Assembly (NCBI GenBank): GCA_024137785.1
Contig: JAHRHZ010000024.1
Span: forward strand, 12,979,895-13,043,894
Length of the DNA: 64,000 nucleotides
Reading direction: 5' to 3'
Source: Ginglymostoma cirratum
Taxonomy: Eukaryota
Made by a program: the position numbers and the translations under genes. Below the pieces are notes generated by a model. The model was not told where the DNA came from and searched no databases. It saw only the letters and a list, made by a program, of their open reading frames with translations. This document shows, piece by piece, positions 1 to 64,000 of this stretch (positions are counted from its first letter, which is position 1; each line of letters starts with the position of its first letter).

Positions 1-544
1 CGACCACTCTGTAATTTGATTAAACATTAATTTCAACCTTGCACCACTTAAAGTAATCAAGACAAGAACTTTGGTGAATGTTTATATCATGACACAGATA
101 CAAGTCCCACTGCAAATGTACATTTCCTAACATGTAAGAGGAAGTTGCTGTCAACAACTTGCTTGTGTAAGCGTGGGGTAGATTCGAAGAAGATCACAGA
201 GAGTTGGAGAAACATGTTCAGTGTGGGCATTTGGTTTAAATTAGTACAATGTACAGAGATAATCACAGGAAACATTCCAGTCCTATACTGCTAAACTCTC
301 AAGTGCTTTTTGAGCAAATTAATGACAATTGACAATAAGGCAACAGTTGAATTGGAAGAGGATCAGAGGATGCAAATCATTCTGACCACACTTACATCAA
401 GTTACTTCTCACAATTTCCTAAATTCATTCTTTCTTATCCCTTGCTATCTTTTACATTATTAGCCTTCATCCTTCACACACATTGCTCATGGTAAGTGAA
501 AATAAGTTCTTCATAGAAGAACATGGTTGTTCTTTTCTGATTTA

Positions 545-640
545 AACTCTCAAGCCTGAAACTTCAACTCTATTTCTCTCCCAAACATTGTCGTCTGACC
601 TACTGAGTACTTTCAAAACCTTCTGTTTCATTTGTCACAG
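545..640 (+). mobile_element. Old Penelope-like pLTR remnant (second lineage)
   Basis: cctgaaacttcaactctatttctctc...ctgacctactgagtactttc resembles the copies at 8277, 14778 and 21757; heavily diverged. Confidence 0.4.
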
Positions 641-1289
641 ATGTTGGTGTTGTCAAACAGGGAAATATTTTCTCCTAACAGACTGAACTAAGTAATTCAC
701 AGTTATTTACCATTATGTTAACAGTTGTGAATTAGAAAGCTATTTGTTAACAATATGTTAAGTTAGCACAAGTAAAATTGATAAAGAATATATACATTCA
801 TCGGGTTATCAGTGGACTGAAAGATAAAGTGATAACAGACTGGGTTACAGTATTTTGTCCTCATTTTACAGGTTATATTCTGAAAAGTTCACTGTCTAGC
901 ACAAAAAGCTAATTCAGAAGCATGGATTAGCTGTTGTGTTGGATTAGGAATTGAATGACTAGTGTTCTTTCTGCTTCAAGAGAACAGACAAAGTCGCAGT
1001 CAAAGTTTATTGCATTCAAGGCTTCAATGAGAACTATTCATTCCAAACCTCTCAAGCAAATGCAATGACAAAGATGATGATGATTATATGATTCTATCAT
1101 TCTGACAATGAAGGGCAAACTTTAGATCATGTTCAGTTTTAGGAGGAAAAATAACTTAAGAAAGTAATTAATAGCTCCGATATAGGCATTCTCCATACTC
1201 ATAACCTTCACATGCAAGAACACTTTCCACAACATGTATTTAAATATTTCGAGCTTAGAATTAAGTTTTTATTCTATCGGCCTCCGGTG

Positions 1290-1403
1290 GGATAAGGACA
1301 AAAATGGGTTTGCAGAGTCTGATCACAAACCAGAAATGATTTCATAGAAGGGCAGTGGAATAGGCTTGAAAGGCAAAGAGACCTTCTCCTGTTTCAATGT
1401 TCC
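1290..1403 (+). mobile_element. CR1 LINE 3' tail fragment
   Basis: aggcttgaaaggcaaagagaccttctcctgtttcaatgttcc matches the CR1 3' end pattern (GGCYGAA..CCTxCTCCTG). Confidence 0.45.
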
Positions 1404-1530
1404 ATTTTGCAAGCTTTTTGAGCCAACCAGGTGGACCACTAGTACGCAACTACTTTTGTAACTCCAAATCTGAAAGCCTGGATCTCGCACACCCACTGGA
1501 ATTCACAAAAGGAAGCTTTCCCAGATATCA

Positions 1531-1590
1531 GCCTGCTCCTATGATGCTGCTTGGCCTGCTGTGTTCATCCAGCTCCACACCTTGTTATCT
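1531..1590 (+). mobile_element. Young Penelope-like pLTR micro-insertion (60 bp) with 15-bp TSD
   Basis: cctgctcctatgatgctgcttggcctgctgtgttcatccagctccacaccttgttatct flanked by ctttcccagatatca at 1516-1530 and 1591-1605. Confidence 0.9.
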
Positions 1591-1637
1591 CTTTCCCAGA
1601 TATCATGCTGGCTCAGATTGACACCATGGGACCCAGC

Positions 1638-1985
1638 AGGGATGGAGTGGTTATGTCACTGGACTGGTAATCTAGAATTCCGAGCAAATGATCTGCAGTC
1701 ATGGGTTCAAATCCCACCATGGCAGATGGTGAAATGGGAATCCAATAAAATCTGGAATTAACAAAATAATGGCCAATTAACCATTTGTCAATTGCTGCAA
1801 AATCTCACCTAGTTCAATAATTGGCCAATCTTAGCAGATCTGGCCTACAAGACCTAAGGCCCACAGATATGTGGTTGACTCTTACCTGCCCTCTAAAGTG
1901 GCCTAAAATGCTATGTGGTTCAAGGGGTGTGCAACAAATGTTGGCTTTGTTAGCAAACCCCACATCCTTTTAAGAATGGCAAAAA
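1638..1985 (+). mobile_element. tRNA-derived SINE with LINE-type 3' tail
   Basis: A-box-like gagtggttatgtcactgg, B box ggttcaaatccc; body (gtggttgactctta.ctgccc) also seen at 22385-22710 and 52548-52685. Confidence 0.75.
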
Positions 1986-2727
1986 CTGATCCAAATTCAA
2001 CAGCTGAATGTTATAATAAACTTAAAATATTTAATTACACCAAATGTCATTGCAGTGGTGTATTAGGTGTCACCCAATAAATCCCTTGAACTGAATAATC
2101 AAAACAGTCCAAATAGACAAAAACTGTGAAATACTATTGTTTAATTAGTGTCAAACCACAGTGAACAAACTAATGTTGAATGAAGCCGCCAACTTTTTTT
2201 ACCTTGATAAAATAGTTAACTCAAGCACCTGGTTCTGACTTCAGAACACAAGCCCCCATAATGTTATCTATGGATGGGATTTTCCAATTTTCTTCTGAAA
2301 GTGGGGCTATGGGAGTAACCATTGGGTGTGGGATTTCCCCAACACCAGAAACAGGAAAACCGAAATGATGCGGCACCTAACAGACTCCTGAGTGGTCAGC
2401 ATGTAGGCTTCTTGGTGCATCACTTCCTGGCACAGTGATGTTCTGCCAATTCTGGCCAATCAGTGGCCAGCAGCTGCTGTGAGCAGCAATGTCGCCTCAG
2501 AAATGAAGGCCAGCTGGGGGAACTGGCAAGGCAGGTTACTTTACATATTTGGGCAGGGGTTGATCATAGGGAAAGGGCAATTGGGAAGGGTTAGAGATGG
2601 GGAGGAGAATGGCTTCCATCTTTGCCCACCATCCTCCTCAGTCACTCCCAGATTGTGGCCAACCAAGCAACCCTGATCCCACCACCCTGAACAAGCTTGA
2701 AACAAAGTTAATCACAGCAGTGACATG

Positions 2728-2741
2728 GAGAGAGACAGAGT

Positions 2742-2773
<32 letters not shown>
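2728..2773. repeat. (GA)n microsatellite, imperfect
   Basis: Direct reading. Confidence 0.95.
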
Positions 2774-3002
2774 TAGCGGGAACTGCCGATGCTGGAGAAT
2801 CTGAGATAACAAGGTATAGAGCTGGATGAACACAGCAGGCCGAGCAGCACCAGAGGAGCAGGAAAGCTGATGTTTCGGGTCTGGATCCTTCTTCAGAAAT
2901 TTGTTTTTTCTGAGGGAGGGTCCAGACCTGAAGCGTCAGCTTTCCTGCTCCTCTGATGTTGCTTGGCCTTCTATGTTCATCCAGCTCTACACCTTGTTAT
3001 CT
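2770..3002 (-). mobile_element. Young Penelope-like inverted pLTR pair (palindrome) with 34-nt tail
   Basis: Arms ~2804-2900 and ~2905-3002 are reverse complements; tail only on the left arm (2770-2803); possible TSD gacatggaga at 2722-2731 and 3007-3016. Confidence 0.9.
2866..2900 (-). ncRNA. Minimal type I hammerhead ribozyme core (PLE-type), partly decayed
   Basis: Minus strand reads atttCTGAAGAaggatccagacccGAAAcATCagc. Confidence 0.6.
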
Positions 3003-3213
3003 TAGAGACATGGAGACCCTGAAGTGGTCATTAATTAACTGCATTAAGTTCTAAATTGGAGACAGGCTGAGCTGAAACTCAGGCCTTTCTGCTGAAAAAA
3101 TTAATTCCTGTGATGGTGGTAAAGAGGCAGATATCTCCCTGATCCCAATCTGACCAATCATCTTCCCATCCCTTCACCTCCTCTGCTGTTGCTAGGGACG
3201 GGAATACTCTGTC

Positions 3214-3302
3214 CTCTGTTCCTTCTCTCAGATGTGCCTGATCTGAACATTTGCAGCATTTTCTCCTTTTAATTCTGATTCGAGCACCTACAGTGTTTTG
3301 CC
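3214..3302 (+). mobile_element. Old Penelope-like pLTR remnant with tail
   Basis: tctctcagatgtgcctgatctgaacatttgcagcatttt...gattcgagcacctacagtgttttg resembles the right arm of 21757-21943. Confidence 0.45.
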
Positions 3303-4824
3303 CCTATCTCAGATGCCCTGGTGGATTTCTTATTGCCTGTCACATGACGGCTAACTAAAGGGGATAGCCATCAGATCCACAGGCACACATTAAGGTCATT
3401 ATTTCCAATTGAAGGTCAAGGTTAAATACCAACTTTCTTCATAGCAGAGTTTAGCAGAACAGACGTGTATATTTGAATGTGCTCAGAGATGTGCAATACA
3501 TTTGAACATCAACATTATGTTCAAATAAAAGTCTTGATTCACCAGCTACTCCCCACTTTCATAATATACTATTGAAACAAAGATAGCTGCTACTACAATA
3601 TAGATCTAGGTAACTAAGACAAATGGAATTGCCATCCACATAGAACCTCTCTTTCCCATCACAGCAGTCAATTCATCCTTAAGTGATTTTTTTGACTTCA
3701 TTGCCCCATTGGGTAGTCTGTATTGTTCGCTCTCTCTGATGTAGATCCAGGCATCAGCCTACAATTTGTCTTTTTTTCTAGTTTCAGCCTGTGCCTGCTT
3801 GTTCTAATGCCATGATATAATTCAAAGCTGTGTTTGGTGTTTATTCTTTCTGTTTTACTTATTATTGCCAAAGCTCTGTAACACCACAGGAATGATCAAA
3901 GATAAACTGTAAGCGAGGAGGCAGTAGGACTGAAATGAAAAGGGGACAGAACTTGACAGATGGAAAGAAATTGGGACCTGCAGAGACAAGCTTTACTCAC
4001 TGGCACAAGACCATCTTGTGTCTGTTCACATTCCCGACTTCAACACATCAACCTCATCTCATTACTCAACTTTGTGTTTGGCTAAATACCTTGCACACTA
4101 GGGGGCTATGAGCACTTATGTGAAACAGTACTGCAGGACTCTAACGAAGGATACAAGCCTTAGATGGCTATTCATCCATTGGTCTGGGAATGAACCCTTA
4201 CTATTCTTCACAATGTTAAACCTTTGCAAAGTCAAAGAAAAACACCAATTTGCTTCTGGTACTAAATTACCTTTTCTCTTAATTGATCTGGCCATAATTT
4301 TTATAATCCTCAAGTGCATGATGCCAATGTCTATGAAGCAAAAATCATTTCCACAAACATTGATAATTGGTTAATTTATATAATTAAGGCAATTTCAATG
4401 TGTTCTATTCTCTAATCAAGGTTCTGAACGATGATATCCCTGAACTGTAGAAACGTGTTTGCCAACAAATTGAGTCATTCCCCTCAGCTGCTTTTTCACT
4501 CTACAATTAAAACTCAATTCCACCCATTTTACTCAGTCATCTCAGAAAATTTGCAAAGGTTCTCTATTAAGGAGAGAAGCAACTGAATTGAGATAGCTGT
4601 AACATAATTTTTAAAAAAACTAGCAGGAATGGGATTTTATTTTTTATTTCAATTAAGTTAATGTTCAGGAGGAATTCAACCATTCCTTCACCCAGGACTG
4701 CCAGCAGAATGCACAGTGTTCTGAGACCTGACTTCGCTAAGTTGGCAGGGCTATATATTTAACTTTTAAGCCAAGTACCATGAGACCTGAAGTCCACTTG
4801 CTGATATTTCCAAAAGGGGTCTCA

Positions 4825-5640
4825 CATAGAAGCAAGGAAGAGAAATCCATCAAGCCAAAGGAGCAGATATATAGAGTGGTGGCCAGAAGTTTGCTTCAAG
4901 AGACAGCTCTTAAGTGAAATCCACAAAGTAGGAGTGAGATATAGAGAGGTCGGCAGAAGAAATTCCACAGGAGGAAGTGGCTTAAGGCACAGGCACCAAC
5001 TGAGGGCAAAGGGAACTCGCAAGAGGAATGGTAAAATATACATGGAGAGAGAGGAGAGGAAGGTTGGACCAATCAAGAAGGTAAAAGAGGTAGGGAGAAG
5101 ATGCCCAGGGAAAAGTAAATAAATACAAGATTATAAAGAGAAGCTGGATAGACTGGGACTTTTTTTTTTCAGTGGAGCTTAGGAGGTTGAAAGGTGACCT
5201 TACATAGGTTTAAAAAATCCCGAGAGACAGAGATAAGGTGACTGTCAGGTGTCTTTTCTCCCTTGGGTGGGGGATTTCAAGACTAGGAGGCATATTTTTA
5301 GGTGACAGGAAAAAGATTTTAAAAAGACTTGAGGGGCCTTTTTTTTTACACAGAGAGTGTTTCACGTGTGGAATGAACTCCTACAGGAAATGGTGGATGT
5401 GGGTACAATTACACTGTTTAAAAGATATTTAGATAAGTATATGAATAAGAAGTATTTGGAGGGATATGGGCCAAAAGCAGGGATTGTGGTCTGCCTGGAC
5501 TGGTTGGACTAAAGGGTCTGTTTCCATGCTGTATGACCCCATTAAAAATTTTAAAGCTTTTCAGGCCTGGGACCTATGTACATCATGAAAAGCTGGAGTG
5601 TTGATCAAGAGGACGTACAGGTATGGGATACAGGAAGAGG
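4825..5640 (-). mobile_element. L2-type LINE 3' region, interrupted by a HER1/CR1 insertion
   Basis: Similar to the L2 pieces at 46790 and 60685 (agccaaaggag...ggtggccagaagtttg...gaaattccaca); resumes at attaaaaattttaaag after 5541. Confidence 0.5.
5125..5541 (+). mobile_element. HER1/CR1 LINE 3' end
   Basis: Encodes decayed Y.E.LDRLGLF...RRL.GDL C-terminus; ends gggtctgtttccatgctgtatgac; near reverse complement of 10709-11129. Confidence 0.9.
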
Positions 5641-6132
5641 TTGTTAACTTTGGTTTCTTGATTTTTAAGGCTCTCCACAGATTGACAGCCTCATCTGCCT
5701 GGCTCCTTTAGCTCTAAGGTAAAAATTATGACAGCTGCATGCATGAGAGGTTATTGAAACAGGAGATCGGATGTTGCTGCACAGATCACTTTTGCCCACA
5801 GAAACTGAGCAACAAAGCCAAGTACTATTGAAAAAGACTCTGATGATATCTAAAATCCAAGTAACAACAGTTGTAAACTCCCTCCTTACCAGAGGTCTCT
5901 ATTGTCCTGGCAAGAGCAATTTCTTCAGCCTGAGAATGACAAGCAAATATGCAAATTCTATGGCAGACTAAAAATATTTCAGCAATGAGTAAATCATGTT
6001 CAAATCAGCACAAATTATAATCAAAACACTGACTCCAACACGCATGTTCCATGTCACAAGTATCCTGAAATAAAAACACGATTCAATCTAGTCTACTGTA
6101 TTAGCAGCTTGAATGCTCACTAGTTGACATTC

Positions 6133-6430
6133 AATCCATTCTAGACTACTATATTCACTGCTCACAATGTGGTTTCCTCTACACTAGGGGGATGGAACAC
6201 AGACTAAGCGACTACTTTATGAAGATTCTCGACTTTATCTGTAAGACTGACTCCGAGCTTCCATTTGTCTGCCATTTCAACACGCCACCATGTTGCCATG
6301 CCAACATTCCTGTCCCAGGCCTGCTGCAGTGCCCCAGCAAAGCTCAACACAAACAGCAGGAACAACACTCATCTTCCACCGATGTACCTTACAGCCATCA
6401 GGACACAGCATTGAGTTTAACAACTTAGAA
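6133..6430 (+). pseudogene. Penelope-like GIY-YIG endonuclease C-terminus, frameshifted
   Basis: Translates YYIHCSQCGFLYT...HRLSDYF...ELPFVCHFNTPPC...GLLQC...EQH / LIFH..TLQPSGHSIEFNN, the PLE endonuclease pattern (CxxC..YIG...R...H..HF...E...I....tl.P.GLN). Confidence 0.85.
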
Positions 6431-8097
6431 TGTGATCACTTTCCTCCATGTTCATTACCCATCCCCAGGTCCTGATCAGTATGGATTCCTCCCAGCACAA
6501 CCAACCCATTTTCAACTACTTATACTTCCGTTAGCACTCAGTATTCACTTCTTCCCTGGCTTATTATCAGCAAGCCCGTACTTGTCCCCCTTTCTTTTTT
6601 GTCTCCATCTATTCATCTCACTCCTTCACCTCCAGACAGAATAAAGCTCCAACAGACTTTTGACTTATAATAGTGCTCACATCATTCCACTCTCATTCAT
6701 TTGTGAACTCACTTTTACACTGGTGTTTCCTCAGTTAAGTCCACGAGCCTCTGCACCAATCCCCTCAGGAATAAATATAATTATGTATTTTCTCTGCAAA
6801 GGATATATTAAAATTTCTCCTCAGTCAGCATCCAAGCTGCTGTCATGTCAAAAATCCCAAAGTCCCAAAATCCTTTTGCAGTCCTGGCACTGGTTAAAGC
6901 TACACAATGGAAGAAGAATCATTCCAAGTCCAGGAAAGAAATCCTGCTTTCTCTTCTTCTGAGTTCTGCTTATTTTTCGTGAAAAGGCCCAGTGGGAGTT
7001 GTAGTTCACAATGTTCATCAGAGTTTCCCAATGGGAAGACCAATGTGGTGGGCTATATCTCCCAAAGCACAGGATAAGGCAGCTCATGGGCTGGATGGAA
7101 ACGTCCTGCAGGCCTTTTCCTAAGAACGTTGTAAATCTACTATCACCAGAACACGCAATTTGCTTTTGCAATTCACATGTGGTACATTGCCTCATAGCTT
7201 TGTAAATGATACACAATAAATGACAGAGAAATATGCAAAGTGGAGTGAGATATAGAAAACAGACAGTTAAAAAATTGGTAAATATAATAACCGTGCTATG
7301 AAAACGGGACTTTATAGAACAGTTTTAAATAACAGTTTTGTTTTAAACTGTCTTCTTTAATCAAGGTAAAATGGAATAGTTTGGAGAGATGGTTGTGACT
7401 TCCTACAGAAGCTGTCCAGAGAGAAGCCCATGTCAACTCATAATAAATCTTTTTGGAGACAATCCCATATAATTTGATTGCCATGTGCACAGGGCCCAAT
7501 CCAAAACCAATTGAAAATTAAGCTCAAGTTTTAACATCTCAACACAAAGGAGGAGAAAGTTGTTATTACCACTTTCAGACAGTACAACAAAGACAGTCAG
7601 AGGGAGAGGTTTGATGAAAGAGACCTATTACTATGTGAGGCAGAGGAAAATGACTAGATTAGCCAGCAAGCAGTGTACTGATGGGGATGGATTGTCTGTT
7701 TCAAGAATGACGCTTGAGGAAAGTTAAAGACCACTGTGCCTTCTGGGAGTTGACCTGAGAATGCTCAGAAGGTTGAGATAAGGGAATTTTATTTTTTACA
7801 AGGACTAGAAGATTCACCCCAGTAATGCAAGGACATAGAAACCTGTTAAAGTTTGGAGGATCTAGGGACTTTAAACACAAAACTACACTGTACTTTCAGC
7901 AGAAGTGCAATGCTTTCATGTGGTGTGTGGTTTTCAGTTGTGTTGATTAGTTATTGGACAATACCATTACGATAGTTTAGCACATCAGTTGCCAATTGAG
8001 TACTATTTAGTCCATGTTGATTTTTATTGCAATAAGCAAACTAAAATCAACATTGTCTAAACAATATTCACTCCGGAAATTATTGTCCAAACTGTAT

Positions 8098-8205
8098 GGG
8101 CTCATGTGGTGCATTGGTAATGTCACTGCCTCTGGGTCAGAGGTCTGGGTATAAGTCCCACCTGTCCCAGGGATGTGTAATAATATGTTCTAATAAGTTG
8201 ATTCA
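8098..8205 (+). mobile_element. Short tRNA-derived SINE remnant
   Basis: gtggtgcattggtaatgtcactgcctctgggtcagaggtctgggtataagtccca with A/B-box-like motifs; related pieces near 30610 and 40710. Confidence 0.5.
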
Positions 8206-8276
8206 AAACACAGTTATTCTAATCTGCAGGAAAGATCTCCTATTTAGCTTTTGACCCATCAGAAAATACCTTTTAT

Positions 8277-8340
8277 ACGTTAACTCTGTTTTTTCCTTCA
8301 CAGATGCTGCCAGACCTGCTGAGCTTTTTGTTTTTGTTTC
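8277..8340 (+). mobile_element. Old Penelope-like pLTR fragment starting at the hammerhead cleavage region
   Basis: acgttaactctgttttttccttcacagatgctgccagacctgctgagc. Confidence 0.65.
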
Positions 8341-8463
8341 CATGGTTATGCTTGGTCCATGGTCTTGTAAATGAACCCTTCATTCTCTAGGAACTAAATG
8401 AAGATTTTCTGAGTTCTTTATGGCCTGCTTCCTTTTCCTTCTAATTGCATTTCCCTTTCTTCC

Positions 8464-8560
8464 TTCATGGGATGTGGGTTTTGCTGGTGAAGCTAACACA
8501 TACTGCCCATTCTTAAGTGTCCAGAAATAGGGCGGTTCAGAGTCAACCACATTGCGATAG
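8464..8560 (-). mobile_element. 3' part of the SINE family seen at 1638
   Basis: ttcatgggatgtggg...gagtcaaccacattg is the reverse complement of the tail and body of 1638-1985. Confidence 0.55.
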
Positions 8561-8738
8561 TCAGTTGGGGATTAAAAGTTAACTGCATGGCAATGCAGCC
8601 TGCCTGGCCTGAATATCCTTCCCTCTCGCTAAAGCTAGGCAGTGTGTCCAACCTCCGTTAAATCCTCACGAGTTTGGATTTCTTTATTTTGAGTGCAAGT
8701 TCTCACCCATCCTCCTCTTTGTGAACAATAGAAACAGG

Positions 8739-8743
<5 letters not shown>

Positions 8744-8775
<32 letters not shown>
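8744..8775. repeat. (TC)16 microsatellite
   Basis: Direct reading. Confidence 0.97.
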
Positions 8776-8777
<2 letters not shown>

Positions 8778-10708
8778 GGATGGACTCACCTGTAAAGTTC
8801 AGAAAAATCTTAAGAAAGCCCTGAAGAATGATAGCACAATGCTTTCTACAGTTTGTGTCCTCTCAAAATTCACCTCCATGGCTATGTATCCAAGTATAAA
8901 TGCTAACTATTATTTAAACCCCCAAATACATTCTAATTTGGAATTAAACAGACAGTATAAAATCTCACCATTTACAAGACTTGACATTGTTAGCACTTCC
9001 CTGTGAATCAGAGAGTAAGTGTCTATCCCCCAACAGCACAGCTGCCCTGGTCATTATTTACACTTACAAATTCCTTTCACCTTCATTCCAAATAGATGAC
9101 CTGCATTCCACCTTAATGACCAAATGTGTTATTAGGAAGAATTCAGAGCGGGTCATTCGAGCCTCCTTCATTCCTCCATTTGCCCAAAGTTAAAGACAGC
9201 CTCAAAATACAACAACCTTATAACTTAATGTTTGCATGTTTGTCTCTATCTAGTTCCAGAGAGCTAACAGCATTTACAATAAGCGAGCATTTACAATACT
9301 CCTTAATACTATAACCCATTTATCAGTTGTGTTTTAAAAGCTGAGCAGAATGCAGTAAGCTAGTTGAGCCAGACATGAGAACAACTCATTTATATTTTTG
9401 ATGAATTCCCACAAAAAAATTTGCATTTTCCCAGTTATGGAGACATCTTCCAGTATATATTACCCTATCTACACTATTTTTATAGCCTTCTGTTACAGTT
9501 TTTTTTCCTATTAGATGTGCTAATAGGCACTTTATTAGGTGATAAAGAATACATCAAGATTGCTGATGTACAGTGAAGTACATTTTGCCAAAAGCCCCCA
9601 TTTGCTTGAACTCCCCTGGCTCCAGAGTTACATTAGTGTGGAAAGTGCACTTTGTGTAATTTTTTTTAAGGAGAATTGTCAAGAAGTTTCAGCTCAACAC
9701 CATCAGCAATGCAGTGATGCAATCATATCTGCCACTCTTCATTTTCATCTTTGGTGGAAAATAAATTGCCTTCAAAGAAACAAAAGTTTGAACTACAAAT
9801 GGAGAGTTTTCTTCAGAACAAAATTGACAGTACTCCAAACACAGTAGCAAGGTCAACGAAGCAGACTGTCTATGGGTCTTCCATGAATTGAGCATGTCTG
9901 GCATTCCCTCAGCAATATCATTGCAGGGGCAACACCAGCTTGCAACGCTTCACTCATACAAAACAAAACGCTTTGACAGTTAGCAGAAAATCACTAGCTC
10001 CTCTTTCACAAAGCATTTTCTGCAAGATCATTTAAAGTAAATAATTTGCTGTTTTACAGTTTTGAGACTCAGCTATCTGTAACATAAAAGGATGGATGAA
10101 ACCCACAAATCAAAGGGTGAAGTAAAACTAACAAATGTCATTACGGCCCTTCAATATCTCGCTTACTTGCCACATTAACCTTTTAAAAACATCCTGTAAC
10201 ATGAACCCAGCATCTCCTTTGTCATTTGCCTTCTAATGGAAGTTTGATTAGGCCACTAAAGCTCAAGTGGTGTTCTTTTACTGCAATGCTGTAAACTCTC
10301 TGATCCCCAAGGTAATCTATCTCATGTAGGAGTGTTTCAAAATGCCTGAGCTTTTACCGTGGCTTCCTTTTCAATTCTTCACAATAAAAAGAGGCAAAAC
10401 CACACATGTGGTATATTTCCGTAATACGCTGCCCATCTACTAATCACTGCCCATCTACTAATCATACTTTTTCGTTGGCATAGGCAGTGCAGTGAATAGT
10501 CCACTGCATTAAGGCCATCAAAGCACTGCACCAGAATGGCAACGGCCTTGAGTGAAGAACTAATCATTCTCAAATTTATTTCTTCTTTCTCATAAGACAA
10601 ATCTGAAGTAGTAAATATCAAATCAAAATGGAACAGCTTTTTTCTCAATGGCCCATTTTGAAAATGCCCTTCCGTTAAAATACAAATTGAGACTGTAATT
10701 GAATATTA

Positions 10709-11129
10709 TAGAGTCACAGATTCATGCGGCATGGAAACAGACCCTTTGGTCCAACCAGTCCTTGCCGAACTAAACTAGTCCCACCTGCCTGCTCCTGGCC
10801 CATATCCCTCCAAACCTTTCCTGTTCATGTATCCATCCAAATGTCTTTTAAACATTGTAATTGTACCCACATCCACCACTTCCTCAGGAAGTCAATTGCA
10901 CATGCAAACCACCCTCTGTGTAAAAAATTTGCCTTTATGTCTTTTTTAAATCTCACTCCTCTCACCTTAAAAATGTACCCACCAGTCTTGAAATTCCCCA
11001 CTTTAGGGAAAAGACAACTATCATCAATTCTATCTATACCTCTCCTTATTTTATAAACTTCTATCTGGTCACCTCTCAAACTCCTACACGCCAGTAAAAA
11101 AATTCCCAGCCTATCCAGCCTTTCTTTAT
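10709..11129 (-). mobile_element. HER1/CR1 LINE 3' end
   Basis: ORF 10825-11079: RGDQIEVYKIRRGIDRID...LFPKVG..KTGG..FKVRG, CR1 ORF2 C-terminus; HE1/HER1-type tail. Confidence 0.9.
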
Positions 11130-11660
11130 TTTACAGACATAACATCCTTCAATATCAGAAATTAAACGTGATGTTTATGTTGTCTAAAAATAGAGAACCA
11201 GAACTTGCGAGCCATGAGTACAAAAGGGGATCAACAGAGTTTTCAGTGGGATGTCCCAGACCAGAAATAGATTGTTAAGCCCCTCAAACTTTGTTTCAAC
11301 ATTCTATTAGCTCATCACTGATCCATACTTCATTTCCCTTGTACTCACCTTTGAACAACACCCCTTGATATCCCTGTCATATTGGAGTCTGGGTATTTGA
11401 GGTAGTGCTGCTACTAATCCTTCTTTCTACTCTTTTAATCCAATCGCCCTTTCTTTGCTGAACCTAAAGCCTGCTTAATTATAAGTGGTAGAGTGTAGAG
11501 CACTATACTGAATCTTTACTAAGATTCTTCAGAAACAAGAGCTAGTTTATTACATTGCAGAAGAAGCAAATTACAATGATAAGTTATGAAAAATTATTTC
11601 AGATTGTGAGCAGTCAGGAATATCACTTCTGATCTGATCAGGTTCTCAAGCATAATCTTC

Positions 11661-11765
11661 AGATTAAGAACAAAAACAGAAGTTGCTGGAAAAGCTCAGC
11701 AGGTCTGGCAGCATCTGTGAAGAAACTTTAAAGTCAACTCTTTCGATTCCATTACCATTCCTAAT
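11661..11765 (-). mobile_element. Old Penelope-like pLTR fragment
   Basis: aacaaaaacagaagttgctggaaaagctcagcaggtctggcagcatctgtgaag is the reverse complement of the 8277 type. Confidence 0.65.
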
Positions 11766-14221
11766 TGTTGAAAAAAAAACTCATTCTTTAAACTTTCCAC
11801 TGACCAGTATCAATTGACTTTTGAGAAAGGTAATCCCAGATTTCCATTGCTTTTAGGACAACTAGATATTTTCATATATTTAGAGAAAATCAGTAGTTTG
11901 AGCTGTTTAAAAGGATTGTGCCCTGAAGGACAACATAAAACAGGGAATGTAATGAAGCAGCAATAAGCAATGTTAATTAGTGATTAAGTATTTGGGTATT
12001 CCCTCTCATTTAAACTTTGGCTTCTGTCAATGTAACATTTACACTGCCTCAAAGAAACCAATGACAACTTGAGGATAAAAAAATTCTTAATGAAATTTAC
12101 CATTCAGTACATCAATGCACTTACATTCAGCCAATCTACATATAACAGCATGCATAATTTAAACTGACAAATCTGTGTAGCTTGTCTCTTCTCCACAGCA
12201 GGAATCCTCTTTGGCAAAATATCACAGAACAAACTTGGATTACTAGCAGATGTACTGGACATACAGTAACACAGCATGATAATGACCAATGACTTTTTTC
12301 AGGAGAGATGACAAGGTCCCTACCAACAGGTTTCCTTCCCTTAACAGAAAGGTATCCTACAACTTTTCCATCCAAAATATGACTATTTATAGCCATGTTT
12401 CGTGGCAAATCTACAAACGTTCTCACTTATTTCATCAGAAGTAATCAAAAAATAAATGGCACTCAAAAGTGATTTGCAAGCTCATTTGTTTCAAAATCTT
12501 ATTCTTCATGCAGACCTTTCTCCACTTTGAACAAGACATTAGGAATGCATCCGCTAAAGTTAACACTCCAGAGGCTAAAATACAGAATTAAGCCCGATAA
12601 AAATATCTGGTGCCTTCGGTGTGGGAAAGGGTGGGTGGAGGTGGGGTCATGAATGGCTTTTTGTGCTCCAGCAGTTGCCCAAAAAAAGTGTACATTCCTG
12701 AGTCACCTCTTCAAGATAATGCCATATTATAGAAGACACTGCAAAGCAAAATTAACAAGATGGCCACTTCATGCAGTTAATGAGATCAGCACACACTGCG
12801 CATGATCATAATATGAGGACAACACACAGTTTTCTGCTTTCAACATTTTTAATAAACTATTTCCTGTGAAAGACAAATGAACAAACATACATATTTAGCA
12901 TGAGTACAACTAATTTTTATTTTAAAGACCGCAAATCAAGTGATCTGTATACAGGTTCTGACGTTGAATCAGCTTTGGCTCTGCTTGAAGGCACATAAAG
13001 GATCTTCTTTCTCAGCAACTGAGTATTTAAGACGAGGAAGTCTGAACTGCTTCATGCTCTGGCATGAACTCATGATCAAGTGGCTCGTGCAATACTTTGG
13101 CTCTGTTCTTTCTGGGATCATGTGATATACATGGACATTTACCACCTTTCTATCAATTTCAATCAAATCTCTTAAGTTCCTATGTCCGACATCTGTGGTT
13201 GACTGAGAACAAAACCATTTTCAGTCTGTCCTGCATTGTGCTTTCTTTTATTTGTGTCATGCTGACATTTTGACCAAGTATTTTGCATTCAACTTTCACT
13301 GACAGATTTGGCAGAATCAGACTCAAACATGTCCTTGAACTTTTTGTCAAAAGTTCGAAAGATGAATACACACTAGAGCAGTATGAGTAATGCTGTACTG
13401 CGACATTTAATTAGCCAGATATTGTTTCATACTGAAATTTGAACACCCAAGCAGCACCTGAGAGCTCTTTATTCTGTTGCCCCATTTGATGCCACATTTA
13501 GAGAGAAGCAAAGATATGTTAAATCCCATTTTGCTTCATGTAACTTTGAAATGGAGCAGAACAAATTGTTATCTTAGACAATCTCCTGCAGTAAACCATA
13601 ACAGGTAGAACTGGATTGTAACTTGTCCACTGTTCGTTCAGCTTTAGCGCTTTTACCCACAAGTTTTACCAAGGCTTGTTCCTAGTGGGTATCAATGGGT
13701 ATGAAGACATGCTTATCTGAGTTTTATAGAAGTCTATATGAAGTCTTGGAAATTGTCAATTCAACTGTGACCACAGCTGCAAAGGAGACTTCCTCTTACA
13801 GTTTTGACTTACTTTTACAGTATTTTTACAGTATTTCCTTACTTTTGATTCTAGAATATTGTCAGCCTTGCCTAGACAGATAGATCTGTTTGTTACGGGT
13901 TTCATACAGATTATTCTTGTATGTTCAGAATAGAATACTGCCAGAGTCCCTCCTCTTAAAGAGCTGGGTAACACGATAGTGTGGCCCACTGTACAGAGCA
14001 CTCCCTCCTTCACATAACTACATGTACAATAATAATGGAATGATTTCAGTTCCTTATCAGTACACTCATCAAACTCTGTCCAACCATCAATTTGTAGGCT
14101 CTTTTTAAAAAAATTTCAGCTGCAACGTCTGTTGTTGTGACTTCAAAATCATCTACTGTGCTTCTTCTGAAGATTGCACCTGCAACTTTACATCCGAGGG
14201 ATCATACAGCAAACACAACAT

Positions 14222-17115
14222 ATCATAAGACAATAAGATGCACGCATAGAACAAGGCCATTCAGCCCATCACGTCATGGCTGCCCTGACAAACTCTCAGG
14301 TCTATTTTCCTGCACTACCTCCATAGTATTTGATCCCTTTACTCAAGAAAACTCTGTCTCAGCCTTGAATATAATTAACTACCCAGCCTCAACAGCCCTT
14401 TGTGGTAAAGAATTCTACAGATTCTGTACTCTCAGGGAGAAAAAAAGTCCTCTTGTGTCTTAAATGGGCAACTTTTAATTTTGAGATTATACTCTCTGGT
14501 CCTAGGTTCTCCCTCAAAGGGAAATAAGCTTTACGCTTCTACTCTGTCAAGCTCCCTAAGAGGTTAAGTGTTTCAACAAAATTGCCACTCATTCTTCTAA
14601 ACTTCAATGAATACCAGCCCCATCTACTCAACTTCTCATCATTAGAAAATCCCTCTATATTGGGGATAAACCTAATGAACCTTCTCTGGACTGGGTGCAA
14701 TGCCTTTGCCATCTTTCCGTAGAGACAGGGACCAACATTTAACACATTTCCAGGTGTGGTCTGACTGGTGCTTTTTTTCAAAGAAGTGTCATTCTGGACT
14801 CAAAATGTCAACTATTTCTCTCTCCAGTGATGCTAACAGACCTATTGGGTTTTCCCAGTAATTTGTGTTTTTACTTCCTATTTTTATACTCCATTCCCTT
14901 TGAAATAAAGGCCATCAATCCATTTGTCTTCCTGATTTCCTGCTGAAATTGGACGCTAGCTTTTTTTGTGACTCATGCACAAGGACATCCAAATCCGTCT
15001 GTGCTTTGGTTTTCCTTCTACATTTAAGTAACATTCAGCACTTCTATTATTTCTGCTGAAAATGCACAACCTCACATTTTCCCACAATATATTCCACCTG
15101 CAAGATTTTTGCCCACTCACTTAGCCTATCTATATCCTTCTGCAGACCCCTTTTGTCAATCTCCCCTTGCCTTCACTCTTATTTTTGTGTTATCCATAAA
15201 CCTGATGATAGTACATTCACCTCTATCATCCAGGATTTTTGTATCTATTACAAATAATTGTGGCCCCTGCACGTTGATACCTGTGGTGCTCAATGTGTTC
15301 CAAGTTGCCATCCTGAAAAGTCCCCTTTAATCACAACTCTGTTCAATTAGTTAGCCAATTCTCTGTCCCTGCTAATATACTACCTCTAAACAGCATGGGC
15401 TCTTATTAAGTAACCTCGTGTACAGTATCCCATTGAACACCTTTCAGAAATGCAAGTATAATGCATCTACTGGTTCCTCTTTTTATATATATATGTATAT
15501 ATGTTACCATCTCAAAAATTAGGAATAAAGTTGTCAGGCATGATTTCCCTTTCATGAAGCCATGATGAGGTTTTTTTTGGATTTTATTATGTATTTCTAA
15601 GTGCTCTCCCATAACATATTTTGTTATAGACCCTAACGTTTTCCCAATTACATATGTTAAGCAAATTGGTCTATAGTTACCTGTTTTTCTGTCCACCACC
15701 CTTTTTGAATAACAATGTTACTTCAGCAGTTTGCAGTCTTCTGCGGCTTTTCCTGAACCTAAGGATCATTGAAAGATTCATACCAGTGCATTCGCTATCT
15801 CTGCAGTTACTTTCTGTAAAATACTAGGATGCAAACTATCAGATCCAGGGGACTTAGCAGATTTTAGCTCCATTAGTTTCTCTAGCACTTATATTCTAGT
15901 GATAGTTTTCTGCGCTTATTTTATTATCTTCCTTTAGATCCTTGATTATTTAGTACTTTTTAAATACAATTAGTGTCTTCAACACTGATGTAAAGTATTT
16001 ATTCAACTCCTCTGCTACACCCTGGTTCTCCATCATTATTTCCATAGTCTCATTCTGTAAGTGGCCTATGCCCACATACTTCTTTTTTATATATTTAAAG
16101 AAGTTCTTACTGCCTTTTTTAAAAATTACTTGCACATTTATATTTGGTTTATTTTCTCCCTATTTGTTACCTTTTTGTTCATCTTCTATTGGCTTTTAAA
16201 ACTCTCCCAGTCTTCTGATTTACCTCCAACCTTTGCCACATTTTGTCTCTTATTTTCTTTCAGTTTGATACCATCCGTATCTTGTTGGGTTAACCATTGT
16301 CAGTTTATTCCCTTCCTTCGATCCTTTTTCCTCACCGGAATATATCTTTGCTGTGAGTCATGAATGGGTTCTTACAAATCTACCATTGTTCCTCAACTAT
16401 ATTTTCTGCTAAAGGTTGTTCCCTGTCCACTGCAGCCAATTCTGCCCTCATTGCTTTGCAATTATCTTTATTTAAGTTTACTTCAGTTGTTTAGAACCCA
16501 AATTTCTCACTCTCAAACTAAATGCTAAATTGTACCACGATATAGTCAGGATTCCCCAGAGGATCTAATTACTCCATGATCCTTTTTAAATCTGCTTTAT
16601 CACACATTACCTCATCCAAAATAGCATGATCCCTGGATAGATCTATAATGTAATGTTCCAAACACACTCTATGGATTCTTCCTTGTAGCTACATTTGTGA
16701 ATTGGATTTTCTCCAAACTGCATGAAGAATAATGGCACCCATGATTAATGTACTACCTTTCCTTCATGTCCCCGTTATCTCTGATTTATTCTTTGTGCTA
16801 CCATATTGCTACTGTTTTGAGCCTTTAGACTGTTCCCATCATTGTCTTCTTCCCCATGTTTTTGCTTACCTGCGCCCATATTGGTTCTATATCTTTCCAT
16901 TTCTTGGTACCATACTTACTTATACTAGCAAAGCTACCCCACCACCCTTCCAATTTATGTCTATCCCTTCAAAAAGTCACATATTCCTGAATATTTAGTT
17001 CCCAGCATTGATTTTTATGCAACGCTGTCTCCATAATAACTATAAGGTCAAATGCAATAACCTCTATCTGCGCTGTTGATTCATTTATTTCGTTCTGAAT
17101 AATGGATGCATTTAC
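14222..17115 (-). mobile_element. CR1 LINE, most of ORF2 (APE endonuclease + RT), decayed
   Basis: NASIIQNEINE..AQIE..FDLIVIMET (APE start), KNFFKYIKKK, GNYRPICLT..GK...HGFMKGKSCLTTL (RT), VQRRFIRFIP...LSRWG.YSLKFRRM.G (C-terminus); stops and frameshifts. Confidence 0.93.
14778..14875 (+). mobile_element. Old PLE pLTR with decayed hammerhead, nested in CR1
   Basis: aagaagtgtcattctggactcaaaatgtcaactatttctctctccagtgatgctaacagacctattg. Confidence 0.6.
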
Positions 17116-17844
17116 AATCTGTTCATTTTTCACTATGTCAGAATGCTGCAGCCTTGTCACTTAAACTGTGATATACCATGTTGTGACCATATTCTGTTAG
17201 AAACGGAGCCCATAGGCACATCTTAGATTCTGCCATGGTGGGCATCGCAGACTTTGGTTCCAGAATAGCTACAAAGTTGATACGCTTCTACTAGCATTAA
17301 ATTTCTGCCAACAAGGCCTGGTACAACATTTTAGATTGAAAAGATAATTCCAAACATTTTCTTTTCTTTCTGCACACAGTTGCATTTGTGCAGCAGTTCT
17401 CTCAAACATCCTCCACTCTATGACTGATCACTGCTACAACTCTACAGTTTGAAGAATAATACCCAATCTTAAAGTCACGATGTATCAGCATTAATGAATA
17501 TTTCATCACTGGTCAGGCTTCTTTTACATGCATCATACACACTTTTTTTGTGGTTTAGCCCATTCCTATTTCATACTTTTCTTCAATAACTAATTGTGGA
17601 CCTAATGTCGCTACAAGCTCAGGCAGAAATATGTACAGTATTAAAATTCTGCCCAGAAAAGATCTATGCTCAGACACATCACTTGGCTTTGGGGCACTGA
17701 GTATCACTTCTGTCTTTCATTGGCAGAGGCACATTTTCATTGATTTTCAGGCTAGTAAATGTTACTTCAGATTGCATAAACACACCTCTCCCCTTTATAA
17801 CATCACATTTTGGTGATTGAGCCATTTTAACTTTATTAATTCAG

Positions 17845-17975
17845 CTATGAAGGTTGGGCATCAATGTCTGGGCCAGAATATTTTGTGTGTCCATAACTGC
17901 CTTCTGAAGGTGGCAGTCAAGATGTGACATTGTTTTAGGGAGGAGTCTTCAGGATTTCAACCCAACAACAGTAAC
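17845..17975 (-). mobile_element. LINE 3' tail shared with the 1638-type SINE
   Basis: Similar to 22022-22200 and the reverse complement of 55525-55712. Confidence 0.45.
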
Positions 17976-18029
17976 AATAGTGCAAAATACATCAGGTAAC
18001 AATAAGTTTCAAGTTTCAACAAGTCTCAA

Positions 18030-18730
18030 CAAGTTTCTATATAATTGAAGTAAGACATCTTATGCCTGGACTCAAATCCTCTTGTGATAAATGCCAGCAT
18101 ATCATTTTCTTTCCTAACTGCTTGCTGCACCTACATATTACCTTTCAGTGACGCATAAACAAGGACAGCCAACTGTTTCTGGGCATCAACACTTGCCAAT
18201 CTCTCACCATTTAAAATATACATTGTACCTCCATTCATGCTAGAAAAGTGAATAACCTCACACTTATTCAAATTATATTCCACCTACCATGTCCTTACCT
18301 GCTCATTCAGCCGGTTCATAATCACTTGTTGCCACTGTGCATCAACTTCACAGTACACATTTCCACCTCATTTATGCAATCCACGAATTTGGAAATATTG
18401 CATTTCATCCCCACATCCAAATTACTGCTATAGATTGAGGACAAATGGTCTGATCTTGTGGTACCCAACTTGTCACAAGCTGCCAACCTCAGAATGACCC
18501 ATTTATTCCTTCCTCTGTTTTGTTCCAGCTAACCAATCATCCAGCTACATCAGCATATTTATTCCTATACCATTTTTTCTATTTTTATTTAGTAACCTTA
18601 CGTGCGGGAGCTCATAAAAAGTCCTCTGAAAATCCAAACACTGTAACATCCTTATATACTCTGCTGGTAACATCCTCAAAGTAACTCCAACAAGTTTGTC
18701 AGACATGATTTCCTTTTATAAACCTATAAA
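18030..18730 (-). mobile_element. CR1 RT fragment
   Basis: Parallels 14880-15560 (cctcacact..., gtcagacatgatttcc = GKSCLTNL). Confidence 0.8.
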
Positions 18731-19513
18731 TCCCTGTCCCTATAGTTATTTGCTACCACAGTGTTTGTACTGCAATTCCCTCTGACTGCCAAAATTTCTT
18801 ACATATTGGGAGGCACTTGGGAAGTAAGGCGAACTAAAATGGTCAAATCACACGTTTAAAATGTGAGTGCACACTGCGCGTGTTCATAACATGTGAATAA
18901 GCCTCAGTAAGGAGGGGGAGGAGGGCATGTTGTGCTGTTAGGACAAGAAACAGCACTGGAAATAATATGCCAACATAAATCACACATCTCTCTTTTTTAA
19001 ACAAAATACCTGTAAGACACACGTGTGTAGCTGCTTCTCTGTATTCAAGTTACAAAAGAAAGACTAAAGGAAGGGATGTGACACTAAAAACAAATTTGCC
19101 TCTCTGACTAGCTCGACAAACAACTTCTCAGTTTGCACCTTTTGTGTAAAACCAGAGCTGAACAACAAAGTCCAACCAGTGCTCAGAGGATAGAATTTTT
19201 TTCCAGTCAGGCATTGAAGTTACTGGCTTTTGATCTGACATACACAGTCTAATTGTCTCAACGTCCTTTGGAGGAGGCAGCAAGAATTCTAAACACGCAA
19301 ACAGCTTTTCTCTTATTTACTTTCCATCTCCACCTAAAACATTTTAAGCATCATCTCCACAACTTTGAAAAGCTGTCAGAGTAGTGGAGTTTTACTTCAG
19401 TTAATATGTACAGATGAAACAAGCTGAAGGAAAGAGAGAAGGGAATGAGAAAAGTTCACTTAAATAACATAGCTTTGCAAGCTCAAAAAGAAATTTAGAT
19501 TTAAAAAAAAAAT

Positions 19514-19600
19514 CTGATGTGGGCGAGATTGAACCGGGAGGATCAGCCTGGGATCCTGGGTTAGTCATCCGGTGACATTGCCAATTTGTCACACCTTCCC
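19514..19600 (-). mobile_element. tRNA-derived SINE head (1638 family)
   Basis: Reverse complement ttggcaatgtcaccggatgactaacccagg...ggttcaatc resembles 1645-1720. Confidence 0.45.
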
Positions 19601-19883
19601 TCAGGGGGACAGTCTACTCAAGCTATAGATGGACACGATCATTCACATGAACGATACCTTACAGCCTATATTCCAGGTTCACTGATCACCAGCATTGGTT
19701 TGTATATCCCACTGTGGAGCAGGTATACCAGAGGTGGCAGCATAATCTTATAAAAACAAAGGGAAAGACATCGAGTTTCCTTAACATTGACTCAGAATCC
19801 ATAAAGTATCAACCTATCCTCCCGAAGCTAATGAAGCAGTACCTCTCCACGTTAAACATCACATTAGAAACAGCATTAGTTAT

Positions 19884-19955
19884 TATAGAAACAAAGAGTA
19901 GGCCATTTGGTCCTGTGAGCCTGTTCTGCCATTCAACATGATCATGATTGACCCT
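19884..19955 (-). mobile_element. Short CR1 3' tail
   Basis: atagaaac...gagtaggccatttggtcctgtgagcctgttctgccattcaacatgatcatg. Confidence 0.6.
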
Positions 19956-19969
19956 CTATCTCACCACCA

Positions 19970-20052
19970 TAAGTATTGATAATTTCAAGAAACAGATATA
20001 CTTTGAGCGATTAAGTATTGATAATTTCAAGAAACAGATATACTTTGAGCGA
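19970..20052. repeat. Perfect tandem duplication, 41-bp unit, period 42
   Basis: taagtattgataatttcaagaaacagatatactttgagcga at 19970-20010 and 20012-20052. Confidence 0.97.
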
Positions 20053-21262
20053 GGAACTTGAATATCTATTACTAAGACCATAAGCACCACTGCAGGCTGA
20101 GTCCTGAAGGATTTGCAACCAGGCTGGGCTTGCAGAAGACAGTATGAGGACCAACACGAGAACAGGAATTCTTCAGGCCAGTGTCTAAGACCTAACTGTC
20201 TTACCAAGTTCATTAGGACCCATCCCTCCATCATTGGAACATAAGCAGGGATAAGCAGGGATATGCGCTGATGATTGTCACGTTCAGCTGCCTTCACAAC
20301 TCCTTGGATAATGGAGCTTACTGCATACAGCAAGGCCTAGGTAATATTCAAGGCTGAGCTAATGGGTAGCAGGAATACTATTTATCTCTTGACAACCAGA
20401 TATTTGCCATGTCCAAGAAAAAAATCTAATCATCAATCCTTGACATTCCACAGCACTGCCATTGTCAAATCCCCCACCATTAACGTCTCCAGGGATGACC
20501 ATAAATTCAAAATAACTACAGCAATCAAAGAAAGGAGGACTGCTCAGTGACTGGGTAATCTGCAGTGAATTCCTCAAGCCCTCCACCATTAGTTAGGAGT
20601 GTGATGAATTGCCTGGATGAGAAAATCCAAGAAGCTTGAATCCATTTGGACAAACCTTACAGGCATGCACTCCCACTATGACCATTACAATATCACTGCA
20701 TTGAATACTATCAACAAGATAAACTGTAATATTTCATCAAGGGTTTTGTGACCACATCTCCCAAATCCACGGCCTCTGGTCCCTACCGCAACAGACATGG
20801 CAATACTTACCACTCACATCCTGCCCATTTTGGTCTGTTTGGCCCTAATCATGCTCCATTGACTTTATACCGGCATACAGAATTGGAAATCCTTCTCCTA
20901 ATCTCAACACTGCTTCTGGATCTTTCCAGCACTGTATCTCTGTATCTTCCATCACTCATATTCTTGGATTTGTATTGTCTATCTTTTCAACTGTAATTTG
21001 CTGAGTACTACTTCGTCTGCTTCACTGGTGTGAAGTCTTTGCCTATCATGGTGTCGAATGATTTGCTAAATATCAACCTGTTTTATGCAGTCTCAATTTT
21101 TTTCTCTGAAGGAACTTTTCATTTAGCACTTCTAATACGAGTGCCAATTTCCACATCCTTAATGTGTTTTCTGTCTTGTTATGTTAAAGGTATTGGATGT
21201 GTAGAAACCAAAGTAGTAATGGTGACTCACTTTTCTAATTTCACTAACTTGTTATTTACATT

Positions 21263-21569
21263 TGGGGTGGCACAGTAGCTCAGTGGTTAGCACTGCTGTC
21301 TCATAGTACCAGGGGCCTGGGTTCAATTCCAACCTCAGGTGGCTGTCCTTGTGGAGTTTGCACATTCTCCCTGTGTCTGTGCGAGTTTCCTCCCACATTC
21401 CAAAGATGTGCAGGTTAGGTAAATTGTCCATGCTAAATTGCCCATAGTGTTCAGGGATGTGTAGATTAGGTGGGTTACAGGGGGACAGGTCTGGGTGGGA
21501 TGCTCTGAGGTTTGGTGTGGACTCGTTGGGCCAAAAGGTCTGTTTCCACACTGTAGGGATTCTATGATG
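21263..21569 (+). mobile_element. HE1 SINE (elasmobranch V-SINE)
   Basis: tRNA head tagctcagtggttagcactgctg...ggttcaattcc, V-domain gtggagtttgcacattctccc, HER1-like tail ctgtagggattctatgat. Confidence 0.93.
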
Positions 21570-21756
21570 CCTGTGCTATTTTGTCTGTTTCTCAGTGTAA
21601 TATTCCACAGATCTGTAATGGTCTGTATAAAACATACAAAAACACAACCTGAAGTTGGTTCTTACCCTGACAGTCTCGTTCCCACCCCTATAGAGGTTTA
21701 TCCATATGTGTAACATGTTGTGAACGTGCACCCTGTGTAATGACATCTTAAACATT

Positions 21757-21943
21757 CAAAGTGCAAGAGAACTCCAGTGGGTCTGGCAGCACCTGTGGAG
21801 AGCAAAATAAAGTTAACATTGCCACCCCATATTACCGCTCAAAATGTCAACTATGTTCCTCTCTTCACAGCTGTTGCCAGACCTATTGAGTTTCTCCACT
21901 GTTTTCTCTTTCAGATTTCCAGTATCTACAGTGTTTTGCATTT
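21757..21943 (+). mobile_element. Old PLE inverted pLTR pair with tail
   Basis: gggtctggcagcacctgtggagag...gttaacatt versus aatgtcaact...cacagctgttgccagacct are inverted arms; tail cagatttccagtatctacagtgttttgc on the right only. Confidence 0.75.
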
Positions 21944-22021
21944 ATTTGTCAAGTTCTTAAACAGGTTCTGTCTTTTTACAAATGCATCCCAACTCAATGG
22001 GAGATATTTTTTAAATCTTCC

Positions 22022-22200
22022 TTCATAGGATGTGTGTATTAGTGGCTTAGGCTGGCATTGATTGCCTACCCCAATTGCCTCTGAGAAGGAGGTGGTCAGC
22101 TGTCCTCTTCATCTGCTATAGTCTTTAGAGTGTAGGCAGATCCACAGTGCTGGAAGGAAGTTCTTGGGTTCAACAAAACAACAAGCGAATGAATGGTGAT
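22022..22200 (-). mobile_element. LINE 3' tail
   Basis: ggatgtgtgtattagtggcttaggctggcattgattgcctaccccaattgcctctgagaaggaggtgg. Confidence 0.6.
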
Positions 22201-22384
22201 ATACACTTGTGATCCCACCCTACAATTAATACAAAAAGAGAGCACATATCCCACATCAAGGCAGATTTTGCAATGTCAACTAGGATAGGAATACCTTTAT
22301 CATTCCTGATCCCTAAGTTAATGCCAGGTAGATCCTCCAGGTTTAGTCTTACTTAACCTTCTGTAGCAGTTTGCTGCAACAGAG

Positions 22385-22710
22385 TAACCTGCTGGGCTAT
22401 TTCAATGGGCAGTTCAGTGTCAGTCGCATTGCTGTGGATTGAGAGTTACATGGAGTCCAGCACAGCCAAGGATGACAAATTTATTTCCCTAAAGGATATT
22501 AGTGAACTAAATGGGTTTATCTAACCATCCAGTAGTTTCATGATCACCATTACTGATGCGAGTTTTTCTTTACTTCATTCTAGATTTATTTAGTTAATGG
22601 AACTTAAATTCCCCAGCTGCTATGGTGGATTTGAATTGGTGTCTTTGCATCATTAGACAAGCCCTCAGAATTATTATTGCGCTAATGACTGTGCTGCTAT
22701 ATCCCTGGTG
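22385..22710 (-). mobile_element. tRNA-derived SINE (1638 family)
   Basis: cattgctgtgg...ttccctaaaggatattagtgaac...atggtggatttgaa is the reverse complement of the body and B box. Confidence 0.7.
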
Positions 22711-22949
22711 GTATAGAGGTAAGTCACTGCAAAGCTTAAAGAATGTTAATTTTACAACACAGCATACAGATAATAATTATGAAAGGGCCTGAATATTGGA
22801 TATTCAGAGAAAACGATGGAGATAGGCACACATTACCAGAAACATTGGAGCCTGAAAATGCCATAACGTGAATTCCATTACAACCACAAGTTTGACCATA
22901 AAATCACCAATGGTTATTTTCATGATTGGGGTGACTGTTTACAGGCTTC

Positions 22950-24960
22950 TAGGGTTCAGAACAGGTCATTTGGCCTAACTAGTCCATGCCAATCTTCATA
23001 TGCCATTGGAGCCCCTCCCAATTTTTGTGCATTTCATCAATCACTGTAACTCCCGATTCCCTTCCCTCTCAGATATTAGCTAGCTCACACTTAAACACAT
23101 CTACAGTACTTGTTTTAACTGTTCCCTGAGAAAATGAGTTCAACAACTACACCACTCCATGGATAAAAGAAGTTTCTTCTGAATTCCCTGTTGGATTTCT
23201 TGGTGGTTACCATGTATGGATGGCCTCTTTCGCACCAGAGGAAACATTCTTTCTTTCCTCTCAGTTCAAAGCCTTTGCTGATTTTAACTACCTCGATTTG
23301 ATCAACCTATAGCACACTTCTACAGAAAAGAATCACAGAATGGTTACTACACAGAAGAAAGCTGTTCAACCCATCTTGTCTATGCTAGTCCTTTGAACAA
23401 GAAATTGACCTGCAGCCATTCTCCAGTCTTCTCCCCATGGTCTTGTGGATTCTTGCTTTTCTGAAAAAGTCCAGATCCCTCTTGAATTCCTTAATTGAAC
23501 ATGCACCCACCATATTCTTAGGCAATGCAATCCAGATCCCAGCCATTGGCTGCATGAATACATTGACCATCATGTCATCATCACTTCTTTTAACAATTAC
23601 CTTGTAATACTTCTCTGAAACCCCTCCAGTGTTGCTTACATTCCTTTTATAACACAGTGACAGAAATTGTACACAGTATTCATTGTGCTGGTGAAGCGAG
23701 GTTCAATGTACGGTTGTCAAAACTTCTCTACTTTTCAATTCTGTTCTTGCAGAAACTAAGCCTAACGTTTGATTTGCTACTTTTGTCTTTGATAAATTGA
23801 TTGGTGTATTTTTACTGAGATCCCTTTATCCCACTTTCTGACCTTGAGTTGCATCTCTCTTAAAAAAAAAGTGACCCTTCTTTTTTCTTCCTTCCAAAAC
23901 ACACTAGCTCACATTTATCTATGTTGAACACCATTTAAATGTATTTGGCCATTCTGCAGGTTTATTAAGATCTTCATACAACTTGTTGCAGACGTCCTAG
24001 ATATTGTCTACTCTCACCACTTAATTTCCCCTCCCCCACTCTCTGCCATCCTTAATAACCACCTTTTATTCCCACACACTACCTGAAATCAATCCATTCT
24101 GGAAATCCATTCTGCCATGACTCCACATCCCATAACTTTACCCACAAATCTGCGGGGGACCTTATCAAAGGTCTTTTGATAACCTAGATAAATTATATTT
24201 TTGACAATATGATTGTCTAATCTGGGTCACTACCTCAAAATTTCACAAGACCTATGTATTTGCTATGTCTTCCTTCTGTTCTTTTAAAATGTATTTATAT
24301 GATCCTTTCAGGATAGGGATCTTATCCTCAGAGTTTGTTCAGTTTACTCCATACATTCATCCTTTTTAATAGCTTTAAGAGCCTTCTTCTTATCCCTCAC
24401 CTCATCACTCAATGTCATGTGTCTATCCCCTGAAACTATTGAAATCAAATAATTATTTAATTTTATTTGCTATTTTTTCCTTCAATAATTGAGGTATAAT
24501 ACCCAAGTTGTTACCTTATACATCCTCCTACTCTCAAGTTAGCCTTCCCTTTTTTTTATTGAGCTACCTGCAAAATAATTTACTCTTTTATTTTATGTTC
24601 CTTGGTAATTTAATGCGGCAATTTCTCCTTGACTTCTGAATTGCATTTGTTATTGCTTCTTTCCTAATCTCTTTCTTATCTCAATTATCACACAGTCCTC
24701 TGCTGTCTGTGCATTTAATCTATGCTTCTTTCTTGACCATCGATTGGTCTGCTATATCTTTATACATTCAAGAAGTCCCAGTAGTGTTTAGTTAGTTCTT
24801 TCCTGTTGATGGAGTATGTTATCATGGGCTCTACTTAATACCTTTTAAATGATTTTAATGCTGTTTTACATTTGAAGAAACAAAAAACGCAGCTGTCCGT
24901 TTTATTTTCGCCAAGTTCTTTCTCAGTCCCTCAAAATCAGGTTTTCTTCAATCTATTCAC
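22950..24960 (-). mobile_element. Old CR1 LINE with a second CR1 tail nested at ~23330-23610
   Basis: Tail at 22955, gaccttatcaaaggtcttttg (KAFDKV) at 24158; nested tail agaatcacagaatggttac... Confidence 0.65.
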
Positions 24961-25525
24961 CTGTCCACGAACTCCCACATTCTGCAATCCCATCACATCT
25001 GGAGAATAGTCTTATTTAATTAATTCAGCAAATTGAAGTCTTTATTTGATGATCGTTTGTAGTTATATCCAGTCATCTAAGTACTTGACCTACAATTTAA
25101 ATAGTGGTTATATTTCTGTTATCCAAGTTTAAACTACTGCTCTAGGCTAAAGGATAAATAACATTTAAAAATTCAGCAACCTTCCAACTCTACACCTAAT
25201 CATTGCCTGTAAACTTCAGTTCTCAAGTCTCCACTGGCCCCATTCCATCTCTTGTACACAGTTTTGTCAAAGACTTGACAAAGTACCTCTCCCTTCACTG
25301 GACCAAATTACTTCTGTAATTCTTTAATTAATTCCCCAAGTTAACTATGCACTGAATTGAATATGTTCTTAGCTGACCTAGGCTTCTTGCTACTTTGTAC
25401 ACCAAGGAAAACTCCTTCATTTAAGCTAGCTGAAATAGCCAAGAACTGAGCCCTTGCTGACCAGGTAAGCAGTTTGAACCATTTACTCAATTAACTAAAT
25501 ATATCCAGCTTCATTCAGGAAGTAG

Positions 25526-25793
25526 ATAACAAGGTGTAGAGCTGGATGAACACAGCAGGCCAAGCAGCATCATAGGAGCAGGAAAGCTTGACATTTTGGG
25601 CCTAGACCCTTCTTCAGAAATGGGGGAGGGGAAGGGGGTTTTGAAATAAATAGGGAGAGAGGGGGAGGCGGATAGAAGATGGAAAGAGGAGAAGATAGGT
25701 GGAGAGGAGACAGTATGAGAGAGTTGCAGTGGGAGAGAGATCCACTGAGGTTTTTCCGGAGGGAGGAGGGTAACTCCTTCAGGGTAGGCATCC
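25526..25793 (-). mobile_element. Young PLE insertion (268 bp), internally deleted, 11-bp TSD
   Basis: TSD tcaggaagtag at 25515-25525 and 25794-25804; pLTR with decayed hammerhead (GAAA to AAAA) at 25585-25620; purine-rich UTR segment. Confidence 0.9.
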
Positions 25794-27769
25794 TCAGGAA
25801 GTAGGCTGTTTACTAATGAGAGTGAAAAGAACTACATGTTAAAAAGTTATTAAATACTGAATGCACAAGATAATTCCATTTTAGAAACCATTAAGCCTAA
25901 CATTCTTTCACTCACCAAATTTCCCAAGTACCCTGCTGAAGCAGTGCTTGTCAAGCTAAATTTCATGTAACATTGTGCTCAAGTGAAAACTCCTCTTTCA
26001 AATGTTTTGCTATGATTTCTCCTGGTACATAAGCAGTTAGCTAACCACTCTAATTTTGGACTCTGCCTGTGCTTTAAGGCTGGCATATTGGTGAGACACT
26101 TGACCACTGCCTTGTGGAGAGGTTCTCATTAGAACAGTTTTCTCCAAGAAAACATGAATGCAAAATGCAAATGTCAAGAAATAACAACCCAAATCATTAA
26201 ATTTATTCTCAACTTTGTGACAATCAGGTAACTTATACACAGATGAAACAAAGCCAAAAGCATTGCTGCAAGAGGGATCGTACAAGAGAGCACAATGCAG
26301 CTAATCATGAATAAAGATAGTCCTCTAAATGAGGGCTGAGACCCCTTGGACAATATCCTGATCTGGATAATATTTGTCTATCATCCCAACCGGAAATAGG
26401 CTCTAGCCAATATTGGGCCAAAGGTGTTTGTTTAGACTGCTACTGACACTTCAAATTAAATCAGATATTTCACAAGAGAAGTGTCATGAAGGAAATCCCA
26501 AATCATTTCTCAATAGCCAAATAACTGTTCTCCATTCTTGGATCAGATTGAAAAGCAGTAGAAGCAGATCTAACAGCTGTTTAGTGTAACCTTCACTCAC
26601 AGCCATAGACCCACAGAATAGAAATCAGCCAAACATTCAGTGTTCTACCATATATATAGATTTTAAAAAGCCTGAAAACATCAGGATTCTGATAACTGTG
26701 TAGGTGCACTGAGCAGCTGAGCAGTTTGCAGGTAACTCTGCTTTACGAATTCAGTAACATAATAACCATGCTGTAATACTCTGAGCTTCTGTAACAGAGA
26801 GATGCATAATAAGTACCACAAAAGAAAGGGGTCAAATGACAAAAAAAAATTTAAAGGGGTTGATTGACTACATTTTACTCTGTAAAGTTAGTCACCTCAA
26901 TGACGAAAATGCCTAGTTTCCATGGAGTATGAATACAGATCATAAAATGGATTCCTATCACCTACTTAATCAGTATCTATGCATATGTGCGTACGCATGA
27001 ATTGAGCTAGACACAATACTTTGCCCAGAGCCACAGCCTGACTACAGTCACTGACAGTCCTATGGAGAAGAGCTCTTTGTGCAAAATATGAGAGGTTACT
27101 CCCATCTGTGAAACTGTAAACCTACATTCTTCACTGGTTTCATCACAGTAAACATGTTGACTGCCTGTGTTTCAAACAGACAGTAGAGTTGAGTCATTAA
27201 AGCAATCTCGTTTCATTCCCTTGTTCCCAAAGTCCTGCAAGACTTTTTCCCTTAAAGTCCTTATCCAATTTCCTTCAGAAATTATTGATCACCTCCATTT
27301 CCACCACCCATATGCACCGACACAAAATATCAGCTTTCAGCACAACTCATATTCTTTTCTTCAGAGTAAGAAGTCTATGCATTATCACGTGCTCCAAATG
27401 CTGGTTTGTGACTCGGAGCAAGAAACTGCTGTGAAGACCTATGCTCCTACACATACCAGTCAAAAAACTTAGCGAGGGCAAAGGAGCAGCTGTTGCAAAA
27501 AGTAGCCCAATGCATTCTCTGCCTTACAACAATAGAATGTCAACAGCAATGGATTAAAAATTGGTAATTTTTTAATGTTAATAGAATGTGTTATGTTCAC
27601 TGGCTGTTATGTTTGTACACATTACTGTAATGATATTCTGAGGGCAAATTACTAATCACAGAATGTACAAGGTGCTATGTCACTGTGACTATGCATAGTT
27701 ATGTTCGTGGGACATGTAGTGCATAGGCTAATGTTATGTTGTTTGCGTGCAGTTATAATATTTTCAACA

Positions 27770-28750
27770 TCTTCCCCACAAGACATCAAGGTAACTCATC
27801 TATAGTTTCCTGATTTTTGTCTCCCTCCTTTCTTGAAGAGAATATATGTTTGCTATCTTCCAGCCTAATGGAACTTTTCCAGAATAGAGGGAATTTTGAA
27901 AATTGGGCAACGTCTTTCCTATCTCATTGACAACCTTTTTTCAAGAACCTAAGATGAAATTCATCTGGGGCTGATGGCTTTCAGTACAAACCTCCAGTTT
28001 GCTTTTTGTCACTTTCCTTGTAATTGTCAGTTTGCTACATTACTCCTCCCTTCTACCTCCTGATTTACAGCTTTCATGGAATATTTTGTGCACCCTCTAC
28101 AGAGAGAACAGAAACAAATATTAATTCAGTTCATCCACTAATTCCTTATTATTAAATATTAACTCCCCATTCTCACTCTGTCGTGGACCAAAACTCAATT
28201 TACTTATTCTTTCTTTTCTCGGTAACCATAGAAACTATTGTTATCCATTTTTACATTTCTAACTAGTTTCTCCCTCGTACTCTAATGTCATCTTCCTGGT
28301 TAACCTGTTGCTCATTCACCATCATTCTTCATGCTCTGACCAATCATCTGACCACACACACAAACATATACGGTTATGTGCTATTTTTCTTAAGTTTGAT
28401 GCTTTCCCGAACTTCTTTAGTACAGGTTCTCCCTTTAGAATCTTTCTTTCTTGTAAGAATGTACATATTCATATGTATTCTGAAATATCCCTCAAATATT
28501 TGCCACTTCCACTCTATTGATCCACCCCCTAGCCTACTATATAAGTTCACTGCAACTTGGCAAACTTTCATGCTCACATAATTACCCTATTTAGGCTTAA
28601 AATACTCGCAGTCCTCTCCCTTTCAAAACGGATGCAAAATCACACATATTGTGGTCCCTGCCACCTAGGGATAACTTAACTCTGAGATAATTAATTAATT
28701 AATCCTATCAAATGCACAATACCAACATTAATATAACCTGCTCTTTGGTC
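27770..28750 (-). mobile_element. CR1 ORF2 fragment (endonuclease end to RT start)
   Basis: ctatagtttcctg = GNYR; parallels 15640-16640. Confidence 0.75.
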
Positions 28751-28769
28751 AGATCCGAGATTGGCTTTG

Positions 28770-29150
28770 AGACCAGTGTCAGGGTTCAAGACATCTCCTC
28801 AAGGCTGGAAAGGAACATGCTATGGGTGGGCGACGATATAGTGGTGGTGGTCCATGTAACTGTCAGTCATATTGGGAGAAACAGGAAAGAGATTAGCAAC
28901 AAGAGTATAAGGAGCTTGGCTCTAAATTGAAAGGCACAACCTCAGAAGGTTGTAATCTGTGCAATATTACATCAGTCAAGTGCAAGTGGCATAGCGTACC
29001 TAAAATCAAAGAATTGAATACATGGCTCAAAAATTAATGCAGGAGAAATGGGTTCTAAATTGTCGCCCACTGGCACCAATACTGGGGGAAATCTACATTT
29101 CAACCATGACGCCTAGTGCTCTGATGAGACTCATTATTCATGATGTCGAC
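28770..29150 (+). pseudogene. CR1 ORF1 SGNH-esterase-like fragment
   Basis: VRVQDISSRLERN...VVVVHV..SHIGRNRKE, then ELGSKLK...IKELNTWLK...NGF...HWHQYWG with frameshifts. Confidence 0.75.
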
Positions 29151-31169
29151 AGGATGTGATAGCTATATTCTAAAGTTAAAGATTTTATACTAAAACACCC
29201 GAACTATGAATAAAGTATTCACAATTAAATGTTTCTATATTTAATAGGGATTTTTAAAATATATTGACTGAAAATAAGCTACGAAAAGCAACCTCCCAAC
29301 ACTGATTAAAACCTTCAGCAATAAAATAGAATTTAAACTTACTTCAGCATCTAGGAAGGTCACCAAAAACATTCAATTTTGTGAACTGTCAGCAGATTTT
29401 TAGCTGTTAATCAGCTTTTGATAGTTTTCTAGGTCAGCGCATGTGAAAGACAATGAGGTAGGAAAGAAAATTAGGACAATGAAACATGTGTAGAGTCACT
29501 CACTTGTCAAAAAGATTTTAGACCTGTAGTAAGAATGCACCCCTCAATTTTTTTTAAGCCATTAGTCACACAGCTTTGGCAGTTTTCTCTATCTCAGTAC
29601 TTCATTTATTTTTTGTGCAGCAGTATTGGAAAAAAATCAGTTGGTGACAAACAAAAAAGCCCTAGAGGTTCAGGATGTGAGGATATTTTTTCCTGAAGGA
29701 GTGAAGACACATTGTGGTGCAAAGCTGTGGAAGCTGCAGCACTGAACAGCTAACTGAGAAAAACAAGACAGAGCACAAAACTGATAAAACCAAGGATAAT
29801 TACTGTTTATACTTATTTAAGGACCTTGGCCTTCATTCTTCAAAGTTTATTCAGTCCCATTGTGCTCCTGCCGTTTGAAACAGGCTAATTTTTTTTAAAT
29901 TCAAACATTGCATGCATGTTAGTTTGATTCACTCATAAATTGCTTTTGAGATTGCCAATCTTCTTTTTAATAGCATGTTTTAAATGGAATCACATCCAAA
30001 TCAACATTCAATCACATTCCATTAGCTTTCAAACTAAAGAAAAATCCATGTAAATCTTCACCTCGACCATCAATGTGGGAAAATAAATAGACTATGTAAT
30101 AACAAAAATGTGTAGACACTAAAATGCGACCAACTCTAATTTACAGCTGGTGTTGACGACCCAGTAAAATTTATTAAATCGGCCTGGAAGTGTAAGCAAG
30201 CTCAGATGATGTTTATATTGTTTTCATCCTTGTAGATTTTGTAAAAGGAGATTCACACAGTTTGGCCTTAATACCAATCTATTAATTTAAACCTGGCACT
30301 TTTAAAGTAGTCTTGTAGCCCTGCCTCTAAACATCCCAACAGTCATTCTGTGCAAACTTAACTGTGTAGGATACCATTCACTGGACATTTTCAGCTGGCC
30401 AAGTTGACTGTTTTCAAATATGATTTAAATAGAAATAATATATTTCTATTTTTGGTTTCATTGCAAAACGTTATCACTTTCAATGCTGAACTACCTGGAC
30501 TAGTTTAACACTGAAACAAAACAATCCATTTTCACAACTTTTGAAGCATACTAAAACCTCAAAATTAGTCAAAGAACTGCATTCTTTTATTAAACATGTG
30601 CAATACAGAAGGGGTCTTGTGATGCAGCGTTAGTCACCAGAAGCTGCAGGCTTCTGGCTCACCAGAAGTTCCAGGGGTATGTCATTTATGCCACAATAGG
30701 TTTTCTTCTGCAAAAAACTGTCTCATTTGGAATTTTTCACGTTGTTATTTGAAATTGGTAGCAATGGTTCCAAATGAAACTTCTCCACTCCCTCCTACAC
30801 CAACCACACCTCTTAACCCCGTTTTAGTGTCATTTTTCCTTTGCTCCTGAACTCCCTTCTCAACTCTCAAAGGATAACAGGTGATACCTTCTCATGATCA
30901 TACAACAGCACACGTCAGAAAATCAGACTGGTCCCTTTGTAGACATGCTCTCCAAACAATGTCAGTTCTTCCCAGTCATTGCAAGTGTGCTTGCCTCCAG
31001 GGTTCAAGAGAATCTCCCAAAAAGACTTACACTGGATACAAGGTTGAGGGAATTATTGAACCCTTGATCCCTCTCCTAAGAATGCATTTTCAAGAATGAC
31101 CTTATGAATAACTATTTTCTTGGAAAGCAAGCAACAGTCAGTTATTTAGCTGTGAAACCATCTCAAACC

Positions 31170-31660
31170 AATGTAGTTGCATCTGAGGTAGTTCAGAGAA
31201 GGTTCACTAGGTTAACTCAAGAGATGAAAGGCTTGTTCTTTGAGGAGAGATTGAGCAAGTTAGGCCTATACTCTGTACAGTTTAGAAGGATGACAGGAGA
31301 TCCAATTCAGGTATATAAAATGGTAAAGGGAATTGACAGAATAAACATAGAGCAGATGTTTCCCCTTAAAAGGAAATCTAGAATGAGAGGTCATATTTTT
31401 ACTTCAGGTTTGTGGCTGATTTAAAACGGAGATGAAGCGGAATTGCTTCTCTCAAAGACTTGTGAATCTGAGAAATTAAATACTCCATTGTGTGGTGGAC
31501 ACGAGGACACTAAAGGGATAAACAGATTTTTGCCAAGGGATGGATGAGAGGTTATGGGGAGCAGGCAGTAAAGTGGAGTTGAATCTGAGATGAGATCAGC
31601 CATAATCTTATTAAATGGTGCAGCAGGCTCGAGTGACTGAAAATTGGCTACCTCTGCACC
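31170..31660 (+). mobile_element. CR1 LINE 3' end
   Basis: EVVQRRFTRL..EMKGL.FEERLSKLGLYSVQFRRMTGD.IQVYKMVKGIDR...MFPL...SRMRGH. Confidence 0.9.
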
Positions 31661-31665
31661 TAATT

Positions 31666-32125
31666 ATAGAGTCAGAGAGTCATACAGCATGGAAGCAGAC
31701 CCTTCAATCCCACTCATCCACACCGCCCAGACATCCCAATGTGACCAAATTCCAGTTGCCAGCATTTGGCCCATATCACTCTAAACGCTTCCTATTCATA
31801 TGCCCATTCAAATGCCTTTTTAATGTTATAGTTGTACCAGTCTCCACCACTTCCTTTGGCAGCTCATTCGATAGATGGACCACCCTCTGCATGAAAAGCT
31901 GCCCCCTAGATCCTTTTTAAATCTTTTTATGCTCACTCTAAACCTATGTCCTCTAGTTTTGGACTCCCCCACCCGAGGATAAAGACCTGGGCTATTCATC
32001 CGATCCACGCCCTTCATGATTTCATAAACTTCCATAAAGTCATCCCTCAGCTTCTGATGTTCCAGGGAAAAGAGCCCCAGCCTATTCAGCCTCTTCCTAT
32101 AATTCAAATCCTCCTATCCCAATAT
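31666..32125 (-). mobile_element. HER1/CR1 LINE 3' end, tail-to-tail with previous copy
   Basis: YRKRLNRLGLFSLE..KLRDD.MEVYEIMKGVDRMNS..LYPRVGESKTRGHRF. Confidence 0.92.
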
Positions 32126-34476
32126 CAATGAAGGGATATATTGCTTAACAGCTGACAATGTTCAATTTAATCTGGGCCACGGTGTATTTGTATATCACTT
32201 GCATTTTTTTCAAATAAATGGATTTTAAAATGTCCATTTGTGTTGCTTAACACCAGATTTGGAATGTTTTAATCATATGTATCTATCTATATGTGGCTCA
32301 TGCACTTTTGTTAAGCATTTTAATGTTATTCTAAAATCCATAAAATTCCAAAATACAGAAACACCTTGGTCCCAAGCGTTCTAGGTTGGTGAGGTTACAG
32401 TGTAATCTCATTAAAATGTTATTTAAATATTAACAATTCTTATGTTCTTTGCATGTTCATATCTACATTTATGTGTTCTAATTAACCTGTCATTTAAAAC
32501 AGTCCACAGCAGGTGGCTCACTGCAGAGAAGCAATCTAACCTATCATACTTTGTGGTTTCTTATAAATAAGACTCTCCGTTCCACCTTATGCTCTATAGT
32601 TACTTACTGAAAAAGAACCGCAATGATGTCAATGCTGTTGTGCTGTTGAGAGAAACAATCTACAAATGATTTTAAATTTGTATCTCCGGGAGAAGATAGT
32701 CATTGCTCTTTGTTAAAGAGCAGAATTCTAAAATTTATTTCTATACTGAGGATAGCTAAAGCACGGAACGCACATGTAAACACAACAGTAAGCAGTGCTA
32801 TAAGCAGCATCCAAAAAGGCTTTTAAGGAAGAGAAGCAAATATTTGAAAACAAATTAGAAGAACAAGGGATAAAGGATTAAGCTGTTAGCTATTATAAAG
32901 TGCCATCACAATGGGACTAATCACCTCTAAAGTTCAATGTAATGAAAGCACAGCCATACAACCTAGCTCACAGCATATTCAATGCTCTTTTTCAAAGACC
33001 ACTGAATGAAGAAGCAATAGTGTTGTCCTCTTTGGTTACTATCATGCTATTTAAACCATTTGTATAAGTGCAGCAATAATGTCTGAGGATGGGATCCATT
33101 CTAAACTTAGAGAACATAAAAAATAGATATTGGAAGTATTTTGTTTAACATAAATGATATTCACATTATTCAGTAGGCATCAAATATTAGAATATTTCAA
33201 TCCAGTAAAATTAGTTGGAGTATAAGCATCCATGAGCAATGTATTTTAGCTTCGACTTCCAAAGCACAGAACTACTGCTCAAGTAGAAAACTATTGTGCC
33301 AGGTAAGCCCATCTGAAGAGAGGTTGTCAATTTGGCAATTAGTGCAAAATTTGGAATGTGATTGGCCAGCGATTTTCAAGAGATTGCACAAACTAAGTCA
33401 GGAGTGAGGAAGTTGTCATGCATCAGTCTAGGCTGCATTGTTACTTCATATTTAGAGGCATAAGATTACTGTGATAACTCAATATGTTGTGCAGCCTGAG
33501 GAGTTCCTAGTTAGTTCACAGATGCCTACTCAACTGTGGATTACTTCCAGAGCAATAGACACTGATAAACTTATGAATGAAAGATTTTAAAACTATAAAT
33601 TACTTTCGTGAGACAGACTGCGAGGGCTGTTTGACCATTATAAGCCCAAAAAAACAAAAATATCCTCATGACATCCTTTACAAAAAGAGTAGCATTAAAC
33701 TGTCAACAATTAGGCTGGCTCAGTTTTATTAACTAATCCTTTATTAAAAAGAAACTGGCCGTCATTGTCACTGCAGTTCAGAGAAATGTCAGGCAGGATA
33801 ATTATTGAAACTGGGCCAAGTAGATGTGGGAGTAAAGTGACAACACAATGACTGCGCCAATCAGCTGATCTCAAAAGGCAGAGAATTGCACATAGTTTAA
33901 TAAATAAACAGTTTACAACATGGTGCATGGATCAGTAAATACTAATTGGGTAGTATGTGTTATTACAGAGATCACAAATTATAGCAGGAGCATTTTATTG
34001 CATTGCAGACGGATGTTTTAGCATGCTCATAAATCTAATTGGTTTTCAGTTCAAAACCACAAGAGCTAGTCAATATAATGACCACCAGAAGGTACCTTCT
34101 AATCACAGTGTGTTTGTTGAAGAGCACAGCAATATGCTCAGATTCACTGCATCAGAATCGGCACAATATTTGCTATTTTGCAGATAATTAAAGCCACTTT
34201 CTCCAGTCATTTGCTTCCGTCCCACTGAAGAGAACTCCATAAAATAGCCACTTCTTACAAACCATCATCATAAAATACAACTTGCTTTAAGGAACATTAT
34301 AAACTATTACAGAAACTGTCATTTCCTCACAGGTATTGAAGTGATTCAAGAGAATTTATACTCAGCCAGACAAACTGAACAATCTAGTCATGCAGAAAAT
34401 GCACATTTTAATACTGGCTAATTAATGCTCCTACTTAACTCTACTCTTGCTTTGTCAGCTGCCCACATTCTATTCT

Positions 34477-34700
34477 GGGGTCAGTTAGCTTAGTTGGCTG
34501 GATGGCTGATTTGCAATGCTGAGTGATTGCAACAGCATGGGTTCAATTCCTGTACAAACTGAGGTTACCATGAAAAACTCTCTTTCTCAACTTCTTCCCT
34601 TGCCTGAGATCTGGTAGCCCTCAGATTCAACCACTATCAATCATCTCTGTCTAATAAGAGAGTAGCAATACAGTCTGGTAGGGCTACTGCATCTTTATCT
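34477..34700 (+). mobile_element. tRNA-derived SINE (second family)
   Basis: A box tagcttagttgg, B box ggttcaattcc; reverse-complement copy at 63603-63980. Confidence 0.75.
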
Positions 34701-35674
34701 TCACTTTTTCTTTTTTTTAATGCACAGCACATCAAACTGCGAAGGAACACATCTCAACTAAGGCCTTGGAACAGTTCTGCAATGGTTAACAAGCACCAAC
34801 ATTGTAAGAAGCACTCTAAATCAGCAATTCCCTCCAATTCTGAACCAAGAACAACTTACTTTGCAGTTTCAAATTCCACAAGGATCAAATTTAACGCTTG
34901 AAGTCAGACTTCAAACTCAGTTGGGACTCAACTGCGCCATCATATTAGGCAATCATAACAACTTTTTAACTAAATTACAACCCAACAACCGTCTGCTTAG
35001 AAACAACTACTTTACACCTAATCACAAAAAATTATGTCTTCTCAATAACACAATCTCAAGATTCAACAGAAAATGAAACTGAACCGCTGTCTAAGCAATT
35101 ATGCGGGGAGCACTGGAGATGATGTTCTGGTGTATTAACACAAACATTTCTGGAAAGAACATTAATGGATTATGGAATCTGTTACATCTCAAGTTTCAAC
35201 TCTTCCTTGCATAACAGCAGCACCGAACTTAAACAATGGTTTCCAGTTAAAGATCATATTTGATGCAGTTTGAAATAGTGCAGCAGTCTTGTCACTTCGA
35301 AAAAATTAACTTGTTACTTAAAAGTCAACTCACAATAGAAATGATACTGCAGCAATAAAAATGGATGCAGAACTACACATGGAAGAGAGAAATTTTGAAA
35401 GTGATATGATTGATGCTCTTAGGATTCCAACAAGCTACATAACAGTAGACTATGGCAAGTTATAGCAGACCTATATTAGCTTGTGCTTATGTTCATTACT
35501 ACACACCAGCTTCTACTCAAATTTTAAGGTTTTCTCCCTCTTGGTGGTAATAAATAAAGAGATGGATGTGGACGAAGCAGACAATTCTGTTCATTTTAAA
35601 TTATCCGATCCAGTCAAGGTTCTACAAATCCCCCGTGATTACCTCTAACTTCACCAAATCCAAGATATTTGTTG

Positions 35675-35980
35675 ATATGAGCACATGAATTAGGAAAAAG
35701 GATAGGTTATTCAGTCCTTTGAGCCTGATCTGCTATTTGATGAGATCATTGCTGATCTGATTATGGCCTCAATGTAACTGTTGTGCCTACTCTCTGTACC
35801 CTTGACTCCTCTTATCAATCAAGAATCTCACTCAGCCTGCAAAATCTTTAACAATGCTGCCTCCACTTGTTTCTGAGGAATAGAATTCCACAGTCTACTT
35901 CCCATAAGTGTGAAAAAAGAAAATTCCACATCTTAAATGGGGGACACCTTATTTTTAAACTGATCTACCTAGTTTCTCTC
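35675..35980 (-). mobile_element. CR1 3' tail
   Basis: cacatgaattaggaaaaggataggttattcagtcctttgagcctg...agaattccacag; parallels 14222-14480. Confidence 0.7.
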
Positions 35981-36417
35981 CCACTGTCAAGTCACAAAGC
36001 AATTCTTCATTTTGAACCTGTACATACAGCATTGAGAAAAAGCCATTCATCTATATCATAGTTATCACAACCCTGGAACATCCCGAAGCCCTTTATAGTC
36101 AATGAAGTACTTTATAAGTATTTGACTGGTTGTATAGAACTTGAGTATTGTCGAAAAATGACACTCTGTAGAGGAACTTCATCTTTCACTCAGTGGGACA
36201 ATATGCAAGAATACCAATTCAACGAGAAAATCAATGTTCATTCTTCATGAGAGGACACTATTGATTGGATAGAAAATAGAGGCTTGTAGCAGCATTAACA
36301 TGGGAATACATCCATTAGTTCTTGCACAGCTTGCACCTATCAATCAGCATAAATGGGTGCCTTTTGTGTGGCAATACCTTTAACAGCATCCAGTTGCCAA
36401 ACAATCAGTGCTGGCTG

Positions 36418-36830
36418 AAGACTCTGGGTCTGCACTTGATGGAGTTTAGAAGGATAGGGGAGATCTCATTGACACTTACAGAATACTGAGAGATCTGGAT
36501 GGAGTGGATGTGAAGAAAATGTTTTCACTAGTGGGAGAGACTAAAACCCAAGGGCACAGCATCAGAGTAAAGGGACAACCCTTTCGAATTGAGATGAGGA
36601 GGATTTTCTTCAGCCATAAGTTGGTGAATCTGTGCAACTCGTTGCCTCAGAGGGTTGTGGATGTCAAGTCGTTAAGTTAAGGTAGAGGTAGATAGGTTCT
36701 TGATTGGTAAGGGGATCAAGGGTTACAGGGAGAAGACAGAATAGGGTCCAGAAATAAATCAGCCATGATTAAATAGCAGAGTAGACTCAATGGGCCAAAT
36801 GGTGTAATCCTGTTCCTATCTTTTATGGTC
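36418..36830 (+). mobile_element. CR1 LINE 3' end
   Basis: ctgggtctgcacttgatggagtttagaaggat...aatgggccaaatggtgtaatcctgttcctatcttttatggtct. Confidence 0.88.
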
Positions 36831-36924
36831 TGTTCTCTCATGCAGTGCAAAAGTTGGTTTTCCCTTGAATTTGTATCCTTGTGAATTGTCCTGTTAAACG
36901 CAAGATAATAAAGCTTTAATAGAA

Positions 36925-37138
36925 ATAACAAGTGTGCAGCTGGATGAACACAGCAGGCCAAGCAGCATCAGAGGAGCAGGAAGGCTGACGTTTCTGGCCT
37001 ACACCCTTCTTCAGAAATGGAAGGCTGACATTTCGGGCCTAGATCCTTCTTCAGAAATGGTGCTTGGCTTGCTGTGTTCACCCAGCTCCACACCTTGTTA
37101 TCTCAGAATCTACAGCATCTGCAGTTCCTAATATCTCT
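36925..37138 (+). mobile_element. Young PLE insertion: inverted arm, duplicated hammerhead unit, direct arm and tail; 14-bp TSD
   Basis: aagctttaa(t/c)agaa at 36911-36924 and 37139-37152. Confidence 0.9.
36981..37060 (-). ncRNA. Tandem pair of minimal hammerhead ribozyme cores (2 x 40 bp)
   Basis: Minus strand ccatttCTGAAGAaggatctaggcccGAAAtGTCagcctt-ccatttCTGAAGAagggtgtaggccaGAAAcGTCagcctt. Confidence 0.7.
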
Positions 37139-37204
37139 AAGCTTTAACAGAATGTTTTTTTTTTGCGGCAATTCTTTATAAGTGTAGTTGCTACAGGAAT
37201 GTAA

Positions 37205-37400
37205 GACAATAAACCCATTCTAAACTCCATTGAGTTTCGACCCTGAGTCATCAACTGCTCCTCATATGACAAGCCCTTCATCACCAGGTTTAATATTGTA
37301 AACATCTTCTGGACCCCCTCCATTGCCAGTACATCCTTCCTTAGATATGGGGCTCAATAATGCTAACAATATTCCAAATGTGGTCTGACCACAGTCTGAC
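37205..37400 (-). mobile_element. CR1 ORF2 C-terminal fragment
   Basis: Parallels 14580-14770. Confidence 0.75.
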
Positions 37401-37667
37401 AAATGAAGGTTCGAGAGAAAAACCCTGAAAAAGAGTGAGCAACCATTAGCCTAGATCTTCTTGAGACAGATTTTTTGTATGGGCAAAGAGTTTTCTCGTG
37501 TTAGTGTCCACTCCAAATTCAAAGTAATTTTCTGATTGGGAGACACTAGACTCTTGGAAGGTGGAAGGTTGTTGATGACATTCCACGCTTGATATTGTCT
37601 GAGTGCAGGTTCAGATGTAAGACATAAGAAATAGCAGCAGTGTAGGCCATTCAGCCGTTCATGCTGG

Positions 37668-38666
37668 TGTGATGTTGGGTAGCGTATTTGTGGATTGGAA
37701 GGCAGGATGTCAGATTTTGATGTTTGAAAAAGTGATAAGGGGGAAATTGTGTGATCCATTTAAAAGACAATGTGTTTTTTCTCAGCTTGGAGATTTTAAA
37801 AAAAAATGTGCAGGTGCACAGAGCGCTCCTGAAATTGAAACACTGTATCAAAAGGCTGTGTGGTTAACCACCCAGGCGGTGGTTTGTTTTGTTAGTAGGA
37901 CAAGCAGTTTGAAAATCAGCCAATTAATTTAAACCAGACATTTAGAAACTAAAAAAAAACAATTAATTTTAAATCTGATGGTTTTGGCAAGCTAGGACCA
38001 ATCTTATTGTAATAAATTAATAGGTCATCAAGGGTATAAAAGAAGAGGGCATTTGAAAATCAGTAAGAGAGAAACTGCAAACTTATAGAGTTAATAATCA
38101 GCATCTCTAAAGAGAAAAATAACAGGCTTTCACAGAACTCTCTAAGCTCTCAGAAAACCATCATCTAATTAAAGGTACAGTGGCACAACTAATATCCTTG
38201 ACAGAAGAATCCTCGACAGGAGAAAGGTATTCCAGACTCAGGATCAGCAAACAGGGCACGGAGCATTCTGGATGACATACCCTGGCTATAATTTCGAGAG
38301 ACTAACTTTTAAGTTTTGTTTTATTTATCTGGTTTATATAAGTGGTACTTACATCTAATGGAACAGCATACCATTGGCATTTTGTTTTATTCGGGAATGA
38401 TTAGTAGTTAAGGGCGAATTGTTCAGTTTTTTTTAGTAGTTCTGTTAATTTGTTCACTGATAGAGTTAGATAAATAAATTGTCACTTTTTGACTATAGAG
38501 TGAAAGGGTTTCATTTCAGTTAACCACTCTTTTATAACAGATTGGGAGGTAAGGAGCAGGTTACACCACTCTTCACATTTACTTTAACAGACTATGAGGC
38601 GAGGCGAGTTTCAGTGGGTGTTTCAGTTTTAATTATCAGAGAGGTGTCAACCTCCATGTTGTCACA
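37668..38666 (+). mobile_element. Solo LTR (999 bp) inserted in a CR1 tail
   Basis: TGTGA...TCACA termini, CCAAT 37998, TATAAA 38035, AATAAA 38473; CR1 tail stops at 37667 and resumes after 38666; no clean TSD. Confidence 0.7.
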
Positions 38667-39496
38667 ATGTCTACCTCTCATTCGACAATATCCTGGCCGA
38701 CTAGCCACAGGCGTCAATTCCTCTTTAGTGCCCTCCCATCTAATTTGTGGCATAGCAAATCTAGATACATTGCACTCTTACAAAAGGGACTTTTTCAGAC
38801 ATTCTTCATTGTGATTCTGCCCAAATCTAGATGGGATCACAAAGTAGCCACCGTGATCTCTCCACATAATAATTTTATGTGACTAGTTTTAACATTGCAT
38901 CACTGTTTGCCATGATGAATCCTATCATAGTTGATTAGGCTTCTTGTGTTGCAGTATCCGTTTTCTTCAAGATACCTTAGAAAAACACGTTACACCCAAA
39001 CAAAAAAAGCAGAAATGCTTGTCTGACTCCGAACCAAAATACTGCTGAAGTAAACCTGCCTCAATGTCTGGTAGCAAATGATTAAAAAGATGGAATATCT
39101 AAACAGAAATACGACAGTTTTGTCTCTGATTAAACCAGTTTAGCCAGTGCTTGGTACAAAACACTATTTATAACAGTGACAAATCGTGTTATCTTGAGCA
39201 GCAACAGAAGAGAAGCACAGGAAGTTCTCGTTCCTAATAAGACAATTAAACATTGTTATCTTAGTGTGATTCCAGAGTATCCCTAGTGGTGGAAACAGAA
39301 GTGTCATAGATGCAATCTGCAGAACTATGGACATCAAGCTGGTTTGGAATTCTCTTCCAAATTTTAACTTTCATATTGCCAATGCACAAACTTCCTCAAA
39401 ACCTGTTACCCTAGACACTCAGGCAACTTCTTTCAATCAGTCTACCAATGCTATTTGCATTACCCCTTTATGAGGTGCATTTTTCACGAATATTAT

Positions 39497-39839
39497 ATAG
39501 AATCATAGAATCCCTACAGTGTGGGAAAAGGCCTTTCGGCCCATCAAGCCCACACTGACCTGCTGCACAGACCCAGCCTCCTACCCTATCCCTGTAACAC
39601 TGCATTTCCCAAGCTGACCCACTGAACCTACACATCCCTGGGCACTATGGGCAATTTAGTATGACTAATCCACGTAGCCTGCATATTTTTGGACTGTGGG
39701 AGGAAACTGCAGCACCCAGAAGAAACCTTCACAGACATAGGGAGAATGTGCAAACTCCACATAGACAGTTACCCAAGGCTGCAATTGAACCCTGGTCCCT
39801 AGTGCTGTGAGGCAGCATAGCTAACGACGGGGCCACCCC
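39497..39839 (-). mobile_element. HE1 SINE
   Basis: Reverse complement of the 21263 type; atagaatcatagaatccctacagtgtgg tail. Confidence 0.93.
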
Positions 39840-39844
39840 AATAT

Positions 39845-39970
39845 AAATAAAACAAAATGAAAATACTGTGAATATGCTAGAAATCTGGAAAGAAAACAAA
39901 CAGAAGAAAAGTTAGATGTGCTCATGTCAGTAAGACAGAAACCAATGTAACATTTCAAGTCTGTAACCTG
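39845..39970 (-). mobile_element. Old PLE pLTR remnant with tail
   Basis: aaaatactgtgaatatgctagaaatctg...taacatttcaagtc. Confidence 0.45.
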
Positions 39971-40372
39971 GAGAAGATAATGATGGAACAGGTTTTAACT
40001 GTGTAGGGAGACAGGGGGGAAATAACAAAACAGCTCTGTAATAGGTTGGAAGGCAACATAAGAGGAATGGAATAAGAACCAAAACCTCAGTTTGGAGAAG
40101 CTGGCAGTGACAACAGCAGAACCTATTGTTAGTCAAGGAAGAGGAGTAAAGGAGTGATGGTTTATATGTGGGCAAATGGGACAGACACAGTCAAGGACTA
40201 TTAAGGCAAGGGGCATAATAAGATCAGTTAGAATGCAAAGTGAAGACAAGGTAGCTGTGACTTTACAATTGATATAGGGTTTTAACGAATTCCCAGAAAT
40301 GCAAATTAACAAACTGAGTAAAGAAAGAGCAGAGTCAAAGATTGACTATATGAAAGCAACAGAAAGATGGAA

Positions 40373-40478
40373 GGAGCAAATTACTGCAGATACTGGAATC
40401 TGTACTGAAAACAACAAATGGGTCAGACAGCATCCATGGATACAGAGCAAGCTAACGTTTCAAATCTAAATGACACGT
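40373..40478 (-). mobile_element. Old PLE pLTR insertion with 13-bp TSD and decayed hammerhead
   Basis: caga(a/g)agatggaa at 40360-40372 and 40479-40491; minus strand CTGAcgtgtcatttagatttGAAAcGTTagc. Confidence 0.7.
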
Positions 40479-41024
40479 CAGAGAGATGGAAATTGGAAGC
40501 AAAGTTACTGGTGTTATCCAGTTAGAAGCAGGTGCAGAAAATTGCATCAATATAGTCAGCAAAGTACTGGGAAGAGTTGATGGAGGGCCTGACTATAATT
40601 GAAACAATAAAAAATGTATTTACTTGAAGTTCTTTAACATACCATTCAGGGTACATTCAGTATTGTTTCATTGTAGCATTGTACATCTAACTTTGAGACA
40701 CTTTTGAGAGGAGATCTTGCAGCACTGTCATTGCATACCTTACTCTGAGCCAGAAGTTCAGGGTTAAAGTTACATGCCAGAGCTTGTTGGCCACGGAAGA
40801 TAACTGAAGAGTCAATTGTCAGTCTCTCAATGCTTCCAATACATGTAATGAGTGGTGGTAACAGCAGGAGTGGTAATCAACAGTGTCTCCTGGTCAGGCA
40901 TCCAGCAAAGGCAATAGCAAAGCACAGCTCTGCCATGCTCATAGATACGGCACAGTCCAAAAAAGGTCAAAGGCCTAACCCTCATAAATGTGATGAGGAA
41001 AACAGACAGACAGATACTTCTGAG

Positions 41025-41115
41025 CAGCAGATATCCTTTGTATATTGCTGACTGCATTGATGTAATTTTCTGTTCCTGCCTCAAACTGGAAAATGCCAGC
41101 AGATATCCTTTGTAT
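41025..41115. repeat. 19-bp perfect direct repeat around a 53-bp spacer
   Basis: cagcagatatcctttgtat at 41025-41043 and 41097-41115. Confidence 0.9.
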
Positions 41116-41994
41116 CAAAGAATGGGAAACACAGGAAGTCACAAGTAAGTGCCTTATAACAGTTCCTTTTTTTGAATGGCAGGCTTTGAACTACCACAGG
41201 GAGAATGGGTCTGGCTAAACAGATTCAGGACAGGTTAGGGGGCCCTCTATACAGCCAACCTCCACTGCTGGGGCATCAGTACAAACCCCTTATGCACTTG
41301 AAGACGCAAAAATGCTGCACATTATCTTACATTAGAGTGCCTCCTCTACAGGTCCAAGTGGTCACCCAAAACTCAGCAAATAAGGAGGTTATTGCTCGGC
41401 TTCAGGGTCTTTATTTTGCTAAATGAATTTTAAGAATATCTCTATTCAGGGTCTCCTCAACTTTCTTTCTTCCCCACATGTAATGAACAAGCCAGGCTAG
41501 CTGGTCAATTAAGATTTGTTTTCCAGATAACCACACTTGCTGCAGAGGGCTGATTAGCTCAAAATCTTTAATGCCACAGGCATCATCTTGCCATGAACTT
41601 GATCAAAAGATGCTTCAAATTAACCTGCGATCTCCTACTAACAATCTCTCACCTCTCTCAAAATTAAAGACATGCCTGTCAGATGCATTCACCACAAGTT
41701 TAATTACTTCCTGACTCTTATTTAAAAAGCTGAATAATTACCTGGCTAAGAACAGATTGAAGGTTACAGGTAATAACATTAAACCCAGATGATCAAACAC
41801 AAGAAAGTTGCAACTAATGTGCTATTATAATCTCTGAAAAATTCCTACGATAGCCATAATTATTGAGGGTTAAAAAAAACCGGGAGTAATATTAAATAGC
41901 TATCGTGAAATTTTATTCAAATGCGATTGAACATCAGGGAGGAATTTCATCATGTTTTAGCTTATTGCAAGCTGTCACTGTGGGTAGCTAGTCA

Positions 41995-43110
41995 CATCCA
42001 TCATAAGATAGGGACGGCAATGGTCCATTCAGCTTTCAAGCTTCCACTAGATCAGAGTTAATCTTGAGACGAACTCGATTACAATAACTTCATTACATTT
42101 ATTTACATTTTCACTAGGTAAGGACATCAAATCAACGTTGAAAATATCAACTTGCTCTACACATACTGGGTTATAGTGACAAAGGGAAAAGAGCTTCAGA
42201 GTTCCCCTACCCTTACACTCTATAACTGGAAACTTTGCACCTTTGGACAAAGTCTGTCAGTGGCAGAATTTGGAACAAGGAAAACCAATAGACTATGAAG
42301 GCTGGCAGGGCTACCAACTATTGGACAGGATGTCAGCAAGTCTTCAATCGGATTTAGGATCCAGGATAAAGAAGCCGCACTAGCTGTTGGCTAGAGGCCT
42401 GTGGAAAACTGAGGTTAACAATGCTGCAATATTCATTCCTTACAGTCCTCAGCAACATTGGATGCATCGCTGCCCAACCAGGTGAACTACCCACTTTACA
42501 ATACAGCCAGCCTTTCATGCATTTTTAAATTTATGTATCGCTCATTCAGTTTATGAGAAAATTTCTCATTTATCACAACACCCAGAAGTTATCTTCTTTT
42601 GTAATCACTGATGCAAAGTATTCATTCAATAACTCAGCTATGCCTCCTGTTTCCATCAACAGATCTTCAGTTTGATCCCTACTCAAATTCGTTGACAGCC
42701 GCTTTCATGGTGATTTGTCTTTGGAAACATCTAGACTTTGTTTTATATTAGATAACATATAACCAGCCTACCTTCATTTCCACTTTCACTTCTCTGTGCT
42801 TTTTACATTCATTCTGATCTCTCTTGCAATAACTGAGCTTGTGTCTTTCATACATCCCTTATGCTGCTTCGTTTTAGACTTTAATTTCTTCCAATTCGAG
42901 GAAACCTGGCTTTGGTTGGCTTAATTGTCTTTCTGTCAGAGCGAAGCCATTCTGCAGTCAAACTATTCTGTGTTTTTAAAACAGACTGCCTCTTTCTGCT
43001 GGTCAGCTTTTGATGTGATTTACATAAACCAGCTACCTTAGTTAACCAAAATTTGCCTTCCATGACCTAAGCATTCTTATTCTAGATTGTCTCAATTCCT
43101 AATTGTTCCA
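41995..43110 (-). mobile_element. Very old CR1 pieces (tail ~41995-42250; ORF2 ~42550-43110)
   Basis: cataagatagggacggcaatggtccattcagc tail; actgatgcaaagtattcattcaataactcagc parallels 15985-16015. Confidence 0.5.
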
Positions 43111-44369
43111 GTTACATCTTAGGCTCTTACCACTCATACATCATTACCACTAGCTTCATGTCCCTTTCCCAACTCACGGCAAACTACCCATCATGCTTGG
43201 CATTTACACCCTCCATGCCAGTGTCCACCAAAGGCAGACCTCAGGAGTCAAAAAATGAAATGCAGCAATCATTATGTTAACAACAGTCTCCTATTCATGC
43301 AATCTCAGATGTTTCATGTCTTATAAAAGCAAACTTCTGTCCAGAAACATCACATCAAAGGCAGCTGCCCCTTTAAAGGTCTCTATCAATTATTTATCAA
43401 TTTATGAACTCAGGTGACCCCACTGAGATAACTGTAGCTTTTGGTAAACAGTCAAGCATTCATCAATAGCCCTTGGGGAAATAGCTATTGAGACTGATAG
43501 AACCGAGTTTTTTTTTTAAACTCTCACAGACTACTGCAGCCATTACTGTTATTATTTTTGAAAGGTTATTTAAATAGCTTCACATGATGACAGTTAAATT
43601 CAAGAAACTGTATATCTACTCCGTTCCATCAGTTTGTAACTCCTACACCTTGGGATATGTTCCTTGCAGCAGCCAGAACGAACACAACACTCAGTTCCAA
43701 TGACCCTGCTGAGTTTGTGTTTCTCTCCTGTGTGAATCATGTCTTGCTCCTTTCCCCCTACAGGCAAAAATTGGGTCTTTGAAAGACGGGGCAGGACTTT
43801 CACATCTGGCTCTCATCCACCATTTTGAAAGCTTTGTGGAATCTCCACGACTTAATGAAAATTAATGCCATGAAACCAATTATGAAAAATATAAGTATAT
43901 GACACCCAAATAGTATAGCTTCAAGTTTTTTTCAAGTAGTTGTGTGTTGAGTGTTGCCGCACTGTTTCTAGGGTTCAATGCTATCAGTAATCAGTTGTAT
44001 TTTTTTCTCACAAAGTCCTCTGTTTACCAGTATATTTTCTTTCTTCTTTTATTCTGGAAGCCTGAATTCTAGTTTCTCTTCACTGCACCATTTAGGGTTG
44101 GTCCGTGCTACTCACTATGTCGTGGCAGGGGCCCACTGTTCTGCATGGGTTTGTTCAAGCCTGACGTAATCTAGCATGGATGAGGACTGTCACCTTTTGG
44201 TCTAACTGAAAGAATCTTGTTAAGTAAATCATGTAAATTTACAGATTATGGAATATGACCTAGATATGATACAGACTGTTGGGAGCACACTTGCTATAGT
44301 TCTGTTTCCTACAAACTCCATTTTTATTCTGACTAAGAGCCCATGACATCACAATGCATGGTGATTACC

Positions 44370-45000
44370 GCTGGTAACCTTTTCAGACACATATACAATA
44401 TCTACAGGCCCTGCATTAAACTTAATAATTATTAGATTACCTTTCACTGGCACTTCTACCTGATTGGTAACAAACTGGTTAAAACAGTTGTCAGTTTGGC
44501 TCCTCCTACTGAGGCTAGCCATTCTGAAATCTATTATTTCAGCAACTTTGTTGGTTTTCTCCTTTTCAAACTTAACGTCGAAAATGATCACACAATTTCA
44601 TCATTAAATGCATGTTTCTTTACTGTTAGATTATTAGCTAAATCTGTCTCATTAAATCTAATACCTAGCCTGTTCTCTTGTTGGTTCAGAGTATATCACC
44701 CGAGAAAACCATTAAAGCAACTTTGCAATTGTGACAAGCCTCTCTAATCTCAATTAGTGCACTTCACCATTTCCTTGCTGTAATCAGGAGCTCAATTAAT
44801 TTTAAATTACTTTTTGTTGCTCATTTCTAAGTTTTAGTCTTTTTTTTAAACTTAATATCTTGCCTTATTGTCATAATGGCCAATAATTACCATTTTCCAC
44901 CTTTTCAATGACACCAAGTGGTTTTACATACTACAAAGTGTCATGTGTTGAAACCAACCCCTTTATAGCTCCCACTGTTTTGCATGAACTCTTGTTCAGC
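44370..45000 (-). mobile_element. Old CR1 endonuclease-region fragment
   Basis: IIFDVKFEKEK...IIDFRMA matches CR1 (DH..I.F....LDFRKA). Confidence 0.55.
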
Positions 45001-46789
45001 ATGAGATGCTCCTTTCACTTCTTTTGCATGCCCTTATATTTAACGGGCAGCCACCACATGGAGGCTTTTCGAACTCTTCTGGTGTGTTCACATAACAGAA
45101 TTATCAAAGGCACAACATGGTTTCAGCTTTGCAGCAACACAATATTTGTGCAGTATAAATGGATGTCACAGCCCAAACTGACTCTAAAGCTACAACGATT
45201 GAGAGTTAGTGTCTGAATCCACCTTAGGTCATGTCAGGCTTAATTATTTGCTAAAACTGCAGCAACTGTATTGGAGTAGAGTACAGTTGGGAGACACATT
45301 ATGCACAGTTCAAGTTGAACCACATTTCATTCTGAGAGCTACATTTGAAGAATAAGGTTGAAAGCAGTATTTTGACTCAATACTGAAGTCTAATCACAAT
45401 ACTGCTCATATTAAGAATCGCCTCCATGTGAAAAACTTGCCTGTAATTAAAAGGGAACACACAACACAAGTGATCAAATTGTCCCTTTACAATCGACCTA
45501 TTCGTACAGCACTCTAGAATCTTTAAAAGATAACACATTAATTAATTCTCCATCAATTCACTTAGCCAAGAAGTGTTCTCCTCAATATCATGTACATTAC
45601 TTAACCCTGCAATAAATTACCTTTTTTCCAGACAGTTTTGTTGGAGTCTAAGTATCTCATTTACGAGATGCTGTGTACAGTGATAATGGTATTTAAATTG
45701 CACCAAAAGCACTTAGGTTTTCAATGTCAAATATACAAGCGATTATTGACAGTCAAAAAAATTAAAAAAAACATTTTTTATTCAGATGAAATGTGATACT
45801 TTGTAGGTATTTCTCTTTGTAGGTACCTCTCATTAGTCTTCATGATCATTAGTCTTCTCCTACAAACTTTGAAATCCTTTTGTCTAGCTTCTGCAGATTA
45901 AGGTGCTGCCTGCATTCAGCTAATTCTCACAAAGTAGAGTGATCAGAGTTATTACCAACATAGTTTGTGTACCAACATGTAGCCTGGTAATGTATTCAGA
46001 CACAAACAGTAATGAAAGTTTTTTATTGAAGATTTTTTTTTCCAAGCAGTAAACAGCATTCATTGACACATCTGGCCAACCAAAGGATGCTTATATAGCA
46101 ATGGATGGATGGATTTGAAAAAAGTAGTTTAACCACTGTACAGTCCCTTCAGAACAAAGGTTATTTACCATCGTAACAAAAATTATGAAATGCAACACGT
46201 TCACTCCACTAAGCTGAGCCACAAGTGAAATTCACAAATGGAACATTTTTCAGAGTTGTATCAGTCAAGCAACAGGAGGTCAGTTTTAGACAATAATGTT
46301 AACCCATTTTCAAAGCTGGTGCACTTTTCCTCTGCACAACAAGTTCAGTTCTCAGTCCTTTTAACAGTAAACAAAGGTTCGGATGTGGTACAGTTCAGTA
46401 CAGCATTGTAGTGTGCAATAATTTTACAAACACAAAGACCGAGGAGTCAATGATTTTTTGCCATCCAAATAATACATTTCAAATTCCTGTGTCATCAACA
46501 CTGATTTCATGAGTTCGCTTGATTTCATGAGTTCTCCATTCTTTTTAAGAGTTGCTTTCAGCTGCCCCTTTTTCTTTATTTAATATATGAAAAATCACCA
46601 GAAAGGTACCTCAAAATCCAAGACACATTGATGCTAATCAAAAAAGTGCAAATCACATCAGTCTGCTTTCCTAGAAAATTGACTACACACAGCCAACTTG
46701 CAGTTACATAGCAATTTGTATTTAATTCACTTACATGCTTCTCAGTCATGCAATTAATTGTAAAAAGTCACATGACAAATATTAAGTCA

Positions 46790-47190
46790 GGTGAAGTAGG
46801 TTTTCAGAGAGAAGACAAAGGATTAGGCAGGGAATTACAGAGTTTAAATCTGAGCTGCCAAAGGTAAGGCTACCAAGTGATGGCATAACTAACGTCAGAG
46901 GTACATAAGAGTCCAGACTTAAAACAGCAACGTGATCTGAAAGAATTGAGGTGCTGGAAGGGCAAGACCAAGAAGGTATTTGAAAACAAGGATGGGTTCT
47001 TAAAAAAAGAGGCATTGCTGGACCAGGAGTCAATGTAGGTCGGCCGCAGGGACAATAGGTGAATGGCAGATGCGACAAGTTATAATGAGCTCAAATTTAT
47101 AAAGGTTGAAGATGGGAAGCAAGCCAGGAGAGCACTGGAATGATCAAAGGCATGGATGAAGGTTTTGGCAGCAAAATCAATATGAACAGT
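46790..47190 (-). mobile_element. L2 LINE 3' region
   Basis: AAKTFIHAF..SSALLACFPSST..NL matches L2 RT C-terminus (AETLIHAFV.SRLDY.NALLAGLP). Confidence 0.75.
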
Positions 47191-48338
47191 ACATAAGGAT
47201 GTGAAGGAGCCACACATGAAGCAAGTCACAGAAATTAGCACCCAAGCTCTAAACCTAAATATCAGAATCTTAAAATAAACAACCCATACGGCTTTGTTTT
47301 TCATTTCATATGGAACACATTTTGTTTAATTATTTTAAAATAAATATGCTAACGTGAACCCCATCTGGTTCCCATATACTTCATATTAAAAGCACAGCCT
47401 GATGACAATCTGAGCTGCTTACACTAAGTTGGAAAACATAATTGTAACACCACATCTATGGGCTGAGGGAAAATGAAAGCTTGGACCACCTCATTGGGTG
47501 AGAGAGCGAAGACACCAATTGAGCGAGCACTTCAAGCTAATGACAACAGCAATGCTACTAGCACTTTCTGACCAGGCTCTCCACATTCCATAGTTATTCA
47601 ATTACTTTGGTTTTGATGCCAGTATGCTGTATCAAATCTTTGCCATCCCAACCCTGTATTAAATTCAAGGTAAAATCCAAGCATCAACTGGCAGAGACAC
47701 GGCATGAAAACCATGTTAGCAATTCAGCTTGTCATTGTCCTTGGACGAGTCTGATTATGATATACGAAGTTGTCTGTCTAATATTTGTAGTGAAAGTGTA
47801 AAAGAAGAATCTTGAATGGAACTCATACTAGCGGTGCTGCGCAGAACAGGAAGTGAGGCGGTTTGTTGGGAGGCATCGGGGAAAGCCTGCCATTCAGAAG
47901 TAAGTGCATGGGTACAAGAAAGGCAGGTGTGAGAGGTATGCTCGAGAACAGAGCTAGGAACACATGGGCATCATGTGGGTAGGTACAGTAGCATAGGTGG
48001 GTGGGTAACAGAAGAAAGGTGAGGAAGAAATGATCTTGTATACATAGCAAATCAAGTCATACTTCCACCTTAATTCCAAGTTAAAGAACATCTTTGTGAC
48101 TTCTCCTATTTTATACAACAGCTGGTCTTATAGTCCATCAGAGATTGTTACTTTAACATTCATTATTTCCTGCTTACACATAGTTTTGTGCAGTGGGATG
48201 AAAAATATTTGCAATTGAAAGTCAGTGTTATCTAAATACATTTGTGGTAGGTCAAGCTCCAACTGCAAAAGATGGGATTTCCAACCACTCAGCAGGGGAC
48301 GGATTCATACCAACCACAACACAAACCAACAAACAGTG

Positions 48339-48425
48339 AAGGGTTTAGGCCCGAAACGTCAAGTTTTCCTGCTCCTATGATGCTGCTTGACCTGCTGTGT
48401 TCATCCAGCCCCATGCTTGTTATCT
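48339..48425 (+). mobile_element. Young PLE pLTR micro-insertion (87 bp), 13-bp TSD, truncated inside the hammerhead core
   Basis: ccaacaaacagtg at 48326-48338 and 48426-48438; begins aagggtttaggcccGAAAcGTC. Confidence 0.92.
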
Positions 48426-49664
48426 CCAACAAACAGTGTGTTGATATGTTAAGGTTTAGAATTGATCTACTCCATCAGTGACTGGGGTTAAAACCAACAT
48501 TGTAGGATTTTGCCAGCAAAAGGATTGCTGGGAATTTCAAGCAGTCCAAAGCTTTTCCAAACAGTCATCAATATTGTCTGAGGTGTCTGTATAAAAGCAA
48601 AGTTGAACCGTCTACGTTTTAAGACAGAAGTGGTCATCCTTTTGAAAGTTTCACATTACCATAGCAAGCCAATTGGCTTCAGGGTGACCCCGCACAATGA
48701 GGGTATTTAAAAAAAACACTTGCTATCAGCAGTGAGTCTCTTCTCTTTCAGCTACTATGACAGAGAATCAGCTGTGTCACAGCCAATATATCAAATCATC
48801 ATTGGCGCAGGCTTACGACCAATCAAGAGTGTTTCTCTAACTGGCTCCAAAATGTCAACCATGCAACTTCAGATTTCAATTTCTTCAGTTAAGAAGCAAT
48901 GATCTATTTCCTTGTCTTACTACTAGCTGTTAAGTTGAACGTACATAAAGTCCTAAACCTGTAATAATGACTGAACAACTGAGCTCCTTTTTAAGGATGA
49001 TCAAACAGTACAAAAGCAATTATACTCTCAGACTGCTATGTACCCTGTCCCCATTAAATAAGTCACAGCATCATACTTCAATAGAACTATAGTGAACAGT
49101 GGATGTGAGAATATAACACATGTTCCGGATTGAGGAATTTACAAAAGCTATCCCCTCACCTTTTAAATCATGGTCTAGTTTGGCTAAGGCTTAAAAATCA
49201 ACAAACAGCCAACAGAAGGAGGAAAGGTTTCTGGAGATGTATTTTCTTACTTTTCTGATCCTTTTTTGTCAATTTTAATTTTTATACCTCAGGCTTAACA
49301 CTTCCAGTGATTTTTTTCCAATTTTTTGAAACACGTACTTGCAAAAAATGTCCCCAAATCTTGTAACGTATCTTCAATTTTCAAATAATACGTTTTATTT
49401 GCAAGTCAATCTTTCATGCCTTCTCTGTCACTATCCCTTTCTCCTTCTGCTTAAGTCTATACCATGCAGATGTGCTTGACATTTGTCACATCATCGCTTC
49501 TAATACCTGTTAAATTCATTCTACCTTTCTCATTTTCCCCAACAAGTCTCCTTTTCTCTTGCCTTGAAAAGTCACCATTGCCACATTTTGGAGAAGCGTT
49601 AAGATAAACCACTTCGGGAGGGGTGAAAAGGCACGGGATTACACTATGAATAATAGGACTGTGG

Positions 49665-50300
49665 ATTCCCTGAAGGTGGCAGGGCAGGAAGATAAGGTGG
49701 TTAAGGTGTATATGCAATATCTGCCTTTATTAGCTGATGTATAGAATACAAGAGCAGAGATATTATGTTGGGATTGGATAAAATGCCAATTAGGCCTCAC
49801 TGGAGTACTGTGTTCAGTTCAAGCACAATGTTACAGGAAGGATGTGGTTGCACTAGAAAAGGCTCCAAAGGGATTTCATAGGATCCTGCCTGGGTTGGAG
49901 AGTCTGAGCTACTTGGATGGAGTGGGGTTGTTTTCCTTGGAGCAGCAAACGTCATGAGGGGATCTGATAGAGGAGTATAAGATGATGAGTAGCATAGGAA
50001 ACCATTTGTTCCATTGGTAGAGTGGTTAATAACGAAGGGACTGAAATTGAGTTGGAAGGCCAAATGGAAAATGAGGAGAAATTGCTTCCCTCTGAAGGTG
50101 ATGAGTAGCTGGAACACAATGCCTGAAAGAATGGTTGAGTCAGAAACTTTCATAACGGGTTAAGCAGTATTTCGATATTCACTCGTGCTGCCATAGCTTC
50201 CAGGGCGTTGGTTCAAAATCTGAGAAATGGGATTAGTGCAGACAAATCCTTTTTGACTGGTGTGGGCATGATTGGCCAAATGGTGTCTTTCAGTGGCTGT
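49665..50300 (+). mobile_element. CR1 LINE 3' portion
   Basis: gaatacaagagcag (EYKS), aggcctcactggagtactgtgttcagttc (RP.LEYCVQF). Confidence 0.85.
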
Positions 50301-50740
50301 GAGTCGATTTCCAAATTTTGCTACAGTTATCGTTCTCACCCAAAGCACAAAGCCACAGAATCACATTTGTTATGATGCAGAAGGAGGATATTCAGTCCAT
50401 CATGCCTGCATGAACTCTTCAATATGTACACAGTGCCAATTGCCTGTCTTTTTCCCATATCCCTGCACACTACTTCTATCCAAATAATCATCCAACGTCC
50501 TCTTGAATGCTTCCATTGAACTCTTCTCCACCACATTTCCAGGCAGTATATTCCATTCCCTAACTACTCACTGTATGAAAAGGTTTTCTCTCACATTACC
50601 TTTTATTCTTTTGTACAACACTTCAAATCTATGCCCTTTTTTCTTATTATTTTTAGGAGTAAACAGCTTATCCCTAACTACTCGATACAACCCATTCATG
50701 ATTCTAAAAATCTCCATCAAACTGCCTCTCAGACTTCTTC

Positions 50741-51140
50741 NNNNNNNNNNNNNNNNNNNNNNNNNNNNNNNNNNNNNNNNNNNNNNNNNNNNNNNNNNNN
50801 NNNNNNNNNNNNNNNNNNNNNNNNNNNNNNNNNNNNNNNNNNNNNNNNNNNNNNNNNNNNNNNNNNNNNNNNNNNNNNNNNNNNNNNNNNNNNNNNNNNN
50901 NNNNNNNNNNNNNNNNNNNNNNNNNNNNNNNNNNNNNNNNNNNNNNNNNNNNNNNNNNNNNNNNNNNNNNNNNNNNNNNNNNNNNNNNNNNNNNNNNNNN
51001 NNNNNNNNNNNNNNNNNNNNNNNNNNNNNNNNNNNNNNNNNNNNNNNNNNNNNNNNNNNNNNNNNNNNNNNNNNNNNNNNNNNNNNNNNNNNNNNNNNNN
51101 NNNNNNNNNNNNNNNNNNNNNNNNNNNNNNNNNNNNNNNN
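50741..51140. other. Assembly gap (400 N)
   Basis: Run of N. Confidence 1.
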
Positions 51141-51233
51141 TCAAGCTTTCCTGCTCCTATGATGCTGCTTGGCCTGCTGCGTTCATCCAGCTCCACACCT
51201 TGTTATCTCGGATTCTCCAGCATCTGCAGTACC
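51141..51233 (+). mobile_element. Young PLE pLTR 3' end with tail, abutting the gap
   Basis: tcaagctttcctgctcctatgatgctg...ttgttatctcggattctccagcatctgcagt. Confidence 0.9.
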
Positions 51234-52547
51234 TTTTACCTTTCTCATTCCTGGAATCATTATTATAAATTGCTTCTGCACTCTCTCCAATATATTCAGA
51301 TCTTTCCTGTAATACAGCCCACAAAGCTGTAGACAATATCCTAGCTGCAGTCTGATAAATTAGTTACACAGGTTCACCTCCTTGCTCTTGTACTTTCTGT
51401 TCCTATTAATAAAGCTACACACACTGTGTTATTAATTGCTCTCCACCTATCCTGCCACCTTCAATAATCTTTACATATATACATCCAGTCCAAAGAGAGA
51501 ATTCAGAAATGCAAGTCAACACAAAGCTATACCCCTCCACATTATGCAGGTGCTTTGAACAATTTCCTGTGAAATATTTTGTTGCTACTTGCATCATTAT
51601 TTGATTAAGCACTCTGGCCCAGATATAAACAAAACAGTGCTTGGAAAACCCAAGTAGCTGGTCTAAAAGGGGTTCTGCCAAACCTAAGCAGCAGGATCTC
51701 ATTATAATGATGATCTCCTGTTTTCCAATTACTTCCAACCTGTTTGAAAGGCATGCAGCTGGGGGGAAAAATATCAGCAACTAAAAACTGCAGCCCCAAT
51801 GAATATACAACGGGATGGGAGCTTGAAATTGGGACCTAGTAAACAAGGTGAGGAGGAAGGTCACAGCAACCACAATGGAAGGCGAGTCTTGTGCTAACAG
51901 TTGCGTTGGTGGTGATAGAGATGGTGATGACTGGCCGCAGGTGGGTGCTGTAGGGTGGGGGCATTGCTTCTCATCCTGGTCCATAAGCAGTGTTACAAAA
52001 CAGACTTATCTGTTGAAGCTGGTTTTGGCATCGTTGAATACATTATCCATAGACCCTGTCCAGGCTCGAACAAAAGTGAAAATCATCAATTTGGCAAGTA
52101 TTACCCTTTCTCATCCAGAACTGCTGAAGAGGGAACTTGTATCACAACTCAGCTGATTACAGTCACTACAAGTTAGAAAACAGGTAACAAATAGGAAATC
52201 TTCTATGGTCTGCGGAAATTAATGCTATACGGATGTGCCATATCTATCTCAAATAATGGGTCAATAGTGATTGGTCTATGACATTACGATTTAACTTTTA
52301 ATTTGGAATGCTAGTATTTAACAAATTACTTCCAAAAAAAACAAAATCTCATTGTTTTAATGAGGAAACAAGAAGATAACCATTACAACAACAACAAAAG
52401 TGTAGTGGTGAGAGAATCACTAAGCTTTATGACAACAAAGACATTGAAATGTTCCTTTCTTTTGTTATTATTCGAACCACAGCAAACCATTCTTTTCAAC
52501 AGCCAGAACACAAGAACTTCCTAAATCAATACAGCCACTAAAAAAAA

Positions 52548-52685
52548 ATGGTTGCTTCCAGAACAATCTAGTCAACATTAATGTCCTTTAGAGAAGGAAA
52601 CTGTGCCCTTACCTGTTCTGGCCTACATGTGACTCCACACCCACAGCAATGTGGTTGATTCTTAACTGCCCACATCCTATGGACA
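52548..52685 (+). mobile_element. SINE body fragment (1638 family)
   Basis: taatgtcctttagagaaggaaa...ggcctacatgtgactccacacccacagcaatgtggttgattcttaactgccc. Confidence 0.75.
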
Positions 52686-54209
52686 AATTTTAAAACATTG
52701 CTTGATGACACTAGAAAAATAATTCAAGAAGTAATTTCTGTGCTAGATGAAATTAGGTAAAGCCACTCTCGTGGCATTTGTGCGGGCAAAGGATAATCAA
52801 GGTTAGCTCGCAAGTTGAAATACAGAAGGGGATAATCAAACAAAATACACTTATAGAAAGTAAAGTCAGCAATGTGAACAAATCATTGTAGTCGTTGTAA
52901 CTGCTGCATTAGCTTGACTGCTTAGAAATCAATACACTGCCATTATTTTGGTATTTTCAGGAGTTCTTTTTGATGCTTTTCATTTTTCAAGAATTGAACT
53001 GAGTCTAAAATTCTTCACTGTGACCAAAATACAAATTTTATTTAGCCAAGTGCCTGACAAATCTAAAAGCTGTATAGTGGAATCAATACGAAGTCAAAGA
53101 TTTTATGACATTGAATACATACTTCACTGATGGACTTTATACTCCTCTGTAATCAAGTGCCAGTGAAAAGTAAACAATTTACACTGTTCCTTCTCTCCAG
53201 ATTTCACTTATCATTCTGCTGTTTTGTAACCTTTCTGCTATCTGGACCTCAAGTTCTCATAGTGAAATAGTAACACAAGTACAGGCAAGTTGATTGGAAA
53301 AGAAATGGCAGAAATTGCCGTTTGTGTCCTTCAAAATGGGCTCACGACCCTTGATTGCCTGGGACACCACAAGTAGATTTTATTGTTACTACTGAGCCAC
53401 ATATTCAGTTACTTTGTTTTTCTGGTGCTTTCTAGCGTCCAGATCAATCAAATCAATAAAATATGCTAACTGTGGTTGAAAAGTAAGCATAAGCACTGCT
53501 ACCCATACAGCAGACAGCGATTGCCTGCCAACTGATCATGCTTCAAGGCAACTTTTATGAGGTTCTTTAATGGGCTTGAACATGGTAATGTTCAGCCAAT
53601 CAGCTGCTGCATTCTCAAACATGGCATAAGAAATACATGTTGCTACTGCTGACAGGAATTAAAACAACGGGAGGTTCCCATCCCCTTAACAGCGTGTTGC
53701 ATTCCATTGATTCAGGTGCCAATTAACACACTGGCATTATCAATGGCTTGTAATTCTTGTGTTTTGGGATCAGCAAGGGTTTATCAGGTGAGCTCCACTC
53801 TGCGAAATACCTGGTCCAAAAAAAAATTGTTCAAATTGTGTCACCACATTTGCACCACAATGATAGCTACATTAGATTAAGATTGAATGAGGCTGGATTC
53901 ATTGTCAGAAAAAATCACAGACTGCTTACAATGCAGAAGGAAGAAGCTTTTCAATCCTGTAGCATTTCAGCTTAGTCTCCGTAGCGGGTATCCACAGTCT
54001 AATAACTCTGTCCTTTTCCCTACTGTCTATGATAGTCACCTGTGACTGTTTAAATGTTTTGGGAATTCTACACCTCTCACTGTTTCTGTTGGGACATTCC
54101 ATATTCAACTGACCTTCGCATAAAAATACTCCTGCTCAATTTTTAATTTATTCTGATCATGATGGTCTTAAACTGTATGGTTTAAATGCAGTGGAAATAC
54201 ATTTCCTTG

Positions 54210-54835
54210 ATTTGCCTCATGGAAAACATTGATAATTTTGACATTTTTGATCACATACCCTCTTGACACCAACTAGCAAAAATCTCTGCTTATATCTCTA
54301 TCGTCCATGGTTTCATCCTGGTGAATCCCATCTACACTCCCTCCACAGTCTTGAAATTTTCTTCAAATACAGGAACCATATGATGACAATAATCTTATAG
54401 GCACCTGACCATATATTTGTCAAGCTTACATTATGTCTTGGTTTTGTACTCTTTGAATGCACTTACAACACTCAGCTAGTTGTGAATTCGTCCAAATTGT
54501 ATTAACGTGTCCTTCCAATTTGAAAGATTTGGATATCTGAACTCCGAAATCTCTCTGCTGCTCCACCATTAGAAGAATTTGCCATTTAGTTATGATGGCC
54601 ACTCTTTATTTGCCCAAATTTCAACAAACCTGCATTTCTCCACATTAAATGTTATCTATCAATGAGCTATTTACCCCTGAAGTCAGTGTCAGTTATCTTC
54701 ACTATGCATATAGAGTGAACTTTGATACTTTGCCCTCTCTGTCCAAATCCAGACATTATATAAATTATTATATATGTTATTAGATATACAAGAAATAAGT
54801 CCTTGAAAATGACTCCTAGTTACATCGCTGCAGCA
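54210..54835 (-). mobile_element. Very old CR1 RT fragment
   Basis: cctgcatttctccacattaaat (FNVEKC); general parallel to 14600-15300. Confidence 0.5.
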
Positions 54836-55524
54836 TGAAAAATGCTGCAACTAAGCAGTTCCTTATTTAATAAAGTAAAGGCACAAATTAGTAACATCAG
54901 ATCTCTCACCAGTAATGCAAATAAAGGCAGAACAATAATAATAATAAAAATAAAAATAATAAAAAGAATAATAACTCTAGTCTAAATAGGGTATTGTTTC
55001 AAGACTCTTCTTCTTTAATCCCATTGGCATCAAAGGGACTCTTCTATCACAGTTTCATGTGCTGCTTTATTATCAAGTCTGTGATTCACCAATGATGTCA
55101 TTTAATATTTTTGTTCATCCATGTAATATATGCCCGAGTAAGGAGCTGCTGTGAATGCCCAAGTACAAGGTACCAAGTTCTACATTCAGGACCTTAAGAA
55201 CACATGGCAAGGCTGGCATGGTGTGGATGTCAACTCTGTTAGGCTAGTTTTGCAAGTTACAAAAAATTATTTCTTAGTAGCACACTTATTAAGGGGTCAG
55301 CATTTATAAAATTTCACAACTGGACTGGCTTTAAACAATGGTTAAAGAGAAGGTCTCCCATTACCTCATTTAGTTTATCAACCTACTAAATTATGCAACA
55401 CAGGAGAAAAAGTTTCTGATTTGTATCATGTTCACAGAGTAATCCCAAAGGGATCTATAATCTTCCTCCTTGAGTGACAGTCTGTGCGGTAAAATATGAT
55501 TCACATTCTGACTCAGAAATACAA

Positions 55525-55712
55525 AACTGTTCCTTCACGGTAACTTGGTCAAAATCCTGAAACAGCCACCTTAACAGCATTGTACCTACACCAAATGGAT
55601 TGTCATGGGACAAGAAGGAAGATCACCATGAATTTTTCAAGAGCAACTAAGATGTACAATATGCTGGCCCAGTCAGGAAAGCATCCATCTCCTGAATGAA
55701 CGATAAAAAAGA
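55525..55712 (+). mobile_element. LINE 3' tail
   Basis: ggtcaaaatcctgaaac...ctacaccaaatgga...atgctggcccagtc...tgaatgaa.gataaaaaa. Confidence 0.65.
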
Positions 55713-58700
55713 TAACCACATTCCTTTCAGATATATATCACAGTCCTCAAACAAATCAACAACTGCAGCACTCCAAATCCCATTCTGTTGAGGTCAACTA
55801 CCAGAGCACAAACTGGGAAAAAAAACTTTCTGATTGGCAGACTTTAGCCAATAACATCTGCACAAAACACTTCTTACCTAAGATCGTCCTATACTTTATA
55901 AGAAGACAATATATAGATGACAGCAGCAATGTGCAAACAATGACCTGTGGGTTATAAAGGGCCCTTGAACGCTGACAATAGTTGTGTAAGGTAATGGTTC
56001 TGAAAAACATAAAATGGAGCTGTTCTGAACTCCACTCACTCTGAAGATATCACACAATCTTTGTGAAGAGTTTACAGTTCTACACTAGCCTCACAGAGAG
56101 CGCAGGTTTCCAATATAGCTCACAAAAGTCCTAGTGATTATGCCTAAATTGTCAGGCTATCATGCAGTAAACCATCTTGTTAACTAAGACAAATATCTCT
56201 GCTGCTAACAGTCAATGTTCAATCATCCATCACTGATCATTCGATATGCCCAACATGCAAAATAGACAAAGGAGGATTGGTAGCAGTGAGCTACCTCAAA
56301 CAACCCTTGCCCTGAACAACAGCCTGACTGATGTAGCAGATACTATGTGGTGCCAGCAGTGACAATCAGGGCAAACAGCACAGCAATGTAGCCCATCAAA
56401 TTCAAGCACTAGGATTCCAAGTTTGCTCTTTGTGGTTTGTTCTGTTTGAAATTCAAGGGATTGCACATTTGGATAGGATATTTCTTAATCTGTTCCATCC
56501 AAAGCCAGGATCAGCTAACAAAACTGTATGCAGATTAATGGACTGGCCAACCTAAGTAGCCACTTGAGTTGAAACTCTTGGTCATTTCTACTTTGTCAAA
56601 TTCCATTCAATATGAATTTCTCTTCAATTTATAAATAGAATCAACATAATTTCCTACTTCAACTCCAAACAGTTATATTGCATTTTTAATCTAACAACTT
56701 ACCAGTTACAGTGGCTGTACCAATGAGGATAGTCAGGAACCACTGGGTCCACATGGTCATTGTACAAAGTCCAGTAGTAAAAGTGTAGCAAGTGTTTTCA
56801 GGTGAGGCACAAGAACTGCTCCCACTGGACATTCCTTCAATATCTTGGGCTTTGCATCAACTGGCTGCAGGAGTGAAAGAACAAAACCTGATTATTAAAA
56901 AACAATAGACAAGACTAAATTGAATAAAATTCCAGCTAAATTTTACAGAAGTAAATGTAGAAGTTGATGCATGTACATCATAGGTTAAAAATGCCAAAAG
57001 GCTGCTCATTTCTGCTATTCTCTCTGAGCGTCCAGAAGTAGGAACCTTTCTGACAATGAACTGCACTTCATGTCTTTGACACATGAGTTCACATGCTGTC
57101 CCAATCTCTGCAAAGGTAAATTGAGAAAAATGGTGACCAATTGTTAAGTTGCTTGATTTTACATTGAGTAACTATGAGTTACTTCGCAGCCCTCCATCTC
57201 CACCTAAAATATAAATGCGCCTTGCCCCTTCTTGGTCCAATTCTAAATGATCTGCGATAACTAGAACTAGCCGCCTTTAAACTCTTTTCTGTACCTGAGG
57301 CCTAAAACAGACATTGCCTCATTCAAAATCATCCTGATAGGTTTCTGAAAATGTTCTTGTAGTTTTTGTTAGCTCAGATCCGGGGAAGAGTACTTGTTGA
57401 CAACAACTCCACACAGGCATTGACCAACTGACATGCCAAACAAAATGACAGCTCTTTCTCGTAGGAGGATATTTCTTGGCTGACCACTCATGCTGTGTTC
57501 AACACACAACTTTTTGGGATCTATGATTTAAAAAAATCCCTAATGCTCCTTGACATCTCCAATGCCTCCTTACTGCTGCAATTGGTGACTTTTTAATCAC
57601 ATGAATTGATTTTTTTTCAAAAAAAAGACAAAAATAACCAAAGAGGTTAAAATTCCCAAACCTTGACATTGATCCTTTCCTTGCCATTAAAGATAGTCCA
57701 TGACTCATTCACAACTATAACTTTGCTAAATCCATACGTGGTGCAACTCTGATGCGTCCAAATTTGCCCCATAGATTTAAAATGGAACAAATTCGGAACA
57801 CCAGGAACTAACCCTGAACTATTTATGAACTGGTCTGAAAGCTAAATGAGATTAAAAATAAAAATATTTCACTTATGTAATTTAGTTATAATTATGTTCA
57901 AAACATTTCAAGAAACAATATTTTGAGCAGGTCAAGAATTTGATCAAAAGCGGGCAACAGTCATAGTTCCAGCAATATGTCTCTCTATTCTTAGAGAAGG
58001 ACAGCACTTCAGCCAATTAGATGCAGTGATCTGGTCCAGAAGGTGTAATAAATTGTAATTATTCTAAAGACATTAAAACATATTACTAATTCATTGTGAT
58101 AATGTCGATATACTGTCATTACAACATTAAATTGCCGAAGGACCTATAAAGGGTCAAAGAAACAGATTAAAAGTAACTAATTTGTAGTGTTATGTGAAAT
58201 ACCGCTGAGGTGAAGGTCTAATTTGTGTTGCTCTAGCAAAGAGCCAATATAGGCTCTTCAACATGGTATACTAATTGGCTTCCTTCTATGCTATAAAAGG
58301 CTCTACAATACTCTAACTCTCTCCTTGATTCAAAATAAATAAGTTGGCCTTGAATCTCAAATAACCCAACAACCCCTGAGTGAAAACAATATTGCAAGTC
58401 ATTCAATACTAAACCTTCCATATATCAATCTGCTAGCCAAAGTGAGCAAATTAAAAGTTACAATTGACCTACAGAGGCTGTATTTCTAAGCTACAACATA
58501 AATCACATCAATTTATGTCAAGGCTCTCTTGAACACTGACCTTTTAGGCTGTGTTGCTACCATCAGCAGAGTCACTGCAAACCGCTCAGACCAGAAGCTA
58601 TTTTCTGTGGGATGGAGTTAAACAAAGACAAACACCCTTCCTAACGTTATGTAAATCATAAGCCTCAATAAGAGAGAGTTCCTTTTTGTCTTTTGTTGAG

Positions 58701-58919
58701 AGTCAAATTGCTTTAAGTTCTGCTTTATGAACTCCACCACATGCAAAGCATTTGGAACTACTTAAGGAACATCATAGATGTTCACACAAAAAGCAAGCAA
58801 TGATTTTGTTTTGCAGATTTAGCCAGTTAATTCAAAGATGTGAATTCAATTGTATTTAAAACAATCCTTCCCCGCTGTTCACGTGATCACTGCCACGGTA
58901 TGGGTAGTCAGAGGAGAAG

Positions 58920-59452
58920 AGTTCAATTCTGGTCTCCCTGCTACAGCAGAGATGTTGTTAAACTTGAAAGGGTACAGAAAAGATTTACATGGATGGTGCC
59001 AGGATTGAGGGTTTGAGCTATAGGGAGAGGTTGCATAGGCTGGGGATATTTTCCCTGGAACTTCAGAAGTTGAGGAGAGACCTTACAGAGGTTTGTCAAA
59101 TCATGAGGGGCATGGACAGGGTGAATAGCCAAGGTCTTTCTCCCAGCGTAGGGAAGTCCAAAACAAGAAGGCATAGGTTTAAGGTGAGAGGGGCAAGATA
59201 TAAAAGGGGCTAAGGAGCAACTTTTTCAGAGGGTGGTGCATGTACAGAATGAGCTGCCAGAGGAGGTGTTGGAGGCTGGTACATTTACGATATTTAAAAG
59301 GCATCTGGATGGGTACATGAGTAGGAAGGGTTTAGAGGGATATGGGCCAAATGCTGGCAAAAGGGCCTAGAATAATTGATTATCTCTTCAGTATGGATGA
59401 GTTGGACCAAAGGGTCTGTTTCCATGCTATACAATCCCATGATTCTATGACT
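58920..59452 (+). mobile_element. HER1/CR1 LINE 3' end
   Basis: GLSYRERLHRLGIFSLE..KLRRDLTEV..IMRGMDRVNSQ.L.P.VGKSKTR.HRFKVRG; ends catgattctatga. Confidence 0.92.
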
Positions 59453-59667
59453 AGATCATATGGCATCTACAATACAACACGTTAAAACTTAAGACATACC
59501 TACCAGCTTCACTTTGAGACACCATGGAAACAAACTGCTGTGAAATATAAAAAAAATGGCCTAATTCGCAAATTAGGCTTTGAGTTGTTTGCCCCTTTTA
59601 CACACCCCAGCTTGTGGGAACATTATACAATATTGGTTTTCTTGTACTGAAATCTGATTACTAAAAA

Positions 59668-60340
59668 GGAATCAATGTTGTTAGGATACCCTGCAGCCAA
59701 ATTGCACATAGCAGGATTCTGAAGACAGCAAAGTGATAAATGACGGATACTCTGTTTTTAGTACTTGAAGGAAAAATATTGGCAATGATACCTTATGAAG
59801 GGATGTTGATTAGTTTGGGCCCGTACTCATTAGAATTTAGGAAAATGAGAGGAGACTTTATTGAAATATCTAAGTTTTTTGGGGGTTTAATGGTGCAGGT
59901 ACTGAGGTATTGTTTGTTTTCATGCAAGAGTGTGTCTAGGACCACGGGGTATAATCTCAGAATAAACGGCTATCCATTTAAAGCAAAGGCAAAGAAGAAT
60001 TTCTTTCTCTCAGAGGACAGCAAATTATGGTATTCTTTATTGTAGAAAGCTATTAAGTACATTCAAGGCTGAGATAGATTTTCAATTTTAATGGAATCAA
60101 AACATATGGGGAAGCGACAGGGAAGTGAGTTCAGGATTTCATATCATCCACTGAGTGGTAGAGCTGACTTGATGGGCCTAAAAGCCTACTTCTGCTCTGA
60201 CATGATACCAGGAGAGCTCCCCGTTATTCTGAGAACAGTACAATAGGATCATTTATGGTGACCTGAGGTGAAAGTGTGGGCTTCTGTTTAACATCTTACC
60301 CAAAAATGGCATCCATGACTGTGCAGCACTCCTCTCACCT
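59668..60340 (-). mobile_element. Deu-domain SINE (SacSINE1/AmnSINE1-like), split by CR1
   Basis: gcagccaaattgcacatagcag...aatattggc...|...gtttaacatcttacccaaaaatggcatcc.tgactgtgcagcactc recalls the Deu domain in reverse. Confidence 0.65.
59793..60201 (+). mobile_element. CR1 3' end with 8-bp TSD
   Basis: YEGML.SLGPYSLEFRKMRGD.IE; atgatacc at 59785-59792 and 60202-60209. Confidence 0.85.
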
Positions 60341-60684
60341 TCTCCAAGAGATGGTACTAGACAGAAAATTATGGTCTGGAATTTCCTGGAACTGCACTAT
60401 CAGTAACGGACACCATGAATTGAGTTATATTCTTTCATGCAAACCTCAAGAGAAAATTTTCTGGGCAAACATTTTGATAATGCCACAATAATCAAAATGA
60501 CTAAAATTAGGACTCAATGGCAGGCCCCATCTGCATCAATGACCAAATGGGACAGATCAATATTGGCATGATCCAAGTCACAGATGTGAAATACAAATAT
60601 ATTCACCACATCAAACCTGACAAATTACAGAAAAAAGTCTCAGTTCACTCACTTAGCTATGGTATTCAGAATTAACAACCATTC

Positions 60685-62150
60685 TTAAAAAACAACATTT
60701 GTGGACCATATTATTGTAACAAAATCTCACAAGGTTCTTCACATGAAATAAAGTACGAAAGCAAGCCATGTAAAGAGATAGCTTTAGGGCCAATGTCCAA
60801 AAGCTTAGTGAAACAGATGAATTTGAAGGGATGTTTTAGAGAAAGAACACATGATCAGGAGGTTCAAGAAGAGATTTCTAGGGCTTAGTCTCTATCCGTG
60901 CCCTCAAGTGTCCCTAGTGTGGAGTAATTAAAATCAGCGTTGCTTAAGAGGCTAAAATGAAAGGAATGGAGATATCCCAGAGGATGGGGAGGCCGGTGGA
61001 GATTCCCAAGATAGAGAGAGAGAGATGAGGGCATGATGAAATTTTAAAGCAAGGACAAATCAAGATATTGCTTAACCAGGGACCAACACAGTGAACATAG
61101 GCACTGGAATAGTCAAGACTAAAACAATGTCCTGCAACATGCTCACCGCTCACCACTTGCAGAACTAGCATCACATTGCAAGTCAGTCACAGGCCTGTTG
61201 AGAATGGTAATTCTTCATAATTGTCGTAGCCTATTCCATTTAGCAATCTATGGCAACATTTACAGTAGAAAATCCTGCATGGAAAGAAATCTTTAACACT
61301 AAAAGAAATGTGGCCTTATTGGATTAAGGTATATGGTAAAGATGCTGCCGTAAAGGGAATGTTGAAATAATTTTGTTGTTGTTCCTCAACAAGATGCCAT
61401 GTGGTTACTGGGTGAAAATTATCTTTTGACAGTTGTCACAGTGCAGTGCATTATTTCTCAGCTCTTGTGCTGTGGATTGTTACAAGATTCACTATCCCAT
61501 CTGGTAAATATGCTGGAAATATTGTGATGAATATAATGACCTGATCGTCACAAGTTTGGCAAGCGACAAAATCCTATTGAACAACACTGGTGTCAAAGTA
61601 ACAAAGAAAGGAATAAGAGTTTCAGCAAAAGTTGACCCAAGACAGGGGTGAAGTTAGATGAAATTATGGAGGTAGAAATACACATACAAATGTGCAGACA
61701 TGTTGAAATTAATACTGACACCAAGGCAGTGAACAGTCTAGTTTACTCTTAGTTTGCAGGAAGAATTACAGAGTTAGTAGCAAGAGGATGGGAGCTTGGA
61801 ATGAGGACGGAATGAGGAGCTTCAGTTTTCCCAATGCATGAATGGCAGACATTTTCGCTCACTTAGTACTGGATGCTGGAGAAGCAGTCTGATGATTTAG
61901 TGACAATGATGGAGTTGGGAAAGGAGCAGCGATGGCAGGTATCATCAGAGCACATACGAAACCTAACATTGCTTTTGGATGACATTGTTCAGGTTCAGCT
62001 TGTAGATAAGAATTAAGAGGGGACCCAGGATAGATCCATGAGGGACGGAATGGTATGAGAAGAGTAAGACAAGCCATTTGAAGAGATATTGTGTCTGCCA
62101 CTGAACAAATAACAATAAAACCAGGTAGTAGAAGTGCCACCCAGTTACAG
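60685..62150 (-). mobile_element. L2 LINE pieces (~60685-61100 and ~61610-62150)
   Basis: Parallels 46790-47190; aagaggggacccaggatagatccatgaggg = PQGSILGPLL in reverse. Confidence 0.65.
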
Positions 62151-63169
62151 ATTTAATTTATTTTCTTATTTATTTAGAATGAGATTTATAATTCAACTGG
62201 CTTGGAAGTCTCCAGAGTAAACAAACCCTCAAGGTCAACAATGGCATGTCCACAAACATTGTTGGCTAAAACCAGGCACAGAATAAAAAAGGGCACTTAA
62301 GAATCAGAATACAAGTATTTGGATGAATATTGATTCAAAATTAAATAAAATATGAGCAAAGATTCAATTTTACTTTCATAAATTCTGAACGTGTCATAAT
62401 ATTCACAACGCAAAATTTATTCCATGATTTTGCATTTTCCTCGAGCTCTATTACATGCTGGAAATATTTTTATGGGAAAATGTCAACATTTACTTTAATT
62501 ACATATGTATAAAAATCCATTCATGTGCCCCAGTCCCTAAAAATGAAGATCCACATTTACTTTGGTTCTTCTGGACAGAAAATCACACAAGAGCCAAGTA
62601 AGTGCAATGAAATAAAATTAACAAAAATCCAGTATTGTGGTGAATGCCATCAACTGGAATGTGGGTTGTTGAGCTATTCAGAAATTTTTACAGAAGTGTC
62701 TAAGCACTAAAAAAGCTCTAGGAAATATAAAATAATATAAATTGTGGTAATACCCACTTACACCATAATTTCCTCAGTGTTCTGGAAGCCTGGAAAATGA
62801 ACACCATCATCGATGGGCCACTCCAGTCTCCAGAAATTTGCGATTTAAATCACGTGAGTGGTTTGAAACTCTCACATTTCGAAATAACAGATGGGAGTTC
62901 TACTACTCAGCCAAGGTTAATATCTCCACAGTACAGCCTACAGAGAACATTAAAAAAACTAAAAGTTCTGTTACACTACCAGATGCACTCAGGCAATTCA
63001 CTGAGGCAGATGTAATCCAACTTCAAAATGCCGACAGCCAGCATTTGGTCCTAGATCTATGTTCCAGTTTCAAATGCCAACCAGTTCTGTGTTACATATT
63101 GCACTTTCTCACCACAGTACCCCACACTTGTCTATAATCAATCATACAGGGAAGGAAGGAGGAAGGGGA

Positions 63170-63545
63170 ACAAAATCTTTAATGGACCATACGACTATGG
63201 CTTTGGCTCCAGAAAGTGGAAAGAAACATCTACCAATACACCAGCATGATCGGACAAAGTCAATATCATTTCACAATAGGGAAATATAGTTTGGAAAATT
63301 TATTGGAACTTTTCTGAACTTGCACCAAATTGGATTGATGAAAAGCAATGAGTAAATGTACTCATATATGGATTACAAAATAGCATTTGAAATGGGCTTC
63401 ACAACATGTTGAGTATGTAAGATAACGCTTTATGGAGTTGGGTTAATATATCAAAACTGAGAGAAAGAATTAATCAGTGGACAAGGAGCAAACAGCAAGA
63501 CTAAATGGGCAATTTCAAGTTAGCAGGCTTCAACTAATGGAGAAT
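63170..63545 (+). mobile_element. Old CR1 RT fragment
   Basis: atcggacaaagtcaatatcatttcacaatagggaaa...aatttattggaactttt (I..SQ..F..GK....NLLEF). Confidence 0.6.
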
Positions 63546-63802
63546 CAACTAATATAATTGTAAATTAGAATTATATCAATATACAAATATACAATTATAA
63601 TTGCCAGAGACCTTCGAAACCTGAGGCTGCTCTCTTATTAGAGAGAAGTGACTGGTGGTGGTTTACCCTGAGGGTTACCACGCCGCAGGCAAGGGGAGAA
63701 GTTGAGATGGAGGCGTTTCCATGGTAACCTCAGCAAGTAGAAGGATTGAACTCACAGTGTTGACATCACTCTGCATTGCAAACCAGCTAACTGAGCGTAC
63801 CA

Positions 63803-63961
63803 GAGATAACGAAGTGTAGAGCTGGATGAACACAGCAGGCCAGGCAGCATCAGAGGAGCAGGAAAGCTGACATTTCAGGTCTGGACCCTTCTTCAGAAAA
63901 TGCCCACTGCGAAGCCTCCTTGTTAGCTCAGATTCTCCAGCATCGGCAGTTCCTACTATCT
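63803..63961 (+). mobile_element. Young PLE insertion: inverted arm, short linker, tail; 16-bp TSD
   Basis: ctaa(c/t)tgag(c/t)gtacca at 63787-63802 and 63962-63977. Confidence 0.88.
63865..63900 (-). ncRNA. Minimal hammerhead ribozyme core
   Basis: Minus strand ttttCTGAAGAagggtccagacctGAAAtGTCagct; catalytic residues retained. Confidence 0.65.
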
Positions 63962-64000
63962 CTAATTGAGTGTACCAACCTCTTCTTTCTTTAATTCTTT

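Follow-up and report, generated by a model that had tools for sequence, protein, structure and literature searches.

Short copies of a Penelope-like element in a shark genome as probable run-off products of reverse transcription

Seven repeats in a 64,000-nucleotide stretch of Ginglymostoma cirratum DNA (the window) arose by separate insertion of the pLTR/leader junction of a Neptune-like Penelope-like element (PLE) encoding a reverse transcriptase (RT) and a GIY-YIG endonuclease, an already known kind of jumping gene. We consider it probable (roughly 0.65) that the short copies are dead run-off cDNAs of the first 100–135 nt of the PLE transcript, made by internal initiation of reverse transcription. 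PLEs are the sister group of telomerase, and the copies bear on the route by which these elements form pLTRs, tails and inverted repeats from cDNA primed internally.

The seven insertions and their parent element

Element positions are numbered from +1, an A four bases 5′ of the CUGA core of a hammerhead motif. The copies have two fixed 3′ ends, E1 at +98 and E2 at +133, and the 35 nt between them form a tail. The repeat unit was present at all seven sites listed in the initial annotation, but only two copies are the tiny 60–130 nt units described there. Insertion 1 (1516..1605, plus strand) is a 60-nt monomer at 1531-1590 (+39..+98) that ends at E1 and has no hammerhead sequence; it lies between exact 15-bp target site duplications (TSDs; 1516-1530 and 1591-1605). 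Insertion 5 (48326..48438, plus strand) is an 87-nt monomer at 48339-48425 (+11..+98, E1) lacking CUGA, with exact 13-bp TSDs (48326-48338 and 48426-48438).

The remaining sites have other shapes. Those at 2770, 36925 and 63803 are head-to-head inverted pairs of 161–238 nt. Insertion 2 consists of a tailed minus-strand arm (2768..2900, +1..+133, E2), with the hammerhead motif altered in helices II and III, and a tail-less plus-strand arm (2907..3002, +2..+98, E1) with a broken core, the two being 87% alike. Insertion 4 (36911..37152) has a minus arm at 36925-37020 (-1..+98, E1), an additional 40-nt tandem copy of -1..+39 at 37019-37057, and a plus arm at 37057-37138 (+51..+133, E2), between 14-bp TSDs with one mismatch (36911-36924 and 37139-37152). 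In Insertion 7 (63789..63977) a minus arm at 63803-63899 (+2..+98, E1) is followed by a small fragment of 5′ UTR from the element at about 63902-63917 and a plus arm at 63918-63963 (+87..+133, E2). Its 14-bp TSDs, with two mismatches (63789-63802 and 63964-63977), were read by eye, the right flank being shorter than the script required. Insertion 3 (25515..25804, minus strand) is a 268-nt composite in which an ORF-start fragment (+165..+254, about 25708-25793) is joined to pLTR sequence (-91..+98, 25526-25713) with G12 of the hammerhead core altered, between exact 11-bp TSDs (25515-25525 and 25794-25804). Insertion 6 (51141..51234, plus strand, +31..+124 with tail) adjoins an N gap at 50741-51140, in which its 5′ part is lost.

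Direct repeats had been assigned to six copies. Five have clear TSDs of 11–15 bp, but the tentative 10-bp candidate at Insertion 2 (2722-2731 and 3007-3016) has a GA microsatellite between repeat and element and failed the scripted test. Across 81 insertions, TSDs were found in 28 of the 58 that could be evaluated, compared with none of 341 shuffled flank pairs. When empty sites were sought in relatives, as had been suggested, two of the seven insertions proved to be missing from the corresponding position in two relatives: contigs from organism A (runs X1, X10) and organism B (run X12) omit exactly 1516-1590, and at 25526 a contig from run X12 of organism B omits 279 nt, the insert plus one TSD. 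No bridging contig was found for 36925 among those of the related organisms compared. The TSDs and empty sites bear out the view that the copies are separate insertions rather than decayed long elements. One organism-B contig stops within an arm at 2770, weakly hinting at a shared insertion there.

A search for a linked RT and GIY-YIG parent, also suggested earlier, was successful, and the PLE origin proposed for the unit is upheld. A genomic copy, L119, contains a stop-free frame of 1005 amino acids with RVT_1 (E 5e-7, above the cut-off) and GIY-YIG domains, and continues into the repeat unit. The GIY-YIG profile match was at the cut-off in a further copy, L011 (E 1e-4), and just below it in L119 (E 3e-4); a CX2-5CxxC linker precedes the endonuclease in the L011 frame and is out of frame in L119. 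The parental frame stops 263 nt upstream of +1. On the 3′ side of the tail the unit leads through a UTR to where the ORF begins, about 170 nt past +1, and two loci (L182, L165) carry upstream pLTR, hammerhead, tail, UTR and ORF start in that sequence, a partial-tandem pLTR arrangement. The best homologues were unnamed carpet-shark proteins; a PDB sequence search with the ORF returned nothing useful. Assignment to the Neptune/Nematis clades is provisional and based on motifs. As EN+ PLEs of this type are described in the available text of PMC8557442 and PMC3846280, they share with the shark element a DKG-motif RT, a C-terminal GIY-YIG domain with an inner CxxC, a CX4CxxC linker, a pLTR, a 35-nt tail at one end only, an adjoining inverted truncated copy and TSDs at least about 10 bp long. 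Unlike in those accounts, a third of the shark arms start at one nucleotide, about three-quarters of the insertions lack ORF sequence and TSDs are mostly 11–16 bp.

Fixed ends of the copies

The 5′ ends of the arms pile up at one point. Among 131 uncensored arms (of 152), 47 stop at -2..+6, a hazard of 0.061 per nt compared with 0.019 at +7..+14 and 0.003–0.010 elsewhere. This point lies 4 nt before the hammerhead core, within initiator-like sequence and away from the cleavage site, where the interval +29..+37 holds seven arm starts (hazard 0.007). Genome-wide, 8,953 exact junctions were counted at +1 and 611 at +33; the search prefixes let through a fraction of about 0.64 of random flanks for +1 and about 0.2 for +33. 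Starts at +33 may be in slight excess.

The only TATA-like 7-mer within 270 nt upstream is at -31. In a second family, a TATAAA-like box lies at -29/-31 in five of six long copies and 24 of 30 copies start at a TCAGTT initiator; in a third, one of two copies has a canonically spaced TATA-like box and initiator. As the families compared are related, this agreement is not fully independent. Additional runs of T, or a repetition of the first bases, are frequent at the junctions, as expected of RT idling at the end of its template. From these sequence features, the fixed 5′ point is likely to be the transcript start of the element. Against this, the Penelope promoter of Drosophila virilis is described in the available part of PMC2377424 as lacking a TATA box and lying upstream of an intron.

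Two other explanations of the 5′ end were rejected. A splice acceptor is excluded by the lack of a common upstream exon in 71 short arms and of AG at -2/-1, and a block by a G run in the cDNA by the fact that the stops occur ahead of copying of the C-rich tract. In a test for a cap-derived G at this point, a G preceded +1 in 49 of 100 listed rows in one hand count and in 37 of 100 in another, compared with about 23% expected, and the +33 control gave a similar 38 of 100; of 30 G junctions inspected, many could be traced to the TSD, to inverted arms or to repetition of the first bases.

The 3′ ends of 99 arms fell at E1 in 48, at E2 in 44 and elsewhere in 7. In 36 of 38 inverted pairs one arm ended at E1 and the other at E2 (14 of 52 pairs were left out as unclassifiable; loci chosen for having a tail supplied 14 of the 38; random loci and the window alone gave 13 of 14). 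One pair was E1+E1. The arms of a pair matched at 151 of 171 subfamily sites, compared with 56% after shuffling. At several pair junctions there was a short palindrome or an overlap, with gaps of -11 to +3 nt, and in some pairs the arms were connected via UTR or foreign linkers. The initial annotation mentioned neither the fixed ends, 3′ and 5′, nor the head-to-head pairing.

Abundance, subfamilies and the hammerhead motif

An exact-pattern count gave at least 30,161 copies of the unit in the genome, and the copy number is of the order of 10^5. Random loci (41 of the first 100 were all N) contained 74 insertions in 573 kb, compared with 7 in 63.6 kb of the window, whose density is therefore ordinary. 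The description of the copies as young was overstated, the median arm differing from the majority base at 6.5% of positions (3.6% when CpG and subfamily sites are left out); 2 of 150 arms were identical. By hand count, 55 of the 74 random insertions had no ORF. Most events thus deposit no coding sequence, as had been proposed. Short copies had no private subfamily; the same three main haplotypes accounted for 22, 19 and 6 of 60 short arms and 6, 7 and 13 of 37 long arms.

The suggested association with hammerheads holds for the family, which carries a minimal type I motif with core boxes, helix II and a palindromic helix III, but in most window copies the motif is broken or absent. None of the seven passed a strict minimal-hammerhead descriptor, which had no match in the window, and an Rfam scan of the window gave no hammerhead match at E <= 5, the best matches being chance ones. 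In random loci the descriptor gave 30 matches, compared with 0, 0 and 1 in controls. The core was intact in 66 of 150 arms and decays at CpG as neutral DNA does. By inspection, helices I–III differ among four families with pairing preserved. Stem II covariation, proposed as a check among copies of the family, was not found: the 150 arms showed no compensatory change, only CpG decay and a U-G/U-A subfamily change confined to one side. The motif resembles minimal PLE hammerheads, as far as PMC4209133 was available, in its CUGANGA box, single bulged base, G-C-rich helix II and loopless palindromic helix III, and in occurring mostly alone, sometimes as closely spaced pairs on opposite strands. Unlike the metazoan examples there, it has a helix I of 2–4 bp, copies of the order of 10^5 rather than thousands, and is known from sequence.

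Proposed origin of the short copies and its alternatives

According to the run-off model, Pol II would initiate at +1 beneath the TATA-like box, and the mRNA would hold the E1/E2 sites at its 5′ end and again in a read-through 3′ repeat. The protein would nick both target strands 11–16 bp apart, and reverse transcription would be primed internally in the RNA at E1 and E2, by analogy with the Poseidon element of Anolis carolinensis (PAc) in vitro. From the 5′ copy, priming would lead to run-off after 98 or 133 nt, and from the 3′ copy it would give long copies truncated to varying extents. A head-to-head pair with a single tail would arise when both strands are primed, each from a different one of the two sites, and template jumps would yield composites. 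The hammerhead would be carried along uncut. The stubs would leave the promoter behind, and are therefore not expected to spread by themselves. If transcription does begin at the fixed 5′ start, the stubs predict initiation at +1 and priming at +98/+133, one site per strand. For annotation, they would be PLE by-products of the order of 10^5 per genome, not SINEs, retrozymes or working ribozymes, and they could serve as presence/absence markers across sharks. A wider reading, with about even odds, is that they represent a PLE strong-stop-like cDNA made by a dimeric enzyme with one start site per target strand, that jumps build pLTRs and partial tandems, and that some 10^5 intermediates are frozen in the genome. 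If so, priming occurs close to the capped 5′ end, with run-off at the two lengths given, and the frozen copies show, to the single base, where the transcript starts and where both priming sites lie.

The same parent and target-primed reverse transcription could also produce the 5′ pile-up if +1 were a stop inside a longer RNA, at the edge of hammerhead helix I or at a bound protein. Because helix I has its 5′ strand at +1..+4, a stop imposed by structure or by a protein would fit the same position; +1 is passed by about 45% of arms (39 of 86 continue upstream), and the PAc protein aids hammerhead folding in the available text of PMC11167929. We nevertheless regard such a stop as unlikely, given a helix I this short, a fold of the first 175 nt no better than shuffles (z 0.39), and the TATA-like box and initiator in two families and one of two copies of the third. 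For the inverted pairs, self-priming on an antisense template, as modelled in the accessible part of PMC3846280, would replace priming of both target strands. The palindromic or overlapping junctions and the shared subfamily sites agree with it, but it predicts neither one E1 and one E2 end per pair nor UTR and foreign linkers, and PAc extends both strands in vitro; self-priming is very unlikely.

The initial annotation saw instead a SINE-like or retrozyme-like population, a non-autonomous family spreading through hammerhead-cut RNA. The very high copy number, the genuine motif, the 611 junctions at the cleavage site and the description of retrozymes as PLE derivatives (in the portion seen of bioRxiv 10.64898/2026.07.22.740005) are in its favour. 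Against it, starts do not peak at +33, where fold-back onto an inverted arm accounted for at least 6 of the 10 junctions inspected; haplotypes are common to long copies, and fewer than half of the cores are intact. The stubs lack the promoter-like box, and the unit has no Pol III A or B box within one mismatch, nor was a tRNA found, as the earlier claim of no Pol III promoter anticipated. Unit-length tandem arrays were absent from 81 insertions, the only duplication being the 40-nt one with damaged motifs at 36979-37060. Non-LTR retrozymes, in the available text of PMC7229834 and the same preprint, are likewise short, non-coding, hammerhead-bearing and PLE-related, with long TSDs, but form tandem units with mostly canonical hammerheads and yield circular RNA, whereas the shark stubs are single or inverted pieces delimited by +1 and E1/E2. 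This origin is highly improbable.

The run-off model agrees with PAc as reported in the parts of PMC11167929 available. There, two internal RT start points, about 100–135 nt beyond the hammerhead, bound the tail, both strands are extended, an RNA with a shorter 5′ end yields a shorter product and hammerhead cleavage is unnecessary; the corresponding features of the shark element are read from its sequence. The PAc ORF begins inside the hammerhead, unlike the shark ORF downstream of it, and the available text does not report a strand difference in start site or a fixed genomic 5′ end. Figure S2 of that paper, which gives genomic coverage, may already display a 5′ pile-up.

Window insertions and their parent element

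The repeat was present at all seven sites in the window (1531, 2770, 25526, 36925, 48339, 51141 and 63803). Clear TSDs of 11–15 bp flank five of the seven copies; that of copy 2770 is tentative, and copy 51141 adjoins an N gap. Across the window and random loci from the same genome, 28 of 58 evaluable insertions (81 in total) had a TSD score of at least 9, compared with 0 of 341 shuffled flank pairs. At 1531, contigs of two related organisms, with flanks diverging from the window by ~4% and ~7%, omit exactly the insert and one TSD. Organism B also omits the insert and one TSD at 25526, where organism A appears to be empty too, judging by contig ends. The window copies are therefore separate insertions, as the initial annotation had proposed, and two of them are lineage-specific.

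The copies had also been described as tiny, young and dense. Small size fits the monomers at 1531 (60 nt) and 48339 (87 nt), but the sites 2770, 36925 and 63803 each hold a head-to-head pair, and at 25526 a pLTR is joined to an ORF-start fragment. The copies are not very young: median divergence from the majority base is 6.5%, and only 2 of 150 arms (single copies of the unit) are identical. Random loci contained 74 insertions in 573 kb of readable sequence, or one per 7.7 kb, so at one per 9 kb the window shows no unusual density. By hand count, 55 of these 74 lack ORF sequence and 39 are single pieces of ≤140 nt, some of them cut by N or locus ends. The genome contains 30,161 matches to one exact 36-mer of the unit; scaling this count by the random loci, which held 17 such matches and 102 arms, gives ~1.8 × 10^5 arms, and density alone gives 3–6 × 10^5 insertions. 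Because these estimates disagree, we claim only a copy number of order 10^5.

In long copies the ORF lies upstream of the unit. Locus L119 has a stop-free frame of 1005 aa that carries RVT_1 (E 5e-7) and GIY-YIG as well as DKG and YIDD motifs and terminates 263 nt 5′ of +1 (the A four bases 5′ of the CUGA core), supporting the expected link between the unit and a Penelope-like element (PLE) with RT and GIY-YIG. L119 is not an intact copy, because its start is missing and part of the linker is out of frame; a CX4CxxC linker, described as a mark of the Neptune/Nematis clades (PMC8557442), was seen at another locus, L011. The closest homologues of the ORF are carpet-shark proteins (79% and 63% identity), so a shark of this group is the likely host. 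On the 3′ side of the tail, the 35-nt segment between two fixed 3′ ends (E1 and E2), the unit continues into a UTR and then the ORF start. Thus the repeat unit is the pLTR/leader junction of a PLE. The element is real and of a known kind, and the mechanistic inference below is testable.

The hammerhead motif

Random loci gave 30 matches to the hammerhead descriptor, whereas Markov controls gave 0, 0 and 1. By inspection, helices I–III differ among four families with pairing retained. On these sequence comparisons the family motif is real. No compensatory change was found within the family (150 arms). CpG sites of the motif decay, and the core is retained in 66 of 150 arms. In the window itself, all seven copies fail the descriptor. 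Minimal hammerheads are described as numbering thousands per genome, mostly single, with close opposite-strand pairs, and as having low activity even as dimers (PMC4209133).

Ends of the copies and a proposed pathway

The 3′ ends of arms fall at E1 (~+98) in 48/99 and at E2 (~+133) in 44/99, in agreement with the pair of internal RT initiation sites that flank the tail in Poseidon of Anolis carolinensis, as described in PMC11167929. E1 and E2 are combined in 36 of 38 classifiable head-to-head pairs (52 pairs in total; 13/14 in random loci and window alone). The two arms of a pair carry the same base at 151 of 171 subfamily sites; with shuffled partners, agreement averaged 56% and reached 73% at most. 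The head-to-head layout is already published (PMC3846280, PMC8557442); we add the near-strict E1+E2 rule and the common source of both arms. Linkers of 66–82 nt separate inverted arms at L022:1434-1501 and L021:1630-1712. The linker at L022 repeats DNA from immediately 5′ of the insertion, which suggests that local DNA was captured by templated copying.

Predicted hammerhead cleavage falls directly after +32. Among 131 uncensored arms, 47 have 5′ ends at −2 to +6 (~10 times the hazard elsewhere), 39 extend upstream past the +1 region and 7 end at +29 to +37. Exact junctions genome-wide numbered 8,953 at +1 and 611 at +33, with prefixes admitting ~0.64 and ~0.2 of random flanks, respectively; ten +33 junctions of the commonest type were inspected, and at least six of them are fold-backs. 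The single TATA-like 7-mer within 270 nt upstream lies at −31, and +1 agrees with the initiator consensus. A second PLE family, with two 3′ ends of its own, has a TATAAA-like box at −29/−31 in 5/6 long copies. Its initiator, TCAGTT, stands in the same register, and 24/30 copies start there (copies selected to span +6). Transcription most likely starts at +1, although +1 also coincides with the edge of hammerhead helix I, which counts against this reading. A TATA-less internal promoter was mapped in D. virilis Penelope (PMC2377424), and a TATA box and initiator were noted in a rotifer pLTR (PMC3846280). L266, L278, L282 and L286 each carry, directly 5′ of +1, a duplicate of the element's first six or seven bases, resembling reiterative copying at the end of a template. 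The short-arm share varies by subfamily (22/28, 19/26 and 6/19; random and pattern-matched loci).

With a transcript that would start at +1, the protein would nick both target strands and initiate reverse transcription internally, at E1 and E2. Synthesis from the 5′ copy of E1/E2 would run off the template within 98 or 133 nt, synthesis from the read-through 3′ copy would yield long copies, and priming on both strands would yield inverted pairs. Composites would result from jumps; examples are 25526 and the 40-nt repeat at 36979–37060. The short insertions (stubs) lack the upstream TATA-like box, and no haplotype lineage is private to them. They are therefore most likely by-products, neither SINE nor retrozyme by comparison with PMC7229834 and bioRxiv 10.64898/2026.07.22.740005, and the suggested SINE-like or retrozyme-like population is not upheld. 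Our search of the open literature turned up no description of run-off stubs or of a fixed 5′ start for PLEs, nor of the shark PLE family of the window. At 6/20 loci (L163, L169, L175, L176, L178 and L180) the junction between an ORF-start fragment and the pLTR falls close to ~+255, to within a few bases. This may mark a third site of priming or jumping, but the query ended at ~+255, so selection may explain it.

Other repeats in the window

Related PLE families have left additional short remnants at 8277–8328, 11668–11719, 14783–14883, 21780–21947 (which looks like another head-to-head pair) and ~40440–40481; PLE stubs in the window number more than seven. A decayed GIY-YIG fragment at 6147–6365 (+), with 37% identity to the parent's endonuclease (E 2e-9), derives from an older PLE. 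High-copy interspersed repeats other than PLE pLTRs occupy 1644–1939, 5342–5542, 10705–10927, 31663–32113 and 59007–59440, and an exact 42-nt tandem duplication lies at 19970–20052.
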